In this document: positions 1-64,000 of the stretch, in pieces | Numbering within the stretch: position 1 is the stretch's first letter | Layout of the letters: each line of letters begins with the position of its first letter | Virus record (IMG/VR): IMGVR_UViG_3300013105_000843 | Location: 65,557 to 129,556 of that record | DNA from: a virus | Taxonomy: Duplodnaviria > Caudoviricetes | Reading direction: 5' to 3' (one strand) | DNA: 64,000 nucleotides | Program-made: the position numbers and the translations under genes | The notes under the pieces: model-generated | Told to the model about the DNA's origin: nothing | What the model saw: the letters and a program-made list of their open reading frames with translations, nothing else | Database searches by the model: none

Positions 1-115
1 CAGCCGGGCGTGGTAGGCAATATCCAGGTTTTGCGACATGCATCATTCTCCTTATGATGCATTAAATATATCGAATAATGGCAATTTAAGCAAGCGAAGT
101 TGGCGGTTTCGCCGG

Positions 116-1594
116 TCAAGCGCGACCCGTCCCGTCCGCCGCGGGGGGCGCCAGCGGCGTGCCGAGCGTCACGGCCGCTTCCAGGTCGAAATCACCGCGG
201 CGAACGAGCTGCAAGCCGCCGCCGTGCCAGTATGCGAGGCGTCGGCAGACGTTGAGCTGCATGGCAGCGGGCCCACCTGGGAAAGTCAGGCCGCCGGCCG
301 GATAAGGCAGCAGTTCAAGCGCGGCCGTGCGGGTGGCGTAGACGTAGTAGACGGTACTGAGGCGCTCATTGCGCACGCCGACTTCGAGCGTGGTGCCCGC
401 CTGGGCAGCCACGTGTTCGCAAAACAGCTGGAGCAGCTTGCGCATCAGCGCTTGCAAGGCCTGCTCCGCGGCAGTCGTCAGGGGCGCCGGGCCCCGACGG
501 AACGCCACGTGAGGAAAGTCATGTGCCAGCCCTTCGACGAGACCGCTGAAAATATGGGAGGTGTTGACGAGCGACGGCGTGAAATCGAGTGCCGTCACCT
601 GGGCGAATTGGCGCAGGCTATCCAACGTGAACTGGAGCTGCGCATGCGCCTCCTCCACATCCTTACGGACATCAGGCGCCAGCCGCTTGTCCACCACCAG
701 GGCGTCGACGGTGTCGTAGGGTGCATACAGGGTTTCGGCGGCCTGGTGCACGAAGTCGTCGGTCGTCTCGGTCAGCACAATGCGCTGAGCTTCCAGTTCG
801 CTTTCGAGCCGGGCCAGCTGTTCGTGCAGGCGCAGGACTTCGTCGCGGTAGGTCTGGTCATCGGTGACGTCGCGGATGGTCGCACTGAAGTGGTCATCTC
901 CGAGATAGACGGCGCGCAATTCGAGTGATTTGCCAATGGTTGGAAACCAGCTCGTGTAGACGCAGGTTCTCGTTTGATGGAGCCGCGCGAGCTTGGAAAA
1001 GAATTCGGGATGATTGCGGTAGAGCGCCGGCCAGCGTTCTGAGGCTGGCGTTTCGCTCGGAGCAGGAAATTCGCCGAAAGCAATCTCGGTAGCAGTGTTC
1101 GCATCAAGCAGGACGAAATCCCGGCCTTCCGGCAGCATGGTCGTGAGCCGGCAATGGGCATGGCCGATGGGCAGATGCTCAAGCATCATCCTGAAGCGGT
1201 ACGGGCTCTGCCAGTAGAGCGGCGAGCGAAATGCCGTCCGTGACCGCACGACCGACTTGGGCAGGAATCCAGCGTAGTAGCCTTGTTCGTCGAACACCGG
1301 AATCCCGCTGGGCTCGATGCGTTCAAGCGCGCGCTGGAACGCCGTCGGTTTCGCCTGTTTCGCGAGCGCGGCGAGCCGACGTTCGGCCAGCCATGTCGGC
1401 ACGCGCAGGACCGTCCAGGCCACGAAGAGTGCCAGCACGCAGTCCAACACCCCGTGCAAGCCGACGTACAGCCAGAACGGTAAGTCCGAGACCAGGCGAG
1501 AGGCGGCTTCCAGCCCCACATATCCCGCGCAGATAGCTACAGCGACCGCGACTGTCGCACGACTCGGAGCAAGAGAGCGAAGTTTTGCCACCAA
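116..1594 (-). CDS. Membrane-anchored PAS/histidine-kinase-like protein with degenerate catalytic boxes
   Basis: Two N-terminal TM segments, PAS-like middle, coiled coil, HisKA-like FVHQAAETLYAP and HATPase-like VCRRLAYWHGG; His and N/G boxes not conserved. Confidence 0.6.
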   Translation of the reverse strand: MVAKLRSLAPSRATVAVAVAICAGYVGLEAASRLVSDLPFWLYVGLHGVLDCVLALFVAWTVLRVPTWLAERRLAALAKQAKPTAFQRALERIEPSGIPVFDEQGYYAGFLPKSVVRSRTAFRSPLYWQSPYRFRMMLEHLPIGHAHCRLTTMLPEGRDFVLLDANTATEIAFGEFPAPSETPASERWPALYRNHPEFFSKLARLHQTRTCVYTSWFPTIGKSLELRAVYLGDDHFSATIRDVTDDQTYRDEVLRLHEQLARLESELEAQRIVLTETTDDFVHQAAETLYAPYDTVDALVVDKRLAPDVRKDVEEAHAQLQFTLDSLRQFAQVTALDFTPSLVNTSHIFSGLVEGLAHDFPHVAFRRGPAPLTTAAEQALQALMRKLLQLFCEHVAAQAGTTLEVGVRNERLSTVYYVYATRTAALELLPYPAGGLTFPGGPAAMQLNVCRRLAYWHGGGLQLVRRGDFDLEAAVTLGTPLAPPAADGTGRA

Positions 1595-1700
1595 GCTAGA
1601 CCCAGAATAACAAGCGTCGTATTTTAGCGCTAGATAGTTGTAGATAATGAATAAATCGGCTCAATTGATTGTATTCCCTATCGAACTTGACACCCCAGAA

Positions 1701-2669
1701 TTAGAGCGATTCCACACGTGCAAGATGACGAGTCGTCGCCCGCAATTCCTCGTGGCCCAGGAATTCCTGCACCTCCTCGGTGGTATATCGACCACACGCC
1801 AACGCGTTTCTGGCGAATGTATTGCGCAGAATACCCGCGCCCTGTCGTGGTGCATTGATGCCAGCCGACTCAAACCACGCGGCAAGCCGACGAAACAGAC
1901 CTGATGGCGAATACGGCGTGCCGCCGAGCGTCGCCGGACACAGCCATACACCGGGAATTACGCGCCGCGCGCGCTCCTCGGTCCAAGTCCCGAGCCAACC
2001 ACGCCATGGCCCGTCGGGCATCACCAGCGTGGTATGTGGAGCATGCACTCCCTGCGGTTCGATTCGCACACGGAACGTATCGGACACCGCGTGCACCGGC
2101 AGCGCGACGAGTTCATTGGCGCGCAGACCCGCGCCGAGCAGCAGTGCGCACACCGCGCGGTCGCGAGCCCCCTTCCAGCCGGTCAGGTCAGTCAGCGCGG
2201 CCACGAGCATCGCCTGGTCCCCGGCATCCAGTCCGACCGGCAGCGGCACCTCCAGGGGACGCTCCTTCTTCAATTCCTCGCGCAACGGATTCGCCCGGTC
2301 CCAGCCGACCTGCCGCAGCTGCCGATAAACCTTGTCGAGCAGCTGAAGGTACCGGCGGCGCGAGACAGGCTCCAGCGCGTGCAGGGAAAAGAAATCATTC
2401 GCATCCTGCTGAGTCGCCTCGAGCAACGACAGCGAATGATTCTCCAGATGCCGCATCCACGCGGCAAACATTGCCGCATATGTCTCGCACGAGGTCTCAC
2501 GAAACTGGCGGGACCCCACGCGCTGGCCCGCAAGCCAGGACAGGAAGGTCTCTGCAGGCGAGCGCTCCCATGCGTGCAAACTTTGCGCCGGCCAGAAATC
2601 TGGCGTCGGCGCCACGGTCGCCACTGCCGCACGCGTGGCGGGCAGGTCGTGCGCGGAAGGACGCGGCAT
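1701..2669 (-). CDS. XerC/D-like tyrosine recombinase family protein (degenerate active site)
   Basis: RDRA..LLLGAGLRANEL, LRNTFA, VQEFLGH motifs; ATG 2669 with GGAG RBS. Confidence 0.8.
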   Translation of the reverse strand: MPRPSAHDLPATRAAVATVAPTPDFWPAQSLHAWERSPAETFLSWLAGQRVGSRQFRETSCETYAAMFAAWMRHLENHSLSLLEATQQDANDFFSLHALEPVSRRRYLQLLDKVYRQLRQVGWDRANPLREELKKERPLEVPLPVGLDAGDQAMLVAALTDLTGWKGARDRAVCALLLGAGLRANELVALPVHAVSDTFRVRIEPQGVHAPHTTLVMPDGPWRGWLGTWTEERARRVIPGVWLCPATLGGTPYSPSGLFRRLAAWFESAGINAPRQGAGILRNTFARNALACGRYTTEEVQEFLGHEELRATTRHLARVESL

Positions 2670-2820
2670 CAGGCTGCTCCAAAAACAGGCCAGACCGTAG
2701 TGTACTTTCACCGGTACCGAGGTCAAGCCGTGCTGGTATACGCGAAGCCTCGAAACTTGACAGAAGCGTTTTTTATAATGATACTAATATGGCCATGACG
2801 CCCTCACACACGTACCAGCC

Positions 2821-3576
2821 ATGAACGATTGCATCTATCGCGACTTCGATATCGCGCTCAGCCCGGTGGACCACAACGAGTCTGCCACGCCGGCCCTGCC
2901 CTGTCTGCACGTGACCCTGACGCACCGGCCTTCCGGTGAATCCCAGAGCTTCGAACTGCGCGGCGTGCTGGGTGGGATGGACCAGCTGCTTGAAACGCAT
3001 GTCCGCCTGCGCTTTCCCGGCTCCGGTGCCGCGCTGCAGCTCGAGCGCCAGGCAGGCGAAGTCCTGCACCGGCTGAACCGGAACTGGCGCCAGGGGCTGG
3101 CGCGCAAGGTCGGCCTGGCGCTGATGAGCCTGTGTGACGGCCCCGGCGCGGCCTTCTGGTGGCACCAGCTCCAGTCGATGCCGCGCATTGTGCAGTACAT
3201 GATGTTCAAACGCACGGAAGAGCTGTTCGAGCCGCTCGCCGGCGTGCACCCGCTGAAAGACTTTTCGAGCGCGCTGCGCGGCGCGTGGACGGAAGTGTTG
3301 AATGACGCGAGCGGGCTCGACGGCTGGCGCGATGTGCAGCTGACCGCTCTCTCGCGCAAGGGCTGGCCCATCGCCGACCTCGACAGCCGGACCCACGCGC
3401 AGCTGGCGGCCATCAGTGAGCGGGCGCGCCTGGCCAGCATGGCGCTCGGCTATCTGAGCGACCACGACTGGCAGCAGATGCTCGGCTTTGTGCTGGAATC
3501 GCGCCGCCGGCCCGACGGGTCGAGCGCGGACACCGGTCGCAGCCGCACAGAAAACCGCGTCCCGGATGGAGCCTGA
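2821..3576 (+). CDS. Hypothetical protein
   Basis: 251-aa ORF, first of a co-oriented three-gene run. Confidence 0.6.
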   Translation: MNDCIYRDFDIALSPVDHNESATPALPCLHVTLTHRPSGESQSFELRGVLGGMDQLLETHVRLRFPGSGAALQLERQAGEVLHRLNRNWRQGLARKVGLALMSLCDGPGAAFWWHQLQSMPRIVQYMMFKRTEELFEPLAGVHPLKDFSSALRGAWTEVLNDASGLDGWRDVQLTALSRKGWPIADLDSRTHAQLAAISERARLASMALGYLSDHDWQQMLGFVLESRRRPDGSSADTGRSRTENRVPDGA

Positions 3577-3579
3577 CCC

Positions 3580-4077
3580 ATGCTCGAGTTGAAAGGGATA
3601 ACGATGGCTGACAACCCGCATGGCGGCGGCGTCGTGACGCTGAAGTATGAGGTCGTCCACAATGTCTCCTCGCTGCGCACCAGGCTCACGCTGCCGCTCT
3701 CCCTCCAGCTGAACCTCGACACGAACAAAGTGAAGGCAGCACTGGACGTGTCCAGCGTTGAGGCGGACAGCGTCGACGAAGCGCTCGACCGGCTCGCGAA
3801 CTGGTGCGACCGCAGCGCGGAAGCCCTCCGCGAGCGCGCGCGCAAGCCGGGTATCGACCTTCCGGTCTTCACCCGCCTGTCCTTTGATTACGAGAAGCTG
3901 ACCACCTGGCAGAAGCAGCTGTACGACCAGGTCGTCGCCGACCTGGGGGCCCTGCCAGAAGACGAGGAAGGCGAATACATCAAGCGGATGCACGCAGAGC
4001 ATCACCCGATTGTGTTCCTGCGCGATGCGCTCGAGTGCGCGCGCGCTGCGGTGGCCAATGCCCGGGAGGCCGGCTGA
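3580..4077 (+). CDS. Hypothetical protein
   Basis: 165-aa ORF; stop overlaps the next start (TGATG). Confidence 0.6.
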   Translation: MLELKGITMADNPHGGGVVTLKYEVVHNVSSLRTRLTLPLSLQLNLDTNKVKAALDVSSVEADSVDEALDRLANWCDRSAEALRERARKPGIDLPVFTRLSFDYEKLTTWQKQLYDQVVADLGALPEDEEGEYIKRMHAEHHPIVFLRDALECARAAVANAREAG

Positions 4078-4886
4078 TGTCTACCAGCTACCCGCGGGTG
4101 TTGCACATTGGTCGCGGTCGCGGCCGGGACTTCGTCATGGGTGACGTTCACGGCGCGTTCGACCTGGTCGACATCGCGCTGCGCCGGGTCGACTTCGACC
4201 CGGCAGTCGACCGCCTGTTCTCGGTGGGAGACCTGGTGGACCGGGGCCCCTGGTCGGCCCGTGCACGCGAGTATCTTGAAAAGGACTGGGCTTTCGCGGT
4301 GCGCGGCAATCATGAAGATGCCGTGCTCGAGTGCCATGCCGGCGGCATCTGCAACGAGCGCCTACTCAACTGGCACATCGAGCACAACGGGCTGGGTTGG
4401 TGGCTCACCACGCCACAGGACCAACGCGAACAGCTGCTTGCTGCCTTCGCCCGACTGCCCCTTGCGATGGAAATCGAGACCGCCAGTGGGCGTGTCGGTC
4501 TCGTGCACGCCGATGTCCCGCACGGTATGTCGTGGCAACGCTTCATCGCCCTGCTCGAGGCAGGGAACACGGGCGCGCGGAACTGTGCGTTGCTCAGCCG
4601 GGAGCGCGCCACTCAGCAGGACGCCAGCGGTGTGGCCGGCGTCGGCCGGGTGTACGTGGGGCATACGCCGCTACTGGGCGGCGTGCGCTGCCTCGGCAAC
4701 GTCTGGATGATTGACACGGCCGCGGTATTCGCCCGTCTCGGCCGTACCGACCGCGGTGAGCTGTCGGTCCTCGAGCTGGACCTGCCGCAACGCGACCTGC
4801 GGCACCCGGAGCGAGCCTCAATGGTCGCCACTTATCGCGCGCAACCCCATGGTCTGAAAAATTGGCTACGCCGGTGGGGTTCGTAG
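4077..4886 (+). CDS. PPP-family Ser/Thr phosphatase-like metallophosphoesterase (lambda NinI/PrpA-like)
   Basis: GDVHG, GDLVDRG, RGNHE, VHA, VGHTP and IDT motifs. Confidence 0.9.
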   Translation: MSTSYPRVLHIGRGRGRDFVMGDVHGAFDLVDIALRRVDFDPAVDRLFSVGDLVDRGPWSARAREYLEKDWAFAVRGNHEDAVLECHAGGICNERLLNWHIEHNGLGWWLTTPQDQREQLLAAFARLPLAMEIETASGRVGLVHADVPHGMSWQRFIALLEAGNTGARNCALLSRERATQQDASGVAGVGRVYVGHTPLLGGVRCLGNVWMIDTAAVFARLGRTDRGELSVLELDLPQRDLRHPERASMVATYRAQPHGLKNWLRRWGS

Positions 4887-4952
4887 GGTGCGTGCGATAC
4901 TGCACCCCTCTCAGGTTCTGGCTTCAAGCCCTCGGAAGGGCCAGAACTCTTC

Positions 4953-4981
4953 AGACCGGCATTCCCTGCCGGTCTTTTTTT
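4953..4981 (+). terminator. Rho-independent terminator
   Basis: AGACCGGCA-TTCCC-TGCCGGTCT followed by a T run. Confidence 0.75.
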
Positions 4982-4987
4982 GCCCGG

Positions 4988-5689
4988 CTACCCGCCCAGT
5001 ATTTTGACAAGCAGCGCCGCGATACCGCCCATCGCGAGCGCCGGCCCAAACGCCAACGGCTCGCAGGTGTCGCGACCGCGAAGGCGAAGCGTCACGATGA
5101 CCGCCATCTGCAGCGAGCAGCCCACTGCCAGCACAACCGGTAGCGCGAACACGCCTAGCCACGCGCCGAGCGCGGCCAGCAATTTGAAGTCGCCGTAACC
5201 GAGCCCTTCCAGCCCCGTGGCCAGCCGCCAGCCCCAGTACAGGCTCCACAGCACGAGGTAGCCCACGACCGCGCCTTCCACCGCTTCCGGCAAGGGCGCG
5301 AGCACCCCGCACAGATTCACCAGCAGACCCGCCCAGATGAGCGGCAGGGTCAGGTCGTCCGGCAGCAGCCGCAAATTCAGGTCGGTCAGGGCGAGCCCCG
5401 CCAGCACGAGCACCAGGCCGCACGCGGCGAACCCCGCAGCCGTCGTGCCCATCAGCACGGGCATCGAGAGCGCAAGCACTGCGCCGGGCACCAGCACCCG
5501 GGGCCAGCGTCGGAACGCGCCGCGCGCGCAATCCCCGCACCAGCACACCCATGGCGGGTGGCCGGAATCCAGGCCGGCGCCGCACAGCGAGCAGACTTCT
5601 CCCTCCGGCGCGGGCGCGGCCCGGGCGGCCGCTGGATGGTCGGGCTCGGGCAGAGTATTCAGGTCGGTCATCAGCGCAACGGTTGGCAT
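4988..5689 (-). CDS. pilD: Prepilin peptidase (A24, PilD-like) with shortened N-terminal domain
   Basis: CxxC...CxxC, TDLNLRLLPD, GLGYGDFKLLAALGAWLG and FGP motifs; multiple TM helices. Confidence 0.9.
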   Translation of the reverse strand: MPTVALMTDLNTLPEPDHPAAARAAPAPEGEVCSLCGAGLDSGHPPWVCWCGDCARGAFRRWPRVLVPGAVLALSMPVLMGTTAAGFAACGLVLVLAGLALTDLNLRLLPDDLTLPLIWAGLLVNLCGVLAPLPEAVEGAVVGYLVLWSLYWGWRLATGLEGLGYGDFKLLAALGAWLGVFALPVVLAVGCSLQMAVIVTLRLRGRDTCEPLAFGPALAMGGIAALLVKILGG

Positions 5690-5857
5690 ATTACGTATTT
5701 ACGAGTATATTACGCATCCGGCCGACCACCGGCAAGTCCTGTCCGCCAATCCTGCCGCGTCAACCAGCCCGATATCGCAAAACAGCCGAATTGCCCCGCG
5801 CATCGACCTATACGGTCTTGCAGCAATTTTGCTGTTTCTAACAAGAGGAAACAAAAC

Positions 5858-8089
5858 ATGAAGAACGCACTCTACAACCACACCCTCGGCAAGGACATGC
5901 TGTCCGAGTCCAAGTTCTACATGGGGTACTCCCGGTGGAACGGCGCCAAGGCGGGTTACGAGACCTGGGAAGAATCGGTCGAGCGCGTGATGCAGATGCA
6001 TCGCGAGAAGTATTCCGAACGGCTGTCCCCGGAGCTGGAAGCCTACCTGGCGAAGGCGGAGCTGGCTTACAAGAGCCAGTGGGTGCTGGGCGCACAGCGT
6101 GCCCTGCAGTTCGGCGGCGAGCAACTGCGCAAGCACGAGGCCCGCATGTACAACTGCTCGGTGTCGCATTGCGACCGGCCGGCCTTCTTCCCGGAAGCGA
6201 TGTATCTGCTCCTGTGCGGCTGTGGCGTGGGCTTCTCGGTGCAGAAGCATCATGTCGCGATGCTGCCGACGCTGAAGAAGCGTTCGGCCAAGCGCGTCAA
6301 GCTGTTCCAGGTGCCGGACAGCATCGAGGGTTGGGCGGACGCTTTCGGCGTGCTGCTCAGCTCGTACTTCGGTGAGGGGCCCTTCCCGCAGTACAAGGGC
6401 TGTCATGTCCACTTCGATTTCAGCCTCATCCGTCCGAAGGGCGCGATGATTTCGGGTGGTTTCAAGGCTCCGGGACCGGACGGTCTGCGCAACGCGCTCA
6501 ACAAGTGCGAAGCCCTGCTCGAGCGCACGCTCGGTGAGGCTAACGAGGTCGCGATGCCGCCCATCGTGGCGTACGACTTCGTGATGCACATGAGCGATGC
6601 CGTGCTGGCTGGCGGTGTGCGCCGTTCGGCGACCATCTGCCTGTTCGACAAGGACGACGAGGAGATGCTGAGCGCGAAGACGGGGGACTGGTACGTCAAG
6701 AACCCGCAGCGTGGCCGCAGCAACAACTCGGTGGTGCTGATGCGTGACGAGTTGACCCGCGAGGAATGGGCGCAAATCATGAGGTCGGTTCGCGACTTCG
6801 GTGAGCCCGGCTTCATCTTCACGGAGAACAAGGAGTTCGCGTACAACCCGTGCGTGGAAATCGGCATGTTGCCGAAGACGGAAGACGGCGAGTCCGGCTT
6901 CCAGTTCTGCAACCTGACCGAAATCAACGGCGGCAAGTGCACGGACGAAGAGCGCTTCTACAAGGCATGCGAGGCCGGCGCCATCCTGGGCACGCTCCAG
7001 GCAGGTTACACCGACTTCAAGTACCTGACGGAAGCCACGCGTCGCATCACGGAGCGCGAAGCCCTGATTGGTGTGTCCATCACCGGCTGGATGAACAATC
7101 CGGACGTGCTGTTCGATGAAGCCATCCTGAAGAAGGGGGCGGAAATCGTGAAGGCAACCAACAAGGCAGTGGCCAAGCTGCTGGACATCAACCCTGCCGC
7201 GCGCACCACCTGCGCGAAGCCTTCGGGCAACGCGTCGGTGCTGCTGGGCACCGCTTCGGGCATCCACGGGGAACACGCGCCGATGTACTTCCGCAACGTG
7301 CAGATGAACGAGGACGACGAAGTCGCCAAGCTCATCATGGCCATCAATCCCAAGATGGTCGAACGCTCGGTGTGGAACAGCAATGGCACGGACGTCGTGG
7401 TCAGCTTCCCGGTCGTCACGAAGGAAGGTTCCATTTTCAAGCGTGACCTGATGGGCGTGAAGCAGCTGGAGTTCGTCAAGAAGGCCCAGCAGCACTGGGT
7501 CGAGAATGGCACCGATGTCGAGCTGTGCGTGGACAAGCATCTTCGCCACAACATCTCGAACACCATCTCGGTCGACGACTGGGAGGCGGTGGAGCAGTAC
7601 ATTTTCGATAATCGCCAGTGGTTCGCAGGCATCTCGCTGCTCTCGGCGTCGGGGGACAAGGGCTATGCCCAGGCTCCCTTCACCGAAGTGCATACGCCGG
7701 ACGAAATCCTGCGTACGTACGGCGAGGCCAGCATGTTCGCCTCGGGTCTGATTGTCGAAGGGCTGCACGCCTTCGATAACAACCTGTGGATGGCCTGCGA
7801 TACGGCGATGGGCAACGGGCTGAAGCTCACGAACGAGGCAACCGACCTGCTCAAGCGCGACTGGGTGCGTCGCTTCAACAAGTTCGCGGACAACTTCTTC
7901 AACGGTGACCAGCAGAAGACGGCGTTCTGTCTCAAGGACTGCCAGAATCTGCACAAGTGGGTGGCCATCATGAAGAGCATCAAGGAAATCGATTTTGCCT
8001 CGGTGCTGTCCGAACAGACGTTCGTGGACGCGAATACGTTGGCCTCCCAGGCCTGCGCCGGCGGAACCTGCGAAATCAGCTTCGGCTGA
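5858..8089 (+). CDS. nrdJ: Class II (adenosylcobalamin-dependent, RTPR-like) ribonucleotide reductase
   Basis: YNCS, GGVRRSA, NPCVEI, CNLTEIN, KPSGNAS and C-terminal CAGGTC; no NrdB in the window; RBS AGAGG before ATG 5858. Confidence 0.85.
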   Translation: MKNALYNHTLGKDMLSESKFYMGYSRWNGAKAGYETWEESVERVMQMHREKYSERLSPELEAYLAKAELAYKSQWVLGAQRALQFGGEQLRKHEARMYNCSVSHCDRPAFFPEAMYLLLCGCGVGFSVQKHHVAMLPTLKKRSAKRVKLFQVPDSIEGWADAFGVLLSSYFGEGPFPQYKGCHVHFDFSLIRPKGAMISGGFKAPGPDGLRNALNKCEALLERTLGEANEVAMPPIVAYDFVMHMSDAVLAGGVRRSATICLFDKDDEEMLSAKTGDWYVKNPQRGRSNNSVVLMRDELTREEWAQIMRSVRDFGEPGFIFTENKEFAYNPCVEIGMLPKTEDGESGFQFCNLTEINGGKCTDEERFYKACEAGAILGTLQAGYTDFKYLTEATRRITEREALIGVSITGWMNNPDVLFDEAILKKGAEIVKATNKAVAKLLDINPAARTTCAKPSGNASVLLGTASGIHGEHAPMYFRNVQMNEDDEVAKLIMAINPKMVERSVWNSNGTDVVVSFPVVTKEGSIFKRDLMGVKQLEFVKKAQQHWVENGTDVELCVDKHLRHNISNTISVDDWEAVEQYIFDNRQWFAGISLLSASGDKGYAQAPFTEVHTPDEILRTYGEASMFASGLIVEGLHAFDNNLWMACDTAMGNGLKLTNEATDLLKRDWVRRFNKFADNFFNGDQQKTAFCLKDCQNLHKWVAIMKSIKEIDFASVLSEQTFVDANTLASQACAGGTCEISFG

Positions 8090-8115
8090 TAACGCAACCT
8101 GCCAAGCCGTGACTC

Positions 8116-8145
8116 AAAAGCCACCTGGTTCTCCAGGTGGCTTTT
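8116..8145. terminator. Bidirectional terminator
   Basis: AAAAGCCACCTGG-TTCT-CCAGGTGGCTTTT between convergent genes. Confidence 0.85.
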
Positions 8146-8222
8146 CTTATGCCGGCGCCACTCTCAAGCCACCAATGGGAAAGGCGCACCTTCGTGCGCC
8201 CTGAGCGAGGCAGTTCTTGATG

Positions 8223-9368
8223 TCAGATAGCGTCGGCCGCGCGCTGCCAGTCCGGGCCCAGCATCATCCCGTGGCCGCTATTCGGCAGCTCGAGCAGCTC
8301 TGCGCCGTAGGCCGCTGCCGTGCGCCGGACGAGGTCGAGCGGGATGACCTTGTCGCGCGCGCCGCCCAGCACGGTGACAGGCACCCGGATGTCTGCCGGC
8401 CGCACCGCGGGTGATACGGCCAACGCCTGCGCCAGCACCTCCTTGGACCTGTAGCTGAAGAGATTGTCCTGCGCCTGCTTCAGTTCCTCGCTGCTCAGCT
8501 TGTTATGTGGCACCGCGCCCATCAGCACCGCCTTGCGTGCGTCATTGCGGCTGAGCCAGTGCTGCACGACAAAGCCGCCCATCGAATGCCCGACGATGAT
8601 AGGCACCGCCTCGAGCGACCGGGTCACCTCCTCCACATCGTTGACGTAGGTGAGCACCGACTCGACGGCCGACAAGCGCCGGCTGCGCCCGTGGTTCGTG
8701 AGCGAGACCGCGTGCACGTCGTAGCCCTTCGCGGCCAGGTACGGCACGAACTTGATGCGCCATTGCCAGCAGCAGCCACCCGCGCCGTGCACCAGCACGA
8801 CCGGCGTGGCGCCGGCGTGCCCGGCCCGTTTTTCCAGCACCTCCAGCCCCGAATCGAGGTGATACACCCGGACCTGACTGGAGGCCTGCCGCTCAACCAC
8901 CTGGATGCTGGCCGTGCATTCGTCGTCATCGGCGGCGAGGGTGGCACCGGCGCGCGATACCAGCGACGCCATGCGGAAGTTTCGCCGCATGAACATCACG
9001 TAGACGGTCGAAATGCCGCGCTTGCGCGACTCCTCGAGGCTCGCAGCCAGCATGCGGCTCGACAGGCCGCGGCCGCGCACGCGCCGGTCGACGCTCACGC
9101 CCAGTTCCGCGACGGGATGGCCACGCTCGTCGAAGACCGCGAGGTGGCAGAGGCCGGCCAGGCCGAACGCGCCCCACACGCCCAGCACGACGTCACGGTT
9201 GAAGTCGATATGCGCCACATACTCGCGCAGCGCGATATCGCGAATCACGCGGGAAAACCGCAGGCAACGGTCCTCGTCGTTGAGCGCCAGCAGATGCTGG
9301 AGGATGGCTTGCGAATCCAGCTCGGTCAGCCGGACGGGACCACCTAAATCATGAATGAAATCTCCCAT
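8223..9368 (-). CDS. GNAT acetyltransferase / alpha-beta hydrolase fusion
   Basis: N-terminal AELGVSV..RGRGLSSRML (GNAT motif A); C-terminal VHG, GHSMGG, D (RDKVI), H (SGHG). Confidence 0.85.
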   Translation of the reverse strand: MGDFIHDLGGPVRLTELDSQAILQHLLALNDEDRCLRFSRVIRDIALREYVAHIDFNRDVVLGVWGAFGLAGLCHLAVFDERGHPVAELGVSVDRRVRGRGLSSRMLAASLEESRKRGISTVYVMFMRRNFRMASLVSRAGATLAADDDECTASIQVVERQASSQVRVYHLDSGLEVLEKRAGHAGATPVVLVHGAGGCCWQWRIKFVPYLAAKGYDVHAVSLTNHGRSRRLSAVESVLTYVNDVEEVTRSLEAVPIIVGHSMGGFVVQHWLSRNDARKAVLMGAVPHNKLSSEELKQAQDNLFSYRSKEVLAQALAVSPAVRPADIRVPVTVLGGARDKVIPLDLVRRTAAAYGAELLELPNSGHGMMLGPDWQRAADAI

Positions 9369-9456
9369 GGGACGATACCTATATGCAGTCAAACTAGCTC
9401 CCGTATAGGCTGTTTCTGGTGGATGACCTCCTGACTTTGCGGCTCGACGACGACCG

Positions 9457-9669
9457 TCACGCAAGCCGATAGGTGCGCAGCTCGCTCACGAGCCATTGGC
9501 CGGACAGTTCGTCGAGCCGGGCGCGTAGCTCGCCGGCCGTGCCGGTGAACTCGGCCAGCATGAGCCGCTCGCGCGTCTCGACGAGATGAATTCCCGCGAT
9601 TGCCCGTATCGGAGCTTGGTCTTCGATGGGGGCAGGCACCGAGTCCTTGCGCATAATCACGTACCGCAT
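9457..9669 (-). CDS. Small hypothetical protein
   Basis: 70-aa ORF with AAGGAG RBS. Confidence 0.6.
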   Translation of the reverse strand: MRYVIMRKDSVPAPIEDQAPIRAIAGIHLVETRERLMLAEFTGTAGELRARLDELSGQWLVSELRTYRLA

Positions 9670-9744
9670 GTCGGCTTCTCCTTGGTTGAACGCCTACCAA
9701 GAAATGGCAGCCAGCGCGGAAAACCGGCAACGCGAAGCACCGAA

Positions 9745-9774
9745 AAATGAAAAACCCCGTTTGCACGGGGTCTT
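9745..9774 (-). terminator. Rho-independent terminator
   Basis: ACCCCGT-GCAA-ACGGGGT followed by T runs on the minus strand. Confidence 0.7.
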
Positions 9775-9813
9775 GAGAGTCGAAGTTGCTTTGTCCGGTC
9801 CTGCGTCATTCAG

Positions 9814-10110
9814 CTATGCCCCGGGTATGCGCTGTCGTCCGCGCGGCGGCTGCCGCACGTGCCGCTGCGCAAACTTCTGATACCAGTTCAGGTTCTCGGT
9901 CAGCGCAACCGACTCCTTCACCTCCGCAAGGCGGGGATACACCAGCGGCGGAACCGGTACGTCTTCGCCGAGCGCTCGCAGTGCCTCAGGCACGTTGTGC
10001 GCCGTGACGACTTCATAGCCGTGGGCCCGCAGCGCCTGCACGATGGCAGCGGCCGCAGCGGCAGAGTCCACCACCAGGATGCGCTCCATCGTTTTTGTAT
10101 CTGCGTCCAT
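9814..10110 (-). CDS. Truncated response-regulator receiver-like protein
   Basis: RILVVD...ALRAHGYEVVTAHNVPEAL resembles the first part of a REC domain; GGAGG RBS. Confidence 0.6.
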   Translation of the reverse strand: MDADTKTMERILVVDSAAAAAAIVQALRAHGYEVVTAHNVPEALRALGEDVPVPPLVYPRLAEVKESVALTENLNWYQKFAQRHVRQPPRGRQRIPGA

Positions 10111-10180
10111 TTGTATTTCCTCCACTGAAGGTTTAGACGCAGTCGTATAGGCACGCACGCCGCGGCGTCGTGGGCATGCG

Positions 10181-11350
10181 CTAGTTGCCTTCCGTCTCGG
10201 CGGGGAGCCAGGCGAGATAGCGCTCGCGGTTGTCGGGCCGGAAGTAGCCGCGGCCCGCCACCTCGTCAAAGAGCTTGCGCATGTCGTCCAGCATCCTGCG
10301 CCGTGCCGGCGCGGGCAGCAGGCCAAAGCCGTGGTTCAGGCAGATGGCCATACTGCAAAGCAATGCGCGGTCGGGTTCATCCGGCAATGCTGCTGCGGGG
10401 TGCTGACGCAGGTACTCGAGCCGGCTCGCGTCAATCGCATCACCGCTATAGCCCGTGCGGCGCAACAGCGTCGCGGCACGCTCGAGCGCGTGGTCGATGC
10501 AGACAGCAATCGCCTCGCCGGGGCTCGGCGTCCACGCGGTGGCGGGCGCTGGCTCGCCCACCGGTGGGACCGGACGAATCTCGCATTCGCGCAACTCACA
10601 TGAATCTGGCGCGCGTTCGATGATGAACGGCGCGCCGCCGTCTTTCGGCGTGCACTCGTAGCGCTGTACAGCGCTGTCACTGGCGTGCGCAGCGATAAAG
10701 CGCTGCACGGCCGCATCGATGGCGGCATAGTCGGTCGACGCGAGCAACGACTCGTTTTCCCGAGCCCACTTCAGCAAGTCCTCCGCCGTAGTTCGGGTCA
10801 GCCCCGCGATGACCAGCTCGATTTCGGCGAATACCCGGTAGCGGCAGTCCTGCCGATGATGCTCGATGTGCGGTGTCTTGGTAAGGCACGTGCAGGCGGC
10901 CGCCTGGGCCATGCGCACCTCGCGGAGGTGGCGCCCCGCGAGCCGAAACAAACCTTCTGCACCCGGTATGGCAGGCGCGCCGAGCGTGGACTGCTCATGG
11001 CCGCGATGTCGGTCTGCAGCCGGGCGATGAGCCCAGCCGCGCCATGCGTGTTCGGTCGCATCGTTCCAGAACGTCGCCGGGCCCACTCCCGTCAACGTGG
11101 TGATGCCTCCTTTCTCCGCGCACGTCGTCAGGTCGTATCCCTGGCCACGCGCGAACTGCCTGAAGTCATCATAGACGACGCTGGGGGTACGTGCTTTCGC
11201 CACACGGCTGTGCGCCGCGCGTTCACGGTCCAGAGCAATCAGTTCGCGCACGCGCGCAGCAGAAAACATAGCGCGGCCGTCAGCAAGCTGGGGGTCAAGC
11301 GATGTCCAGTCGGTTGATGCCTGCGGGTATCCCGGCTCGTTGTTTGTCAT
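10181..11350 (-). CDS. Hypothetical mosaic protein with a CxC..H..C module
   Basis: 389-aa ORF with GGAG RBS. Confidence 0.6.
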   Translation of the reverse strand: MTNNEPGYPQASTDWTSLDPQLADGRAMFSAARVRELIALDRERAAHSRVAKARTPSVVYDDFRQFARGQGYDLTTCAEKGGITTLTGVGPATFWNDATEHAWRGWAHRPAADRHRGHEQSTLGAPAIPGAEGLFRLAGRHLREVRMAQAAACTCLTKTPHIEHHRQDCRYRVFAEIELVIAGLTRTTAEDLLKWARENESLLASTDYAAIDAAVQRFIAAHASDSAVQRYECTPKDGGAPFIIERAPDSCELRECEIRPVPPVGEPAPATAWTPSPGEAIAVCIDHALERAATLLRRTGYSGDAIDASRLEYLRQHPAAALPDEPDRALLCSMAICLNHGFGLLPAPARRRMLDDMRKLFDEVAGRGYFRPDNRERYLAWLPAETEGN

Positions 11351-11365
11351 CCGAATGCTCCAAGC

Positions 11366-11695
11366 TTATTTTGTGGGCGGAGTCTCGCCGGGCTCCGCCG
11401 AACGCAGCACATAGCACTCGCCCAGCTGGGATGTGATTTGTCCGGTGTCACTCAATTTCCAGCACGATGCCCCGGCGCTCTTAACTCCCCCGTTGACGAT
11501 GCGAATCGGTGGCTGACCTGCCGCGCTGCTAGCGGCTATGCCCGGCGCTGGCCGTTGCTCGCTATAGAGTGTCACCACCGTGACAGCGCTTCCGCTGGGC
11601 GCGATAGCCGTTGCCGGCTCAGCAGCGATGGCTGCGGTCATCATGCAAAGCAGGCAAACACCTGCAGGCAGAACGGAGCTGTTTCGAGTCATCAT
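11366..11695 (-). CDS. Hypothetical exported protein
   Basis: Signal-peptide-like N-terminus ending in AIA-A. Confidence 0.55.
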   Translation of the reverse strand: MMTRNSSVLPAGVCLLCMMTAAIAAEPATAIAPSGSAVTVVTLYSEQRPAPGIAASSAAGQPPIRIVNGGVKSAGASCWKLSDTGQITSQLGECYVLRSAEPGETPPTK

Positions 11696-11836
11696 CTGAG
11701 GATGTATCTTGGTTAGCTAAAGCGGATTAATCCACCTCGGCGGCGGCTTTCATACCGTTTGACCTGATTTTGTCGAGCCGATACTTCACTTTGTTGCCGA
11801 GTTAGCGCATGGCGTGTTTCTGCGGTGAAGTTAAAA

Positions 11837-11864
11837 ATTCTACGCGCTATGCGCAGCTTGTCAA
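11837..11864 (-). promoter_or_regulatory. Sigma70-like promoter
   Basis: TTGACA-16-TAGAAT on the minus strand. Confidence 0.6.
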
Positions 11865-11980
11865 GCAATGAACATGTGTATTTTGTTGTATAACTGGTAT
11901 GCTGCCGCATCGAGAGACATGACCGCCGGCCCATTGCGCACGGAAACCGAGTCGCTTTACCCATTTCCCACCCGGACTAA

Positions 11981-12008
11981 TTGACAATCAATCGATTAAG
12001 GCTATATT
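11981..12008 (+). promoter_or_regulatory. Sigma70-like promoter of the PspA/DUF2491-like operon
   Basis: TTGACA-16-TATATT. Confidence 0.65.
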
Positions 12009-12044
12009 ATTCTTGCACCTTCACCGCTCATCCCGGAGTACAAC

Positions 12045-12878
12045 ATGAAGTTTCCGCGCCTGTTGGCCGTGGCGACCGCGCTCGCCCTGGCCGTCTCGCC
12101 CCTGACGTGGGCCAAGGGTTCTGGCTTCAGCTCGAGCCGCTCGTCGTCGTCTTTCAGCCGCTCTTACAGTTCGTACAGCTCCAGTTCGTACAGCCCGAGC
12201 CGTTCCAGTTCGTCCTGGTCGTCCAGTCCGTCGTCGACCTCTTCCGCAAGCCGCAGCTCGGGATTCGGTTCGGGAGCCAGTTCATCCGGCAAGAGCGCCG
12301 CCGCAACCGGGCTCGGCAGCACGCTGTATGCCGCGCATGCGAGCAAGGCCGCCGCCGACACCTACACCCGACAGTCGAGTGCGGGCTCTGACACCGGGAG
12401 CGCACGCCCCTCTGGCAGCCAGATGGCAAGCAACCAGTCGGCATCCGGTTACGCCGCGGCTCCGAGCCGCTCAGCGAACTACCAGCCGACCGAAGTGCAT
12501 CACTACCACACGGTCGACACCTCGAGCAGCTCGAACAATTTCCTGCTGGGCTACATGCTCGGTCGCTCCGGCGAGCGCCACGACACGGTGGTCGTCCAAC
12601 AGGCGCCTGCTCCGCAGTACGCACCGGCGCAGTACACACCGCAACCCGCAGGCGTGGTGACGCCGGAAGGGGTTCAACCGGCCGCCGCGCACGCGCAGCC
12701 GGCAAGCGACCCCGGTGTCGCCGCTTCTGAAAAGGCCCGCCAGTCGGACTTCCACTTCATGGGGGTGGTGGTCTGGATGCTGGTCCTCGGTGGCGTCGCT
12801 TTCGTGAGCTACCAGGCGTTCAAGCGCTGGTCGGTCCGCAAGGCTCGCTATACCTCGACGAACCACTACAAACTGTAA
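12045..12878 (+). CDS. Ser/Gly-rich exported, membrane-anchored protein
   Basis: Signal peptide, low-complexity Ser tract, FLLGYMLGR motif (DUF1190-like), C-terminal TM helix. Confidence 0.75.
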   Translation: MKFPRLLAVATALALAVSPLTWAKGSGFSSSRSSSSFSRSYSSYSSSSYSPSRSSSSWSSSPSSTSSASRSSGFGSGASSSGKSAAATGLGSTLYAAHASKAAADTYTRQSSAGSDTGSARPSGSQMASNQSASGYAAAPSRSANYQPTEVHHYHTVDTSSSSNNFLLGYMLGRSGERHDTVVVQQAPAPQYAPAQYTPQPAGVVTPEGVQPAAAHAQPASDPGVAASEKARQSDFHFMGVVVWMLVLGGVAFVSYQAFKRWSVRKARYTSTNHYKL

Positions 12879-12886
12879 GGAGCCGC

Positions 12887-13684
12887 ATGGGAATCTTTAA
12901 CCTCGCGGGCCGCGTGCTCGACAAGAAACTCGACGATGCAGCTCGCGCGCATGCGCCGAAGCTCGACCGTGTCGACACGGGGCTGCCGTTCAACGCGCAA
13001 ATCGGCGCCCTGCTCGAAGTGCCGCGCACCGATTTCGCGGTGCTCTCGGGTTCGCTGCTGACCGTGCCGAAAAGCGCTCAGCTGCCCCTCGTGGCCGTGA
13101 GTCGCGTGCATCTGAACGTCGACGATGACCTCGCGCTGTTCCGGCTCTACACCGACACGGGCGCCGACCGCTCGGGAGCCGGCCAGAGCTTCCTGCAGGT
13201 GCTCTGCCGCGCCAGCAATGTCGACGACATTCGTGACCTCACGTACTACCAGTTCCTGTGTCGCCAGTATCCCGTCAGCGATGAGGAGCAGGCGCCGTTT
13301 CGCGGTGAAGGTTTCGGCCTTGGCGAAGTGAACTACGAAATGGCCGAGGACCAGCTCGCCACCATCCAGCAGGCCGCCGGCAACATCAGCGCGCTCCTGG
13401 CGGGTGCCGAATCGCTGAGTTTCACGCGCGACGCGCCGGGCGGCGACTACGTGACGCCCTATACCGGTCGCGAGAACCGCCTCGACGATGCCGTCGGTGA
13501 GAAGGGGCTGACCAAGCAGCTGTCCTTCATGCCCTACGTGCGCGACCTCGATGGCGGCCGCCAGGAGCGCCTGCTGATTTCGTTCGACTACATCCGGAGC
13601 ATGGACGGCAAGTCCGCGCCGGCCGTGTACGTCGATTTCCTGGCCGGGCTCGCGCTCGACCGCAACAAGGTAAAGGTCCTCTGA
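12887..13684 (+). CDS. DUF2491 (YjfK)-like protein
   Basis: Overall resemblance recalled, not searched (GLPF..IG, RLY, FLQV, ERLLI); AGGAG RBS; adjacent to a PspA-like gene. Confidence 0.55.
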   Translation: MGIFNLAGRVLDKKLDDAARAHAPKLDRVDTGLPFNAQIGALLEVPRTDFAVLSGSLLTVPKSAQLPLVAVSRVHLNVDDDLALFRLYTDTGADRSGAGQSFLQVLCRASNVDDIRDLTYYQFLCRQYPVSDEEQAPFRGEGFGLGEVNYEMAEDQLATIQQAAGNISALLAGAESLSFTRDAPGGDYVTPYTGRENRLDDAVGEKGLTKQLSFMPYVRDLDGGRQERLLISFDYIRSMDGKSAPAVYVDFLAGLALDRNKVKVL

Positions 13685-13728
13685 CACAGCGGACCACTCA
13701 TCCCCCAACTTTTCGCAAGGAGACTTTC

Positions 13729-14481
13729 ATGTCCGGCTGGAAACTGACTGCTGCACTCATCACGAAACACGTCGGCGTGCTCGGCGACAAGCTCGCCACC
13801 GCCATCGCCGGCTTCGACCCGGAGACCGCGACGCAGGTCGACCGGGACAACCTGCAGGCGAAACTGCGCGAGGTGGCGCTGAAGCTCGCGGATGCGAAGC
13901 ACAAAAACGACGCCGCGCAGAAGACCGCGACCGACCTGGCCGCCAGCATCGCGAACGACGCGAAAACGGCCGAAATCCTCATCGCCAAGTTCGACAAGAA
14001 GGAAATCGACGAGGCGATGCTCAACGAGTTCGCGAACAACCTCGAGGCCGACAAGGCGCGCCTGCCGGGTATCCAGCAGGATGCAGCCTCCGCGCAGCAG
14101 TTGGTCGACACGCTGCAGGAAATCCTCAACACGGTCGAGCAGAACCTCAACGAGTTCGACGCGAAGGCCAAGGCAGCGATGCGCAACCTCGAGCAGGCGC
14201 GCGCCGACGAGCAACGCGCGGAGATGCAACAGCAGCAGCAGGCCGAACTGAGCGAGCTGCGCTCGAGCGTCGGCGGCACATCGACGGGGTTGGCCGCGTT
14301 GAACCGTGCGGCCGACAAGGCGCGCGTGCAGGCGGACGCCGCGCAGACCGTCGCCGACATCGGCCAGAAGCCGATTGACCGCGCGAACGTCATCGAGGAA
14401 GCCCGCAGCATCGCCGCGGGCGACGCGCCGGCGGCCACCGAGTCGACCGCGGACCGCCTGCGCCGCATCGCCGGCAAGTAA
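13729..14481 (+). CDS. PspA/IM30-like coiled-coil protein
   Basis: 250 aa, N-terminal amphipathic helix, long heptad coiled coils, C-terminal DRLRRI; AGGAG RBS. Confidence 0.6.
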   Translation: MSGWKLTAALITKHVGVLGDKLATAIAGFDPETATQVDRDNLQAKLREVALKLADAKHKNDAAQKTATDLAASIANDAKTAEILIAKFDKKEIDEAMLNEFANNLEADKARLPGIQQDAASAQQLVDTLQEILNTVEQNLNEFDAKAKAAMRNLEQARADEQRAEMQQQQQAELSELRSSVGGTSTGLAALNRAADKARVQADAAQTVADIGQKPIDRANVIEEARSIAAGDAPAATESTADRLRRIAGK

Positions 14482-14545
14482 GCCGGGCGTTCCTGGCATG
14501 GCCGGCTTACTTGCCGGTCGAGCCAGCGTTCAGCGCTTTGCACAC

Positions 14546-14577
14546 AACCCACCGGGACCCCGGTGGGTTTTTCTTTT
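14546..14577 (+). terminator. Rho-independent terminator
   Basis: AACCCACCGG...CCGGTGGGTT followed by a T run. Confidence 0.8.
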
Positions 14578-14593
14578 ACTCCAAAAAATTAAC

Positions 14594-14622
14594 TTGACCA
14601 TATAGCTATTTCGCAGCATACT
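14594..14622 (+). promoter_or_regulatory. Sigma70-like promoter
   Basis: TTGACC-17-CATACT. Confidence 0.55.
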
Positions 14623-14678
14623 GTTTTCGAAATGGAGTATCCCCGTGGCCGTGTGCCGGCCGTCCCAGGAGAGAATCG

Positions 14679-15452
14679 ATGACCCAGCTGCAAATGAGTG
14701 AATTCGTGAACCAGAAAAAGGCCGCCCTCATCAAGTGGGCGATTATCGGCGCATGCTGCGTGGTCGCTGCCCCGGCCGCGCTGATGGTGCTCAAGGGCGT
14801 GGTCGCGCTGGCCGTGGCCGGTGTGGTGGGCGCGGGCAGCATTTTCTTCGCTCCGGTCGTGGCCCAGCGAATGGCGATTCAGCGGGTCAAGATGGAAGTC
14901 AGGAGCGCCGAAGAGAACCCCATCGAGACGCTGCAGAACGAATACATCCAGATGCAGAAGGACGCAGAGTCCTTCGAGAAGGAAGTGACGGCGTTCGCCG
15001 CGGAGGTCGACAGCTTCGCGCAGCAGACGCAGGAATACAAGAAGGAGTACCCGGACGACGCCAAGTTGTTCGAGGACCAGTTGACGGCAATGCGCACCCT
15101 CCAGACGTACAAAGAAGGGAAGTTCAAGCAGGCGCAGGCCGACCTGCACACGTTCGACGGCGTCGTGAAGCGCGCCAAGGCGATGTGGAAAATGGCGCTG
15201 TCGGCCAAGCGCATGAATGAAATCGCCGGCCGGCAGAGCGTCGATGTGTTCTCGCAAATCCGCAAGGACACCTCGCTCGACACCGTGCGCCAGGCGACGT
15301 ACCAGTCGTTCGCGGAAGTGCGAACCGCCCTGCTGAAGAAGGTGGACATGCCGGGGGCCGGCGGGCAAGCCAAGCTTGCCGCCCCGCAGCCGCCGCAAAC
15401 GCTCGGGTTGGTGGGTGATATCGCCCAGAAACAACCGAACGTCAACCAGTAA
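14679..15452 (+). CDS. Membrane-anchored coiled-coil protein (possibly PspA/Snf7-like)
   Basis: Two N-terminal hydrophobic helices, then NPIETL and a long coiled coil; AGGAG RBS. Confidence 0.7.
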   Translation: MTQLQMSEFVNQKKAALIKWAIIGACCVVAAPAALMVLKGVVALAVAGVVGAGSIFFAPVVAQRMAIQRVKMEVRSAEENPIETLQNEYIQMQKDAESFEKEVTAFAAEVDSFAQQTQEYKKEYPDDAKLFEDQLTAMRTLQTYKEGKFKQAQADLHTFDGVVKRAKAMWKMALSAKRMNEIAGRQSVDVFSQIRKDTSLDTVRQATYQSFAEVRTALLKKVDMPGAGGQAKLAAPQPPQTLGLVGDIAQKQPNVNQ

Positions 15453-15477
15453 GTTCACACACTGATAAGGCAAAGCC

Positions 15478-16596
15478 ATGTTGAAAAAAGCTCTCGGCGC
15501 CGTCGTGGTGCTTTTCGTGATGGCCCTTGCGTGGTTCTTCACGCAGGGCCCCGGCGCACTGATGCTGCAAGGCCGCATGTCGCCTGTGCAACCGGTTGCG
15601 ACTGCGGCCCCCGCGCTCGCCCCCGCTCCCGTGACGCCGCCGGGATTCCAGCCGGCTGCTGATGCGCTTCAGTCCATCAAGACGAACGGCATCGTGCGCG
15701 TGTCGAACCAGAATCCGAGCGAGCCGTTCTACGGCGTGGCCAGTGGCGTACCGCACGGCTTCAACGTCGATTTCGCCAAGCTGCTGTTCGCAGACCCGTC
15801 GTTCGCCTCGCCGTCCCGTCCGGGCATCACGGTGGACTTCAACCACAGTGTCGACACCTACGCGGGCGTGCCGCAGCAGCTGTTGGCCAAGGACAGCGCG
15901 GGCAATGCCACGGTCGACGTCGCGATGGACGGCCTGACGTTCGCCGACAACAGCCCGGCGGGCGTCGTCTACACGCTGCCGTACATCGACGATTTCGGCT
16001 ACGCCCTGATTGTCCAGCGTGGCTCGGCCATCCACTCCGTCAGCGACCTCGCTGGCAAGAAGGTCGGCATCCTGAAGGGAGACCCGGACGTCAAGGCGTA
16101 CGTGGCCCGTCAGCTGCCCGGCGTGACATTCGTCGAGGTGGACGACGCTGACCCGGCCTTCATTCCGAAGGCGGTTGACAGCCACACGGTGGACGCGTTC
16201 ATCTACGACTACCCGTTCGCGGTGGAATCCATCAAGGGCTCAGACCTGCAGTTTGCGGCGACCAAGCTCGACGGCTCGAACATCGCATACAAGATTGGCG
16301 TGCGCACGCAGGACCAGTCGCTGCTGATTTACCTGAACGCTGCTATCGCGAAGCTCAAGCAGTCGCCGCAGTACCTCGAGCTGCTGCGCAAATATTTCGT
16401 CAGCAACCAGACGGTGACGACGGCCGCGACCCCCGGCGAACGGGTGTACGTGGTCAAGCAGGGGGACACGCTGAACCTGATTGCGGCGAACGTGCTGGGC
16501 AGTGGCCAGCGCTTCCGCGAGATTCAGCGGCGAAACAATCTCGCCAACCCGAACCTCATTCTGGTCGGCCAGCATCTGGTCATTCCGGTGCGCTGA
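15478..16596 (+). CDS. Family-3 solute-binding domain fused to a C-terminal LysM domain
   Basis: GFNVDFAK, DLAGKKVG and VDAFIYD (SBP_bac_3); YVVKQGDTL..IA...NPNLILVGQHLVIP (LysM). Confidence 0.9.
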   Translation: MLKKALGAVVVLFVMALAWFFTQGPGALMLQGRMSPVQPVATAAPALAPAPVTPPGFQPAADALQSIKTNGIVRVSNQNPSEPFYGVASGVPHGFNVDFAKLLFADPSFASPSRPGITVDFNHSVDTYAGVPQQLLAKDSAGNATVDVAMDGLTFADNSPAGVVYTLPYIDDFGYALIVQRGSAIHSVSDLAGKKVGILKGDPDVKAYVARQLPGVTFVEVDDADPAFIPKAVDSHTVDAFIYDYPFAVESIKGSDLQFAATKLDGSNIAYKIGVRTQDQSLLIYLNAAIAKLKQSPQYLELLRKYFVSNQTVTTAATPGERVYVVKQGDTLNLIAANVLGSGQRFREIQRRNNLANPNLILVGQHLVIPVR

Positions 16597-16658
16597 ACCA
16601 GGCGGCGCGCTACGCACCGACGGCAACCCCTGGTTGCCGTTTACACGATGGAACTGAA

Positions 16659-17153
16659 ATGAAACGACTCGCATTGGTCATGAGCCTTTTCGCAGGCACG
16701 CTCCTCTGTGGCGCGCTTAGTGGCTGTGAGCGTGTCCCGCAGGCTATCGCAACCGCTGGGGCGAAGATTCTCGAGCGCGTCGTCCCATCCGAGTTTGAGC
16801 GGCTGAAGATTGAAGAGGGTGGGTTCGGCTTCGGCAGACACGAGCGTTGCCTCGCGGAGGTATCGCCCGCACATGCGCAGGATTGGCTCGCTGGCGGTGA
16901 CAGCACAATCTGGGCTGTCGGGCCGCGCGATGACTTCCAGATGATGGCTCTCGATGCCGTGAAGAAGAATGGGCGCTGGGTGCTTCTCAGCACGGACGCG
17001 GACCCGGAAAGCATGGACGCAAACGAATTTCAAACCCGCGTGACCGAATGCATCGACAGCCTGCGTGAAGCTCGCGACGCGTCACGCGAGCGTGCGAGGC
17101 AGCAAACTGAAGAAGCAGCGCGCAACCGCCAGACGTGGGCGGCTGCGCGCTGA
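16659..17153 (+). CDS. Putative lipoprotein
   Basis: Lipobox LSGC. Confidence 0.65.
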   Translation: MKRLALVMSLFAGTLLCGALSGCERVPQAIATAGAKILERVVPSEFERLKIEEGGFGFGRHERCLAEVSPAHAQDWLAGGDSTIWAVGPRDDFQMMALDAVKKNGRWVLLSTDADPESMDANEFQTRVTECIDSLREARDASRERARQQTEEAARNRQTWAAAR

Positions 17154-17322
17154 CCATACATTAACCCCTCGAGGAACCCAGCATGTTGAAGAACGGAGTT
17201 ACCCATATGGCGTTGCGCGCCATGAACAGGACGCGCAAGCCGCATGTCGCACAACCGCAACCCGCGCCGGCTCAGCCGGAGGCGCAGGCTGTGCGCCCGT
17301 CGAAGCGCCGTACCGGGCTGTC

Positions 17323-17583
17323 CTATCGGACCTTCGCCGCGCCGTCGCGCGCAGACGAATAAAGCGCTGGCATATCGAGCGTCCCCGCGACGATGGCGTG
17401 CAGCACGTCATCAGAGAGCGCTTTCACGACACCCAGCGAGCGGGCTGCCAGCTCGGTACGCGCCGCCTGGCGCCAGGCGGTTTCGAGCAGCAGGTCGGGC
17501 TCCAGGTCGGGATGGGTCGAAACGTAGCCGGCAAGTGCGCTGCGCGCTTCCTGGCGAATGGTCGCTGGGGTTCTCGTGGTCAT
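17323..17583 (-). CDS. Hypothetical protein
   Basis: Short ORF in a minus-strand run. Confidence 0.5.
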   Translation of the reverse strand: MTTRTPATIRQEARSALAGYVSTHPDLEPDLLLETAWRQAARTELAARSLGVVKALSDDVLHAIVAGTLDMPALYSSARDGAAKVR

Positions 17584-17632
17584 GACTGGAATCAAGGTCG
17601 GGGCACCAGCCGGAAGCCTACACCAATCTGAA

Positions 17633-17839
17633 CTAGAGGCCGGCCGGCATCTTGCCGCTGTTCTGCGCCTGACGCAACACCTCCATCCCCGCGGCTTCCG
17701 CTTCGGCTTTCGTTGGCAGATGGTCAGCCAGGATGGTGCCTTCGTAGGTAATGGCGTACCAGTCCGATTCGGTGCGACATGAGGTCTGCCACCAGACCAC
17801 CCGCCCGTTCACGACCTCTTGCGACATCGTACTGACCAT
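17633..17839 (-). CDS. Hypothetical protein
   Basis: Short ORF with protein-like composition. Confidence 0.5.
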   Translation of the reverse strand: MVSTMSQEVVNGRVVWWQTSCRTESDWYAITYEGTILADHLPTKAEAEAAGMEVLRQAQNSGKMPAGL

Positions 17840-17962
17840 TCATGGACTCCCGTTGATTACTTTCCTTTGACCCGAGGAAAGATATCAGCATGGAGCCCTT
17901 GTGCTCAAGGGAAAAACCCCTGCAGCTGCTGCAGGGGCTTGAGAGCGTCAGGTCTTCCGGCT

Positions 17963-18679
17963 CTAGTTCATCCTGAGCGGACGAACCACCAGTTCGGCGG
18001 GCGTCGCTCCAGTCAACAGCGGTGTTTCCTGGTGGTCGTGCGCATACGCTTCTGCCTTCGCACACTGACGCAGGAAGTCGTGGTACGGCTTGTCACAGCG
18101 CAGTGCGAGCGCACGGTCACGGTGCGCGCTGACCAGGTGCACGAGGTCACCGAACACGTTGCGGTCCGCCAGCAGGCACCAGCCGGTGCCGTCGACCTTG
18201 CGCGCCAGTTCGTGGGCACGTGCCTTCGCCATCTGCAACGGTGTCAACGCGTAACCGCCTTCGGGCAGATGGACCATCACCGCATCGGCGACCGCATCAC
18301 GGATGTACAGATACCCTTCCGCCCGCCCAACCAGTCGTGCGCCCGTAAAGGTCCAGCGTGCCCGGGTAGGCTCCATCTCGAAGACGGAGACCCCCGCGGC
18401 AGCAAGACGCTCCAGCCAGTGCGCGACGGCTTGCCCAGCCAGACCACCATTGGCAAACGGCAGCTGCTCAAGCGCCTTGTTCTTGAACGCCTGCAGCCGG
18501 TAGATGACGTCGTCGACGTCGCCAACCAGATTGCTCATCTTGCCGTCGGCGAGCGCATCCTCCCAGTTCGCAAGCAGCTCGCGTGCGGCGGCGCGCGCGG
18601 CATAGCCAGTCAGTGCGCCGCCTGTCAGTTCGTTTTCAGCGAAAGCACGGATGTCGTTGATGTGCGGGTCAAATTGCAT
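17963..18679 (-). CDS. Hypothetical protein
   Basis: ATG 18679 with GAGGA RBS. Confidence 0.65.
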   Translation of the reverse strand: MQFDPHINDIRAFAENELTGGALTGYAARAAARELLANWEDALADGKMSNLVGDVDDVIYRLQAFKNKALEQLPFANGGLAGQAVAHWLERLAAAGVSVFEMEPTRARWTFTGARLVGRAEGYLYIRDAVADAVMVHLPEGGYALTPLQMAKARAHELARKVDGTGWCLLADRNVFGDLVHLVSAHRDRALALRCDKPYHDFLRQCAKAEAYAHDHQETPLLTGATPAELVVRPLRMN

Positions 18680-18794
18680 TTGGTCCTCTCCAGATGATGC
18701 GGCCGTTCCCATGGGGATTCGGTCCGCGCAGGTTGAACAGATATGTCCACCTGCGTATAGCTTCTGGAAAACCAGCTTCGCGGTGACGCGCCGG

Positions 18795-18816
18795 GTGTGT
18801 GTGTGGTGTGTGTGTG
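18795..18816. repeat. Tandem (GT)5G x2 microsatellite in a divergent intergenic region
   Basis: GTGTGTGTGTG GTGTGTGTGTG. Confidence 0.85.
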
Positions 18817-18868
18817 CGCACCTATACCTCATGGCAAGGCCACAACACATAACCATGAGGATTCGAAC

Positions 18869-19774
18869 ATGAAACAGGAACAAATCTATGTCGGTATCAA
18901 CGGCGCTACCCTCACCCTTACCAAGGGCAAGGCTGTCGCCGTGTTTCCGCCGCGCAAGGGCGAGAACGGGTCGCACATGCTTCTGGAATCAGGTCAGGTC
19001 GTGAAGGTGTCCGGCACGCGCATCAACGGCGTGGGGGTGCCTCGCTACCTGAAGGAGAACGGGTTTGCGCTGGCGGAGCCGGGTAATGCACTGGCGGCAC
19101 GCCTCGCAGACCTGGTCGACATCCGGGACGGCACGGACCTTGTGGAAGCCGCGAGTCGGGTCCAGGCCGCAGAACTTCAGCGCAAGTTCGCCGGACAGAC
19201 GTGCACGTTCGTGCCATTCGACGAATCGCAGCCCAGCGTTGCCGTCCAGGTTCAGGAATCGAAAGGCTCCCAGGCCATCAGCTTTGACCTGAGGGCGGCC
19301 TTCAGCTCGGGCACGGTCGGAATCGCGTATGTTCCCGGCGGCCGCCTCGGTTTGGAAATCGCGCTCAGCGCCGGCTGGCTGGTGGGCCCGGACGGTGACG
19401 TCGGCAGCATGCCGCGCAACACCGAGTACGGCGGTCTCGTCGAGCAGGCGGTGTACGTCATCTGCAACTGCGGTCTCGGCACCCTGGTCGGTGCGCGGAA
19501 TCTGGTGGCGGACGACGAGGCCCCAGTGGACGCTCCGTACCCGCGCGGGTTGCTCGAGTTCGCCGTGGCCAACGGAGACCGCGTGCAGGTCGGCGGTACG
19601 GGCTGCGACGAACTCGAAGTGGTCTATCGTCGTGCTGGTGACGTGCTGTATTCACGTTCGGGCATGACGAAAGCAAGGCTGGGTGAGGTCATCGGCGATA
19701 TCGCGGCCGTCATGGTGCGTGTCGGCGAGATGGACGCGCGGCCGGCGAAGAAAGCGGGGACGAAGGCTGCATAA
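18869..19774 (+). CDS. Hypothetical protein
   Basis: ATG 18869 with GAGG RBS, 301 aa. Confidence 0.7.
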   Translation: MKQEQIYVGINGATLTLTKGKAVAVFPPRKGENGSHMLLESGQVVKVSGTRINGVGVPRYLKENGFALAEPGNALAARLADLVDIRDGTDLVEAASRVQAAELQRKFAGQTCTFVPFDESQPSVAVQVQESKGSQAISFDLRAAFSSGTVGIAYVPGGRLGLEIALSAGWLVGPDGDVGSMPRNTEYGGLVEQAVYVICNCGLGTLVGARNLVADDEAPVDAPYPRGLLEFAVANGDRVQVGGTGCDELEVVYRRAGDVLYSRSGMTKARLGEVIGDIAAVMVRVGEMDARPAKKAGTKAA

Positions 19775-19793
19775 CCAGGCAATCTGTCACTCG

Positions 19794-19821
19794 AACCTCG
19801 GCTTCCCGCCGAGGTTTTCTT
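19794..19821 (+). terminator. Rho-independent terminator
   Basis: AACCTCGGC-TTCCC-GCCGAGGTT-TTCTT. Confidence 0.75.
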
Positions 19822-19910
19822 GCGCCTACTGACCCGACGTACCTGGACAAGCGGATAGAATGACTGCGACGTAATTCAACTGAAAGACCCCGTATAGGAC
19901 ACGCAAGTAG

Positions 19911-20612
19911 ATGACCCGCGAGACCAGGCCGCGCCCCCTCGATTCCGATGACTTCCAGACCTTCACACAGGTCAGCAAGGGTCTGCCGGACATCAAGCCG
20001 CGCACCGTGCAAAAGAAGCTGGAAGCGTTGTACGAAACCCTTCGCCGCGAAAAGCTTTCGGAGGGCAGCCTCAACGGCCTTTTCGTGACGCTCGGTGAAC
20101 TCGAGGAGCTGTATCACACGACGCTACGCACCGGGTATGAAACCAATGTGGTTTCCCCCGCAGGGGCACGGGCCCTGGTGCGCCTGTACAAGGCCGGCGC
20201 GCTCGACATGAAACCGCGCACCAAGCCCGGCGAGGTGACGCCGGAGCTGACTGAGTATTGCGAGAGCGAACCCAAGTTGATGGCGCGCGCGAAGGAGCGC
20301 CTGGCCCAGCGTGCCGCCTACGAAGCCAAGGTCGCCAATCCGGAAACCATCGTTGAGGGGGAATTCACCTGGTCGCTGCTTAACGCCGTGTTCTTCCGAC
20401 ACGGCAAGGACACGCGCGAAATGGTCGTCGGCGGCCGCACAGTTTCGAAACACCTGCATCCCTTCCGTAGCAACAGCGGCAAGTCGACGGACTTCAACGT
20501 CACGTTCACCTGGAAGTCGACAGACGGCACGGCGCGGCAGTTGGAAAAACAGAGCCTATATGAGTCCAACCGGCGCAACGACGAGGACCGCAACTGGGGG
20601 TTGCCGGAATAA
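19911..20612 (+). CDS. Hypothetical protein
   Basis: 233-aa ORF. Confidence 0.65.
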   Translation: MTRETRPRPLDSDDFQTFTQVSKGLPDIKPRTVQKKLEALYETLRREKLSEGSLNGLFVTLGELEELYHTTLRTGYETNVVSPAGARALVRLYKAGALDMKPRTKPGEVTPELTEYCESEPKLMARAKERLAQRAAYEAKVANPETIVEGEFTWSLLNAVFFRHGKDTREMVVGGRTVSKHLHPFRSNSGKSTDFNVTFTWKSTDGTARQLEKQSLYESNRRNDEDRNWGLPE

Positions 20613-20628
20613 TTCAAAGCTACCAAAT

Positions 20629-20657
20629 AAAAAGGCGCTTGAAATAAGCGCCTTTTT
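20629..20657. terminator. Bidirectional terminator
   Basis: AAAAAGGCGCTT-GAAAT-AAGCGCCTTTTT. Confidence 0.85.
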
Positions 20658-20675
20658 GAGTTTGCATCCGAATGA

Positions 20676-21119
20676 CTAGCCGCCCATCGCGAGCGCACCG
20701 AACAGGTCCTGCCGGCTTTCGATGTAGGCGTGTGCTGCGTTGGTTGCCTCATGGTCTTCCGGGTTGAGTGCCCAGAGGTGACCCAGCGTGACGTCCTCGA
20801 TGACCACGTCGATGTCCTCGTCGGGGCGGGCGCCGTGCAGCGCGCGCCAATCCCGGTCAGAGTAGTCGTCATAGGCTGACATCAACTCGACCTCGCTGCG
20901 AATGCCGAGGGCATCCACCACCTGGCCGCCCGACAGCGCACCAAAGGCATGCACCAACGTCTTGCTGCCATCCTGTCGTGAACGAACGAGCACCGCGCGC
21001 ATGGGCACGTTGAAGCGCTCACGCAACGCGTTCGCGAACAGGCAGCACAGACCGCTGGTCCAATCCTCTGGTTCGACCGACTCGTAAAGCGGATTGGTGT
21101 AGTCCTTGAAGGGCTGCAT
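20676..21119 (-). CDS. Hypothetical protein with a possible papain/transglutaminase-like Cys-His-Asp triad
   Basis: GLCCLFANAL...VHAF...VDALG; AAGGA RBS. Confidence 0.55.
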   Translation of the reverse strand: MQPFKDYTNPLYESVEPEDWTSGLCCLFANALRERFNVPMRAVLVRSRQDGSKTLVHAFGALSGGQVVDALGIRSEVELMSAYDDYSDRDWRALHGARPDEDIDVVIEDVTLGHLWALNPEDHEATNAAHAYIESRQDLFGALAMGG

Positions 21120-21141
21120 GATGAAGTCCTTTGAGAACGGG

Positions 21142-21636
21142 TCAGAGGCGGCCTGATTTCGAGTGCTGCAACAGCAGCTTGTCGTGCGCCCACTCGGCCC
21201 AGGTCTGGGCCAGGATGAACAGCATGAGCGCCTGCACCGGCGTATCGCAGTTGTGCGGGGTGTATTCGACGACCGAGCCGACATGCTCGACGGCCTGTAC
21301 ACCCTCCTCCGCGAGTCGCCCCAGTGTTTCAGGCTCGGCGCCGATGCTTGCACCGAACACCGGGTCGGTGACAAAACGCATGGGCATGGCCGTGCCGGGA
21401 AACAGCACGAGCTGCGCGCGACTGAGCAGAGTCTTCTTCATTTTTTCGATGCGGGAAATCCGCTCGAGCGCGCGCATCTGGAGCTGCTGGTACTCCTCGA
21501 CGGCAACCTCGACGGCATGAAGCCGTGCGAGCGCCTCCGTGGCCACCACCAGCACGAAACCCGCCGCCTTCGGCCCGCGAATCAGGTCGAAACCTTCGAA
21601 GCGGTAGAAGAACTCGCGCAGCTCAGGCTTCTGCAT
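21142..21636 (-). CDS. Hypothetical protein
   Basis: 164-aa ORF overlapping the upstream gene. Confidence 0.6.
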   Translation of the reverse strand: MQKPELREFFYRFEGFDLIRGPKAAGFVLVVATEALARLHAVEVAVEEYQQLQMRALERISRIEKMKKTLLSRAQLVLFPGTAMPMRFVTDPVFGASIGAEPETLGRLAEEGVQAVEHVGSVVEYTPHNCDTPVQALMLFILAQTWAEWAHDKLLLQHSKSGRL

Positions 21637-22009
21637 GATGGCTCTCCAGCATCTGCTCGATTTCCGAGAGCAGCCGGAACCGGCAGCCGGCCTGATGTGC
21701 GCGAAAGTCTTCGTTTTCCTTCATCGGGCAGTTGCATGCGCCGCGTTGGAGAGACTGAACCAGCGAGACGTGCTTGGACGGCATGACGTCCGCCGGCTCT
21801 TCTCCCTCGTCGACGCTGTCGACAGCGGACCGCAGGTCGGTACCGTTGTACTCCTCGAGCATTCTCGAGACGATGTCCCAGGCAGATACGGCTCGCGGGT
21901 TTTCGCTGTGGCGAACAGTCTTGCCCGAGAAATCAAAACCAAACGCTTGCAGCAGCTCTCGAGCCATACGCTCGGCGCCTTCCACCACTTCCTTGTCGGT
22001 CATTGCCAT
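21623..22009 (-). CDS. Hypothetical protein with a CxC..H..C module
   Basis: AAGGA RBS; C-terminal CNCPMK..H..C. Confidence 0.6.
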   Translation of the reverse strand: MAMTDKEVVEGAERMARELLQAFGFDFSGKTVRHSENPRAVSAWDIVSRMLEEYNGTDLRSAVDSVDEGEEPADVMPSKHVSLVQSLQRGACNCPMKENEDFRAHQAGCRFRLLSEIEQMLESHHAEA

Positions 22010-22070
22010 GATTTCGTCCTTTTCCTCAACAGGTGAACGGGTTGTTGCCTGTTGACGTATAGCCACGTCG

Positions 22071-22907
22071 TCAGCGCGTGCCGCGTATCCGGATGGAGGT
22101 GGGCGACAGGACTTCGACGAGCATCAGGGTCGACTCCGGCAGCTTCTGGAAGCGCTGCTGCAGCTCGCGTCCGCCGAACACACGCGGCGTCCTGTTGCCG
22201 GTCGACGTCCGGTTAATCGTCCCGTGGAGGGGGGCTGTTTCGTCGCCGAAGAAAATCTCGAGGCGCTCGCCGCCGGCGCCGAGCAGCCCGTTCGCCGCCA
22301 CGCCGCCGTTGAAGAAGCCCCCTTTCCGGTAGCTGGGCTGCAGCGTGAATTCGAACGTTCCCTGGTGAGCGGACTCGTCGTCCTTCGGCCGCTCCCCCGC
22401 CTGCCCGGCGACCGCATCCGGTGCGCCGGCGGCGGGCACCGCACCCTCGGCCAGCTCCGCCGGCTGCAGCTCGACCAGCTCCGGTTCGCCATCGCGGCTC
22501 TGCTCCTTCATGAGCCTGTTCGCGACGATGTTCCACTCGGGGCGCAGCGTGGCGATGATGCTGGCTTCGAGGCCGGCGGCGAGATTGAGGTGGAACGGCC
22601 CGTAGTGCATCAGGCCGGAATCGGGCAGCGCGTAGACTTCGACCGCGACCCCTTGGGCCAGCAGGTCGCGGATGTTGCGGTTGTTCCGGCTGTTGGTGGT
22701 GCTTTGGGGCCCTGGCGACCGGTACCCGGCCATGCGCTCGCGCAAGGTCTGCGTGGACACGCCGACGTACATCACCTCGCCATCGCCGACGAAGGCGTAG
22801 AGGATGTTGGGCTGCTCGGCAAGCTGCCGGAAGGCAATGCGCAGGGTGCCGTCTTCAAGGAACCAGTCGCCGGCGACCCGGAAGCCGATATCAAGCAGTC
22901 TGTTCAT
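22071..22907 (-). CDS. GIY-YIG family nuclease-like protein
   Basis: ILYAF...YVG...LRERM..Y...E..II....PEWN. Confidence 0.75.
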   Translation of the reverse strand: MNRLLDIGFRVAGDWFLEDGTLRIAFRQLAEQPNILYAFVGDGEVMYVGVSTQTLRERMAGYRSPGPQSTTNSRNNRNIRDLLAQGVAVEVYALPDSGLMHYGPFHLNLAAGLEASIIATLRPEWNIVANRLMKEQSRDGEPELVELQPAELAEGAVPAAGAPDAVAGQAGERPKDDESAHQGTFEFTLQPSYRKGGFFNGGVAANGLLGAGGERLEIFFGDETAPLHGTINRTSTGNRTPRVFGGRELQQRFQKLPESTLMLVEVLSPTSIRIRGTR

Positions 22908-23064
22908 GGCGGTGTGCGCGTGCTGTCGGGGAGCCATAGTCTATGCGGTCTCCGTCGTACGCGACAGCACAAAGTAGTTGCTCTGCCTGGGCCTGCCGCG
23001 CGCTTCACCCGATTACGCGCTTACGTGACCGCAAGCAGCGGCAGCAAAAACAAGGGCACCCGTT

Positions 23065-23340
23065 TCAGGCAGGGCTTCGATATAGTGACGCAGGCCTATA
23101 GTGCAATCCATGCGGCGGCAGCGGGTCAATTTCAAGGCTCGCGCAGGCGTTCGAGTGAACCCTGGCATATTCCTTCGTCCACTCCTTAGGAACGCCATTT
23201 GCGGACTGGCGGCGAAGGTAGTTCTTGACCTTGTACCAGCCCGCTGAGTCTAGCGGTCGGGCAATCCCGAGTTGGTCAGCCGTTGAATCAAAAAGGAGGT
23301 GAACGGCTCGTTCTTCGGACTCTGATAACGCTCTGTACAT
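23065..23340 (-). CDS. Hypothetical protein
   Basis: 91-aa ORF. Confidence 0.45.
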   Translation of the reverse strand: MYRALSESEERAVHLLFDSTADQLGIARPLDSAGWYKVKNYLRRQSANGVPKEWTKEYARVHSNACASLEIDPLPPHGLHYRPASLYRSPA

Positions 23341-23388
23341 GACTTGATTAGTTCCGTTTGATTCGCGGGTTTCGGTATAACGTGGCGG

Positions 23389-23727
23389 TTAATCCGGAGC
23401 GCGGGCGCTTGCCCCCGGTCCGGTCACCTTGGGTGGGAAGGCCCAGTGTCGCGGCAATCTCGGTACGCCTGCCTCATCGGGCTTCACCTCGAAATGGGCG
23501 CAGTAGCCGGTGGCGCATCCACCAGCGATAGCGGCGCGACATTGCCGGCCGTCCGCGCAGCGGTGCAGCTTCCAGTCCGGGTCACCGGGGACGTACTCCG
23601 GGTTGCGCGGCAGTGTCGCGCGCCAACCCTGCCACGTGAGCTTGTAGCGCAGCCACGGCCAGAAGCTCCAGTTCGACCACGGCACGCGTTGGGCGATTCG
23701 ATGCAGTAGCGTCATGATGTGCGTCAC
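23389..23727 (-). CDS. Hypothetical Cys/Trp-rich protein
   Basis: ORF directly downstream of the HD-kinase gene. Confidence 0.5.
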   Translation of the reverse strand: MTHIMTLLHRIAQRVPWSNWSFWPWLRYKLTWQGWRATLPRNPEYVPGDPDWKLHRCADGRQCRAAIAGGCATGYCAHFEVKPDEAGVPRLPRHWAFPPKVTGPGASARAPD

Positions 23728-23731
23728 CGCT

Positions 23732-24910
23732 TTAGTTCGTCACATAGCGCACCGCGTGCGCCTCGGTCGGCATCGGCGGCTCCCACTTCACGAGCATGGC
23801 CTGCAGCGTCTTGTTGGTCAGCGACGTGTCGCGCTTACTGTTGCGCGCGAGCAGCTCCGCGCGCGGCCGCTCGAGGTACACGACTTCGACCTCGGCGTGA
23901 TAGGCGTAGAGCAGGTCGAGGCTGCGCGAGCGCATCTGCTCGGACAGGTGCGTCGCGTTGAAGACGAACGGCTCGTGCGCGCGCAGCAGCGTTTTCGCCT
24001 TGTCGTGCGCGCGGTGCGCGACCATCCCCTCGTTCTTGCCGTGGCGCAGGCCCAGCTCCTCGCGTGCATCGTCGAACGACACCACAGGCCACCAGCCCAC
24101 GTGCTGCTCGACCCATGTGTTCTTGCCCGAGGCCGGCAGGCCCGACATCAGGATGACCTTCGAGCCTTCCGGCTGGTGCAACGCATAGTCGGGGTGGACG
24201 TTCGCCCCGCGAAAGTAACTCACGCGCGTGTGGGCGTCGGCAAAGGCACGCGGCGTGCCGTAGCAGCCCTCCTCGAGCGCCAGTTCGCGGAACAGCTCGA
24301 TGTTGTCGAGCGCCTTCGACGCGTCAGTACAGATGCGGCCGAGCATGTCCGCTTTCGCCAGCATCGTGAGCAGGCGCAGGTCCAGCTGGTACGACAGCGC
24401 GCGCACGCGGAATTCGGGCTGCGTAGCCTTGTGCTGGTCATCGGGGCCGCGGCTCGCGCGCTGCTCGAAAGCGTGGAAAGGCACCTGGTGTACTTGAATG
24501 AGCCGGCAGATGGCCTCGCGCACGTCGAACGGCGCGCCGGCGTCCCAAAGCGCGATGCGCGCGTCGACGGCACCCTTGCGCGAGTGGCCGGGATGCCCGA
24601 TATGGCCCGTCTCGGGATGGATGTCCGTGGTGCTGTACTTCGCGATGTCGTGCAGCAGCGCGGCCAGGAACACGGTCTCCTGGTCCTCGCGCGCGGCGGC
24701 CTGGTACTCCGGCTGCGCGAGCAGCGCCTCCACGACCATCTGCGTGTGCGTCCAGGCGTCGCCCTCGGCGTGCCAGACCGGGCTCTGCGGCGTGGTCTTC
24801 GCGTGCTCGAGCGCCGGGAAGGCCGCGAGGCATGCCGCGTAATCAGGCAGCGCGCCGGCGGCGGGCACCAGCGCCCGGATGTCGTTCCAGTTCATGTCCA
24901 TGTTCCTCAT
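23732..24910 (-). CDS. HD-domain phosphohydrolase / P-loop kinase (PNKP-like end-healing enzyme)
   Basis: WHAEGD..THT, LLHDIAK, GLPASGKNTW (Walker A), FNAT. Confidence 0.85.
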   Translation of the reverse strand: MRNMDMNWNDIRALVPAAGALPDYAACLAAFPALEHAKTTPQSPVWHAEGDAWTHTQMVVEALLAQPEYQAAAREDQETVFLAALLHDIAKYSTTDIHPETGHIGHPGHSRKGAVDARIALWDAGAPFDVREAICRLIQVHQVPFHAFEQRASRGPDDQHKATQPEFRVRALSYQLDLRLLTMLAKADMLGRICTDASKALDNIELFRELALEEGCYGTPRAFADAHTRVSYFRGANVHPDYALHQPEGSKVILMSGLPASGKNTWVEQHVGWWPVVSFDDAREELGLRHGKNEGMVAHRAHDKAKTLLRAHEPFVFNATHLSEQMRSRSLDLLYAYHAEVEVVYLERPRAELLARNSKRDTSLTNKTLQAMLVKWEPPMPTEAHAVRYVTN

Positions 24911-25975
24911 TCAGCGGCCTGGCTCGCACACGGGTGTGCCCGCCGGCACGAAGGTGCCGAGCAACCCCGCGGCCTTTAGCGCCTTGCGGCAGCCCGTGTC
25001 TTCAAACAGCGGCCCTGCCTCGCGCAGCCCGTCCGGGCGCAGCACGTTGCCCCACTTGTCATAGCGCCGGCCGGGTGTGAGCGCCGGCGGCAGCCGCACC
25101 GCGGTGATGCCGGCTGCGCGCCGCACGTCCTCGACGCTGAGCGTCGTCATCTCCGCGGCCCAGTGGTGCGCCGCGCAGACCGCCGCGCCGTTCTCGACGT
25201 AGTAGCCGCCATCGCTCCAGAGCTTGCGCTCGAGGATGTGGTGCGCGTCGACGGCGGGTGCCGGACAGAACACGCAGCGCCCGTGCGAGCGTGCCTTCAC
25301 CTGGCGGTCGAATTCGTCGCGGGTGAGCAGTGTCATCACCCCCTCCCTGGCCCGCAGCCTGTTCGGCACGATGGCTGCGTGCATCCAGTGCTCGTCGGTT
25401 TGCACGTGTTCCGCTCGCACCCACTTCGCGTACGCGCGGCCAAAGTCCTCAAAACGGATGCGGCCGGCGCGCCGCATCACGAGCCCCTCTTCCTGCGTGG
25501 TATCCAGCTCGCGCACGAGCCGGTGAAGCACGCCCTCGTCGAACTCGCCGCGCCACACTTCGGGGACCGGCGTGACGTCAAGCAGCGCGAACACCTCGAG
25601 CGTGTCGTCCCAGGCGAGCGCCGTATTGGTCTCGTCCCACACCGAGAAGCCCATGAAGTAGCTCGGCAGGTCCGTGTACGCGAGCGAGTGCCGCGCATAG
25701 AGGTTTTCGCCGCAGATGCGCCAGCCGTGCGGAATCTCGTGCGCAAAGCGCGCATGCCAGCCCGCGAGCCAGTCGCGTGACGGGTGATGCCGGCTGTCGA
25801 TGGACTTGGCGTGGAAGCCGTCGCGATACAGGCTCGTGTTCTCGCCGTCGCGCTTGAGGGTGACGACGACCTCCTCGCCGCGAAAGTGCGCGAGCGAGCG
25901 AAGCGTCTTGTCGTCGGAGGTGGCGCCCGGCGAGAACGGCATGTGCGGGGTGCGCGGATATTTCTGTCGGCCCAT
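24911..25975 (-). CDS. ATP-dependent RNA ligase fused to a C-terminal HNH-like domain
   Basis: KYPRTPH, KRDGEN (motif I), GENLY, EGLVMR, AKWVR; then CVFC..VDAHH...NG..VC..HH. Confidence 0.85.
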   Translation of the reverse strand: MGRQKYPRTPHMPFSPGATSDDKTLRSLAHFRGEEVVVTLKRDGENTSLYRDGFHAKSIDSRHHPSRDWLAGWHARFAHEIPHGWRICGENLYARHSLAYTDLPSYFMGFSVWDETNTALAWDDTLEVFALLDVTPVPEVWRGEFDEGVLHRLVRELDTTQEEGLVMRRAGRIRFEDFGRAYAKWVRAEHVQTDEHWMHAAIVPNRLRAREGVMTLLTRDEFDRQVKARSHGRCVFCPAPAVDAHHILERKLWSDGGYYVENGAAVCAAHHWAAEMTTLSVEDVRRAAGITAVRLPPALTPGRRYDKWGNVLRPDGLREAGPLFEDTGCRKALKAAGLLGTFVPAGTPVCEPGR

Positions 25976-26011
25976 TGCCTCTGTCCTGGTCTTCAAAACA
26001 GCCTGCGTATC

Positions 26012-26181
26012 AAAGTCAATTTACGGACAGCAGGCTTGCCCCTTCATCACACCGCCCGCCCTGTCCGCGGTTTTCGGTCTATCCGGATTCGGCTATTCCG
26101 ATATGGAAATTCCGAAAAGCGCGGGCAAAAAATCGAGCAGCCAGGTCGGTGGCGCGGGATGGCTGTCCGTAAATTGACTTT
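26012..26181. repeat. 170-bp palindromic element bounded by a perfect 20-bp inverted repeat
   Basis: AAAGTCAATTTACGGACAGC (26012-26031) / GCTGTCCGTAAATTGACTTT (26162-26181), plus an inner stem. Confidence 0.9.
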
Positions 26182-26208
26182 CGCCGCTCGACACCTGAGG
26201 CGCTCGGG

Positions 26209-26547
26209 TTAGCTGGCCGGCGACTCCGCCGAGTTTTGCGCCCGCTGCTCGAGGTCCCGGACATCATGGAACACCACCACCGAGTCGAACAGGAAACACG
26301 TAAGCTGATAAAACGCGGCGAGTACCGCGACAATCACCAGCTCGCTACCCACGCGGGGCATGGCGGATACCAGAAGCGTGGAGAACAGCAGCGTGGCAAA
26401 GGCCAGAGTGTTCGTTGCGAGATGCGCGATTCGCTCGTCCATCGGCAGCGTCCGACGCAGCAGGGCTCGCTCGCGCAGGAGCCGATACTGCATCAATCGC
26501 TGGTAGCGCGCTTCCATGCGCTGGGAATCGAGTCGGCTGAGGTTCAT
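26209..26547 (-). CDS. Small two-TM membrane protein
   Basis: AAGGAG RBS, two hydrophobic helices. Confidence 0.6.
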   Translation of the reverse strand: MNLSRLDSQRMEARYQRLMQYRLLRERALLRRTLPMDERIAHLATNTLAFATLLFSTLLVSAMPRVGSELVIVAVLAAFYQLTCFLFDSVVVFHDVRDLEQRAQNSAESPAS

Positions 26548-26643
26548 GTGCACTCCTTTTGTTGAGGTTCCCCGTATAGCCCCGCTACGGGGCCATCACG
26601 CACACGCGCCTCGCCATTCGCCCGCCGCTCAATGCCCCGTCGC

Positions 26644-26874
26644 TTAGACTGCCGACGAAATGAAGAACGCCAGCGGCAGGAGCGCACTCCCCAACACCGC
26701 CAGCGTCACATTGCCGGTCAGCAAAATTGCGACGTAGCTTGCGTTCGCGTCGAGGCGGCCAAACCGCACCCCGTACCGGAACGCCAGCAGCCAGCACACG
26801 ACCGCGTAGAGCGCGAACAGCGCCACCGCGCCGAGCGGGATAGCCACGGAAACATTCGACTTCTTAAGCATCAC
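26644..26874 (-). CDS. Small membrane protein
   Basis: AAGGAG RBS, two hydrophobic helices. Confidence 0.55.
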   Translation of the reverse strand: MMLKKSNVSVAIPLGAVALFALYAVVCWLLAFRYGVRFGRLDANASYVAILLTGNVTLAVLGSALLPLAFFISSAV

Positions 26875-27100
26875 GTTCTCCTTTTATTGCGACCGGCGAA
26901 GGCCGCGTGACCTTTCTGGCCAAGCCCATAAATCCGTAAACAGTGAGCGCGCCGAGCACGACCGCCAGGCCATAGCCCCATCCATCATGTGTCACGCTCG
27001 CGCGGCCCAAGTGCAGGCCCGCACCCCAACCCATCAGGATTAGGGCGGCAAGCTGGTGTCGCCGACGGTCGCCCTTCTCCGCCACTACCCGTCCGTTCAT
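26864..27100 (-). CDS. Small membrane protein
   Basis: Hydrophobic ORF between parM and the next gene. Confidence 0.45.
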   Translation of the reverse strand: MNGRVVAEKGDRRRHQLAALILMGWGAGLHLGRASVTHDGWGYGLAVVLGALTVYGFMGLARKVTRPSPVAIKGERDA

Positions 27101-27116
27101 GCGTTGACCCACTTGT

Positions 27117-28244
27117 TCAGATGTCGTCGCTCTCGGCGGTCGCCGCCACAGCAGGCGTCGCGGCTGCCGCAGCCGACGCGCTGGCCACCGGCGCTACCTT
27201 GGCTTCGTAGCGCAGCACGGTCAGCGCCGGCAGCTCGGTATCCGCGCGCGGCACCGGCTTTACCTTTGCGTGGGCCTCGCCCGCCGCCTGAAAGCCCTTG
27301 ACGGTCGCGAGTTGCGCATCGCCCAGCACATACACAGTGTGGTCCTTGTACGCGTTCACGAGCGTGCGGGCGAAGATGGGCTGGCCGCCACCGAACATGA
27401 TGATGTTGTCGATGTCCGCACCATCGCCCGCGATGTTGCGCATGTAGTTCACGCTGCCTTCGATGGCCGGCTTCGCGTACCGGATGTGCTCGAGCAGGTC
27501 TTCGGTCTTGCCGTTGATTTTGATGCGCCGGCGCGCGATGGCCTTGTCCGCTGCCGTCAGGTTGTCGTACTTGACGCCAAACTTGTTCGACAGCGACTCA
27601 CAGATGGCGCGCAACACCTTCGACACGCCGCCCGGATGCGCGCTGCTGCGCGCGTCGTTGATTTTCTTGCCGTTGGTCAGCAGGAAATCGAACGTCAGAT
27701 AGCCCGGGTCGACCAGCAGGTTCGTCTCCTCGTCCAGGAACTCGAACTCGGGCCGCTGCTTCGCCTGCGACAGGCAGTAGTACAGCCCGCCCATCGGCTG
27801 CGGCAGCACCAGCACATCCTTCACCGTCACGGTCGTCGCGTCGTTGATTTTGTGCTCGCCCACGCACAGCGCCTTCAGGTCGTTCGCGCGATGAATCGTG
27901 GTGAGCGGCAGGCCGACGACCAGCAGGTCGATGACCGGCTCGCCGATGTAGTGCAGCGCGCCGTAGAAGACGGCCTTGTACTGGTCGCTGTAGATGTACG
28001 AATCGGAGAGGTTGCGCGTGCTGTCGTTGCTGTCGAGGTCCGCGCTGTCCGGGCCGACCTCGTAGAGCGTGCCTTCGACATTCACCACCACCGTATCGCG
28101 CTGGCCCAGCAGCGCATTCGACAGGTCGCGCCCCGTATGACGCGGGGCGAGTGACGGAAAGCTCAGAAACTCGAGCTTGCCGTCGACCAGACGGGCATAT
28201 TTGGCAAAACCGGAGCCAAGGTCGAGCGGGCGGACGACAGCCAT
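27117..28244 (-). CDS. parM: ParM/StbA-like actin-family ATPase (PRTRC-D-like)
   Basis: Phosphate-1 DLGSGFAK, LVVGLP, PQP.G, phosphate-2 VDPGYLTFD, adenosine FGGG. Confidence 0.85.
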   Translation of the reverse strand: MAVVRPLDLGSGFAKYARLVDGKLEFLSFPSLAPRHTGRDLSNALLGQRDTVVVNVEGTLYEVGPDSADLDSNDSTRNLSDSYIYSDQYKAVFYGALHYIGEPVIDLLVVGLPLTTIHRANDLKALCVGEHKINDATTVTVKDVLVLPQPMGGLYYCLSQAKQRPEFEFLDEETNLLVDPGYLTFDFLLTNGKKINDARSSAHPGGVSKVLRAICESLSNKFGVKYDNLTAADKAIARRRIKINGKTEDLLEHIRYAKPAIEGSVNYMRNIAGDGADIDNIIMFGGGQPIFARTLVNAYKDHTVYVLGDAQLATVKGFQAAGEAHAKVKPVPRADTELPALTVLRYEAKVAPVASASAAAAATPAVAATAESDDI

Positions 28245-28271
28245 AGGTCACCTCAAATTTTGGTAGCTTTT

Positions 28272-28300
28272 AGTATAGCATTTTGAGATTGTATTGGCAA
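28272..28300 (-). promoter_or_regulatory. Sigma70-like promoter of parM
   Basis: TTGCCA-17-TATACT on the minus strand. Confidence 0.65.
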
Positions 28301-28430
28301 GTTTCAGGTTAACTTAGGCAGGACTCGCGCATGACTTGCAGATGAGCGTAATTATGATATACGTCGACGCACCAGCTTAGCACGGGCGCGCGCGACAAGC
28401 AGGCGTAGCCCGCTGGCCGCGGCGCCATAC

Positions 28431-28985
28431 TCACGCCGCTACCGCCTGCTCCGGGGTCGTTTCCGCTGCTGGCAGTTGCGTGGCCCAGTCCCGGTGCATC
28501 CGCGCGTGAAATACGGTGAGCGCGGGCGGCGTGTAATACCAAAACTCATCGAGCACGATGAATTGCGCCCGCACAAACCGGGTGAGACGCCGCGCAAGCT
28601 TGCGACCAATCAGGGTTTCGAGCTGCGCCTTCGGCCAGCCGAGCACCCGCGGACTGGATGCAGCAAACACTCCGTCGCCCGCGCCCATCGTCGGGCCGCG
28701 CGCCACCAGTGTCGCCAGCCGGTTCAGTTCCGCGCCAGAGTAGCCGGCCCGGTACAGCCGGCGGCGCAGCTTCGTCCTCGAGAGCCTCGCGGGCGGCCGC
28801 TGCCGCGTCGACGTCGGTGTGCACGGCGGACTGACGCACTCGGTCACGCGATAGAAGGCGTCGGGATGCGTGTCGCGCGTCGGCGGCACGTCCGTCGCAT
28901 CGTTCATCCAGGCATCGTGGTCGTAGTCGGGTTTCCAGCTCACGCGTACCACCTGGTCGCGCGGCATGATGCGTTTGTGGCTCAT
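28431..28985 (-). CDS. Hypothetical protein
   Basis: 184-aa ORF with GAGGA RBS. Confidence 0.55.
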   Translation of the reverse strand: MSHKRIMPRDQVVRVSWKPDYDHDAWMNDATDVPPTRDTHPDAFYRVTECVSPPCTPTSTRQRPPARLSRTKLRRRLYRAGYSGAELNRLATLVARGPTMGAGDGVFAASSPRVLGWPKAQLETLIGRKLARRLTRFVRAQFIVLDEFWYYTPPALTVFHARMHRDWATQLPAAETTPEQAVAA

Positions 28986-29006
28986 GGTGATGTGTCCTCG
29001 ATGGGG

Positions 29007-29522
29007 TCAACTCTGTTCGATGCCGTACAGCCGCTGGCACCCTGCGCGGGCGCGCGTTTCCTCGGCCGCCTGCCGCAGGTACTCCTGCTCGCTGGCCCAG
29101 GAAAACATCGCGTCGGACTCGCCGGAGGTGAAGCGCCGGTTCGCCGCGCGCACCTGGTCGCGATAAGCGACGAGCCCCGGTGTTTTCTCGCAAAGCTCCG
29201 CCAGCTCCAGGCATTCGCTTTCTGCGAGCCAGTCATAGTCCTCGGCGACCAGGTGCAGCAGCGAGATGAGTGGGCGCACGAATGCGAGCCAAAAAACGAC
29301 CGCGCCCAGCAAACCGCAGGCAGAGGAATGCACCACCAGCATGACCCAGTTTAGGGGGCAGACGGGCGCATGCCCCCGACTCAGCCCCCGGCCGGCTGCC
29401 CAGGCAGCCGCGGCAAAGCCCGCGAGCACGAGCATCCCGCGAACCAGGCCGCCAATACGGCGACGCCGGTTGATGACTGCCTCGTCGAGCAGGCGCATCG
29501 AAAATTCAGCGGTTTGTTCCAT
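29007..29522 (-). CDS. Hypothetical two-TM protein
   Basis: GAGG RBS, two hydrophobic helices. Confidence 0.6.
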   Translation of the reverse strand: MEQTAEFSMRLLDEAVINRRRRIGGLVRGMLVLAGFAAAAWAAGRGLSRGHAPVCPLNWVMLVVHSSACGLLGAVVFWLAFVRPLISLLHLVAEDYDWLAESECLELAELCEKTPGLVAYRDQVRAANRRFTSGESDAMFSWASEQEYLRQAAEETRARAGCQRLYGIEQS

Positions 29523-29545
29523 AGGATTCCTCTCAATTTTTCAGT

Positions 29546-30718
29546 TCAACAGGTCGGCAGGTACTCGCCCGTCACCGGGTCCTTCCGCTCACCGAGGCCG
29601 ACCTCCCCGACCGGCAGGACCGCGCCGCCTGACGCCTGCCGTGGCTGGCCGGGGCCCGCGCCGAGATGCGTGCGCGCAAGCTCCGTCACGATGCGCCCGC
29701 GAGGCGTGCGCTGCAGGAAGCCCTGCTGAATCAGGAATGGTTCGACCGCATCCTCCAGCGTGTCGCGCGCTTCGCTGAGGGCCGCGGCCAACGTGTCGAT
29801 GCCCACCGGGCCTCCGTCATAGAACTCGACCATCGCCTGCAGCAGGCGCCGGTCCAGGGCATCGAGCCCCCGCGCGTCGACACCGAGCATCGCAAGTGCG
29901 GCGGCCGCGTCGTCGACGCTCACTTCCACCGCGCTGCCACCACGCACCTGCGCATAATCACGCACGCGCCGCAGCAGCCGGTTCGCAATGCGTGGCGTGC
30001 CGCGAGAGCGCCGCGCCACCTCCAGCGCCGCATACGGCGTCATCACCACACCGAGCAACCCCGCCGAGCGCGCGACAATCCGTGCCAGCTCGTCGTCGCT
30101 GTAAAACTCCAGCCGGCCGGTAATGCCGAAACGGTCGCGCAGCGGCGCCGACAGGCTGCCCGCGCGCGTGGTGGCGCCCACGAGGGTGAACGGCTCGAGC
30201 GGCACACTCACCGACCGGGCCTGCTCCCCTTCACCGACCAGGATGTCGAGCCGGCAGTCTTCCATCGCCGAATACAGCACCTCTTCAACGACGGAGGGCA
30301 GCCGGTGAATCTCGTCAATGAACAGCACGTCTCCCCGCCCCAGGCCCGTGAGCAGCGCCGCGAGGTCGCCCGCGCGCTCGAGCACGGGGCCCGAGGTCGT
30401 GCGCAGGTTCGCGCCCAGCTCGACCGCGATGATTTGCGCAAGCGTCGTTTTGCCCAGGCCCGGCGGCCCGAACAACAGGACGTGGTCGAGCGCCTCGCCG
30501 CGACCTTTCGCGGCCTCGAGAAAAATCGTCAGCTGGTCGCGCAGTGCAGCCTGTCCGACATAGTCGGCGAGCCGGCGCGGCCGCAGCGCGCGCTCGGCTC
30601 GCCCCTCATCGGATGACGCCTGTGCGCTCGTGAGCGGTGACGGCTCATTTGCATCGGCGGGTACGGGTTTGGCACCCTGCTTGGCGCGCGCCGGCGCGCG
30701 CTTGCCGTGAGACGACAT
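29546..30718 (-). CDS. ruvB: Holliday junction branch-migration helicase RuvB
   Basis: [56 protein letters not shown]. Confidence 0.95.
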
Positions 30719-30847
30719 GGAAGTGTCCGGAATATGGAAGAATTACCGGTATAGAATGCCGTTTAAATACTGTTTTGTCAAGTTGGAGTTGACTCGGTCG
30801 GCGTGCTATGGCAGAATTCGACATCTGCCCAAAGTTAACCTGAAACC

Positions 30848-31105
30848 ATGCAAGAGCAGGGGCCTGTTTGCGGCCTGTGTGGCGCCAGCGCACGCGAGGT
30901 CGACCGCCTCGTGCAGCTGGGCCAGATGGGTCATATCTGTTTGTGTTGTCTCGAGCAGGTGGCGGTCGAAGTTCTGCCGCAGCCGGGGGTCGGTGCGCCG
31001 CGCGCCCATGGGGCGCTCGGCAGCGTTGCGCGAGCTGAAGAGGAGCGCGAACCGGACAGCCTGCCCGGCACTGTCATCCGGTTGTGGCCTCGCCCGACCC
31101 GCTAA
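30848..31105 (+). CDS. Stand-alone ClpX C4-type zinc-finger-like protein
   Basis: CGLCG..AREVDRLV.....ICLCC follows the ClpX N-domain pattern CSFCG..EV.KLI....ICDEC. Confidence 0.6.
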   Translation: MQEQGPVCGLCGASAREVDRLVQLGQMGHICLCCLEQVAVEVLPQPGVGAPRAHGALGSVARAEEEREPDSLPGTVIRLWPRPTR

Positions 31106-31117
31106 CGCGCGGCGCTG

Positions 31118-31603
31118 TTATAGGCCCTTGGCGCGTTTAAACCAGTCCATGCCTCGCTGGTCGGTCCAGTAGTTGAGACAGGCATCCGGGAGCATGCGCC
31201 CCCACACCACATCGGCCATGTCTGGCTGGCGGACATAGGCCTTGGATTGGGCCGGGTCTATGCTGACTCCGTCCTTCGTCACGATGACCACAAAAAAATC
31301 TGAGTAGCCCATATAGCCACCCAGACTGTTTCGTGCGTCCACTTCGCCACACGCATACTGTCCAGGGAAGACCTTGACGTTGCGGTATCGAGCCGACCCA
31401 GGGTCCTTCAGCGCGCGGTCGGCCACTGTCTCAATGGCCGCAAGCTGTTCGCGCTCCCACTTGGCGTCGTCGGCACCGGCCGCCGCGGCCCGCGAGGCCG
31501 GCGCCGCGTCTTCCCGAGCACGAGGTCCATTGTGCAGGTACAGTAGCGCGAGCCCGATTGCGCAAGCGCCTACTACTACGCATACTTTCGCGGCAGTCGT
31601 CAT
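31118..31603 (-). CDS. Exported protein with an LKDP.SA...CGEV.A.N..GGY.G motif
   Basis: N-terminal TM helix plus a motif common in phage/plasmid hypothetical proteins. Confidence 0.65.
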   Translation of the reverse strand: MTTAAKVCVVVGACAIGLALLYLHNGPRAREDAAPASRAAAAGADDAKWEREQLAAIETVADRALKDPGSARYRNVKVFPGQYACGEVDARNSLGGYMGYSDFFVVIVTKDGVSIDPAQSKAYVRQPDMADVVWGRMLPDACLNYWTDQRGMDWFKRAKGL

Positions 31604-31658
31604 GTTGGTTTTCAACTCCCCTCCGCAATCGACCGCCGCCGTGCGCGGTGCCGCCGAG

Positions 31659-32303
31659 TTACAGCGTCACCAGCCGGCGCGACAGCGCGTAGCGCATGAT
31701 GTCCATGCTCGTGCCGAGATTCAGCTTCTTGAGGATACGCGCACGGTACGTCGAAATCGTGTTGACGTTGATGGAGAGCGCGTTGGCCACCTGGCCGGGC
31801 GTCTTGCCTTGAGCGATAAGCAGCATGACCTCGTACTCGCGGGTCGACAACGATTCATGCGGCAGCTGGCCGCCCGCCAATGTCGCCGCCAACTCCTCGG
31901 CAAAGCTGGGGCTGACAAAGCGCCCGCCGTCCGCCAGCTTTCGAGCCGCCGTCTGGAATTCTTCCGCCGAGGCGCCCTTGTTGAGAAAGCCATTGCCGCC
32001 GAGCTTGAACACGCGCGCAGCGGCCGCCGCATCGGGCAGCACACTGTGCACGAGCACAGGCTGGTTGAGGCCGTTATCCCGCAACCAGGACAACAGGTCG
32101 AAGCCCGACCCGTCCGGAAGATTCAGGTCAAGCACGGCCATCGACCAGTCAAGCATCAGCATTTCGCTGCGCGCTTCCGCCAGCGTGCCAAACTGCCCGA
32201 CGACGTCCCAGCCCATCTCCCGCAACAGTTCCCCCATGCCGCGCCGCAAGGCAGGATGGTCGTCGACCAGGACCACACTCTGCATTTTTGCCCGCGGAGG
32301 CAT
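31659..32303 (-). CDS. NarL/UvrY-family response regulator
   Basis: VDDH, LDLNLP..SG, GFLNK, LSTREYEV HTH, TYRARILKKL. Confidence 0.9.
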   Translation of the reverse strand: MPPRAKMQSVVLVDDHPALRRGMGELLREMGWDVVGQFGTLAEARSEMLMLDWSMAVLDLNLPDGSGFDLLSWLRDNGLNQPVLVHSVLPDAAAAARVFKLGGNGFLNKGASAEEFQTAARKLADGGRFVSPSFAEELAATLAGGQLPHESLSTREYEVMLLIAQGKTPGQVANALSINVNTISTYRARILKKLNLGTSMDIMRYALSRRLVTL

Positions 32304-33018
32304 AGCTGTATGTGTTTTTTGGTTAAGTGCGAAGTTCAACATACGGAGACTCATCCACATAGACCGCCGCAGGTCCTGCAGCAGCGCTGGCTAGAAAACA
32401 AAACTCGATGTGTGTATCGTAACCCTCCCTCCGCTGCGAAATCCTACTTGCGATTTCGCTTGAAAATCCATGTTATACTGGAGGGTTATTTATCGACAGA
32501 CCAAAAAGAGCCTGTCGTAGCCAATGCGGCTCGGCCCGGTCGTCGTCAGGATAGCATCACCGCCGCATGGAGCGACGAGAAGGCGTGCGCGAACATGCGC
32601 ACGTCAGCGAGGAGAGGTTGAAGCTGGGATGGGAGGATGAGCGGGTGCTACGTGCTGAGCCTAAAGCAGGACGCCTAGCGTGTTCCGGCTATCGGGGCGC
32701 CTGACATGCTGAAGTCATCAGAGGCCCGTCCAAGCGCAAGCGTGCGAACGCGCTCCCGTAATTCGAAGTACGCCTTATACGCTGCGACTATGTACGCTCG
32801 ATGGGCCAGTGCGTCCGTGCTACCAAAACGACATCGAACTGAGAAACTCCAGAGCCGGAGCCGTCCCGGCGTGTCCGTTCCGAAGGCATTCCGCTTGACC
32901 GCCTGAATACGCTTTTTCGCATCAAGCAGCTCGGCTATCTCTGATTGGCTGGCAAGCAAAACCCATCCACCCTGGTCGGATGAGTCTTCGCACTTTTCAA
33001 CTTGGGGAAGCACTCGAA

Positions 33019-34023
33019 CTATTCCTTTTGGCGCGATGCAATGACACGCGCATTCATCATGGAGAACCACCGCTTCGGGTAGAGCGCTACCAGTAACATA
33101 TGCAAGTATCCACCGGGTAGTGGCGTCGCCGCAATGGGCGGCTGGTAATCGGTGTGGCCTTCGTGATGCCAGGTGTGATACCCGTTGTTGACGAACATCC
33201 GATTCGATAGCCAGAAGTCAACGTCCCAGGCAATCTGCCTCAATCGATTTTCCGGAGTCGCTTCGAGACCATAATGCTGCAGGTAGCCAATCCCTTCGAC
33301 GAGCACCACGCAGGTCACCGCGGCACCCAGAAAGAAAATCAACCCGCCCGGCCCCGCCGCAACGAACACGAAAATCGCCAGCATCAGCATTCCGCAGACA
33401 GGCCGAACTACGCGATTTTCCCAGGGATTATCGGTCCGGGCAGCTTCGTGTTCTGAGGCGCTACGTGCGGCTGCCCAAAACGACTGACCCACATGTCGCC
33501 AGAGAGACAGGCCCAGATGGGCGGTCGAGCCGAAGGCCGGATTGCCAACATGGGCGTGGTGCAGCAAATGTACAACGCGATAGTGAGGATACCCGGCGAC
33601 AACAAATGCCAGCTCCGCCAATGCCTGACAGGTGCGATTCGTCCGGTGCATAAGCTCATGGCTGTGCGACATCGACATGCCTCCGAGCACCCCTGATGCA
33701 ACGGAGAGGCCGAGCAATTCTGCCCAACGAGCGTCTCGCGCGCGCAGGACCGCACACCCGACCGCCGCCAGCCAGGCCATGATGAACAGCGATGAGCACA
33801 CAGCTGAATTCGCCCGCGCGCGCTGCTTCACACCTCGGTCCGACTCGCGCCCAATCAGCGCGTCAAGTACGGGAAAGGCGACAACGACGCTGCCGGCAAA
33901 GAGCCATGGCTGATGTAGGTAGAAGGCCGTCCAGGCACCAAGGGGCAACACCAGCGAAAGCCATTGCCCCTCACGCAGCGAGTTACCAAAATCCGCGCTC
34001 GGCCGCGAAGCGAACGGCCCCAC
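33019..34023 (-). CDS. AlkB-like membrane di-iron monooxygenase / fatty acid desaturase (start uncertain)
   Basis: HELMH, H..HHAHV, GYLQHYG and HTWHH histidine boxes; TM helices. Confidence 0.8.
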   Translation of the reverse strand: MGPFASRPSADFGNSLREGQWLSLVLPLGAWTAFYLHQPWLFAGSVVVAFPVLDALIGRESDRGVKQRARANSAVCSSLFIMAWLAAVGCAVLRARDARWAELLGLSVASGVLGGMSMSHSHELMHRTNRTCQALAELAFVVAGYPHYRVVHLLHHAHVGNPAFGSTAHLGLSLWRHVGQSFWAAARSASEHEAARTDNPWENRVVRPVCGMLMLAIFVFVAAGPGGLIFFLGAAVTCVVLVEGIGYLQHYGLEATPENRLRQIAWDVDFWLSNRMFVNNGYHTWHHEGHTDYQPPIAATPLPGGYLHMLLVALYPKRWFSMMNARVIASRQKE

Positions 34024-34711
34024 TGATATGTTTTTCGCCAATTTTGTTCGTGATTTTCTTGAAGTGTGAATAGACCATCGACGGGGATTGATGCAGTTCC
34101 GTTGCAATCTGCTGCGCCGTAAACCCGTCCCGTACAAATTCGAGCACCTTCAGGTCGGTGGCGTCGAGGTTGAACGCACGAATGGACTCATCTTTCAGTC
34201 GTGCTGAAGACCAGTCGAGCAGTTCACTGGCCAGGGACCGCAGCAAAAAGCGGTTGCGCGAGAATGTCTTCTCCCCCTCAGACCGCTCCTGGTCGGAGCC
34301 AATGTAAAGCAAACCAATCCTGCCTTTTCCGCTTCCGTGCGCCGGAACGATGTATATGCTGCGAAAGCCGTAGGTTGCTGCAGCGTCCATGATTTCCCGC
34401 TGGCCGGCCGTGCGCAGAACCATGTCACCACCCACGATGGGGGCCGTATTGGTCAGTGCATACTCAAGAAACGGGTCAATCGTGTACCACCTGTGCGCGT
34501 TGTAAACCTGGCACCACTGGGGCAGACATCCAATCAGAAATCTGAACGTCACTCGCTCGAGCGACTGGTCTCGTGGATGAAGAGAGGAAAAGACAAACCA
34601 CTGCCCGCCGCAGGCATTCACCACCTGTCGAGCGTACTGCAGCACCTCGGTCTCATCCGAGGAATCCATAATGTTGCGCAAATTTGCTTCTACACTTTCA
34701 GCGTCCATCAT
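33983..34711 (-). CDS. LuxR-family autoinducer-binding regulator (LuxR solo)
   Basis: W..VY.....IDP ligand motif plus C-terminal HTH; no luxI in the window. Confidence 0.85.
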   Translation of the reverse strand: MMDAESVEANLRNIMDSSDETEVLQYARQVVNACGGQWFVFSSLHPRDQSLERVTFRFLIGCLPQWCQVYNAHRWYTIDPFLEYALTNTAPIVGGDMVLRTAGQREIMDAAATYGFRSIYIVPAHGSGKGRIGLLYIGSDQERSEGEKTFSRNRFLLRSLASELLDWSSARLKDESIRAFNLDATDLKVLEFVRDGFTAQQIATELHQSPSMVYSHFKKITNKIGEKHISGAVRFAAERGFW

Positions 34712-34733
34712 TACCTTCCCCCTCCAATATCCC

Positions 34734-35003
34734 CTAGACAAATTCTATCGACGCCTTTTCTCTGACTTCGTTATAAAGCGGTTGAAGATATGACCGGTGT
34801 TCATCGGCTCTAATAAACTCATCAAGGCCGTGAAGGTCATCACGCGACAGCAGCGGAAGAACCTGAACAAGCATCCGGCCATCCCCTTGTCCTAACGAAC
34901 GCTCCAGGAGCAAACCGCTTTTGGCCCGGAACAGGTGTAGGGCCAACTTCTCAAGGCCAACCGTAATGGTCCGCTCGTAAAGCAACTGCTTGGTTGGCTG
35001 CAT
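34734..35003 (-). CDS. Hypothetical protein
   Basis: ORF within the island operon, with RBS. Confidence 0.55.
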   Translation of the reverse strand: MQPTKQLLYERTITVGLEKLALHLFRAKSGLLLERSLGQGDGRMLVQVLPLLSRDDLHGLDEFIRADEHRSYLQPLYNEVREKASIEFV

Positions 35004-35050
35004 GGCCCTATCCCCCTTCTTGTTCATACTCGGAACATTGAACTGCCTCT

Positions 35051-35311
35051 TCAATAGAGGTCGCCGCTCCCGTCAGGCTGCTCGGGCAGATAACCGCATT
35101 TGCTGCAGGCCTGAGGCTGGCTATCCATCTTGGTGACACTGGTGATTACGTTGTCTTCTGCGCATTTCTGGCATTCAAAGAAGCGCATAAAAAACGCCTT
35201 GCGACAATACTGACAACGCATCTCGTGCACGACGTTTTCATCGAGCAACTCCCAGCCATCCGCCGCAGGCGTAGAGCAGTGAGGGCATTGAAAAGTGAGA
35301 CTCACAATCAC
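35051..35311 (-). CDS. Small multi-CxxC zinc-binding protein
   Basis: Four CxxC pairs. Confidence 0.65.
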   Translation of the reverse strand: MIVSLTFQCPHCSTPAADGWELLDENVVHEMRCQYCRKAFFMRFFECQKCAEDNVITSVTKMDSQPQACSKCGYLPEQPDGSGDLY

Positions 35312-35323
35312 AACTCCAGAACG

Positions 35324-36085
35324 TTAAAAGCGATACCCGACGCCAACAAAGGCAATCAACGGGTCAGCTTTGATGTGCATTTTATTTGAAAGCGTCACAG
35401 TACCATCCGCCGCCACCGAATTGATAGTCGCATTCGTCTTGAGCGGGATATACATCAACATGCCGTTCGCATACCAGTGCTGTGCAATTTTATAGGTAAA
35501 ACCAGCCGAAACGACGGGATTCCATGAATTGCTGAGAGACGACTCGACGCTTCCGCCCGGGCCAGCAAACGATTGCGCGGCGCTATTAAAAGTCGAGTTA
35601 ATCTTTATATTCGTATACCACGTATAATTCACGCCGACGCCGACATATGGGCGGAAATTGGCGTCAGCCCGCATGAAGTAGTATTTCAATTGTACGGTGG
35701 CCGGCCAGGCACTGGCACTCGCGAGCGGACGAAGCGCGCCGAGCGGCAACTGAGGACCGGCCGAGCCGAGCGGCGCAGCATTGCCGTGCGCATAAACGTT
35801 CAGGGTCGGCGGGTAGGCAAGCACGAGTTCCGCTGCGATATGGTCCGTCACGAAAGCGTCGAGCAGCAGGCCCGCGGTGAATGCGTTATGGATTTCGGCG
35901 CTCGTCCCGGGTGACGTAAACGTGCCGAACTGCGACGAGCTGACCAATTGGCCCGAAGAGGAATTAGAAAAATTCATCCAGGCGCCACCGACGGTTGCGA
36001 CAACATCACCTGCGGTTTGGGCAGCCGCAACACGGTATGCTCCCACGAATAGCACAAACAATAAGGCACGGAATTTCACGGACAT
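35324..36085 (-). CDS. OmpW/AlkL-family outer-membrane beta-barrel
   Basis: Signal peptide, TDHIAAEL, RPYVGVGVNYT, DP....VGYRF (C-terminal Phe). Confidence 0.9.
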   Translation of the reverse strand: MSVKFRALLFVLFVGAYRVAAAQTAGDVVATVGGAWMNFSNSSSGQLVSSSQFGTFTSPGTSAEIHNAFTAGLLLDAFVTDHIAAELVLAYPPTLNVYAHGNAAPLGSAGPQLPLGALRPLASASAWPATVQLKYYFMRADANFRPYVGVGVNYTWYTNIKINSTFNSAAQSFAGPGGSVESSLSNSWNPVVSAGFTYKIAQHWYANGMLMYIPLKTNATINSVAADGTVTLSNKMHIKADPLIAFVGVGYRF

Positions 36086-36318
36086 TTCTCGCTACACCAA
36101 TTAGGAAAAAATGGTGCTCCAGCCCCTTGCTCGGGCCGCGCGCACCGGCTTGCTAACACCAAGCAATCCTTCCTATATGGAAGGATTGAACATACCATAG
36201 GAATGTAATAAATTGTTAAATGACCTGCGAACCGAGCGCCAATTTCAGTGAGACGCGACACGCTGGACGGTGCGGGCGGCAGGTCAATCTTTCCTTGCCG
36301 CGACCGTCTTTGGTCACA

Positions 36319-37806
36319 TCAGATGAGTCCCACCGCAGTGGGCATCACGACCCTCACCTTGGTCCCTCGGATGGCGGGGCTCGTGAGCACCTCGACACGT
36401 CCGCCGTAGATAGCCGCCCGCTCGCGGAGACTGCGCAGACCGGCGCCCTCCTGCACCTTGCGAGGCAGCCCGTGACCGTTATCCTGTACCTCGAGCCAAT
36501 AGCCTTCTCCGTCAACCCCCATCCGCGCCGCGAAACGTGTCGCACCGGAATGCTTGGCCACGTTGTTGAGCAATTCCTGCAGACTGCGAAACAGATGCTG
36601 GGCCATCTCGACCCCCGGCTCCTGCCAGCCCTCTATCACCTCGAGCTGACCCTGTAGCGCGGACCGCCGCCGGTAGCTCACGACGAATTCCGCCGCGGCC
36701 GCGCCCAAGCCGTTGCTGTCGACGGTGACCTGACGCATCTGGTAAGCGAGACGCCGGGCAGCTTGCATGATTTGCCGCGCATGCTCATAGACGTCGGTGA
36801 GCTTTTCGTGCAGTTGGTCATCCCCGTTCGCCAGGCGCCGATTCAAGCTCAGCACGCGCTCAATCTCCAACAGCAACAGCGTTATCTCCTGTCCGAGGTT
36901 GTCATGAATCTCGCGCGCAATGGCTCCGCGCTCCTGCTGGCGCACTTCCAGCAAACCTTGGGCAATGGACCCAAGGGATGGCTCGTAGGGCGACAAGGAC
37001 ATGGTTTCGGCCTGAACGCGCTGCATTGCTAGCACCCCGACGTGCAGCCGCTCCCGATTACCCGGAAGCGGAAACATCAAGAGCTGCCAGCGGCCGCACT
37101 CGCCCAGATGCAATTCTTTCTGTTCCATGCGCCCAGAGCGGCGAACCTGCTCGGCCAGCCCACGCCAGTCCGGATTACTGACCATGGCGCCGGCGTAGTC
37201 GTGCTTGCAGATGCACGCGTTTCCCGCGTCAACCTCGGCCTGGCCCGTCGGCCCACGCAAGCAGTCTGGCAAGTCCTGGTAGGCACGGTTGTGAAACAGC
37301 AGCCTGTTGTCCTGGTCCAGCAGCCATCCCGGATATGGCAGCTCGCCAAACAGAGCCTGAGCCAGCGTTTGATAGCGCACCTGCCAGAGGTCCGCATCGT
37401 ATGCGTCGGTAACATCCTGCAAGACGAGCCAGACCGCTGTCTTCGTGTATTCGCCACCGGCCGGTACAATGTTCAGTTGCAGGCGCACCCGCCGACCACG
37501 CGGACGCAGCTCGAGCGGATAGTTGCTCAAGGTCTCTACGCCGGCACAGGCGCCGATGAGCCGCATGCGCACGTCTGCGGACAGGTTCGAATCCATGAAC
37601 TGGCTGATGTCGGCGGTGCGCCGGCCAAACATGGTCCGCGCGGCCGCGTTGGCATCGAGCACTGTGGCGCCATCCTTCGAGAGAAGCAGCATCGGTACGG
37701 GAAGCGCATCTGGCGCAACTGTCGCCGCCGGCGCACGCATAGCCGACACCCCGCCGGCAGTCGTCACGGACGATGCCGCCATCTCGTCGAAGTCAACAGT
37801 TGACAT
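36319..37806 (-). CDS. Cytoplasmic PAS-domain HisKA_3 sensor kinase
   Basis: AREIHDNLGQ (H box), QELLNNVAKH, DNGHG, GAGL. Confidence 0.9.
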   Translation of the reverse strand: MSTVDFDEMAASSVTTAGGVSAMRAPAATVAPDALPVPMLLLSKDGATVLDANAAARTMFGRRTADISQFMDSNLSADVRMRLIGACAGVETLSNYPLELRPRGRRVRLQLNIVPAGGEYTKTAVWLVLQDVTDAYDADLWQVRYQTLAQALFGELPYPGWLLDQDNRLLFHNRAYQDLPDCLRGPTGQAEVDAGNACICKHDYAGAMVSNPDWRGLAEQVRRSGRMEQKELHLGECGRWQLLMFPLPGNRERLHVGVLAMQRVQAETMSLSPYEPSLGSIAQGLLEVRQQERGAIAREIHDNLGQEITLLLLEIERVLSLNRRLANGDDQLHEKLTDVYEHARQIMQAARRLAYQMRQVTVDSNGLGAAAAEFVVSYRRRSALQGQLEVIEGWQEPGVEMAQHLFRSLQELLNNVAKHSGATRFAARMGVDGEGYWLEVQDNGHGLPRKVQEGAGLRSLRERAAIYGGRVEVLTSPAIRGTKVRVVMPTAVGLI

Positions 37807-38159
37807 ATCCACGACCTGCCCCTCAATGAATCTTCTTCCGGTCAAATTTACCGCGCGCTGCGAAACAACCCATTACACTACGAAACATCTTGTTACATTC
37901 GAGTCGCAGCTCGAGAGTCAAAAAGCACCGCTGCGGCGTCGACTGAAAGATATCCGCAAGCTTTCCGCTATAGTGTCAAAATTACCCATGCAGCGAAACA
38001 ACCCCTTACATCAGGAAACAATTTGTAACATCAAGGGCAAGTTCTGGACCTTTTTGACGCCAATTAGTGGATATCGGCAACGTCGGACGAAAGTTTAGAG
38101 GCGGTTGCAACCTTTTGGCGCATTTATCTCAAAGAAATTTCGTAACAAATGGGGCGACC

Positions 38160-38194
38160 AAAAAAAAGGCACCTGCAATAATTACAGGTGCCTT
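38160..38194 (-). terminator. Rho-independent terminator downstream of the HU gene
   Basis: AAGGCACCTG-9-CAGGTGCCTT followed by a T run on the minus strand. Confidence 0.8.
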
Positions 38195-38326
38195 GAAAAG
38201 GCCGCCTGGGCGGCCCGAGGGGAAAGAAGGGTTGCTACGGCGCTGGGAGTCACCCACCTTACGACGCACTGCATGCACGTCGCGTAATCGCCACAGTAAG
38301 GGGAACGAAGGATTAACGGGCGTCGG

Positions 38327-38623
38327 TCAGTCCGTGACGAGCTGTTTAAGCGCCGGCGACACGGTGAGCTTCACCACCCGGTGCGCGGGTACCACCACGC
38401 GCTCGCCAGTCGCCGGATTGCGCGCTTCGCTGGCGGGGCGCGGTCGGGCCTCGAGCGTGCCGAACTGATGCAGGCGCACCTGCTTGCCGGCGGCGAGTTC
38501 ATCCTTGACAGTCTCGAACACGAAGCGCGTGATGTTGGCGCCATCCTGCTGGCTCAGGCCGAATCGCGCGGCCACCGCAAAGGACAGGTCCTTCATGTTG
38601 AAGGTAGGGGTTATCTGGGCCAT
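38327..38623 (-). CDS. HU/IHF-family DNA-binding protein
   Basis: V.L..FGT, ARNPATGE, PALK. Confidence 0.9.
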   Translation of the reverse strand: MAQITPTFNMKDLSFAVAARFGLSQQDGANITRFVFETVKDELAAGKQVRLHQFGTLEARPRPASEARNPATGERVVVPAHRVVKLTVSPALKQLVTD

Positions 38624-38760
38624 AAACGTCTTGCTCCTGAATTTGGTCTGGCTGTTCCGGTTTTTTCGGAACGGGCCTGAGTATAGTATGCCTCGTAAAA
38701 CGTATTTGTCAAGCTGGCCCAGGAGATTGTGCCCAAATATTTCCAAAACTCTGTGAAAAC

Positions 38761-39453
38761 TCAGCAGGTGGCCGAAAAGCCCTGTCGCGCTCTCAGGCAG
38801 GTGAGCGTGGCCAGCTCGGCGCGCAGGCGACGGCTGAGGGCTGCCACTTTCTGAGAGTAGCGGTCATCGCTTGTACCGTTGTAGCGCATCAGCGCGCGTC
38901 GCAGGTTGCCGTCTTCGCGGTCCAGATAGTCGCGAAGCACGCTCGCGCCGATGCGGATGTTTTCAGCGACCCCGGTACGCACAACCGCCCCGTTCGGGAA
39001 CTTGTCGCGATGCCAGCGCCCTGCCACCTGCATGATGCCGTAGGGTTCCAGCGGGTCGGCGCCTCCGCCCGGGTTGCCTACGTCGTGCCGGAACGACGAC
39101 TCGGTCGCCGCAATCGCGAGCAGCACCACCGGGTCCAGTTGGTAGGCGCGCGCCGCGTGCTCGACAGCACCCGCGACTGTACTGGCGTACCCCGAGGCAA
39201 GATTCCAGCGGGTTTCCAGGTAGCCGCTCACCCGCTCCTGCCAGACCTGGCGGTCGACCGCCTGTGCCGGGACCGCGCGCGGCGCGGCTGTGGTGGCGCG
39301 GAAGAACCCCTGCGCGACGGTGTGCAACGGATTGACCGGCGCACTCGCCGGCCGGGAGGAAATGGCGAGCGCGAGCATGGTGCCCAGCGCGAGCCCGCTC
39401 AGCCGATGGGTAACCAGCGTGCGGGCCGGGCGATGCAGACGATGCCGTGCCAT
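38761..39453 (-). CDS. Lytic transglycosylase (SLT)
   Basis: AIAATESSF, GIMQV, NI..G..L, RYNG. Confidence 0.85.
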   Translation of the reverse strand: MARHRLHRPARTLVTHRLSGLALGTMLALAISSRPASAPVNPLHTVAQGFFRATTAAPRAVPAQAVDRQVWQERVSGYLETRWNLASGYASTVAGAVEHAARAYQLDPVVLLAIAATESSFRHDVGNPGGGADPLEPYGIMQVAGRWHRDKFPNGAVVRTGVAENIRIGASVLRDYLDREDGNLRRALMRYNGTSDDRYSQKVAALSRRLRAELATLTCLRARQGFSATC

Positions 39454-41468
39454 CAGTTCGCCTCCGGCAGGAAGTCCACCTGCAGTTCCGGATAGGCCGG
39501 ACGTTCGCGCGACAGCTCCCGCCAGCTCACGAGCAGCGACGTGCCTTCAGTGAGCACGCGCGAGGGCTCGCCGCCGGCCGGCCCCACCCACATCTCGTCG
39601 ACCCGCTGGAAACCCTTCGAGCGCAGGTCGCCGGCCGCAAGCCACGCACTGCACTGCCAGCCCTGAATCACCACGCGCAACCCGCGTGCGTTCGCGCGCA
39701 CCACGCGCGCGCGCACCGCCTCCCCGACCGGCTTGTCGGCCATGAAAGCCGCGAGCTTGAGGCGGTCCCACACCATGCGCTCCGCGAGGCGCGCCGCGTG
39801 CGAGCGCTCCGAGCACTGCGCGACTTGCGCGCCGAGCGCAATCCATTCGGCCTCGGTCAGCTGCGTGCCCGCCGGCGCGAGCAGCAGCCGGTGCACGAGC
39901 AGGTCCGCATAACGGCGAATCGGGCTCGTGAAATGGGTGTACCAGTTCATGCTCAGCGAAAAGTGACCTCCCGGTGCGTCCTGGTTTTTCACCACGTACT
40001 TTGCCGGCTGCATCGCCGCACGGATGCGCAGCGCGGCCGCCGCCTGCGCGTCACCACCAAACGCGGAAGCGAGTGCCGCGAGCGCTTGCATGCTCGGCGA
40101 TTCCGGCAAGGCCTGGTCGGCCACCTGTGCCCAGTCGCGCAATTCGCGCCACGCGTCGGCATCCGGCGGTGGCTGGTGGCGAAATAGCCCCGCGCCATAT
40201 CGCTCAACGAGCATCGTGGCGGCGACGCGGTTTGCGAGCAGCATCAGCTCCTCGACGAGGCGGTGCGCGTCATTGCGAGTCTCCCAGCGGATGCGCCAGT
40301 TACCGCCGTCCTGAACGAGCGTCGGCTCCGGGTCGTCGAAATCAAGGCGTCCGGCTTCTTCGCGTTGGCGCGACAGCAGCGCATACACGTCGGCAAGGGC
40401 ACGCAGGCTGGCTTCGACCGGCGCGGCGAAGCGCACGTTCTTGCCGGCCAGGAAGGCGGCCACCTGCCCGTACGAGAGGCGCGCCGCCGATTGAATCAGT
40501 CCGCGCTGCAGCTGGCTCGCGGTAACGTGCCCAGCTTCGTCCAGGGTGAGCGTGAGCACCACTGCCCGGCGCAGCACGCCCGCCATCAGCGAGCAGCGGT
40601 CGGTCGACAGCGCCTCCGGCAGCATCGGCACCACACAGCCCGGCAGGTACAGCGACGTGCAGCGCTGCGCCGCCCAGGCATCGAGCCCGGAGCCGGGCCT
40701 GACATACCAGGACACGTCGGCGATTGCGACCTGCACCTCCCAGCCCGAATCGAGCCGGCGTGCATACACCGCGTCATCAAGGTCGCGTGTGCTCTCCCCG
40801 TCAATCGTCACGAAAGGCACACCGGCATGCGTGGTCCAGGCGTCCGCGGACTCGGCCGACGACTCAGCGACGGGCGCCTGCGCTTCGTGGGCCAGCGCGC
40901 CGGGCATCTCCTCGTGGAAGCCGAACCGGGCCCGCGCGTAGGCGAGGTCAAATCCCGCCTCGGTGCGCGGCCCGAGCCGCTGCACGAACGCGACCGGGAT
41001 GGGCTGCAGCGCGGCCGGCCCCTCATACGCGGGCAGGCGCACCAGTACAACGTCGCCCGTTATGAGCGAGGCGGGTGCATCTTGCAGCGCGAGTGTCACG
41101 AAACACGGCTCGTCCGGAGCGAGCGCGAGGCCCGCCTCGTCCTGCCGCACCTCGCACAGCATGAATCCTGCGCCGCGCGTGACGCGCATCACGGCGCGGA
41201 CCTCGCGCCCTTCCTCGGGCGTCACGTCCGCGGGACGGAACTGGACTTCATCTCCCGTGAGCAGCGGCCGTGCGAGCGGTGCGCGCAGGTAATAGGACTC
41301 GCCAGCCTCGGTGGTGATGAACGCGAATCCGCGCGGGTGCAGGTTGACGCGACCGCTCAACGACGGTGCGACGGGGGCCGGCGGCGCGGCGGGCGCCTGC
41401 CCGTGTTCGAGCACGATGGCGCCAAGCAGGACGTCCAGCTCGGGGGAAGCGGTAAATCGACGACGCAT
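39453..41468 (-). CDS. RNase II/R (RNB) family exoribonuclease
   Basis: HPRGFAF cold-shock domain, TIDGESTRDLDDA, EELML.AN, HFTSPIRRYADL. Confidence 0.9.
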   Translation of the reverse strand: MRRRFTASPELDVLLGAIVLEHGQAPAAPPAPVAPSLSGRVNLHPRGFAFITTEAGESYYLRAPLARPLLTGDEVQFRPADVTPEEGREVRAVMRVTRGAGFMLCEVRQDEAGLALAPDEPCFVTLALQDAPASLITGDVVLVRLPAYEGPAALQPIPVAFVQRLGPRTEAGFDLAYARARFGFHEEMPGALAHEAQAPVAESSAESADAWTTHAGVPFVTIDGESTRDLDDAVYARRLDSGWEVQVAIADVSWYVRPGSGLDAWAAQRCTSLYLPGCVVPMLPEALSTDRCSLMAGVLRRAVVLTLTLDEAGHVTASQLQRGLIQSAARLSYGQVAAFLAGKNVRFAAPVEASLRALADVYALLSRQREEAGRLDFDDPEPTLVQDGGNWRIRWETRNDAHRLVEELMLLANRVAATMLVERYGAGLFRHQPPPDADAWRELRDWAQVADQALPESPSMQALAALASAFGGDAQAAAALRIRAAMQPAKYVVKNQDAPGGHFSLSMNWYTHFTSPIRRYADLLVHRLLLAPAGTQLTEAEWIALGAQVAQCSERSHAARLAERMVWDRLKLAAFMADKPVGEAVRARVVRANARGLRVVIQGWQCSAWLAAGDLRSKGFQRVDEMWVGPAGGEPSRVLTEGTSLLVSWRELSRERPAYPELQVDFLPEAN

Positions 41469-41867
41469 GGGTGTGTTCTCCATCAGATGTGCCGCGCGTA
41501 GCCGCGCAGCCTCAGCGGGTACGGTCGATGGATGAACGCAACACGCCGGCGACCATCGCCGGACGCGCCTGCACGGGCCAGGGCATCGGGTACCACGCAA
41601 TAAGTGAATTCTGTCCGCTTAATATACCATTTTTAAGCTTATTCGCCAACATCGTCCGAGACGACACAAGCGCAATGGCAAGCTTGGACAGGAGGAAAGG
41701 TATAGGGAGACAAATGATGTCAGCCCGCGCAGGCGGGCGCGGCGCCGATTTTCTGCCGGCGCACGGGCAGTTTCAGTTAACTTTATGGTCGAATCGATGT
41801 TGTTGGTTATACTCCTCAACTTACACCAGAAGTCCGGGAGTGCCATCCGGCCGGAAGACGAACCATC

Positions 41868-42203
41868 ATGACCACACTGCACGAGAGCCCCGCGCCGGGC
41901 ACCGGCGCGTATGAGGCGCACCGCCGCTCAGGCCTGCCGACCTCGCACTACACGTTGCTGCCGGAGCATCCGCTCACCGGCACGACGCTGCACGAGCGGC
42001 TCGCGCGCGAGCACTACACGGTCGAGCAGGTGTTCGAGGCCTGGTGGAAAGGCACCTACCAGGTCGCCGTGCTGCGCGCCTGCGCGGGCGACATCTACAA
42101 GGTGTATGTGGTGGGGATGACCGACTGTCTGAGCGAAGCGATTGCCGACGAGCTGGCGCTGTTCGAACAACGCTTCGAAGTGCTGCCCGCCGGCGCACGG
42201 TGA
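41868..42203 (+). CDS. Hypothetical protein
   Basis: 111-aa ORF followed by a hairpin at 42234-42258. Confidence 0.6.
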   Translation: MTTLHESPAPGTGAYEAHRRSGLPTSHYTLLPEHPLTGTTLHERLAREHYTVEQVFEAWWKGTYQVAVLRACAGDIYKVYVVGMTDCLSEAIADELALFEQRFEVLPAGAR

Positions 42204-42279
42204 CAGTCAACCAGCGCCCATTGCGCATGACTGCAAAGCCCGCCAATGGCGGGCTTTGTGCTTTCTGATGGTAGCGTGG

Positions 42280-42654
42280 TCAAGGCGTGCGACGAGCGCA
42301 GCGTGACAGGCGAGCACGACGCACGTGGCGCATAGCACGACGGCCGAGTTCGACAGAGACCATTGCTGCCACGGCTACCATACCTCCCAACATGAGGCCC
42401 ATGACGTCGATGAATACGGACAGGCAGCTGCTGATGAGCAGCCCCCCGCCAATGCACAGCGTCGCAAAAATCAGCACACCGACCAGCGGCAATCCGGTCG
42501 CATTTGCTGCCGTCTGGTTCAGGACCGTTTCAGCCAGAATCCAGACATGCAAAGGACTGTTATGCATCCACCAGTCGAAGTACGGCTGACCGTAGGACAG
42601 CATCAGCGCGGCGGCAATGAGCAAGCCAACGGCAACCACCATAATCGATTTCAT
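42280..42654 (-). CDS. Membrane protein
   Basis: Three hydrophobic helices. Confidence 0.6.
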   Translation of the reverse strand: MKSIMVVAVGLLIAAALMLSYGQPYFDWWMHNSPLHVWILAETVLNQTAANATGLPLVGVLIFATLCIGGGLLISSCLSVFIDVMGLMLGGMVAVAAMVSVELGRRAMRHVRRARLSRCARRTP

Positions 42655-42840
42655 CGGGAACACCCGTCAAGAAAGGCCGGCACCACGCCAGCCGACGGCG
42701 AGTATAGGCACTGCAGCGCTCATCGCCTTGCCGAAATCAGTAGTCGCGCGGCACGCACATCAATAGCTGTACTGATGCGCTCAGTGATGCCGTAATTTTC
42801 GCTATACGCCTCCGTGGACATATGCCTTTCGGAGGCAATC

Positions 42841-43227
42841 ATGAAACTTGTTGTCGTGACTGGCCTGATTGACCCGGCGGACCCGAAGCACAAACGTCGT
42901 CCGGCGGTAGTGCTGGGCATGGTGAACGGCCGCGTTGCGGTCGCTCCCTGCTCAACGAATCCGATGCGCTCGGGACAGGTGCTCCGTGGTGGCGTTCTGC
43001 TCACCAAGGACAGCCCTGCCTTCGCTCAGACTGGACTCTTTGCCGAAAAAGTCATCATCAACGTCGGCAGCGCCGCGCTGTATGCGATTGACTCGCCTTT
43101 CGTGCGGGGATGTCGTCAGATTGGCGTGCTCGACACTGACCTCGACAAGCATGTCGGGGACAATCTGAAGGAAATGATGCGCACGTATGATTTGCTGCAC
43201 TGCCCTCGTATCTACGAGGCAGCCTGA
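42841..43227 (+). CDS. PemK/MazF-like protein
   Basis: K.RPAVVL.....VAP.ST motif; GGAGG RBS; own terminator at 43263-43289. Confidence 0.6.
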   Translation: MKLVVVTGLIDPADPKHKRRPAVVLGMVNGRVAVAPCSTNPMRSGQVLRGGVLLTKDSPAFAQTGLFAEKVIINVGSAALYAIDSPFVRGCRQIGVLDTDLDKHVGDNLKEMMRTYDLLHCPRIYEAA

Positions 43228-43327
43228 CAGCAATACGGTCCTTCTCTTCTCTCTACTCTCTCAACCGCTCCTTCTTGGAGCGGTTTTTTATTTGCCGGTC
43301 CGGCGGGCCGCCCTGCGCCCGCTGGAC

Positions 43328-43612
43328 TTATGCCTTGCCTTCGGGGCTGTAGTAAAGACTGTCTCCGCATTGCCCACAGAAGTGCTCGCGCATGAACGTA
43401 CGCTGCATGACATTGCGCACGCTCACGTGGTCGCTGCCGCAGGACTTGCACGTCACGCGCTTTCCACGGACGGCATCGGGATAGGTTGTGCGATACCACT
43501 GGTAGTTCTTCGCCAACATCCGGCGCTTGCGCCGGATGTTGCTAATAATGATTGCAGCGAAGAAGGCCACGAAAAGCAGCGCAACCAGCAAATCAGCAAT
43601 GATGTCCGCCAT
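43328..43612 (-). CDS. Small membrane protein with a zinc ribbon
   Basis: TM helix, CKSC and CGQC. Confidence 0.6.
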   Translation of the reverse strand: MADIIADLLVALLFVAFFAAIIISNIRRKRRMLAKNYQWYRTTYPDAVRGKRVTCKSCGSDHVSVRNVMQRTFMREHFCGQCGDSLYYSPEGKA

Positions 43613-43932
43613 GCCATGACTCCTGTTCTTTTCACGGTCCTGCGTATCAAGGCAGGACACGCCTGGATGAAGCAATACCCATGGTTATCGGCATTGCTGC
43701 CCGAAGCCTTTAGGCCGCGCAGCGCTATAGAAAGCCCGCGCAACCCCGACCGGCCCGCGCACCTTCGTCGCGACGCGCGCGGGGCGGAAGAGCCGCTTCA
43801 GCCCGGTGCGCTGCCGGCTGATATGCGTCTTGAAAATGCGCACCGGCATGCGCTTGCGCCGCCGACGCACGCTCCGGCAAATCGAGCCGTCGTCCAGACG
43901 GCCGCCACCGTGGCGGTCTGTCAGCATGACCA

Positions 43933-44622
43933 TCATGCGCTCCTGCGCCCGTGACCGGCCGGCGCCGCCTGGGCCTGGTCGCTGTGCGAAATGTCGCGCA
44001 TGGTCTCGTCCCACTTCCGGGTCCACAACTTCGCCGTCGCGTCGTCGGCGAGCGCGTCGCGCATCGCACGCACCCGCGCAATCTCGCTTTCAGCGTGTGG
44101 CGTGCCGCCCGCATTGAGTGCGAGATAGTGGTCGAGCAGCTCGACCTTGCGTTCGAAGTTGAAAACCGCGATGCGCAGCCGGAAGGTCATGCGCGTCGGG
44201 TCGTATTCGGTGCCGCGCAAGTCATTTAGCGCCAGGCCGAACGGTCGCAGCTCGTCAGCCATGAACCGGCGTACCGCCGTGAGCCGCTGCAAGCCGTCAA
44301 CGCACTGAATGCCGACGGGCAGGTCGCGCTCGGGTGACACCGCGCGCCGCTCGAAGTTCGGACAGTTGAACTGGATGGTCAGGCCGCTTGTAGCCACCGC
44401 CCCACGCATCACGTTCTCGATGAAGTGGACCTGTTGTTCCGGGCTCCAGACGTGTCCGCGCTGATAGTCCGGAATCAACTCGAGCCCCCCGTAGTCCTTG
44501 TCGAGAGTCTCGAGCATCCGCTCGACGAAATTGAAGTGCGTATCGACCTCGTACCGGGCCTGCTCCAGCGGCCGGATGAGCGCACGTAGTTGAGCAGCCT
44601 TCTGTTGCCGGAGGTCAGCCAT
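43933..44622 (-). CDS. DUF262 (GmrS/ParB-Srx fold) protein
   Basis: PDYQR..VW, VDGLQRLT, LN.GGT. Confidence 0.85.
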   Translation of the reverse strand: MADLRQQKAAQLRALIRPLEQARYEVDTHFNFVERMLETLDKDYGGLELIPDYQRGHVWSPEQQVHFIENVMRGAVATSGLTIQFNCPNFERRAVSPERDLPVGIQCVDGLQRLTAVRRFMADELRPFGLALNDLRGTEYDPTRMTFRLRIAVFNFERKVELLDHYLALNAGGTPHAESEIARVRAMRDALADDATAKLWTRKWDETMRDISHSDQAQAAPAGHGRRSA

Positions 44623-44628
44623 GATGCC

Positions 44629-45090
44629 TCAGGCTCCCTGCTGTTTGACGGCAGTCGCGGCGCCGCACAGAATGGCGGCCGCTTCGCCGACTTCAGGCTG
44701 ATTGGCCCGGACCCAGGACGATTCCGCACCCGCCCAGACGTCCCCCGTCTCGAGGTCGATGAGCACGAATTTCTGGGGGCAGTGCGTCGTTACCGGCAGG
44801 TTCACGACCTCACCCAGCTCGCGCGCCATCCGTCCACTCTTCAGCGGGCGCTCGGTAAGGGGCACGCAACACCAGTGGACGTGGCCCGCCTTGGTCAACG
44901 TGCCCTCGCGACGTGCCTGCAGGATGAGCCGGTCGGCCAGCTCGTTGGCTGCCTTCATACTGCGTGGCCGAGTGAGCGAATGGAGTTGCTCGGCCAGGTC
45001 CTGCCGACGGAACGGTTTGCTGCCACGCTCGTCGACGAACCGGCGCCAAATTCGGAGGGCAGCCGTGCCGGCGCCTGTACTCAGTGCCAT
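44629..45090 (-). CDS. Hypothetical protein
   Basis: 153-aa ORF in an operon. Confidence 0.6.
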   Translation of the reverse strand: MALSTGAGTAALRIWRRFVDERGSKPFRRQDLAEQLHSLTRPRSMKAANELADRLILQARREGTLTKAGHVHWCCVPLTERPLKSGRMARELGEVVNLPVTTHCPQKFVLIDLETGDVWAGAESSWVRANQPEVGEAAAILCGAATAVKQQGA

Positions 45091-45093
45091 GGC

Positions 45094-45963
45094 TCAATCC
45101 TCAAATTCGACGAGGACGTCGACGACATCCCCCTTCGCGCTACTGTGCGCGAAGTAGCGCAGATAGGTCGAATCCCCGCGCTGCACCAGGGCCCAGTCGT
45201 GGCCGCGGTCGTCGAGGAACGCATTGACATGGTGTGCCGGCTTGCCCATCGCGTTGAACCTCGCTTCGTCGTACAGCAGCCAGACGCGATGAACCTGGCG
45301 GCCGCGCGCCGACGCGGGCAGCTCGACGAGCTTGGCCGAATTGTTCTGGACGCTACGCAGTACCAGGTACTTGTTCGCCAGCTGGGTCACCTCGGCCACA
45401 GAGCCACCGGCCGCTTCGACCGCGGCGCGGAATGCCGCACGAGTAGATTGCATCCAGGTGTCGACCTGCTCGAATGTCATACCGCGCTGCTTGGCGAATG
45501 CCACCTTGAGCGGCAGGCTGGTGAGCGTTCCACGCACCAGCTCCTCCCGACAGATGGCGAGGAACTCGTCGGGAATCTTCCTGGCTTCGCTGGCGGCTGC
45601 CATGCCGAGCTGCATCATGAGCCGCTCGAGCGATGCGTCGATGCGCGCGAACTCCGTCGAGTTCAACTCGGACTGGTGTTCGCGAATCCATCGCTTGATG
45701 AGCGCGCCCGCGGCGAACTGAGCTTGAGCGCCCGGCTCCGGGCCGCCGATGACCACCGCCTCGACCTGCTTGTCCATGCCTTCCGCGATGACCGACAGCG
45801 CCGCGCCGACCGCTTCCGGGTCGTGCGTGACGTCTTCGCCCTGGGTCACATTGAGCGCCCGCTCGTCGGACTGGAACTGCTGGACCTGGTCGAGCCAGGC
45901 CGGTTTCTCCGTGCTGGACATGCTGACCTCCGTACCCTCTTTTGTGCGAATTATCGACATCAT
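45094..45963 (-). CDS. Hypothetical protein
   Basis: 289-aa ORF; TTGACA-17-TAACTT upstream (45970-45998). Confidence 0.65.
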   Translation of the reverse strand: MMSIIRTKEGTEVSMSSTEKPAWLDQVQQFQSDERALNVTQGEDVTHDPEAVGAALSVIAEGMDKQVEAVVIGGPEPGAQAQFAAGALIKRWIREHQSELNSTEFARIDASLERLMMQLGMAAASEARKIPDEFLAICREELVRGTLTSLPLKVAFAKQRGMTFEQVDTWMQSTRAAFRAAVEAAGGSVAEVTQLANKYLVLRSVQNNSAKLVELPASARGRQVHRVWLLYDEARFNAMGKPAHHVNAFLDDRGHDWALVQRGDSTYLRYFAHSSAKGDVVDVLVEFED

Positions 45964-46075
45964 GATTCGAAGTTACAGAAAAGTACCATAGTTGTCAAGT
46001 TAAGCTTCAGAATGGTATATCGTGAAATACAAAAAATTAAACCCGGCCGCGGCCGGGTTCGAGGTGCAGATTCCA

Positions 46076-46963
46076 TCACGCGGGGAACGCGTCATCTTCC
46101 CCTGCATTCAGGATGTAGTGGTCGAGGAACGCGTATGTTTTCCCGGTTTTCAGCGGTAGGGCGAACCCCGATGACGCGGGATGGCCACCTCCCCCGAAAC
46201 GCTCCGCCATCGCGGACACGTCGACCGTGCCTTGCTTCGCACGCAGGCTGACAAGCAGCATGCCCTTCTCGATACGCCAGAGCAACGCGAACGTGCCGTT
46301 CTCCTCGTAGACGTATTCACCCACCTGGCTGACCATCAGCGTGTCGCACGCGCCGACGTTGACCTTGTGGCCATGCACCCCGCAGAAGCAAACGGGCTCG
46401 GCGGACCGGGCGATGCCCTTCGCTACCGACTGGAATTTCCGGTTCATCTGGGCGCCATTGCCGATGAGCTGCTCCCAGTCGCCTTTGGACATCTGAGCAA
46501 GGCGGTCCCATTCGACAAAATCAAATGGCAGCGTGTCCACGTACGACAGGACTTCAGCCGACTCCGCCAGCTTCCAACGCCATAGGTCGCGGTCCTCGAT
46601 GCACTCCAGCAGCCTCGGAACCGGTGTCGTTGGATGGAAATGCTCCCAGGCAAGCCGAGCCCCACTCTTGCTCATATCGAAGACTGCACCCGGGAATCCC
46701 TCGAGCGCGGTCTGCGCGGTTTTGTGATGGTCCAGCACCACGACAGACTTCGCCCGGCCGGCCAGCGCCTCGAGCTGCTCGCGCGGAAAGCTGAAGTCCA
46801 GGATAAACACCTCGCGCCCGTCGACCTTCAGCTCATCGAGCGTCGGGTAACGGCCATGCTGGGCCGGCACGTATTGCGCGTCGGCGCCATACTTGCGCCA
46901 GGCGGCGTATGCGGCGCCAAAGCCGTCCGGGCACTGGGCGTGATAGATGATGATGGGTTGCAT
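46076..46963 (-). CDS. DHH/DHHA1 phosphoesterase
   Basis: YH..C.DG, DFS, LDHHKT, SLR, GGGGH. Confidence 0.9.
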   Translation of the reverse strand: MQPIIIYHAQCPDGFGAAYAAWRKYGADAQYVPAQHGRYPTLDELKVDGREVFILDFSFPREQLEALAGRAKSVVVLDHHKTAQTALEGFPGAVFDMSKSGARLAWEHFHPTTPVPRLLECIEDRDLWRWKLAESAEVLSYVDTLPFDFVEWDRLAQMSKGDWEQLIGNGAQMNRKFQSVAKGIARSAEPVCFCGVHGHKVNVGACDTLMVSQVGEYVYEENGTFALLWRIEKGMLLVSLRAKQGTVDVSAMAERFGGGGHPASSGFALPLKTGKTYAFLDHYILNAGEDDAFPA

Positions 46964-47007
46964 TGTCTGTCCTCTCATTGGTTGTGACGGTACCGTATAG
47001 GCGCGCA

Positions 47008-47036
47008 CAAAAAAAGACGCCCGAGGAGGCGTCTTG
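47008..47036 (-). terminator. Rho-independent terminator
   Basis: AAGACGCC-TCCTC-GGGCGTCTT followed by a T run on the minus strand. Confidence 0.75.
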
Positions 47037-47067
47037 AGGTAGGTTCCAACCGGCGGCCGCGCGTACT

Positions 47068-47268
47068 CTAGCGGCTGAGCAGCCCGCACATGACGTCGCG
47101 ACTGACCGCCATCATGCGCGTGAGCTTTCCGGCGTCAAACTCCATCTTCTTCCCGGCACCCACGAACAGGTCCCAGGTTGCTCGGCTCGCTTCCTCGAGC
47201 AGCGCCTCGTAGAACGCATCCGACAGCTCGTTGCGGCCCGGCCCGTACTGTTCATTGATGAACAGCAT
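47068..47268 (-). CDS. Small hypothetical protein
   Basis: AGGAGG RBS. Confidence 0.5.
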   Translation of the reverse strand: MLFINEQYGPGRNELSDAFYEALLEEASRATWDLFVGAGKKMEFDAGKLTRMMAVSRDVMCGLLSR

Positions 47269-47424
47269 CGCGCCCTCCTTTTTCCGCTGTCCGGCGACGC
47301 GCGGGCAGCGTCTCGCCCCACCTGCGCCAGGTCCCGGTGTACTCGCCGGTCACGAGGTCATAGGTTCGAAACGTCTCCGAGCGGTTCATCAGGCGGATAC
47401 CGCGCCGCCGTATCTTTCGCATGC

Positions 47425-47931
47425 TCATGACAACTCCTGCGGCAAGTTCGGTTGCGGAACGGCGAACGCGCGCATATACCCCGACGTGCAGGCAATGAGC
47501 GGCGTCATCGTGCTGTGGCAGATGCGCGGCGCGCACCACTGACCACGTTCGTCGCATACACGATGCAACTGTGGAATCGGCTGGCCCTCCTTCAGCAATC
47601 GCCAGCCCGCCGGCGCCTTGACGACCCGCCCGCCACCCGTCCGCCCGTAGGGCAGCGGCCGGAACACCGGCTTCAGGCTCCGAAACGGGATGACGTGACA
47701 GAAGCGCGCACCGTTGGCGTCGCCCATGTTCACGAGCTGGTCGAACTCGATGGTCGCTCCGTGCGGAACTTCGTCGACGCGCCAGTGCTTGAACAGGCGG
47801 CCGGCCAGATAGCCTTCCGGCGTCTTGACCATTACCCGCGTCCCGAGTGGCCACTTGCGGTGCTTGCGACGCAGGTCTGCTGCGTTCCTGCTGGTGAGCG
47901 TATTGTGAAAAACGATATGTCCTGCAGCCAT
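47425..47931 (-). CDS. Hypothetical protein
   Basis: AAGGAGG RBS, 168 aa. Confidence 0.65.
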   Translation of the reverse strand: MAAGHIVFHNTLTSRNAADLRRKHRKWPLGTRVMVKTPEGYLAGRLFKHWRVDEVPHGATIEFDQLVNMGDANGARFCHVIPFRSLKPVFRPLPYGRTGGGRVVKAPAGWRLLKEGQPIPQLHRVCDERGQWCAPRICHSTMTPLIACTSGYMRAFAVPQPNLPQELS

Positions 47932-48026
47932 GTTGGCCTCCTTGTAGGTTGTCCTGCCCAGCCGTATAGCGCAGGGCGCCCGCCTACGAAAAAGGCCCGT
48001 CCGGCAGACCTACATCCAGTTGCGGC

Positions 48027-48836
48027 TCATACGAGCCGGTTCGGCTGTCGCCATTCCCAGAACCGCGGCGTGTTCCGGCGCTTCGTAGCGGGGGCGTCCT
48101 CGCGCTGCAGCTGCTCGAGATACGCGCGGCACAGCGCGTCGTCCTCGAGGTACTCGGTCATCCCCGCCGCCCAGCGCGCGTGAATCCAGTCGCGCAGTGC
48201 GAACCACACCGACCGCGCCACGTCGACCACCAGGTCCCCCAGCAGATAGGTCACCAGCGTCAGGGGCCACAGCACGACGTTCGAGACAAAGAAGCGCTTT
48301 TGCTGCAGCGGACGCAGCGGGAAGTCGCCGCGGTAGAGCATCTGAGCGCGGACTGCGTTGAGGACCTCCTGAAAGCGGCGACGCTGGGCATCGGTCAGCC
48401 CGTCCAGCGAGTCGACCCCCTCTTCGCGCAGCCAGAGGTCGCGCTCCATCACGTAGCGCTGGCCCAGTCGCCGGGCGTAGAGCCAGAAATAGGCAATGGC
48501 CCACACCACGCCGATGGCGCCATAGGCGGCCAGGAGCGCGGGCGCAGCGATGCTCTCGAGCAGGACCCGTTGCGCGCTCAGCTGCGCGTGCACCGCCGGC
48601 CAGAACGTCGGTGCGTTGAACTGCGCGGCACCCGGCGTCGCCATGTACGCCGGGAGAAACCATAGCGCTGCCATTACCCACAAGAGCAGGCAGGGCGTCA
48701 ACCTCTCCAGCTCCCCGCTGTCGGTCTCACAGCCGAGGAGGCGCCAGTGCCGGTCCGGCAGGAACAGCGCCACCAGTAGCGCGAACAGGATGACCGCCGG
48801 CCACAGCGGAATCATGATGTTGAAGATAGAGTTCAT
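48027..48836 (-). CDS. Membrane protein (paralog of 50541-51095)
   Basis: TM helices; AY.AIG..WA and NV..WP motifs. Confidence 0.7.
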   Translation of the reverse strand: MNSIFNIMIPLWPAVILFALLVALFLPDRHWRLLGCETDSGELERLTPCLLLWVMAALWFLPAYMATPGAAQFNAPTFWPAVHAQLSAQRVLLESIAAPALLAAYGAIGVVWAIAYFWLYARRLGQRYVMERDLWLREEGVDSLDGLTDAQRRRFQEVLNAVRAQMLYRGDFPLRPLQQKRFFVSNVVLWPLTLVTYLLGDLVVDVARSVWFALRDWIHARWAAGMTEYLEDDALCRAYLEQLQREDAPATKRRNTPRFWEWRQPNRLV

Positions 48837-50242
48837 TCGATTACGCGGGAATCCCCGGGCATCGACCCGTGGAGGGATAGCGCGCCGTGTGAAACACGAC
48901 CTTCTCCCGCTTCTCCTTTTTGTGAAGCTATCCTTGCGTATCCGTAGCCGTCGCTACGCTGAACCAGCCGGCAGTAGCGATGTGCAACGCCCTGTATGAC
49001 GGTGCCGCCCTGCTGGATGTTAAAGTTGCCCGCCGCGCGCACCGCCACGCGTCCCACGTGTGCGCCCGCCCTCTTGCCGCTTGGTACGTCGGCGCGCACC
49101 AGGTCGCCCGTCTGGAAGCCGTGCACCCGCTTATCGCGGGTCAGGTATCCGCGCGGGAAACCATACATGTCGAGCCGCGTACGCTGATAGCTACCGCGCC
49201 CTGTGCACTTCACTGACAGTGTTGGCTTTCGCCAGCCCGTCAGAGCCGCCAGCTCACCGACACAGGTCGCATCGAGCGCGTGGGTTTTCGGCACACCAAG
49301 CGTGACCCGGTTGAATTTTGTGCGGCCGCCGGATGCGAGTTCCACTGGGAGGCCGGTTGCCTTGAGCATATGAGCCAAGGCCCAGCGCGTAGCATTGACT
49401 GCTGCCGCGTCCTTCAATGGGCGCTTAGCGTGCGCCAGAATGGCCGCAAGCCGCTTCGGCGCCTTCGCGAGGAACAGCTCCACCGGCTGCGCGCCCTTGG
49501 CCTGGTTGCACGGTTCGCACGCAAGTGTCAGGTTGGACACCCGGTTCGAGCCGCCGCGCGCCCGGGCCACGATATGTTCCACCTGGAGCGGCACCTTCGT
49601 CGCGTCGCAGTACGCGCACTGCCGCCCCCACTTCTCGAGCAGGTACTCACGGACTTCGTAGCCCGCCAGCGTACCTTGCTGGTACTCGACGCCGCTGATG
49701 TCCGGATTCTCGAGCGCCTGCATGTCGAATCGCACCAGTTCACTTGACAGTGCTGTCACTGGCGCCCAGCGCAGGAGGCGCGTCACCCACGCCATCGTTG
49801 TGTGGATTCGATGCGCCAAGGACGGCGCCAGCCAGCCTGCCGGCCGGGTGCGATTCAGGAAGCGTGACGCGCGATAGCGCATTTTCCCGCGCCGCCGCCG
49901 ACGCATAGCTCGGCGCGCGACGAGCGCCTCGCTAATTTGGCGCCCACGGTGAACCAGTTCGAACAGGTTGAGTACCGCCGCGCCAGGTTGCAGCTCGCCG
50001 GTCGAGTTGTCCAGCACTTCGGTGTCACGCACAAGCGCGACTCCGGTGGTCTTGCTCCCGGGGTCGAGCTTGAGACGCACCGGCTGAAAACAGCAGGAGG
50101 TGGTGTCACGGTCGATGAGCCGGATGACGAATGGCACCACGCGATGCACGCGCGCGCGACCCCGCGCGAGCAACAGCCTCGCGCGTTTCTCGCTGCACGG
50201 CATCAACGCCTTACCTTTCCTGTCCAGCACGAAAACGGCCAC
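48833..50242 (-). CDS. iscB: RNA-guided endonuclease IscB
   Basis: LMPC (PLMP domain), DPGSKTTG (RuvC-I), Arg-rich bridge helix, CAYC..EHI..GGSN..NL..AC..CN (HNH), HALDA (RuvC-III). Confidence 0.95.
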   Translation of the reverse strand: MAVFVLDRKGKALMPCSEKRARLLLARGRARVHRVVPFVIRLIDRDTTSCCFQPVRLKLDPGSKTTGVALVRDTEVLDNSTGELQPGAAVLNLFELVHRGRQISEALVARRAMRRRRRGKMRYRASRFLNRTRPAGWLAPSLAHRIHTTMAWVTRLLRWAPVTALSSELVRFDMQALENPDISGVEYQQGTLAGYEVREYLLEKWGRQCAYCDATKVPLQVEHIVARARGGSNRVSNLTLACEPCNQAKGAQPVELFLAKAPKRLAAILAHAKRPLKDAAAVNATRWALAHMLKATGLPVELASGGRTKFNRVTLGVPKTHALDATCVGELAALTGWRKPTLSVKCTGRGSYQRTRLDMYGFPRGYLTRDKRVHGFQTGDLVRADVPSGKRAGAHVGRVAVRAAGNFNIQQGGTVIQGVAHRYCRLVQRSDGYGYARIASQKGEAGEGRVSHGALSLHGSMPGDSRVIE

Positions 50243-50559
50243 ATCCGCTCCTGGTAAATCAGGCCGGAATGCCGTCCGGCGCGGTTGCCCTTACGGACCT
50301 GGTGACAGGAGCCTTGCGACTCCGCTCCCCTCGACCATGTTGCGCAGCAGGTGGCGAGTCTCCCCGCCCGTCGCAGCCCGTTTCGTGCTCACCCGAAGCG
50401 TGTCTGCTGCTGCGACTTCCAGAGCGTCGAACTGAGGAAGCATTCGACGGTGGGTCTGCTGTCTTCTGCACAACGTAGCGCCTTACAGCGGTCGGTCTGG
50501 TCAAACTCGAGCTGGTGAGTTACCCCACAAGCTCCGGCCGTCAGGCAGGGGTGTTTGAC
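48837..50559 (-). mobile_element. Non-autonomous IS200/IS605-family iscB element
   Basis: omegaRNA + iscB + end hairpin CCCTCCACGGG..CCCGGGG..CCCGCG abutting ATGA; no tnpA in the window. Confidence 0.85.
50243..50559 (-). ncRNA. omegaRNA (HEARO-type) scaffold of IscB
   Basis: Starts GTCAAACACCCC..GGAGCTTG; contains TTGACCAGAC, CTACGTT, TGCTTCCTCAGT..CTCTG and AACATGGTCGAGGGGAG; immediately upstream of iscB. Confidence 0.85.
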
Positions 50560-51095
50560 CGACGCCCTCCCTTGGCCGCCTCGAGCTTTTTCAGGTCTGC
50601 AATCGCTTCTCGGTTGGCCATCAGGATGATGGCCTGGTACAGCGTCAGCACCCGATGGAACGCCCACGTCAGCGCCCGCACTAGTGAGCGCCAGGCGTGG
50701 CGCAGCAGGCGCACCATCGCCAACCAGACCGCGCGCAGGTAGTCGGTGAGGATTTTTTGCGGAATACGGATGGGCCAGAACGCGACGTTCAGGATGAAGC
50801 CGGCGACCACGCGGCGTTCGGTGAAGCGCTCGAAGTAGGGCTGGTGGTCGCGATAGTTGAGGAAGGCGTCCGGGCGCATCTGCGTCCAGCGCGCCCCGTC
50901 GCCCTGGGTGTCGGCGCCAAGGATGTCCTGGAGTCGCTGGCCGCCGAGCAACTGACTGCGCCATTCGGCATAGTCGCGTGCCATCAGCTTCACGCCGCGC
51001 GGCAGATAGAAGCACGCCCAGAGCGTGCCGATGGCGAAATACGCCGGAACGGTCAGCTCCCAAGGGAGCCCCAGCAGCATGGAAATCAGCAGCAT
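50541..51095 (-). CDS. Membrane protein (paralog of 48027-48836); last codons supplied by the IS end
   Basis: AYFAIG..WA and NVAFWP motifs; GGAG RBS. Confidence 0.7.
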   Translation of the reverse strand: MLLISMLLGLPWELTVPAYFAIGTLWACFYLPRGVKLMARDYAEWRSQLLGGQRLQDILGADTQGDGARWTQMRPDAFLNYRDHQPYFERFTERRVVAGFILNVAFWPIRIPQKILTDYLRAVWLAMVRLLRHAWRSLVRALTWAFHRVLTLYQAIILMANREAIADLKKLEAAKGGRRSNTPA

Positions 51096-51107
51096 CGTGT
51101 TCTCCAG

Positions 51108-51731
51108 TTAGGATTGCCTGGCGGGGGCTCCAGCTTCAGCCGCGGCAGCCTCCTCCGCCTGGACGGCCGCTTGCGCAATCCTCGCCCACTCTTCCTCGGA
51201 AACGCGCCGGCACCCGTCGAACACCATGCGGAACGACGCAGCAGGTTCTTCTACGGTGCGGCCCGCTGCAAGCTCCACCCGCACTTCGGCTTCGATGTCC
51301 GGCAGCCACATCGCGTAGGGGCCGCTCTCTTCCACCCACATGAAGCCGCATTCGGAAAACGGCAGTCCGAGCCGCCGCGTGCCGTGACCATTCTTTGCGA
51401 GGTACGAGATGCAGCACGGTATCCCGAGCCCGTCCATCAGCAGCGCGGACGGGTTGCGGTACCCGACTTGTTCGGCGAATCGCTTGGCCCACTCGGTGCC
51501 CCGCTTCGGCCGCGAGCCGTGTGCGCCCCGTCCGGTGAAGTCCGCCGGCACCGCGCCCTTGAAGTCAACGGCGACGACGACCCCGTCTTCACGGCTGGTC
51601 CAGACGTGTTCCACCCCCAGTTCACGCGCGAGGTCCTGCGACTGCTTCCGGACTCGCGCCCACTCGGCAAAATGGCTGCGCACCAGCTCGAGCGCCTTCC
51701 CGCCTTCAATCAGAAAAATCGCGTCTTCCAT
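51108..51731 (-). CDS. Hypothetical protein
   Basis: AAGGA RBS, 207 aa. Confidence 0.65.
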   Translation of the reverse strand: MEDAIFLIEGGKALELVRSHFAEWARVRKQSQDLARELGVEHVWTSREDGVVVAVDFKGAVPADFTGRGAHGSRPKRGTEWAKRFAEQVGYRNPSALLMDGLGIPCCISYLAKNGHGTRRLGLPFSECGFMWVEESGPYAMWLPDIEAEVRVELAAGRTVEEPAASFRMVFDGCRRVSEEEWARIAQAAVQAEEAAAAEAGAPARQS

Positions 51732-51797
51732 GCTGTGTCCTTTGCAAAACAAATGAGCCCGGCTCGCAAGCAGGGCTCATGACAGCTTCAGGGGCCG

Positions 51798-52187
51798 TCA
51801 GATGTCGGCGCTGTCGCCGCCCGCCTGCGGTCCGCCCTGCTCTCCGCCCGGCGCGGCAGCCGCCGGGTCAGCCGCATCGGGCTTGCCGGGCTTGCGCGCT
51901 GCGACGAGCGCACGCAGATGCTTCGCGTACGTCTTCAGGTCGACGGGTTGCGGATGGAAGCCCTCGGCAATCCAGTTGCCGACGAGCGCCGCGACCGTCT
52001 TGCGGTCCGCTGCATTCACCGAGACCGAACGCGCGAGCATGCCGTCTTCGCCGAGCGCGATATAGAAGGCCGGTTCGTTTTCGACCGTGAGCGGTTTGTC
52101 GGCGAAGTCCGCCGGCGCGAGCGCCTGGCCGTTGAGCGCCTGCGCGTCCTCGATGACGACTGCGCCGTTGACGAGTTTCAGCTGCAT
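51798..52187 (-). CDS. Hypothetical protein
   Basis: AAGGA RBS; terminator-like hairpin at 51753-51780. Confidence 0.65.
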   Translation of the reverse strand: MQLKLVNGAVVIEDAQALNGQALAPADFADKPLTVENEPAFYIALGEDGMLARSVSVNAADRKTVAALVGNWIAEGFHPQPVDLKTYAKHLRALVAARKPGKPDAADPAAAAPGGEQGGPQAGGDSADI

Positions 52188-52248
52188 GCCATTCCTTGTG
52201 GTGGTTGTAGGGTCAATTAAGTATATCCGTTTACTCGCTTTTCGCAAG

Positions 52249-52524
52249 TTAATATTCAGCGTCGCCACATCCCGCCGGGCAGCAGTTGCGCTCGATGCCG
52301 TGGCTGCAATAGCCTTGGTCGCGCATGTCCTCGTGTGCGGCGGCCCGCGCCTCGGGCGTCTCGTAGCCCAGCGGGCGAGCCAGTTCGAGCGCCGTCTCGT
52401 GGTCAGGTGCACCCGGCGGATAGGCGGCGTCGACGGAGGCCGAGAAGCGGTCGACAAACAGGTCGTAGGACAGACCGCAGCCGCGGTTGGCCTCGGCAGC
52501 CAGCTGCTCGAGACGAGCTTTCAT
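52249..52524 (-). CDS. Small Cys-rich protein (CSHG...CCPAGC)
   Basis: ATGA-coupled to the upstream lipoprotein gene. Confidence 0.6.
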   Translation of the reverse strand: MKARLEQLAAEANRGCGLSYDLFVDRFSASVDAAYPPGAPDHETALELARPLGYETPEARAAAHEDMRDQGYCSHGIERNCCPAGCGDAEY

Positions 52525-52814
52525 TTGCGCACCTGCGAGGGCAGCGCGTCGCGGGTCGCGTACCCGGCATTGCCGGATGGTTCCGCGCCGCCGTCGACCA
52601 CCACCGACGTGTGGTCGGACTTCCCTTCGCGATAGGTCGTGCTCGTCGTGCTGTTCGGACAGCGGACCACGGTGATGCTGTTGATGCCGTCGCTCAGCTC
52701 GAAGAGCTTGCAGTCCTGCAACTCGGCCGGCAGCGGAAAGTCTGCGGTGGTGACCGAGGGCTGGCAGCCAGCGACCAGCACGGCGAGGCCGAGTGTACAG
52801 AGGATGAATCGCAT
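52521..52814 (-). CDS. Lipoprotein
   Basis: Lipobox VAGC; AAGGAG RBS. Confidence 0.7.
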   Translation of the reverse strand: MRFILCTLGLAVLVAGCQPSVTTADFPLPAELQDCKLFELSDGINSITVVRCPNSTTSTTYREGKSDHTSVVVDGGAEPSGNAGYATRDALPSQVRK

Positions 52815-52832
52815 GGGTGGCTCCTTGCCGGG

Positions 52833-53354
52833 TTACCGCACGGCGTCCGCGTTCTGGGAAAAAGTCCTGAAGACGGAGGGCGCGCACAGCGTCTTGAATG
52901 GTTCGAGCGTCTGTTGACGCTCCCCCATGAGGCAGCAGCGGCCGCCGGCTTGCAGATGCTCGCCGATGAAAGCGTCGACGCCCGGGAACCGCGCACGAAT
53001 CGCTTCGACGTCCTCGACCACCAGCAGCCCGCGCCTCGTCCGGAACGTGTCTTCCGCCGCCGGCAGCGCCGCGGACCACGGCGACTGCACGGCGGCGAAA
53101 TCGAAGACCTGCAGCGGCGACGAATGCTTCGCGTCGGACGTCGACAGCATGGGCGTGGAAAGCCCGTCCTGGGTCGTGTGCAGCCGCCAGATGGTTCCAC
53201 CCATCAAGCGGCAGAAAAGCTCGTAATTGCGACCCACGTCGAGTATGAGCACCGGTTGCCCGATGCAGAGCGCGTTGGCAACCAAACCTCTCACGTACGA
53301 ATGCGCGCCCACTCCCGACTGGGCTTCGATAAGCACGTTGGGGACATTACTCAT
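52833..53354 (-). CDS. Degenerate TraC/VirB4-like P-loop fragment
   Basis: SGVGAH in the Walker A position; ILDVGRNY..FC..MGG resembles TraC. Confidence 0.55.
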   Translation of the reverse strand: MSNVPNVLIEAQSGVGAHSYVRGLVANALCIGQPVLILDVGRNYELFCRLMGGTIWRLHTTQDGLSTPMLSTSDAKHSSPLQVFDFAAVQSPWSAALPAAEDTFRTRRGLLVVEDVEAIRARFPGVDAFIGEHLQAGGRCCLMGERQQTLEPFKTLCAPSVFRTFSQNADAVR

Positions 53355-54249
53355 CCCCGCGCTCCTGTGCCTGGAATCCGCCAAGTTCGTTGACGAGGTC
53401 CGCTACCAGGGCGGCCAGCTCACCGCTCATCGCCCGGAAGGTCGCCTCGAACACGGCATCCGCGTCGTCGCCGATGTCCTTCAGGTCTTCCTTCACGACC
53501 TCGAGGAACTTGATGCGCTTGAGCTGGAATTTGTCGGTGAGCACGAAGCTGATGCGGTCGCGCCACGTGAGCGCGACGCTCGTCGCCTGCAGGCCCGCCT
53601 CGATGTGCTTGCGGACTTCCTCTGCGGTCAGGTCCGCGCGTCGGATGGTGACCTTCGCCCCACCCTTTTCCGGGTCTTCCAGCGTGCAGTCCGCGTCGAG
53701 CGTGAAATCGCCCGGCGCCTCGCCGGCGGCCAGCCAGTTCGTCATCGCCGCACCCGCCGACTTGTTCGTGCGCAGCAGCGCCACCGGGAACGGCGGCAGT
53801 GCCTCGCGCAGGGCCGAGAGAAGCGTCTCGCCCTTGCTCGCCGAGGACGAGTCGACGAACACATACTGGTCGTCCAGCCAGGCCGTCGTGAAGCTCTCCT
53901 TGGTCATCGCCTTGGCGAGCAACTCGTCGGTCACTTCCGCCTTGAGCTGCTTCTGCTCCTTACGCCCGACCTTGCGGCCTTCACGGCGCGCGATGTCGGC
54001 GACCTTCGCCTTCAGCGCCGCCTTGATGACAGGCGCCGGCAGCACCTTGTCCTCGCGCTGCAGCTTCACGATACGGAAGCCGCCGAACACGGGCGCAGCT
54101 TCTTCACGAAACGGCGCGGGCGGCACCCAGCCCTGCGTGAACCACTCGAGCGCACCCGGCTTGACCGGCTTGCGACGTGCGAGCTGCGCCTCGAGGTCGG
54201 ACAGCGATTCACCGCCGCGGCGATAAACGAGAATATTCTTGGCCCACAT
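53347..54249 (-). CDS. rdgC: Recombination-associated protein RdgC
   Basis: MW.KN...YR, GWVPP, EDKVLP..VI, VD.SS..K.E, ISFVL...LKRIKF, LGG. Confidence 0.92.
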   Translation of the reverse strand: MWAKNILVYRRGGESLSDLEAQLARRKPVKPGALEWFTQGWVPPAPFREEAAPVFGGFRIVKLQREDKVLPAPVIKAALKAKVADIARREGRKVGRKEQKQLKAEVTDELLAKAMTKESFTTAWLDDQYVFVDSSSASKGETLLSALREALPPFPVALLRTNKSAGAAMTNWLAAGEAPGDFTLDADCTLEDPEKGGAKVTIRRADLTAEEVRKHIEAGLQATSVALTWRDRISFVLTDKFQLKRIKFLEVVKEDLKDIGDDADAVFEATFRAMSGELAALVADLVNELGGFQAQERGDE

Positions 54250-54259
54250 GGGAGCTTCC

Positions 54260-54526
54260 TTACGGATGGTTGTGGATGAGCACACCTGCGGCCTGCGGCC
54301 GGACCGATGTGCGATTGCGTGGTTTGCGTGGCAGCAGCGCGAAGACGAAGGGCTGGCTGATGCTGGACATCAGCAGGAAGCCGATGACCTCGCCGGACAG
54401 CTGCGGTGCGAACAGCACGTCCCCCACGCAGACGAGCGTGGCGAGCAGCCAGGTGGCCAGCGCCGCCTTCAGCGCGAACCACACTGCAGCGCGGCCCCCG
54501 ATTCGAATGTGATGCGACTTAGTCAT
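54260..54526 (-). CDS. Small membrane protein
   Basis: Two TM helices, overlaps the upstream gene. Confidence 0.5.
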   Translation of the reverse strand: MTKSHHIRIGGRAAVWFALKAALATWLLATLVCVGDVLFAPQLSGEVIGFLLMSSISQPFVFALLPRKPRNRTSVRPQAAGVLIHNHP

Positions 54527-54950
54527 GGGTTTTCCTCTGAAACAGCCCGCCCTCGGCAGGCGCAAGAATGACGACCTCACCCTCTTTCAACCGACCCACG
54601 CCGGTTGCGGTCAGACCCACCGTCCCGTGCGTGAGCTGGCCGTCGTCGGTAAAGCAGGTGGCACGCGTTACCGTCACGCGCCACGGGGACGCGCGCCCGA
54701 AACTGAGGGACGACGTCAGCCGGTCGAGAAGTCCGGCATCCTCGCGCGCCGGGCGCATGGTGCCGATGTAGACGCAGGCGGAGTCGGACGCCCGTAGCGT
54801 TACGCGACGCTCCGCATGCGCCCTGTTCTCCTGGACAGCCCGGACATGCGTCCAGACCGAGGTCGACTGCCAGAAGTGGGTGTTCGTCATGACGAAGAAC
54901 AGCAGTGCCAGGCAACCAACGAAATAAAGCGTGTTCCGGTTCATCGCCAC
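54519..54950 (-). CDS. Hypothetical membrane-anchored protein
   Basis: N-terminal TM helix. Confidence 0.55.
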   Translation of the reverse strand: MAMNRNTLYFVGCLALLFFVMTNTHFWQSTSVWTHVRAVQENRAHAERRVTLRASDSACVYIGTMRPAREDAGLLDRLTSSLSFGRASPWRVTVTRATCFTDDGQLTHGTVGLTATGVGRLKEGEVVILAPAEGGLFQRKTHD

Positions 54951-54953
54951 GCG

Positions 54954-55226
54954 TTACATGAAATGCCGGGCGATAAAGCCCACCAGCAACAGAAACAGCG
55001 GCTGCAGGGTGGTGAAAATGAAGGCTTTAACGAGGTCATCCTGGCCTTCGGTGTCGCGCGTCCCGACAAATACCGCGACGACGCACACCAGGCCAATCGC
55101 CCCTCCGGTACCAATCGGCGGCGCCCCGAGCGGCACCACGAACCACTGCCACATTAGCGAACCAACCCAGCCGTTCAACACAAGCATCAGTGGCGCGACC
55201 ATCAGCGCGAAAATGAGCTTTCTCAT
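54954..55226 (-). CDS. Small membrane protein
   Basis: Three hydrophobic helices, W.WFVVP.G motif. Confidence 0.6.
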   Translation of the reverse strand: MRKLIFALMVAPLMLVLNGWVGSLMWQWFVVPLGAPPIGTGGAIGLVCVVAVFVGTRDTEGQDDLVKAFIFTTLQPLFLLLVGFIARHFM

Positions 55227-55286
55227 CGAATGTCCTGTTCGAGAAAGGTAAGCAGGCCTACCGGAGCAGGCCTGCTTACCAATCAG

Positions 55287-56651
55287 TTACGAGGCGAGCG
55301 ATGCTTCGTGAAACGAAACCCACGGCTTGTCCGCGCCCTTCCCCTTGGCGCCCAGGTGCACCGGCATCGAGAACGTGATGCCGTGGTCCGGATGCGAAAT
55401 CCACAGCGCCTGCTGCGGCTGCTCGAAGCCGAAGTTGTTCGCGTGGGCGTACTCGTTGTAGCCAATGAGCGAGCCGTTCATGATGATTCGGCGCATCTGC
55501 AGCAGCTGGTGGAAGTGCCCGATAACCAGGGTGTCGTACTCCTGATTGATTTGCGCATTGCGCGAGCGCTTCTTGTGGTCGCCACGGGTAATCGGGCCGA
55601 GCGGGCCAATCATGCCGTCGCCGCCGCGGAACTGGTTGCCGTGCGTGAACAGGTAGCGGTAGCCGTACACCGACACCAGCGCGTCCGGGCCGTCCGGGAT
55701 GAAGAAGACAACGTCCGGGTCGTCCTGGAAGTGGCGGTCCAGGCACTGGTAAATCAGCCAGTCGAACGAATTGAAGTTCGATTCCTTCGCGCGCATCTTC
55801 TTGTGCATGCGGCCATGGTTGCCGGCGACACACGGCAGGAACACTCGGCCAAACACGGCTTTCAGGCGCTTGATGGCGACGATGAGATGGTCGACGAGGT
55901 CGAGCACCACCGTCATGATGGGCTCTTCGTTGGTCTCGCTCAGTTCCTCGTGGATATTGCCCGACACCATGTCGCCGCCGAGCGCGAACACGATGCCCGG
56001 ATAGTCCGGCTTGACCATGTGGCGGGTCAGGAGGTTGATGGTGCGCTCGATGAGCTTGTTCAGGCGCTCGCGCGCGATGGTGAGGTTGTACTCGTTCACC
56101 CCGCCGATTTCGGAGGGCTTCACGACTTCCCCCCAGTGCCAGTCCGAACCGAAGAGAATCGGCACGCCGGTCGTGGTAGCACCCGCTGCGGCCGAACGTT
56201 CAATCCAGGCGGGGGTGGTCGGCTTCGCGTGCGCGATTTCGAAAATCTGCCGGCGAATCTGCTCTTCATTGAGAGCGGACTCGGCGAGCGTTTCGGCCTG
56301 CTTGCGCAGGCGACGATTCTCGTCCTGCAACAGCTTCAATGCCATCGCCATGCGGTCGCCGTTGGTTACCGCATCAGCGAGGCTCGCGCGCGTGGCCGTG
56401 GCGGTGGCGCCGGCCGGCGACGTGCGGGAGACCCCCGACGTACGCGACAGCGACGCGCGGGCCGCTACAGCCGCCCCGCCACCGTGAGGACGCAGCAGTT
56501 TCTCGACGGCATCGGTCCCCAGGATATTGCGGGCCTGCCCGAGCCGATAGGACACCGCACTTTGCGCTACTCCCAGCTCACGGGCGGCCGCACGCTGGTT
56601 GCCAGCCGCGGCAAGACGCCGGACGAACTGCTTCGCCTCTGTCTTATTCAT
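55287..56651 (-). CDS. HTH / coiled-coil / calcineurin-like metallophosphoesterase
   Basis: NQRAAARELGVAQSAVSYRL (HTH); SDWH, GGD, GNHG, THG, GHFH. Confidence 0.85.
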   Translation of the reverse strand: MNKTEAKQFVRRLAAAGNQRAAARELGVAQSAVSYRLGQARNILGTDAVEKLLRPHGGGAAVAARASLSRTSGVSRTSPAGATATATRASLADAVTNGDRMAMALKLLQDENRRLRKQAETLAESALNEEQIRRQIFEIAHAKPTTPAWIERSAAAGATTTGVPILFGSDWHWGEVVKPSEIGGVNEYNLTIARERLNKLIERTINLLTRHMVKPDYPGIVFALGGDMVSGNIHEELSETNEEPIMTVVLDLVDHLIVAIKRLKAVFGRVFLPCVAGNHGRMHKKMRAKESNFNSFDWLIYQCLDRHFQDDPDVVFFIPDGPDALVSVYGYRYLFTHGNQFRGGDGMIGPLGPITRGDHKKRSRNAQINQEYDTLVIGHFHQLLQMRRIIMNGSLIGYNEYAHANNFGFEQPQQALWISHPDHGITFSMPVHLGAKGKGADKPWVSFHEASLAS

Positions 56652-56709
56652 ACGTACTCCAATATACGGGTGTTGAAAGACGGCCTTTCCGACCGTGCAT
56701 GACTGGGAC

Positions 56710-56737
56710 TGTATAACGTTAAATGCGCTATTGTCAA
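56710..56737 (-). promoter_or_regulatory. Sigma70-like promoter
   Basis: TTGACA-16-TATACA on the minus strand. Confidence 0.55.
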
Positions 56738-56870
56738 GCAACGGAATTGATAATTTTATGGCTCGGTCCTAATTGATTAACCGCTCGACGGCCAATCAAA
56801 TAGCGACGTGGCCCGCTGGAACGGGCCTCGGCTCATGCTGCAGAGGAAAAGACGCGGTGCCGACTGCCGC

Positions 56871-58211
56871 TTATCGCACGTACAGCTCGCGATAGGATGT
56901 CGTGTCCCAGTGGTACTGGTACGCGGTTTCGCTTGCGTTGAATGACGGACAGAGCTTCGGGTACCCCACGTTCGCCCCGCCGCAAGTCGGGCTAATCCCG
57001 CCGGCATCCCAGAGAGTCAGGTCCGCGGTTGTCGGGTCGGTCGACAATCCCCACCCGATTTCCGTCAGCCACATGCTTGTGCGCCCCGAGGCGCTCGCCA
57101 CACCGGCGTAGGTGGTGGAGACATTGCCCGAGCTGGCGGTGAAGAACGAAAAATGAATCCAGCTACCGTACAGCGACTGCCACGTCGAACCGCCATTTTT
57201 GAACAGCCCCTGGGTGAACGAGCTGTTCGAGAGCCCGTTCGGGAGCACCGGCCTCGCGCTGGGGTTGGCCGTGTAGGTGACAAGCGACAGGCCGGCGGTC
57301 ACTGACGACACGGGTACGTCGTGCCCGGACGTACCGTTGTCACCCGCAAAGATGAGACTCCAGCCCCCGGCATCGGTCGTCTGGTCGCAGTAGACCGGGT
57401 AGGTCGCCGCACCCGGACCACCAGGTTGCACGCGATAGATGCCGTCGCCAACGGCGTCGCGGTACACCTTCAGCCCGCTCGGATAGCGGTAGTCCTTGCA
57501 CGTCGTGCCGTAGCTGCCGTCCGCCCAGACCCGCTCGCCGGCGACGTTCTGCACGAGGCCGACCACGGCCGCCGAGCCCGTGAGCGGCTGCCAGTTGCCG
57601 ACCGTGCCGTCCGGGTTCAGATACACCGCGCCCGTCTGGTTGACCGCGCGAATCTCGCCCGCGCGCGGGCTGAGGATGCTGCCGAGCTGCGACTCGAGTT
57701 GCACCGTCGCGCCGTGATAGCTCACGGCCGAGAAGCCGCCGTAGAGCTGCGAGACGGTCACGCGCTGCGCCAGGTCGTCGTCCACGCGCACGCCGGCGAG
57801 CGCCTGCGCGCAGGTGGTCTGGAACACCTTGTCCGGCCCGGCGCTGATGACCGCATAGACCGGGTCGTTCGCCACACTGGGACTGCCCACGCAGTAGCCG
57901 AGCGGCGTTACGAAGGCATCCGCAGCGGGCGTGACGCCCGCCGGCAGGAAGCCGCCGCCAGCGGGCGCGCCGGTGCCAGACGTCACCGCCGGCGCCACGG
58001 GATTCGCTGCGGTGGTGCTCGTCAGGCCAGCGAGCTTCACCAAGGCCTTGTCGAGCCCCTCGCGGCTCTGCGCGATGCGCGCGCTGCGCATCTGCTGGAT
58101 GTTGTAGGCGGTCACCACACCGACGGTGCCCGCCAGCGCCCCGAGTACCATGAGGGCTACAACCAGCGCGCCGCCTTGCTGGCCGCGCGCGAACCCCGTT
58201 CGCATGTTCAT
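56871..58211 (-). CDS. Pilin-like adhesin 3 (PilX-like N-terminus plus fibrinogen-like domain)
   Basis: QQG|GALVV; SAG.D..FQT.C core; GDGIY.V.P...VYCDQTTDAGGWSLI. Confidence 0.8.
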   Translation of the reverse strand: MNMRTGFARGQQGGALVVALMVLGALAGTVGVVTAYNIQQMRSARIAQSREGLDKALVKLAGLTSTTAANPVAPAVTSGTGAPAGGGFLPAGVTPAADAFVTPLGYCVGSPSVANDPVYAVISAGPDKVFQTTCAQALAGVRVDDDLAQRVTVSQLYGGFSAVSYHGATVQLESQLGSILSPRAGEIRAVNQTGAVYLNPDGTVGNWQPLTGSAAVVGLVQNVAGERVWADGSYGTTCKDYRYPSGLKVYRDAVGDGIYRVQPGGPGAATYPVYCDQTTDAGGWSLIFAGDNGTSGHDVPVSSVTAGLSLVTYTANPSARPVLPNGLSNSSFTQGLFKNGGSTWQSLYGSWIHFSFFTASSGNVSTTYAGVASASGRTSMWLTEIGWGLSTDPTTADLTLWDAGGISPTCGGANVGYPKLCPSFNASETAYQYHWDTTSYRELYVR

Positions 58212-58213
58212 GG

Positions 58214-60214
58214 TCAACGCACCCACAGGTTGAAGTTGCAGCCCGTCGCGCTGGCATAGCAGAACCCGTTGGGCACATCCGCACCGAGCACCCACGCATA
58301 GCCGTAGTTGGCCATGTTCGTGTTGAAATACAGCTGCCCGTCGACAATGTCGCCATCGGCCAAGCCGTTCCCCGCGTAAGGCAGATAGTCAGCGGAAGGG
58401 GATTGCGCGCCCGTCCAGCCGGTCGTGGCGTAGGAGGTCGCCGTGTCGCCGGAGACCATCGACGCGTGCGCATAGGGCGTGGCTTTCCAGTAGCGCGTTT
58501 GCTGGTAGGTTCCGTCCGAGGTCGCCCGGTAGATGCCCGCTCCGCCCGCGCGCAACAGGTTGATGGTGGTGTCATCGAGCTTGAACGCAGAGGCGCCATA
58601 CGGGGCGTTGCGGCTCGTCGCGAGCCCCGGATTGATGGCGGAGGTCACGTTCCAGGCCGATGGCGACATCCCCGAGCCACCCGCGCCACGCATGACGAGT
58701 TCCCAGCCGCCCCCGTTGCTCGACATGTCGCACCAGACCTGCAGCGGCGAAGCCGCACCCGGCGGGTTGACAAGATACACCCCGTCGGCCATCGCGCCCT
58801 GGTTGCGGTAGCTCGTGCATGCGGAAAACGGAGCCGCCGCCATCGGCTGCCAGGCGCCGCTGCGCTGAACGAAGCCGGCCCCTTCGGTGAGCTGCTCTCC
58901 CAGGCTGCGCCCCGTTTGCCAGAGCCGGAATGCTTCGCTGTCCGACAGCGCTCGATTCCAGACAGCCATGTCGTCGAGGAACAGATTGGCCATGTACCAG
59001 CTGGTATTGCCCGTTCCGCCGAGGTTGGCTGTGCTGCTCCAGGCCCGGTTTGCGGGTAGCGGCTGGCTTCCCGCGAGCGTCAGCGTTTGCCGCACACCGT
59101 CGATGTAGATGCGCTCGTCCGGCGCAAAGTTGTCGCCCGCGTCCTTGCGCGTGTCCATCACGAACACGTACAGGTGCTTGCCTGGCAACGGTGTGACACC
59201 TCGCACCTCGCCCTGATAGGTGTTAAACCCAATCAGGTTGTAGTTCGCGTTGTACCAGATGTCGTAGGTGGCGAACGAAAACGGCATGACGAGGCCCGTC
59301 AGCGACGCACTGTCCAGCCACATTGCGATGGTGGCCTGTGAGGTGCCAAGCGCCGCCAGTTCAGGCAGCGGCAAAGAGGCAATGCCGGTTCCAACACGCG
59401 CCTGACCGAATACCCCCGGCGCGTAGCTCGTCGTCGAGAATTGGATGTCGTGCCCGGACACTGCGTCATGCGCGACGTTCCCGTTCATCTCATCCATGGA
59501 CCAATACGACACCAGGCCCTTCATGAGCGGCGCCCCGGAGATGCCCAGCGACTGCAGCGGCTGCCACTGGCCGGGCGTGCCGGTTGGATTCAGGTACACC
59601 GACGCGTGCCCCGTGCCGTCATCGAGCACCGGACGAATTTCGCCGGGCGTGATGTACTGCAGCTGGTTCAGCACCGCCAAGCTCGCCACCGGCTTGCCGT
59701 GGTCAATCGCCCCCGTACGCCCTTTCAGCAGCGAGGCGCTCGTGATGACGCGCACGATATCGTCACCGAGCGTCTGCCCGAGCAGCGCCGTCGCGCACGG
59801 CGTCTGGAAAACACCATCCTTGCCCGCCGAGACCAGCGCGGCCGCCGCATCGGAGACTGCTGCGCTCGAGGCGACGCAATAGCCGAGTGCATTGCCCCAC
59901 CCGTCCACCCGCGCTACGTTGGGCAGTACCGCCGGCAATTGCCCGCCGCCCGTCGGCGCGAACGCGGCGCTCTGGTATGCCGGCAGCACCGCCACGTTGC
60001 TGGTGGTGAAGGATGGCGCGGCCGTGAGTTGCGTGACAGCGGCCGACATTGCCGTTTCGGACATCGCGCGGGCGCGCGAGGAGGCGACGCTCAGCATCAT
60101 CGGCCGGATGACGGACGTCGCCATCGCCGTGGCCACCGCAATCGCGGCTACGGCTGCCAGGAGCAGCGGGACCGCCGCATAGCCGCGCTGTCGGTTCTTG
60201 AGGTTCATGTTCAT
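58214..60214 (-). CDS. Pilin-like adhesin 2 (pilin + LamG + fibrinogen-like)
   Basis: RQRG|YAAVP; GLVSYWSMDE...IYIDG...DDMAVWNRALS; ADGVYLVNP..WCDM...GGGWELV. Confidence 0.85.
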   Translation of the reverse strand: MNMNLKNRQRGYAAVPLLLAAVAAIAVATAMATSVIRPMMLSVASSRARAMSETAMSAAVTQLTAAPSFTTSNVAVLPAYQSAAFAPTGGGQLPAVLPNVARVDGWGNALGYCVASSAAVSDAAAALVSAGKDGVFQTPCATALLGQTLGDDIVRVITSASLLKGRTGAIDHGKPVASLAVLNQLQYITPGEIRPVLDDGTGHASVYLNPTGTPGQWQPLQSLGISGAPLMKGLVSYWSMDEMNGNVAHDAVSGHDIQFSTTSYAPGVFGQARVGTGIASLPLPELAALGTSQATIAMWLDSASLTGLVMPFSFATYDIWYNANYNLIGFNTYQGEVRGVTPLPGKHLYVFVMDTRKDAGDNFAPDERIYIDGVRQTLTLAGSQPLPANRAWSSTANLGGTGNTSWYMANLFLDDMAVWNRALSDSEAFRLWQTGRSLGEQLTEGAGFVQRSGAWQPMAAAPFSACTSYRNQGAMADGVYLVNPPGAASPLQVWCDMSSNGGGWELVMRGAGGSGMSPSAWNVTSAINPGLATSRNAPYGASAFKLDDTTINLLRAGGAGIYRATSDGTYQQTRYWKATPYAHASMVSGDTATSYATTGWTGAQSPSADYLPYAGNGLADGDIVDGQLYFNTNMANYGYAWVLGADVPNGFCYASATGCNFNLWVR

Positions 60215-62562
60215 CGCGCCCAGAGGAAAAGGGTGGCGGGCTGCCATGCGCCCTTGTTGCTGTTCATGAAGGTGCTGCCGTACTGGGTGCCGTATGCACC
60301 CAGCCCGCCACAGGAGTCGTGTGAGGCATCCCCACCGGAGCCCTGGGCATCCTGGTTGGCCGCCCAGCCCCACCGCGCACCACAGAAAAGCGTGCCATTA
60401 CCGGGGTACAGCTCCGCGAAATTGAAGCCGAACCGCGACGCCGTGATGGTGTTACCGTTGGGATAGGTGCTGGTGCGGACGTACCAGTTCATCGCCGTAC
60501 CAGGCACGCCATAGGCATCCGAATAGATGGTGCGGCTCGCATTGCTGAAGGCCGCGAGCGGCGTCGACGCCGAGCGGCTGACAAACTGCCGCGCAGTCTC
60601 ATTGGCAGCTTGCAGGCGGTATTGCGTGGCCTGCAGCGTCGAGAAGGCCTGCGACACCAGATTGCTGTCGCCGTAGTTCCAGTTCGCGTAGGTATCGTTC
60701 AGCGTGGTGCCGTTGGTCCAGTAGGCCGTGTCGCCCTGCAGCGTCGTGCCGTCCCCCGTCGCCTGCTTCATCACGAGGGTCCAGCCCCCGCCGTCCGAGG
60801 TCATATCGCAATACGCCTCGAATGGCGCGTTGCCGGTCGGATTGAGCAGATACACGTCGTCAACGCGCGCACCGCCCTGGTAATAGGCGTTGCAGCTTGC
60901 GAGGCCCTTGCCGGCAGCATCGTGCCAGCGCGGATTGCCTTGCGCATCGGTGTCCCGGATAAAACCGGCCTGCGCCGACAACATCCCCTGAAACCGGCGG
61001 CCCGAGTTGTAGATGACGGAGACCTCCCCGTCCGACAGCGCGCGCTTCCAGACCGCGACTTCCTGGAAGAACGTGTTGGAAAGCTGATAGTTGGTGCTGT
61101 AGCTCCACCCGCCGATATTCAGGTTCGTCTGCCAGACACGGTAGGCGGCCGAGGGCGTGCTACCTGCCTGCAGCGCCATCGGCTGCCGGATGCCATCGAC
61201 GTACACGCGCTCATCCTGCGCGAAGCTGCTCGTCGTCGACGGACGGCGGTCGAACACAAAGACAAAATGGTGGTAGCCCGTCAGTCCCGTGACACCTACA
61301 ACGTCGCTCTGCGCCGTGTTGAACCCGGCCATGACGTTGGAGCCCGATTGGTTCGTCCAGACATCCCACTCATTCCAGCCGAACAGCATCGCGTTGGCGG
61401 GTACAGTCGACAGGTTGACCCAGGCCGAGATGGTTACCTGGTTCGGGTTGTTGCCGACGATTTCGGGCAGCGCGACCGGGTTCGCGCCGGTGATGTTCTT
61501 GCCGATGCCCCACACCGCGCCGCCGCGCCCCGGCACTGACGATGGCGCGTTTGCAGGCACTGCGTTCAGGGTGGCGTTGTGGTTGCCCGTCATGTCGTAG
61601 GCCACAGAGCCAATCGGCTCGTCCATCGGCCAGAACGCGACGAGGTCAGTGTAGAACGAGCGCCCCGCCATATCGGAGGTCATATCGCAGTAGAGGCCGT
61701 ACGGCACGCCGGCAGGGTTCACCCAGTAGACGCCATCGCCGATGTCGCCGGTGTACGCGTAGCCCGCCCCGCCCTGCAGATAGCCCTGGCATGACGGCGA
61801 CATCGTGCCATCGGACCACTTGCGCATGCCGGACGCGTCGCGCACGACGTACTTGCCACCCGACGCACCGGCACCCGTCACGAGCTGCCAGTTGGCAGAG
61901 CCCTGCTGACCCGTCTGGTTCACGTACAGTTGTTTCGTCTCGAGCACGAGCCGCACCTCGCCGGGCACCGTCGGCACGACGGTGTTCAGGTCCGAGAGCA
62001 GCGTCAGCGGCGGCTTGTACGCATCCGTCTTGCCCTGCGCGCCCTGCGCACGCCATTCGGCGGCCGTCACCACGGTCAGCAGGTCGTCGCCGCGCCGGAC
62101 GCCGGCAAATGCGTCGCTGCAGCTCGTCTGGAACGTCTTGTCGTGGCCGGCGGAGAGGACGGCGAAAACTGGCGTGCTCCAGCCGCTCCATGCCGAGCCA
62201 GAGTAGTTGCAGAAGCCGAAGGAGCTGCCCCATGAGTCCGTCGAGCGGTTCGGCCCGATGCCCACCGGCAGGAGTGAGCCGCCCGACGGTGCCGCCCCGC
62301 CTGTCACATAGGTCAGGCTGCTGGGCAGGATAGGCCGGCCGGAGGCCTGCTCGTTGTAGCCCAACCCGATAGCCGAGTTCGCCAAGGTCGCCATCGCGCG
62401 CTTGGTCACCAGGTTCGCGCGCGAATCGCTGCCAAGCTTCGAGAGGGCGGAAATCTGCGTGAGCGCCACGGAGCTGGCGACCGCGACGGCCGCCATCATC
62501 AGCAGGAAGTAAGGAAGCACAGAGCCGCGCTGGGCGCGGCCTCGCAGGATTCGAAGTCGCAT
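60211..62562 (-). CDS. Pilin-like adhesin 1 (pilin + partial fibrinogen-like + LamG + fibrinogen-like)
   Basis: AQRG|SVLPY; LVAFWPMDE...VYVDG...EVAVWKRALS; YCDMTSDGGGWTLV. Confidence 0.85.
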   Translation of the reverse strand: MRLRILRGRAQRGSVLPYFLLMMAAVAVASSVALTQISALSKLGSDSRANLVTKRAMATLANSAIGLGYNEQASGRPILPSSLTYVTGGAAPSGGSLLPVGIGPNRSTDSWGSSFGFCNYSGSAWSGWSTPVFAVLSAGHDKTFQTSCSDAFAGVRRGDDLLTVVTAAEWRAQGAQGKTDAYKPPLTLLSDLNTVVPTVPGEVRLVLETKQLYVNQTGQQGSANWQLVTGAGASGGKYVVRDASGMRKWSDGTMSPSCQGYLQGGAGYAYTGDIGDGVYWVNPAGVPYGLYCDMTSDMAGRSFYTDLVAFWPMDEPIGSVAYDMTGNHNATLNAVPANAPSSVPGRGGAVWGIGKNITGANPVALPEIVGNNPNQVTISAWVNLSTVPANAMLFGWNEWDVWTNQSGSNVMAGFNTAQSDVVGVTGLTGYHHFVFVFDRRPSTTSSFAQDERVYVDGIRQPMALQAGSTPSAAYRVWQTNLNIGGWSYSTNYQLSNTFFQEVAVWKRALSDGEVSVIYNSGRRFQGMLSAQAGFIRDTDAQGNPRWHDAAGKGLASCNAYYQGGARVDDVYLLNPTGNAPFEAYCDMTSDGGGWTLVMKQATGDGTTLQGDTAYWTNGTTLNDTYANWNYGDSNLVSQAFSTLQATQYRLQAANETARQFVSRSASTPLAAFSNASRTIYSDAYGVPGTAMNWYVRTSTYPNGNTITASRFGFNFAELYPGNGTLFCGARWGWAANQDAQGSGGDASHDSCGGLGAYGTQYGSTFMNSNKGAWQPATLFLWAR

Positions 62563-62567
62563 GGCGG

Positions 62568-63107
62568 TCAGTTGCTCACGAGAAAGGTCAGCTGGTTGCT
62601 GGCCAGCGCGGCATCCGCGCCAAGCCGCTGTGCCGCGAAAGTCAGCGTGCGCGAATCGCCCGTGATGGTCAGCCGCGCGCTGGTGCCGTCGTTGGTGAAC
62701 GCCCAGCCGCTCGACATGAAGGCCGGTGCAACCGGCAGCGTCACGCCATCGGTGCCGACCCACAGGTTCTGACCGGTGCCCGGGCAGACGAGTGCGCTCA
62801 CGGCAGTCGCGGTCACCGCGGCCGGCAGCGCGGGCCGGTACGAGGTGCCGTTGACGCCATCCGGATAGTCCGAACCGCACAGCAGGATGCGCGCGCGGAT
62901 GAAGTTCGCCTGCGTTGCGACCTGCGCGGCAGCATTGGTGTAGGCCTGGTTGCGCAGTCCCGACGTGTCCGACTGCGCGACGAAAGCCGTGACCACGACC
63001 GCCAGGATGACGGCGACCATCAGCATCGGCAGGACGGCGAAGCCCCGCTGGCGCGTCGAACAGTTGCGGCGGCGCGCGCCGGCCTGAAGGGGTTGAATTC
63101 GGGACAT
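62568..63107 (-). CDS. Minor type IV pilin-like protein (Pro at +5)
   Basis: RQRG|FAVLP plus hydrophobic helix; Cys pair; GGAG RBS. Confidence 0.8.
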   Translation of the reverse strand: MSRIQPLQAGARRRNCSTRQRGFAVLPMLMVAVILAVVVTAFVAQSDTSGLRNQAYTNAAAQVATQANFIRARILLCGSDYPDGVNGTSYRPALPAAVTATAVSALVCPGTGQNLWVGTDGVTLPVAPAFMSSGWAFTNDGTSARLTITGDSRTLTFAAQRLGADAALASNQLTFLVSN

Positions 63108-63205
63108 CGAAAGCTCCGGTTGGCCTTACGCCCGTGAGCAATACGGGCGGAACGGCAATCGGACGGTATAGCGTTCACGCAGGCGGATGGCCGCCGCGCC
63201 GGCGC

Positions 63206-63242
63206 AAATAAAAACCCCCGCCAGGCGAACCTGACAGGGGGT
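63206..63242 (-). terminator. Terminator after the putative major pilin
   Basis: ACCCCCTGTCAGG-TTCG-CCTGGCGGGGGT-TTTTATTT. Confidence 0.8.
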
Positions 63243-63286
63243 GGCATAACCGCACCGGCGTGACACCGGTGCGCGAGCCGAAACGC

Positions 63287-64000
63287 TTACGATGCGTTGA
63301 CGACGTGGAAGTACACGTACTTGCCGTCGGAGGTCTGCACGCAGCCCGCCGGCCAGTTCGCCACCGCTGCCGTGCCCGACAGGTCCGGCGAGCCGGTCGA
63401 CACCGGGTTGCTCACCGTCGCGCCGCCAACGAAGGCCGATTCGGCCGACGAAACGGACGGGGGCGCCGTCGTCGAACCCGTTGCGTACAGCACGTCGTTG
63501 ATTTTGCTGCACACGCCGTTCTTGATGCCGGCAACCGTCACGACATAGTCGACGCCAGCCTGCGTGCCGATGCCATTACCCTTGAAGTTCTTGTTGTAGG
63601 CCCAGAACCCTTCGGTCGCGCCGAGGCCCGCTGCCGGGACCAGCGCGTTGCCTTGCGGAATCGGCTTGATGATGCCGACGTTCGGGTCGAACACACCCTG
63701 ACCCGTGGTCGTGTCGTACGTGATGCTGGTCGGCGTCACGCCGTTCGTCACGAGGTTCGTGAACGTCTGCTCCTGGGCCTTGCCCTGGTCGATGATGGAC
63801 GACGCCATCACCTTGTTGTTGCCGTCCTGTGCGGCGCTCGTGTTCGAGCGGCTGGTGGCCGCCCACGCGACGAGCGCGCCGCCGATGATGACAGCGAGCA
63901 GCAGCAGCGGCAGGACCGCGAAGCCCTTCTGATTTCGCTGCGCGGCGGCAGCCTGCTCTGCCTTGCGGTGCACGAGGTTGCTGAGCTTGAAATTCTTCAT
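63287..64000 (-). CDS. Putative major type IVb-like pilin (long leader, Pro at +5)
   Basis: 27-aa leader ending QKG|FAVLP; hydrophobic helix; C-terminal Cys pair; own terminator; ATG lies at the window edge. Confidence 0.8.
   Translation of the reverse strand: MKNFKLSNLVHRKAEQAAAAQRNQKGFAVLPLLLLAVIIGGALVAWAATSRSNTSAAQDGNNKVMASSIIDQGKAQEQTFTNLVTNGVTPTSITYDTTTGQGVFDPNVGIIKPIPQGNALVPAAGLGATEGFWAYNKNFKGNGIGTQAGVDYVVTVAGIKNGVCSKINDVLYATGSTTAPPSVSSAESAFVGGATVSNPVSTGSPDLSGTAAVANWPAGCVQTSDGKYVYFHVVNAS

Follow-up and report, generated by a model that had tools for sequence, protein, structure and literature searches.

CTATAC as the predicted core of an element-specific, −35-less promoter class in a conjugative megaplasmid lineage

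A single hexamer, CTATAC, stands before about a fifth of the genes of three related megaplasmid-like elements and not before the hosts' own genes, and therefore looks like a private promoter type. We consider it somewhat probable that CTATAC forms the core of the main, element-specific, −35-less promoter class of a conjugative megaplasmid lineage, with an element-borne factor as its reader. The analysis establishes the promoter-like character of the signal, its replicon specificity and its conservation in relatives, the promoter itself being a prediction from sequence. The DNA analysed here (the window, 64,000 nucleotides) belongs to a 129.5-kb contig, one fragment (CheckV 63%) of a megaplasmid-like element with F-type conjugation and tRNA genes, and family annotation of the gene calls found no phage structural genes on this contig.

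CTATAC precedes genes in the sense orientation

The window holds 19 copies of CTATAC against 4.15 expected (s.d. 2.14), at exactly the coordinates and on the strands listed by an earlier sequence-only reading. A same-strand start codon follows 16 of the 19 at 32–81 nt, which bears out the claimed placement before about 16 genes, and the three exceptions proposed earlier (13459, in a coding region; 19892, intergenic and antisense; 41700, far from the next start) are likewise genuine. The next base is usually G or C, as had been noted (G 10, C 6, T 3). Seventeen of the 19 sites are fully non-coding in a window with a non-coding share of 14.7% (binomial P = 8.6 × 10⁻¹³), and on the whole contig 36 of 39 copies are non-coding, compared with 19.4% of the sequence (P = 1 × 10⁻²²). 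The window sites are listed below; distances are counted from the hexamer's C to the start codon, and all gene starts come from our own simple gene caller.

5808..5813, plus strand: promoter-like core, 50 nt before the ATG of nrdJ (5858–8089); next base G; without a −35
9403..9408, minus strand: promoter-like core, 40 nt before a GNAT/alpha-beta-hydrolase gene (8223–9368, minus)
10145..10150, minus strand: promoter-like core, 40 nt before a 98-aa gene (9814–10110, minus)
12848..12853, plus strand: promoter-like core, 39 nt before a DUF2491 gene (12887–13684)
13459..13464, plus strand: exception, within coding region 12887–13684; probably a chance copy
18755..18760, minus strand: promoter-like core, 81 nt before 17963–18679 (minus); divergent pair with 18822
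18822..18827, plus strand: promoter-like core, 47 nt before 18869–19774; divergent pair with 18755
19892..19897, minus strand: exception, intergenic, no same-strand gene within 1.2 kb; antisense into 18869–19774
22057..22062, minus strand: promoter-like core, 53 nt before 21623–22009 (minus)
26574..26579, minus strand: promoter-like core, 32 nt before 26209–26547 (minus)
28273..28278, minus strand: sigma-70-like variant TTGCCA-17-TATACT, 34 nt before a ParM/actin-like partition gene (27117–28244, minus)
30749..30754, minus strand: promoter-like core, 36 nt before a RuvB-like gene (29546–30718, minus)
38681..38686, minus strand: CTATAC overlapping a TTGACA-16-CATACT sigma-70-like site, 63 nt before an HU-like gene (38327–38623, minus)
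41700..41705, minus strand: exception, 237 nt before an RNase II/R-like gene (39453–41468, minus); long leader or not a promoter
42702..42707, minus strand: promoter-like core, 44 nt before 42280–42663 (minus); divergent with 42802
42802..42807, plus strand: promoter-like core, 39 nt before 42841–43227; divergent pair with 42702
46995..47000, minus strand: promoter-like core, 37 nt before a DHH phosphoesterase gene (46076–46963, minus)
47964..47969, minus strand: promoter-like core, 38 nt before 47425–47931 (minus)
63166..63171, minus strand: promoter-like core, 64 nt before 62568–63107 (minus), the first gene of a pilin-like cluster

Site 12848 falls inside the final 30 nt of an upstream open reading frame call (12045–12878). 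A GT-rich repeat lies directly upstream of site 18822.

Across the contig, oriented sites 20–100 nt upstream of a start number 29 among 168 genes (17%). The genes behind them are of mixed function, and in the closest relative the share reaches 29%, so CTATAC behaves as the element's general promoter type. The 'regulon' of the sequence-only reading was thus drawn too narrowly: the sites before nrdJ and the pilin-like cluster are confirmed, but they belong to a signal that precedes 29 of 168 genes.

In G+C-rich replicons, words rich in A+T are as a rule more frequent between genes, and one might suppose that CTATAC is a compositional artefact of this kind, or else a small mobile cassette that has spread over the element. 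We find this hardly credible. On the contig, where CTATAC has 29 oriented upstream sites, control hexamers of the same composition have 1–3. None of 100 dinucleotide shuffles of the window reaches 19 copies. The strand bias is strong, with sense versus antisense counts in upstream windows of 31 versus 2 on the contig, 170 versus 33 on the Achromobacter relative and 73 versus 22 on the Variovorax relative described below. Nor is CTATAC a repeat family, because conservation stops one base to either side of it. In an unbiased ranking of strand-biased upstream hexamers, CTATAC comes first both on the contig and on the Achromobacter relative, and CTACAC and CTATAC are within the top three on the Variovorax relative; the same ranking of chromosome samples returned nothing similar to CTATAC.

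Two related elements carry the signal

An Achromobacter anxifer megaplasmid contig (C5) has 232 copies of CTATAC, 206 of them non-coding and 171 oriented before its 582 genes. The second relative, pWDL1-1 (W01), is a complete 816-kb Variovorax plasmid that, like our element, carries a tRNA array and F-type transfer genes. It shows the promoter signal as well: 96 of its 136 copies are non-coding and 70 are oriented, per 893 genes. Proteins common to our contig and pWDL1-1 number 31 of 168. pWDL1-1 and its relatives are tRNA-carrying megaplasmids of linuron-degrading Variovorax (Ozturk et al. 2020; PMC7313664). These are the nearest named replicons to our element, and they differ from it by a relaxed motif. 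The contig and C5 keep CTATAC, whereas pWDL1-1 accepts CTANAC: its CTACAC (77 oriented sites) and CTAGAC (43) agree with CTATAC in their flanks, in the AGGAC box that follows and in their distance to the start codon, and CTAAAC (43 oriented) is used too, but with weaker flanks and a longer median distance.

Conservation of the hexamer at individual orthologs is only partial. Among contig–C5 ortholog pairs it is present in both members of 5, in one member of 10 and in neither of 19 (Fisher P = 0.10). Where it is retained the position can be close to identical, as in the C5 orthologs of nrdJ (CTATAC 51 nt before the start) and of 42841–43227 (again at −39).

The signal is at background outside these elements. 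A 400-kb sample of the Achromobacter chromosome contains 2 oriented sites per 369 genes, and 270 kb of Variovorax chromosomal contigs contain 0 per 245 genes. Of 33 matches to an extended pattern in the Achromobacter genome, 25 fall on C5, which makes up 6.8% of that genome (reversed control, 6), and matches outside C5 are at control level. Another megaplasmid, pBVIE01, has 4 oriented sites per 442 genes, and nine further megaplasmids show no excess, with fewer copies than the reversed control. Across 401 sampled Burkholderiales genomes, an excess occurs in the seed genome only (12 versus 0 in the control), all others having at most 3. The sequence-only reading had proposed comparing upstream regions with background; CTATAC proves enriched upstream of genes on the contig and at background in the host chromosome samples. 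Its view of a −10-like and mostly −35-less signal is supported, and so is the replicon specificity, given the background levels in those samples and in the other megaplasmids. CTATAC is not used on the host chromosomes sampled, although a small chromosomal regulon may exist.

Searching IMG/VR with nrdJ returned 79 loci, almost all of them low-G+C phages without the motif; nrdJ is a poor marker for relatives. A scan of IMG/VR with CTATACNNNNNCAGGACAAC gave 43 loci, which we set aside as mostly low-G+C chance matches.

A short, strict unit with a conserved downstream box

A position matrix of the sites gives S-CTATAC-B as the conserved unit, with nothing at −35. The median distance from hexamer to start codon is 42 nt on the contig, 42 nt on C5 and 37 nt on pWDL1-1. 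G is the commonest base after the hexamer, and T is in the minority (5 of 29 sites on the contig, 29 of 171 on C5, 4 of 70 on pWDL1-1). By construction of the motif, −12 is always T and −11 always A, the first two letters of TATAC; pWDL1-1 keeps C-T-A and A-C around a variable middle base. On C5, single-base variants at hexamer positions 2–6 account for 1–12 oriented sites each, compared with 171 for CTATAC, making the hexamer far stricter than −10 elements of the sigma-70 family. The T-ending subclass on C5 (29 sites) reads CTATACTAA, with consensus CTATACTaa.

We found no preference for TG at −15/−14, the extended −10 element, two to three bases before the hexamer; on pWDL1-1 the preferred bases, counted from the hexamer, are instead T at −3 and G/C at −1. 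No TTGACA-like −35 hexamer emerged 16–18 nt upstream, where the matrix is flat, and one is spaced for TATAC at only 1 of the 16 gene-proximal window sites. In a minority of sites, CTATAC is accompanied by a properly spaced TTGCCA or TTGACA that puts TATAC in the −10 position. Of the −35 elements claimed for 28273, 30749 and 38681, only the first is canonical, with a 17-nt spacer; the TTGACA near 30749 lies 22 nt from TATAC, a non-canonical spacing, and at 38681 the TTGACA-16-CATACT site overlaps the hexamer.

Downstream of the hexamer, an AGGAC box is conserved on C5 and pWDL1-1, at the predicted transcription start. Terminator-like hairpins end 14–44 nt upstream of three window sites: a 9-pair hairpin with a T-run 14 nt from site 46995, a hairpin 24 nt from site 47964, whose downstream box is caGGACAAC, and an 11-pair hairpin 44 nt from site 63166. 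A further terminator-like hairpin (42693–42675) lies inside the predicted leader of site 42702. The position matrix has no positional signal for a fixed hairpin upstream of the hexamer. Back-to-back divergent pairs place their sites 8–14 nt apart.

We propose that CTATAC occupies positions −13 to −8 of a promoter. The recognised unit would be short and strict, consisting of G or C, CTATAC and any base but A, with no −35 element, and in the relatives a cAGGAC(A/C)AC box would lie 5–6 nt past this unit, where transcription would begin. The predicted transcript leader would be of a standard kind, about 25–35 nt long with an AAGGA-type ribosome site at its end. On this layout the signal would mark the start of a large share of transcription units, often right after a terminator or back-to-back in divergent gaps.

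Strict orientation and a fixed distance to the start codon would also fit an element acting in RNA, in which CUAUAC governs processing, stability or translation from within the 5′ leader of a transcript begun elsewhere, and the AGGAC box does resemble a ribosome-binding sequence. Such a role is improbable. No promoter is conserved farther upstream; the three terminator-like hairpins end just upstream of their sites; divergent pairs 8–14 nt apart leave no room for separate promoters; and the −35 element, where present, is spaced for TATAC as the −10.

Search for the protein that reads CTATAC

The replicon-encoded sigma factor envisaged by the sequence-only reading was searched for with Sigma70_r2 and gp55-like families on the contig, pWDL1-1 and C5 and was not found. 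Sigma70_r2 has no match at E ≤ 1 on the contig and none over the family cut-off on the complete 816 kb of pWDL1-1, and all 17 of its matches in the Achromobacter genome lie off C5. A single sub-threshold match on pWDL1-1 (E 0.09, 12.6 bits versus 24) was discarded; it has no homolog in the other two elements. The gp55-like families phrog_234 and phrog_12791 gave no match at E ≤ 1 in the contig, pWDL1-1 or the Achromobacter genome, a search that would miss a more diverged factor. For the T7-like polymerase family PF00940 the same three sets gave no match, in a search left unvalidated by control genomes that also lack the family. Searches with the RNA_pol and Rpb1_2 families were likewise without result, and no extra beta-prime match stands over a family cut-off on the contig, pWDL1-1 or C5; no DxDGD motif occurs in large open reading frames.

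Annotation of our gene calls of at least 40 aa with Pfam, PHROGs and NCBIfam yielded no reader candidate, nor did Pfam and PHROGs applied to 130 of the 137 proteins common to C5 and pWDL1-1 (95 searched against Pfam and 47 against PHROGs; the seven genes that cross a locus border were omitted). Screening the shared genes for strong sigma-70-type promoters on both C5 and pWDL1-1 returned 0, and a paralog screen nothing suggestive of a reader. One candidate, A2 (250 aa), was rejected because it is widespread on megaplasmids without the motif. Another, A3 (191 aa), has full-length PLSDB copies on Variovorax megaplasmids only, occurs among the 401 genomes on C5 only, and is preceded by a sigma-70-like promoter on two of the three elements. 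The A3 family is also carried by long contigs of about 500–670 kb whose sources name Burkholderia ubonensis, Paraburkholderia bannensis, P. sediminicola and a compost metagenome. Its N-terminal domain is confidently folded in the predicted structure (pLDDT about 97) and matches no sigma or clear DNA-binding fold (Foldseek E 0.086 or worse; best Z 3.9); PDB profile and Atlas searches were without matches. A3 remains a co-occurring protein only, confounded by shared ancestry.

Host sigma factors and other promoter classes

Enterobacterial sigma-S (RpoS) promoters have the −10 consensus TCTATACTTAA, and T at −7 is the most conserved −10 position for both sigma-70 and sigma-S. Like sigma-S promoters, the CTATAC sites have C at −13 and a TATAC core with C at −8, and their −35 is weak or absent; unlike them, they are depleted of T at −7, keep an almost invariant hexamer, carry a conserved box at the predicted start, and serve only three related megaplasmid-like elements, with no such use on the sampled host chromosomes. 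These sites might be ordinary promoters, at which CTATAC serves the host's RpoS or sigma-70 holoenzyme as a −10-only element and no element factor is needed. We regard this as rather unlikely, although the core is identical to the sigma-S −10 consensus CTATACT without its last letter (C at −13, C at −8), a subclass has a properly spaced −35 and T at −7 (28273 in the window, the T-ending sites on C5), and the searches turned up neither a sigma nor a polymerase gene on the elements. Host sigma factors would be expected to favour the T at −7 that only a minority of sites have, to tolerate the degeneracy usual in sigma-70 and sigma-S −10 elements and to use such sites on chromosomes, where none rise above background; nor would a conserved host sigma predict CTANAC in the Variovorax element and CTATAC in the other two. 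The depletion of T at −7, together with a hexamer more rigid than the −10 elements of the sigma-70 family, makes RpoS, offered earlier as a possible reader, unlikely. At least some of the sites may nevertheless be read by host sigma-S or sigma-70, given the resemblance of the core to the sigma-S consensus and the T-ending subclass on C5.

T4 late promoters carry TATAAATA at −10 and are read by gp55 with gp33 and the sliding clamp. The CTATAC sites resemble them as a short, strict, −10-only element that has no −35 and serves a large share of a mobile element's genes, a pattern that implies an element-borne specificity factor. They differ in sequence, in the lack of a gp55-like family match and in their carrier, which is conjugative and plasmid-like, without phage structural genes. 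The T7 promoter contains CTATAG, and T7-type promoters are read by a single-subunit RNA polymerase; the CTATAC sites share with these the conservation across the start site and a core resembling CTATAG, but have nothing conserved upstream of −14. We infer that the element-specific class would be read by the host's RNA polymerase core under the direction of a specificity factor that the element carries and that homology does not reveal, much as with T4 late promoters.

Element-specific promoter classes with dedicated readers are textbook knowledge for phages; we know of none described for conjugative plasmids. A full-text literature search found no published description of such a plasmid promoter class, and a term search of passages in PMC7313664, on Variovorax megaplasmids, gave no occurrence of 'promoter', 'motif' or 'sigma'. 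It is possible, and we advance it tentatively, that much of the transcription in the megaplasmid lineage starts from a strict, −35-less promoter of its own, that this promoter is read by a plasmid-encoded factor without detectable similarity to sigma-70, gp55 or phage polymerases, and that the specificity of this factor has drifted between elements (CTATAC versus CTANAC). If true, this factor would represent a new type of promoter-recognition protein, one that insulates plasmid expression from the host. A plasmid-borne factor reading these sites would account for the separation of plasmid from host expression in very large plasmids with duplicate housekeeping functions (tRNAs, topoisomerases, ligase, nrdJ), and would provide a compact, orthogonal pair of promoter and factor. 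The question is directly testable, with two cultured carriers (Variovorax sp. WDL1 and A. anxifer LMG 26857), hundreds of predicted sites and a fixed architecture.

CTATAC is concentrated upstream of genes

The hexamer CTATAC occurs 19 times in the window against 4.15 expected by chance, a count reached by none of 100 shuffles, and every coordinate and strand listed for it in the sequence-only reading is exact. As that reading described, 16 of these sites lie upstream of a same-strand start codon, at 32–81 nt, and three do not; because gene positions come from a simple codon-usage gene caller (168 genes), these distances are correspondingly uncertain. Seventeen of the 19 are non-coding, though only 14.7% of the window is (P = 8.6e-13). 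Across the whole contig (129,556 bp, 63.3% G+C; the window is its second half), 36 of 39 copies are non-coding, a density of 1.44 per kb compared with 0.029 per kb in coding DNA. Twenty-nine are oriented sites, that is, same-strand copies 20–100 nt upstream of a gene, compared with 1–3 for each of five same-composition hexamers, and sense occurrences in upstream windows outnumber antisense ones by 31 to 2. Shuffles, same-composition hexamers and strand bias all show enrichment over background, and the observation is real and strong. We infer that CTATAC is the hallmark of the principal promoter class in a small lineage of conjugative megaplasmid-like elements, a class that is strict and -35-less, with a conserved box at the predicted start site.

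Architecture of the sites

A position matrix of all 39 contig copies confines information to the hexamer and one base on either side, with no -35 conservation. Of the 39 copies, 34 have G or C immediately before the hexamer; immediately after it, G is commonest (19), ahead of C (12), T (7) and A (1). A smaller second class is sigma-70-like (TTGCC/TTGACA, about 17 nt, (N)TATACT), and in sites possessing a -35, TATAC falls in the -10 position. The -35 elements earlier claimed at some sites held at the first site below and take a different form at the second:

Window 28273: member of the sigma-70-like class
Window 38681: hexamer overlapping a TTGACA-16-CATACT site

Terminator-like hairpins end 14, 24 and 44 nt upstream of window sites 46995, 47964 and 63166, respectively, and divergent gaps hold two hexamer pairs, 18755/18822 and 42702/42802. 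Because of these arrangements, transcription-unit starts would fit better than a signal within longer transcripts. An imperfect GT-rich repeat (gtgtgtgtgtggtgtgtgtgtg, window about 18787–18812) lies between the first pair, directly upstream of plus-strand 18822, and the two hexamers would be spaced differently if its length changed. The leader predicted to follow hexamer 42702, 44 nt long, contains a terminator-like hairpin with a T-run (window 42675–42693, minus strand) that could act as an attenuator.

Gene content of the contig

In IMG/VR the contig is listed as a fragment of a provirus, 63% complete according to CheckV. Its gene content points instead to a conjugative megaplasmid-like element. 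No capsid, terminase or tail family was found by PHROGs among 123 gene calls scanned, and megablast with the contig returned no similarity to phages and only nrdJ-level similarity to Variovorax megaplasmids. The contig encodes an F-type TraD coupling protein, TraT, prepilin peptidase, pilin-like genes and a ParM-type partition protein, together with spare housekeeping genes (nrdJ, ParE/ParC-like topoisomerase, NAD-dependent ligase, SmpB, release-factor pieces, RuvB, RdgC, HU, RNase II and RNase H). It also carries a tRNA array, parts of which are headed by hexamers with a -35 at contig 10947 and 18708:

Contig 7485–18183 (locus L001), minus strand, outside the window: 33 tRNA genes, with every one of the 20 amino acids represented

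The motif in related replicons and host chromosomes

Three replicons were retrieved for comparison: W01 (Variovorax sp. WDL1 plasmid pWDL1-1, 816 kb; PMC7313664), C5 (a 487-kb megaplasmid contig of Achromobacter anxifer LMG 26857; 60.6% G+C, where a chromosomal contig from that genome has 67%) and pBVIE01 (an F-type megaplasmid of B. vietnamiensis G4). W01 has 31 of the 168 contig proteins in common, C5 has 52, and W01 and C5 share 137 reciprocal best hits. C5 has 232 copies of CTATAC (206 non-coding), and 171 of them are oriented sites, set against 582 genes (29%); its hexamer is strict, with 1–12 oriented sites for each variant at positions 2–6. The 142 C5 sites without a final T have zero upstream conservation, and the 29 T-ending sites read CTATACTaa and show a -35-like pattern. 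W01 holds 136 copies (96 non-coding, 70 oriented; 893 genes), and its middle base is free: oriented sites number 77 for CTACAC, 70 for CTATAC and 43 each for CTAGAC and CTAAAC. The first three share flanks and spacing (consensus T.gCTAYACg.gg.AgGaccac, median 36–38 nt to the start codon), and CTAAAC sites, at a median of 57 nt, have weaker flanks. A cAGGAC(A/C)AC box follows the hexamer by 5–6 nt at many sites of both W01 and C5, and the box is also present at 3 of the 16 G-ending contig sites. Conservation at contig–C5 orthologs is partial (34 pairs: hexamer in both 5, in one only 10, in neither 19; Fisher P = 0.10), and kept hexamers keep their distance (nrdJ -50/-51; other pairs -39/-39 and -37/-38). 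The W01 nrdJ homolog (locus L005, 19776–22196) carries the annotation 'recombinase', and its annotated start precedes the CTATAC site at locus position 19852; both name and start are probably wrong.

The proposal of replicon-specific use was borne out by host chromosome samples, with 2 oriented sites per 369 genes in Achromobacter (400 kb; Fisher P versus the element 1e-38) and 0 per 245 genes in Variovorax contigs (270 kb; P = 3e-8). Genome-wide, neither genome has an excess of the motif over a reversed control. CTATAC-N4-6-AGGA matches 33 times in the Achromobacter genome, 25 of them on C5 (reversed control 6). Among 401 sampled Burkholderiales genomes, a tally that alone includes G297, G029 and G208 (flagged unpublished), S-CTATAC-S-N3-5-AGGAC is in excess only in the Achromobacter seed (12 versus 0 in the control), with at most 3 matches in each other genome. 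pBVIE01, whose ParE is 69% identical to that of the contig, has just 4 oriented sites per 442 genes, and nine other megaplasmids (including pMPPla107, pBASL58, an IncP-2 type plasmid and Cupriavidus, Caballeronia and B. gladioli plasmids) have CTATAC counts below that of the reversed control. A full-text literature search returned nothing on the motif, and 'promoter', 'motif' and 'sigma' had no match in a term search of PMC7313664.

Candidate readers of the hexamer

The sequence-only reading proposed RpoS, or else a diverged sigma factor or activator encoded on the replicon, as the protein recognising CTATAC. The sigma-S consensus begins with the CTATAC core, and a T-ending subclass of sites exists, so a host sigma, RpoS or sigma-70, retains some plausibility. 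RpoS is nevertheless unlikely: T is scarce at -7 (the base after a hexamer at -13 to -8), the hexamer is nearly invariant and W01 differs in the middle base it tolerates, all of which count against either host sigma. An element-borne reader would be more economical than a host sigma. Family searches of the contig, W01 and C5 found no replicon-encoded sigma, leaving the diverged-sigma proposal unproven. No Sigma70_r2 match exceeds the family cut-off on the contig or W01, a negative that carries limited weight, given that T4 gp55 itself reaches only E = 0.087 against this family; the Achromobacter genome has 17 sigma genes, with none on C5. The elements gave no match to gp55 PHROG families, to T7-like polymerase (a family also lacking in control genomes) or to an extra beta-prime, and the DxDGD motif is absent from large ORFs.

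Three proteins of unknown function common to the contig, W01 and C5 were considered. One is a TIM-barrel-like enzyme; another, widespread on plasmids without the motif, was rejected. A3, a 191-aa family, co-occurs with the motif and shows neither a sigma-like nor a clear DNA-binding fold:

Contig 58328–58903 (locus L004, 1331–1903), minus strand, outside the window: A3 gene

Its N-terminal alpha/beta domain is confidently predicted (pLDDT about 97), resembles no solved structure clearly (best Z 3.9) and is accompanied by a disordered arginine-rich tail. With a cut-off of E ≤ 0.001, a homolog search gave 104 protein clusters, and several of these lie on 500–670 kb contigs source-named Burkholderia ubonensis and Paraburkholderia.

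Other features

Sigma-70-like promoters of the contig favour TATACT over TATAAT (20 versus 7 non-coding copies), as does C5 (84 versus 9); sampled host chromosomes favour TATAAT. An exact 11-mer, CGCATTTAACG, has three contig copies (0 in 20 shuffles), each in a sigma-70-like promoter spacer between the -35 and an (A/T)TATAC -10:

Window 28272–28300: TATACT sigma-70-like promoter
Window 52220–52247: TATACT sigma-70-like promoter
Window 56717–56727, minus strand: 11-mer, upstream of a 454-aa HTH/exonuclease-like gene (55287–56651)
Contig 46047, plus strand, outside the window: 11-mer
Contig 61991, minus strand, outside the window: 11-mer

The 11-mer looks like a repressor operator. A 469-aa RRXRR + HNH protein (window 48833–50242, minus strand; Pfam E = 1.4e-66, phrog_2214 E = 1.8e-112) is a predicted IscB-like or HNH homing-type nuclease.

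Follow-up and report, generated by a model that had tools for sequence, protein, structure and literature searches.

Bacterial type IV pilins are treated as sharing a sole polar constant, the glutamate at position +5 (Glu5). Models of subunit docking, charge neutralisation and N-methylation draw on this residue, which also underlies the N_methyl/PilFind motif by which annotation pipelines find pilins. Its conservation among these pilins is described as absolute. Among the described systems closest to the locus reported here are the conjugative type IVb thin pili, namely R64/IncI PilL-PilV, the IncI2-type locus of Salmonella plasmid NZ_CP029996.1 and PAPI-1 PilS2/PilV2, each encoded by a single operon on mobile DNA with the order (TcpQ), lipoprotein secretin, small proteins, ATPase, platform, major pilin and, further on, an adhesin minor pilin with a variable C-terminus. 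The enteric type IVb pili TCP (TcpA/TcpB), CFA/III (CofA/CofB) and BFP encode a peptidase inside the operon, the pilins BfpA/I/J/K all read G|LSLIE, and in TcpA Glu5 forms a salt bridge that is critical for biogenesis (PMC10710030). The filament family described below shares the single-operon layout on mobile DNA and the gene order of the thin pili, whereas it has no PilT-like ATPase, no transglycosylase and, except in one locus (L021), no cluster peptidase, and its pilins lack Glu5.

The window that we analysed is a stretch of 64,000 nucleotides from a 129.5-kb IMG/VR record, and its end is occupied by five consecutive genes on the minus strand (g1-g5). The first, g1 (63287-64000), encodes 237 aa with a 26-residue leader and the junction QKG|FAVLP (Gly26|Phe27), and g2 (62568-63107; 179 aa; RQRG|FAVLP) encodes a small conserved minor pilin-like protein. 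The products of the remaining genes are larger: g3 (60211-62562; 783 aa; AQRG|SVLPY) joins a pilin-like N-domain to a LamG-like region and a fibrinogen-like GGGWT C-domain, g4 (58214-60214; 666 aa; RQRG|YAAVP) combines a pilin-like N-domain with LamG and fibrinogen-like domains, and g5 (56871-58211; 446 aa; GQQG|GALVV) has a pilin-like N-domain and a fibrinogen-like domain. As the first-pass annotation had read them, all five carry a class III signal peptide, made up of a basic leader that ends in Gly (-1) and a following stretch of about 20 hydrophobic residues; in the ORF translations this Gly is followed by an uncharged helix of about 22 residues. That annotation was also right that Glu is absent at +5 throughout, where the residue is Pro in g1, g2 and g4 and Val in g5, with Pro at +4 in g3; no Glu or Asp lies near +5 in any of the five. 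The Pfam N_methyl model (PF07963), when run on g1-g5, gave no match at E<=1, nor did NCBIfam prepilin models match any of them. This N-terminal pattern is not due to chance, since the Gly is invariant in g1 relatives and the same pattern is kept in orthologues of all five genes in other genomes. In addition, PDB profile matches place the family Gly opposite its prepilin counterpart in Geobacter PilA-N.

We next consider which of these genes encodes the major subunit. The predicted structure of g1 (AlphaFold2; pLDDT 90, pTM 0.80) consists of an N-terminal helix and a beta-sheet head, and of the 11 structures that VIA-align matched best, 10 are pilins or pseudopilins (Z 4.1-7.0). The best of these are C. 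difficile PilA1 (Z 7.0), ETEC CofA (Z 7.0, spanning 153 residues) and TcpA (Z 6.0), values of 6-7 being middling on the tool's own calibration; two of the three thus belong to the TCP/CFA-III systems. In an alignment of 112 g1 relatives, reaching down to about 25% identity, the only invariant columns are G26, C164 and C220, the latter two forming the Cys164-Cys220 pair. A terminator scan placed an intrinsic terminator after g1 on the minus strand (63205..63240; 11-bp stem at 63240-63215 with 8 GC pairs, then a T-run; TTTTTATTT), and termination downstream of this putative major-subunit gene would be partial. Taken together, the predicted T4b-like pilin fold, the invariant Gly-1 and Cys pair and the gene's own terminator make g1 very probably the major pilin, and it is the best candidate for the role that the first-pass annotation had assigned to it.

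An exhaustive profile search for g1 relatives returned 516 representative clusters at E<=1e-3, all of them without annotation, and a word-indexed protein search with the family profile gave 682 matches at E<=1e-8. There was no Asp or Glu at +1 to +7 in the 264 family sequences inspected; Gly-1 never varies, 65% have Phe at +1 and an Arg at +25 is conserved. Proline at +5, which had been suggested as the mark of a distinct Pro5 filament class, did not hold up in these searches: 13 of the 154 family representatives have it (the others have A/T/V/L/S/I/G/M), and it is invariant only among close Burkholderiaceae g1 orthologues, and gives way to V or A in some g2 orthologues. The defining trait of the family is instead a fully uncharged N-terminal segment of 22-24 residues. 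The absence of Glu5 is real and conserved in what is a distinct filament family, and the different assembly chemistry suggested in the first-pass annotation may apply to it. A scan for the G-x4-[ED]-hydrophobic prepilin motif, which recovered BfpA/I/J/K as controls, found none in ten loci of the family. The conjugative thin-pilus pilins have no detectable sequence similarity to those of the new family, and the IncI2-type PilS and PilV retain an Asp at +6, whereas the new family has no acidic residue there. In archaeal type IV pilins Glu5 is likewise not conserved, and in the Tad pilus structure it makes no contact with neighbours. What sets the new family apart from both is its secretin, its PilB/GspE-type ATPase, a platform made of one two-domain protein, and pilins of about 210 aa instead of Flp-size subunits; the features of Tad systems (TadA-type ATPase, split TadB/TadC platform, Flp subunit) were not found in the family.

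Both the window and the whole IMG/VR record end exactly at the g1 ATG. The machinery genes are therefore inferred from a relative (L002) that is colinear with window positions 53387-64000 at 90.5% nucleotide identity and extends upstream. There the order is lipoprotein secretin (Secretin PF00263; lipobox-like N-terminus, ...LSGC), a small exported protein of 192 aa, a PilB/GspE-like ATPase (T2SSE PF00437, 274.7 bits), a GspF/PilC-like platform (T2SSF PF00482, 72 bits), a single-pass membrane protein of 280 aa with likeness to PilO2/GspL (Atlas leads), an N-terminally anchored protein of 150 aa, and then g1-g5. Two T2SSF stretches lie within one 404-aa platform protein. ATPase (PF00437) and platform (PF00482) genes were also found in 9 of 10 further loci; locus L017 has a secretin, pilins and an adhesin, with no cognate ATPase or platform found nearby. 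The same gene order recurs on Cupriavidus plasmids, on a Rhodoferax ferrireducens conjugative plasmid, in metagenomic loci and on the chromosomes of alphaproteobacterial MAGs, the last without the large adhesin and flanked by two-component regulators, and the operon is compact in all loci.

These upstream regions bear on whether g1-g5 might all be ordinary minor pilins serving a canonical major pilin with Glu5, whose gene would lie a short way upstream or in the host. Such an arrangement would fit known systems, in which only the tip-capping subunits lack Glu5 (PMC10191384), the upstream DNA of the record itself is out of view, and the hosts do carry T4aP genes (PilB and PilD were found). Beyond the position where the window ends, however, L002 supplies the secretin, ATPase and platform and no Glu5 prepilin; the same absence was found in the clusters of nine other loci, and Glu5 is missing from all pilin-like ORFs of ten loci. 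Moreover, g1 shows the hallmarks of a major pilin, stands first in the pilin block and belongs to a family conserved as strongly as the machinery. We consider this arrangement very unlikely and keep g1 as the probable major subunit.

Processing of the prepilins would depend on a peptidase. The window encodes one prepilin peptidase (4988-5689, minus strand; 233 aa; Peptidase_A24, PF01478, 74.6 bits; cut-off 26.5) with both Asp motifs, LTDLN...LLPD and GYGDFK. It is the only A24 match in the 129.5-kb record and lies 57 kb from the pilin genes, and we infer that it serves the pilus of g1-g5. Elsewhere an A24 peptidase adjoins the cluster only in L021, where it is short (174 aa) like TadV; none was found on the Rhodoferax plasmid or the Cupriavidus plasmid contig, and host PilD-type genes are present in genomes whose clusters carry no peptidase. 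The lack of a peptidase within the operon, the failure to detect the N_methyl motif, an ATPase that scores equally against GspE and PilB, and the lack of a retraction ATPase would all suit proteins that escape processing and remain in the periplasm or at the surface as signal-anchored lectins, or else a short pseudopilus of T2SS type through which adhesins are exported or presented. Yet a plain signal anchor would not conserve the Gly, whose Q-x-G|F consensus is required by A24 peptidases; one such peptidase is on the element and another is beside the L021 cluster. As for a pseudopilus, g1 is large (about 210 aa when mature), has a predicted disulfide and is closer to T4b pilins than to pseudopilins, and the GspC/L/M and GspG-K equivalogs of NCBIfam and Pfam gave no match. 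For GspH the score was 18.3 bits, where the cut-off is 80, and the GspE, GspD and GspF models were all far under their cut-offs. We therefore regard unprocessed proteins or a pseudopilus as improbable, and processed pilin subunits as the better reading.

The other four proteins follow the same N-terminal plan. A g2-like gene comes after the pilin in every locus examined; in L007 the two are separated by an unrelated 155-aa ORF. Cys77 and Cys108 are invariant across 11 g2 orthologues, and the g2 N-terminus is homologous to the g1 family (hhalign, prob 95%), with a weak N-terminal match to GspH (18 bits, under cut-off). The lectin modules were recognised in g3 (NCBIfam GGGWT_bact 63.6 bits, Pfam Fibrinogen_C 37.6 bits, with Laminin_G_3 recorded for its L002 orthologue), in g4 (Fibrinogen_C 30.3 bits, GGGWT_bact 42.3 bits, and Laminin_G_3 at 25.2 bits, just under cut-off) and in g5 (GGGWT_bact 38.5 bits). 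The N-domains of g3, g4 and g5 align with one another and with adhesins of distant loci. The AF2 model of g5 is poor overall (pLDDT 51), with residues 70-155 at 75-92 after a 53-residue helix, and its residues 13-160 match CofA (Z 6.2), EpsG (Z 5.6), S. sanguinis PilB (7b7p, Z 5.6) and other pilins. The proteins g3-g5 are thus modular pilins bearing LamG or fibrinogen-like lectin domains. The modular pilin concept has been described (PMC8179133, PMC9934059), and PilB/PilC of Streptococcus sanguinis likewise fuse a pilin module to an adhesive or lectin module; unlike that case, the present proteins come from a diderm host, use fibrinogen-like GGGWT and LamG modules, and occur as three tandem paralogues, none with Glu5. 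The tip modules vary by locus, with FReD/LamG here and DUF7483 or Peptidase_S74 in others, and adhesin diversity arises through paralogues and domain swaps, in contrast to the shufflon of the conjugative thin pili. In Rhodoferax, a gene annotated as 'tail fiber assembly protein' follows the adhesin.

Since the IMG/VR record is classed as a provirus, the cluster might be prophage cargo serving phage biology, for example as receptor-binding proteins; neighbouring genes match PHROG exonuclease, RdgC-like and HNH families, and Peptidase_S74, found in adhesins of other loci, is a phage tail-fibre chaperone domain. Against this, the provirus edge splits the operon, no TerL_ATPase or HK97-type capsid family was found within the 129.5 kb, g1 matches nothing in 50,697 phage genomes or IMG/VR contigs, and its relatives sit on plasmids and chromosomes. 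A role in phage biology is accordingly hard to credit, and we take the cluster to be an unstudied machine encoded on large mobile DNA in Burkholderia-type bacteria.

The machinery shows its nearest likenesses to several known groups at once. The sole solved homologue matched by the secretin is BfpB, TcpQ (PF10671) occurs in L005 only, two membrane proteins stand in the places of TcpR/TcpD, and the large tip-type minor pilin resembles CofB/TcpB (PMC10191384). MSHA is another likeness: of the NCBIfam models, MshL fits the secretin best, though at 110.9 bits it falls far short of the cut-off of 250.2, and the ATPase belongs to the PilB/GspE/MshE type; unlike MSHA, the clusters have no MshI/J/K/M/N-type genes and their pilins are unrelated. 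The ATPase scores about 200-228 bits against PilF/GspE, 64 bits against BfpD and 36.6 bits against the TadA family model. In a tree with references other than TcpT, CofH and MshE, the new ATPases fall outside both the PilQ/BfpD and the GspE/PilB groups on an unresolved backbone, and AU tests rejected none of three groupings (p 0.31, 0.14, 0.28). We read the family as a new form within the type IV filament superfamily, devoid of Glu5 and built on a type IVb-like plan.

On the evidence of genes and predicted models, g1-g5 are probably the filament subunits of a complete, type IVb-like type IV filament machine, which belongs to a large, unannotated Pseudomonadota family in which the N-terminal helix of the pilins is free of acidic residues. 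The prepilins would insert in the inner membrane, where an A24 peptidase, from the element itself (4988-5689) or the PilD of the host, would cleave them behind the invariant Gly. The ATPase, the platform and the two membrane proteins would then polymerise g1 into a pilus that exits via the secretin. As in archaeal type IV pili, hydrophobic packing alone of the uncharged segment (22-24 residues) may hold the filament core together, with no use of the salt bridge from Glu5 to the N-terminal amine. Priming and capping of the filament would fall to g2 and at least one of g3-g5, whose tip LamG or fibrinogen-like lectin modules may bind surface glycans. Given that conjugative or very large plasmids carry relatives and that tip modules are exchanged from locus to locus, genomic context points most readily to element-encoded attachment of cell to cell or cell to surface; by analogy with the R64 or PAPI-1 thin pili, this may include mating-pair stabilisation.

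To conclude, we tentatively put forward the possibility of a seventh bacterial type IV filament lineage, with an N-terminus free of acidic residues and no Glu5 salt bridge, that has spread on plasmids, other mobile DNA and some alphaproteobacterial chromosomes and whose tips are exchangeable lectin pilins, similar to phage receptor-binding proteins, that choose the partner cell or surface. The pilins of the family are all annotated as 'hypothetical' because the annotation motif rests on Glu5. A diverse natural family that has kept secretin, ATPase and platform and dropped the Glu in every subunit allows the function of Glu5 to be tested directly. It also adds mobile-element-borne adhesive pili with swappable lectin tips, which is relevant to how Burkholderia, Cupriavidus and Ralstonia transfer plasmids and attach to hosts.

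Six types of bacterial type IV filament (T4F) are described, and Glu5, the glutamate at +5 of the mature pilin (+1 being the first residue after the cleaved Gly, -1), is held to be absolutely conserved in bacterial type IV pili (PMC10191384; PMC10710030). At the end of the window, five consecutive minus-strand genes each encode a protein that opens with a basic leader, closed by Gly, and continues with an uncharged helix: g1 (63287-64000, QKG|FAVLP), g2 (62568-63107, RQRG|FAVLP), g3 (60211-62562, AQRG|SVLPY), g4 (58214-60214, RQRG|YAAVP) and g5 (56871-58211, GQQG|GALVV). Indeed, as the first-pass annotation had claimed, none of them carries Glu5, and neither Glu nor Asp is found near +5 in any of the five. 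The Pfam N_methyl and NCBIfam prepilin models matched 0/5 of these proteins, and no family in Pfam, NCBIfam or PHROGs accounts for g1 or g2; fibrinogen-like GGGWT and LamG-type domains (Pfam, NCBIfam) are present on g3-g5.

The absence of an acidic residue extends to all 264 g1-family sequences inspected. When 1.84 billion representatives were searched exhaustively with an HMM, 516 full-length relatives came up at E<=1e-3, 194 of them at <=1e-10, and the family profile gave 682 matches at E<=1e-8 in a word-indexed collection, where g1 alone as query found just 8 close relatives. All are annotated as hypothetical, with no Pfam domain in any of them. In 154 representatives from the exhaustive search, residue -1 is Gly in every one, -3 is Gln in 94 and +1 is Phe in about 65%, and D or E occurs at +1 to +7 in 0/154. 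The mature protein is essentially uncharged from residue 1 to 22-24; a conserved Arg then stands at +25, together with a stretch rich in Ser, Thr and Asn. Residue +5 itself is variable (A 48, T 23-24, V 15-16, P 13, L 13, S 13), and in a second subgroup (n=110), some of whose members come from alphaproteobacterial MAGs, the N-terminus hardly departs from G|N(V/A)LFLILIAV, with Leu at +5. The proposal that Pro5 defines a distinct filament class was therefore abandoned: with 13/154 it is a minority variant in the g1 family, fixed in the Burkholderiaceae clade and reappearing in a few other lineages, and it is not kept among g2 orthologues.

Structure prediction points to a pilin fold for g1. An AlphaFold2 model built on a 112-sequence alignment (pLDDT 90, pTM 0.80) has two helices, 29-49 and 54-85, that lead into a beta-sheet head. 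In an all-against-representatives structural search its best match was C. difficile PilA1 (Z 7.0), with ETEC CofA (Z 7.0 across 153 residues) and, in third rank, V. cholerae TcpA (Z 6.0); lower-ranked matches were mostly pilins or pseudopilins as well. Z scores of 6-7 are middling, yet the match list is dominated by pilins. Foldseek against the PDB returned nothing at E<=0.001, its top rows nonetheless being TcpA and CofA. The only invariant columns of the g1 alignment are Gly-1 and two Cys, the latter consistent with a D-region-type disulfide. A strong intrinsic terminator (63240-63215, minus strand) lies 3' of g1. Because the invariant Gly and Cys, the first position in the pilin block and this terminator coincide in a protein with a modelled pilin fold, g1 is likely the major subunit, as first proposed.

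The window makes up the final 64 kb of a 129,556-base IMG/VR "provirus" record. This record stops precisely at the g1 ATG, and the upstream genes were therefore read from relatives. The closest guide is L002, a contig of GCA_003853435.1 that aligns colinearly with window 53387-64000 (90.5% nucleotide identity) and extends beyond g1. Read towards g1, the genes immediately upstream encode a lipoprotein-type secretin (PF00263), an exported protein of 192 aa, the T2SSE ATPase (274.7 bits), the T2SSF platform protein, a 280-aa protein with a single membrane helix mid-chain and, directly before g1, an N-terminally anchored 150-aa protein. Thus the ATPase, platform and secretin looked for beyond position 64000 are all present in this relative. 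A resemblance of the 280-aa protein to PilO2, GspL and PilMN is suggested by Atlas leads, and we take it only as a lead. No L002 ORF upstream of g1 has a G-x4-E prepilin motif, so the counter-reading entertained in the first-pass annotation, a canonical Glu5 pilin just upstream, finds no candidate there.

What the sequences themselves establish is the gene set, the synteny, the N-terminal pattern and the domain content. We compared ten further loci, from Cupriavidus plasmids (L004, L008), the Rhodoferax ferrireducens T118 conjugative plasmid (L022), metagenomes (L005-L007), Burkholderiales genomes (L017, L018) and alphaproteobacterial MAG chromosomes (L020, L021). Gene order is preserved as (TcpQ)-secretin-x-ATPase-platform-~290 aa-~150 aa-pilin(s)-g2-like-large adhesin(s), and every pilin-like ORF has a basic leader, Gly and a hydrophobic stretch, with an acidic residue in none. 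As a control, the motif scan recovered BfpA, BfpI, BfpJ and BfpK (G|LSLIE). L017 (G005:C30:36000-55999) combines a secretin and a pilin with a g2-like gene and a 2,384-aa adhesin, and neither a cognate ATPase nor a cognate platform lies within 10 kb; ATPases similar to the family's are found in that genome on other contigs only, one of them ~2 kb from that contig's PilD-type A24 gene. A PpiC-type peptidyl-prolyl isomerase gene separates the 150-aa protein from the pilin genes at L006:9195-9983 and L022:10463-11287. The L020/L021 clusters are chromosomal and belong to a large subgroup with an almost invariant pilin N-terminus, G|N(V/A)LFLILIAVALFAALSYAV; a response regulator and a hybrid histidine kinase flank them, the secretin is followed by a 520-aa Ig-like (ASH) protein, and a large adhesin is lacking.

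Beside the known IncI2-type conjugative pilus, gene content and order of these clusters look T4b-like. In that system PilS and PilV have Asp at +6: on Salmonella plasmid NZ_CP029996.1 (L036:11298-14113) the annotated major pilin reads KRG|IANITD and the PilV adhesin KKG|VAQISD, so that, if cleaved after Gly, the acidic residue would be Asp at +6 and not Glu5. Against solved structures, the family's ATPase scored 200-228 bits to PilF, GspE and PilB and only 64 bits to BfpD; BfpB was the sole secretin match, and the best NCBIfam secretin model, MshL, fell far under its cut-off. In a tree of 21 ATPases, the family's sequences lay outside the GspE/PilB and PilQ/BfpD groups alike on an unresolved backbone, and AU tests rejected no grouping. 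We therefore assign the system to the T4F superfamily and call its architecture T4b-like, a term that refers to gene content and order and not to clade placement. Literature searches, directed at bacterial pilins without Glu5 or at any newly named T4F type, retrieved nothing matching this family, and the accessible text of the Denise et al. 2019 supplements does not mention the Rhodoferax plasmid. Cupriavidus plasmid pTMH.W2_2 (L025, G001:C4, ~293.7 kb) carries a second, different GspE-like ATPase ~95 kb from its pilus cluster (331 bits to GspE, under cut-off).

By the concept set out in PMC8179133 and PMC9934059, g3-g5 are modular pilins. Their N-terminal ~230 residues align with the N-termini of large adhesins from distant loci, sharing invariant Cys and an SAGxDKxFQT motif, and a profile of this domain matched only pilin N-termini in the PDB (E 0.04-0.6). 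The full-length g5 model is of low quality (pLDDT 51); in it, residues 13-160, a 53-residue helix plus sheet, resemble CofA (Z 6.2), EpsG (Z 5.6) and the S. sanguinis modular pilin PilB (Z 5.6), and a pilin fold is predicted for this domain as for g1. The conserved g5 residues 162-214 that follow (GExRxV...YxNxTGxxGxW) show weak similarity (Z 4.2-4.8) to phage tailspike neck and collagen trimerisation domains, a hint that the adhesins might trimerise at the tip. The C-terminal modules vary with locus, being FReD/LamG here and DUF7483 or Peptidase_S74 elsewhere. In Rhodoferax, a "tail fiber assembly protein" gene lies 3' of the adhesin; a sulfotransferase and an APS kinase are also encoded downstream.

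No peptidase gene is present in the pilus operon. The only A24 (Peptidase_A24 prepilin peptidase) gene of the whole record, first spotted as a GYGDFK site in the motif scan, lies at 4988-5689 on the minus strand (233 aa, 74.6 bits, both Asp motifs) among genes unrelated to pili; its product has an N-terminal CxxC...CxC..C cluster and no PF06750 match. Elsewhere, a 174-aa A24 gene adjoins the L021 cluster, Burkholderiales genomes have PilD-size genes on contigs other than that of the pilus cluster, and the Rhodoferax plasmid has no A24 gene. Given the invariant Gly and these peptidases, g1-family prepilins are likely cleaved after Gly.

The pilus family is rare in species genomes, being found in 5/401 sampled Burkholderiales genomes (one at E 2.5e-6 over N-terminal positions 1-59 only, perhaps a mere N-terminal helix match) and in 0/400 further Pseudomonadota. 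PLSDB holds one plasmid with a g1 relative (Rhodoferax), IMG/VR contigs and INPHARED phages none, and a related-locus search with a shallow alignment gave a single Cupriavidus plasmid. Megablast of the 17 kb beside the cluster found no plasmid match, and the Cupriavidus genome lacks the exonuclease gene next to the cluster; the pilus module therefore moves among differing backbones. Since the provirus boundary (window 64000, the record end; compare L002:1-10000) splits the pilus operon, and no TerL_ATPase, HK97-type capsid (Phage_capsid) or TraI_2 family was found in the 129.5-kb record, the provirus label is doubtful at this end. The element may be a huge phage, a phage-plasmid or a megaplasmid island. 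A 469-aa HNH protein (phrog_2214, E 1.8e-112) is encoded at 48833-50242 on the minus strand.

To conclude, we propose that an A24 peptidase cuts the prepilins after Gly and that g1 then polymerises and leaves through the secretin. The filament core would be hydrophobic and free of a salt bridge, as in archaeal pili, with g2 and the lectin pilins probably sitting at the tip. Such a pilus may serve in attachment, and possibly in the stabilisation of mating pairs.
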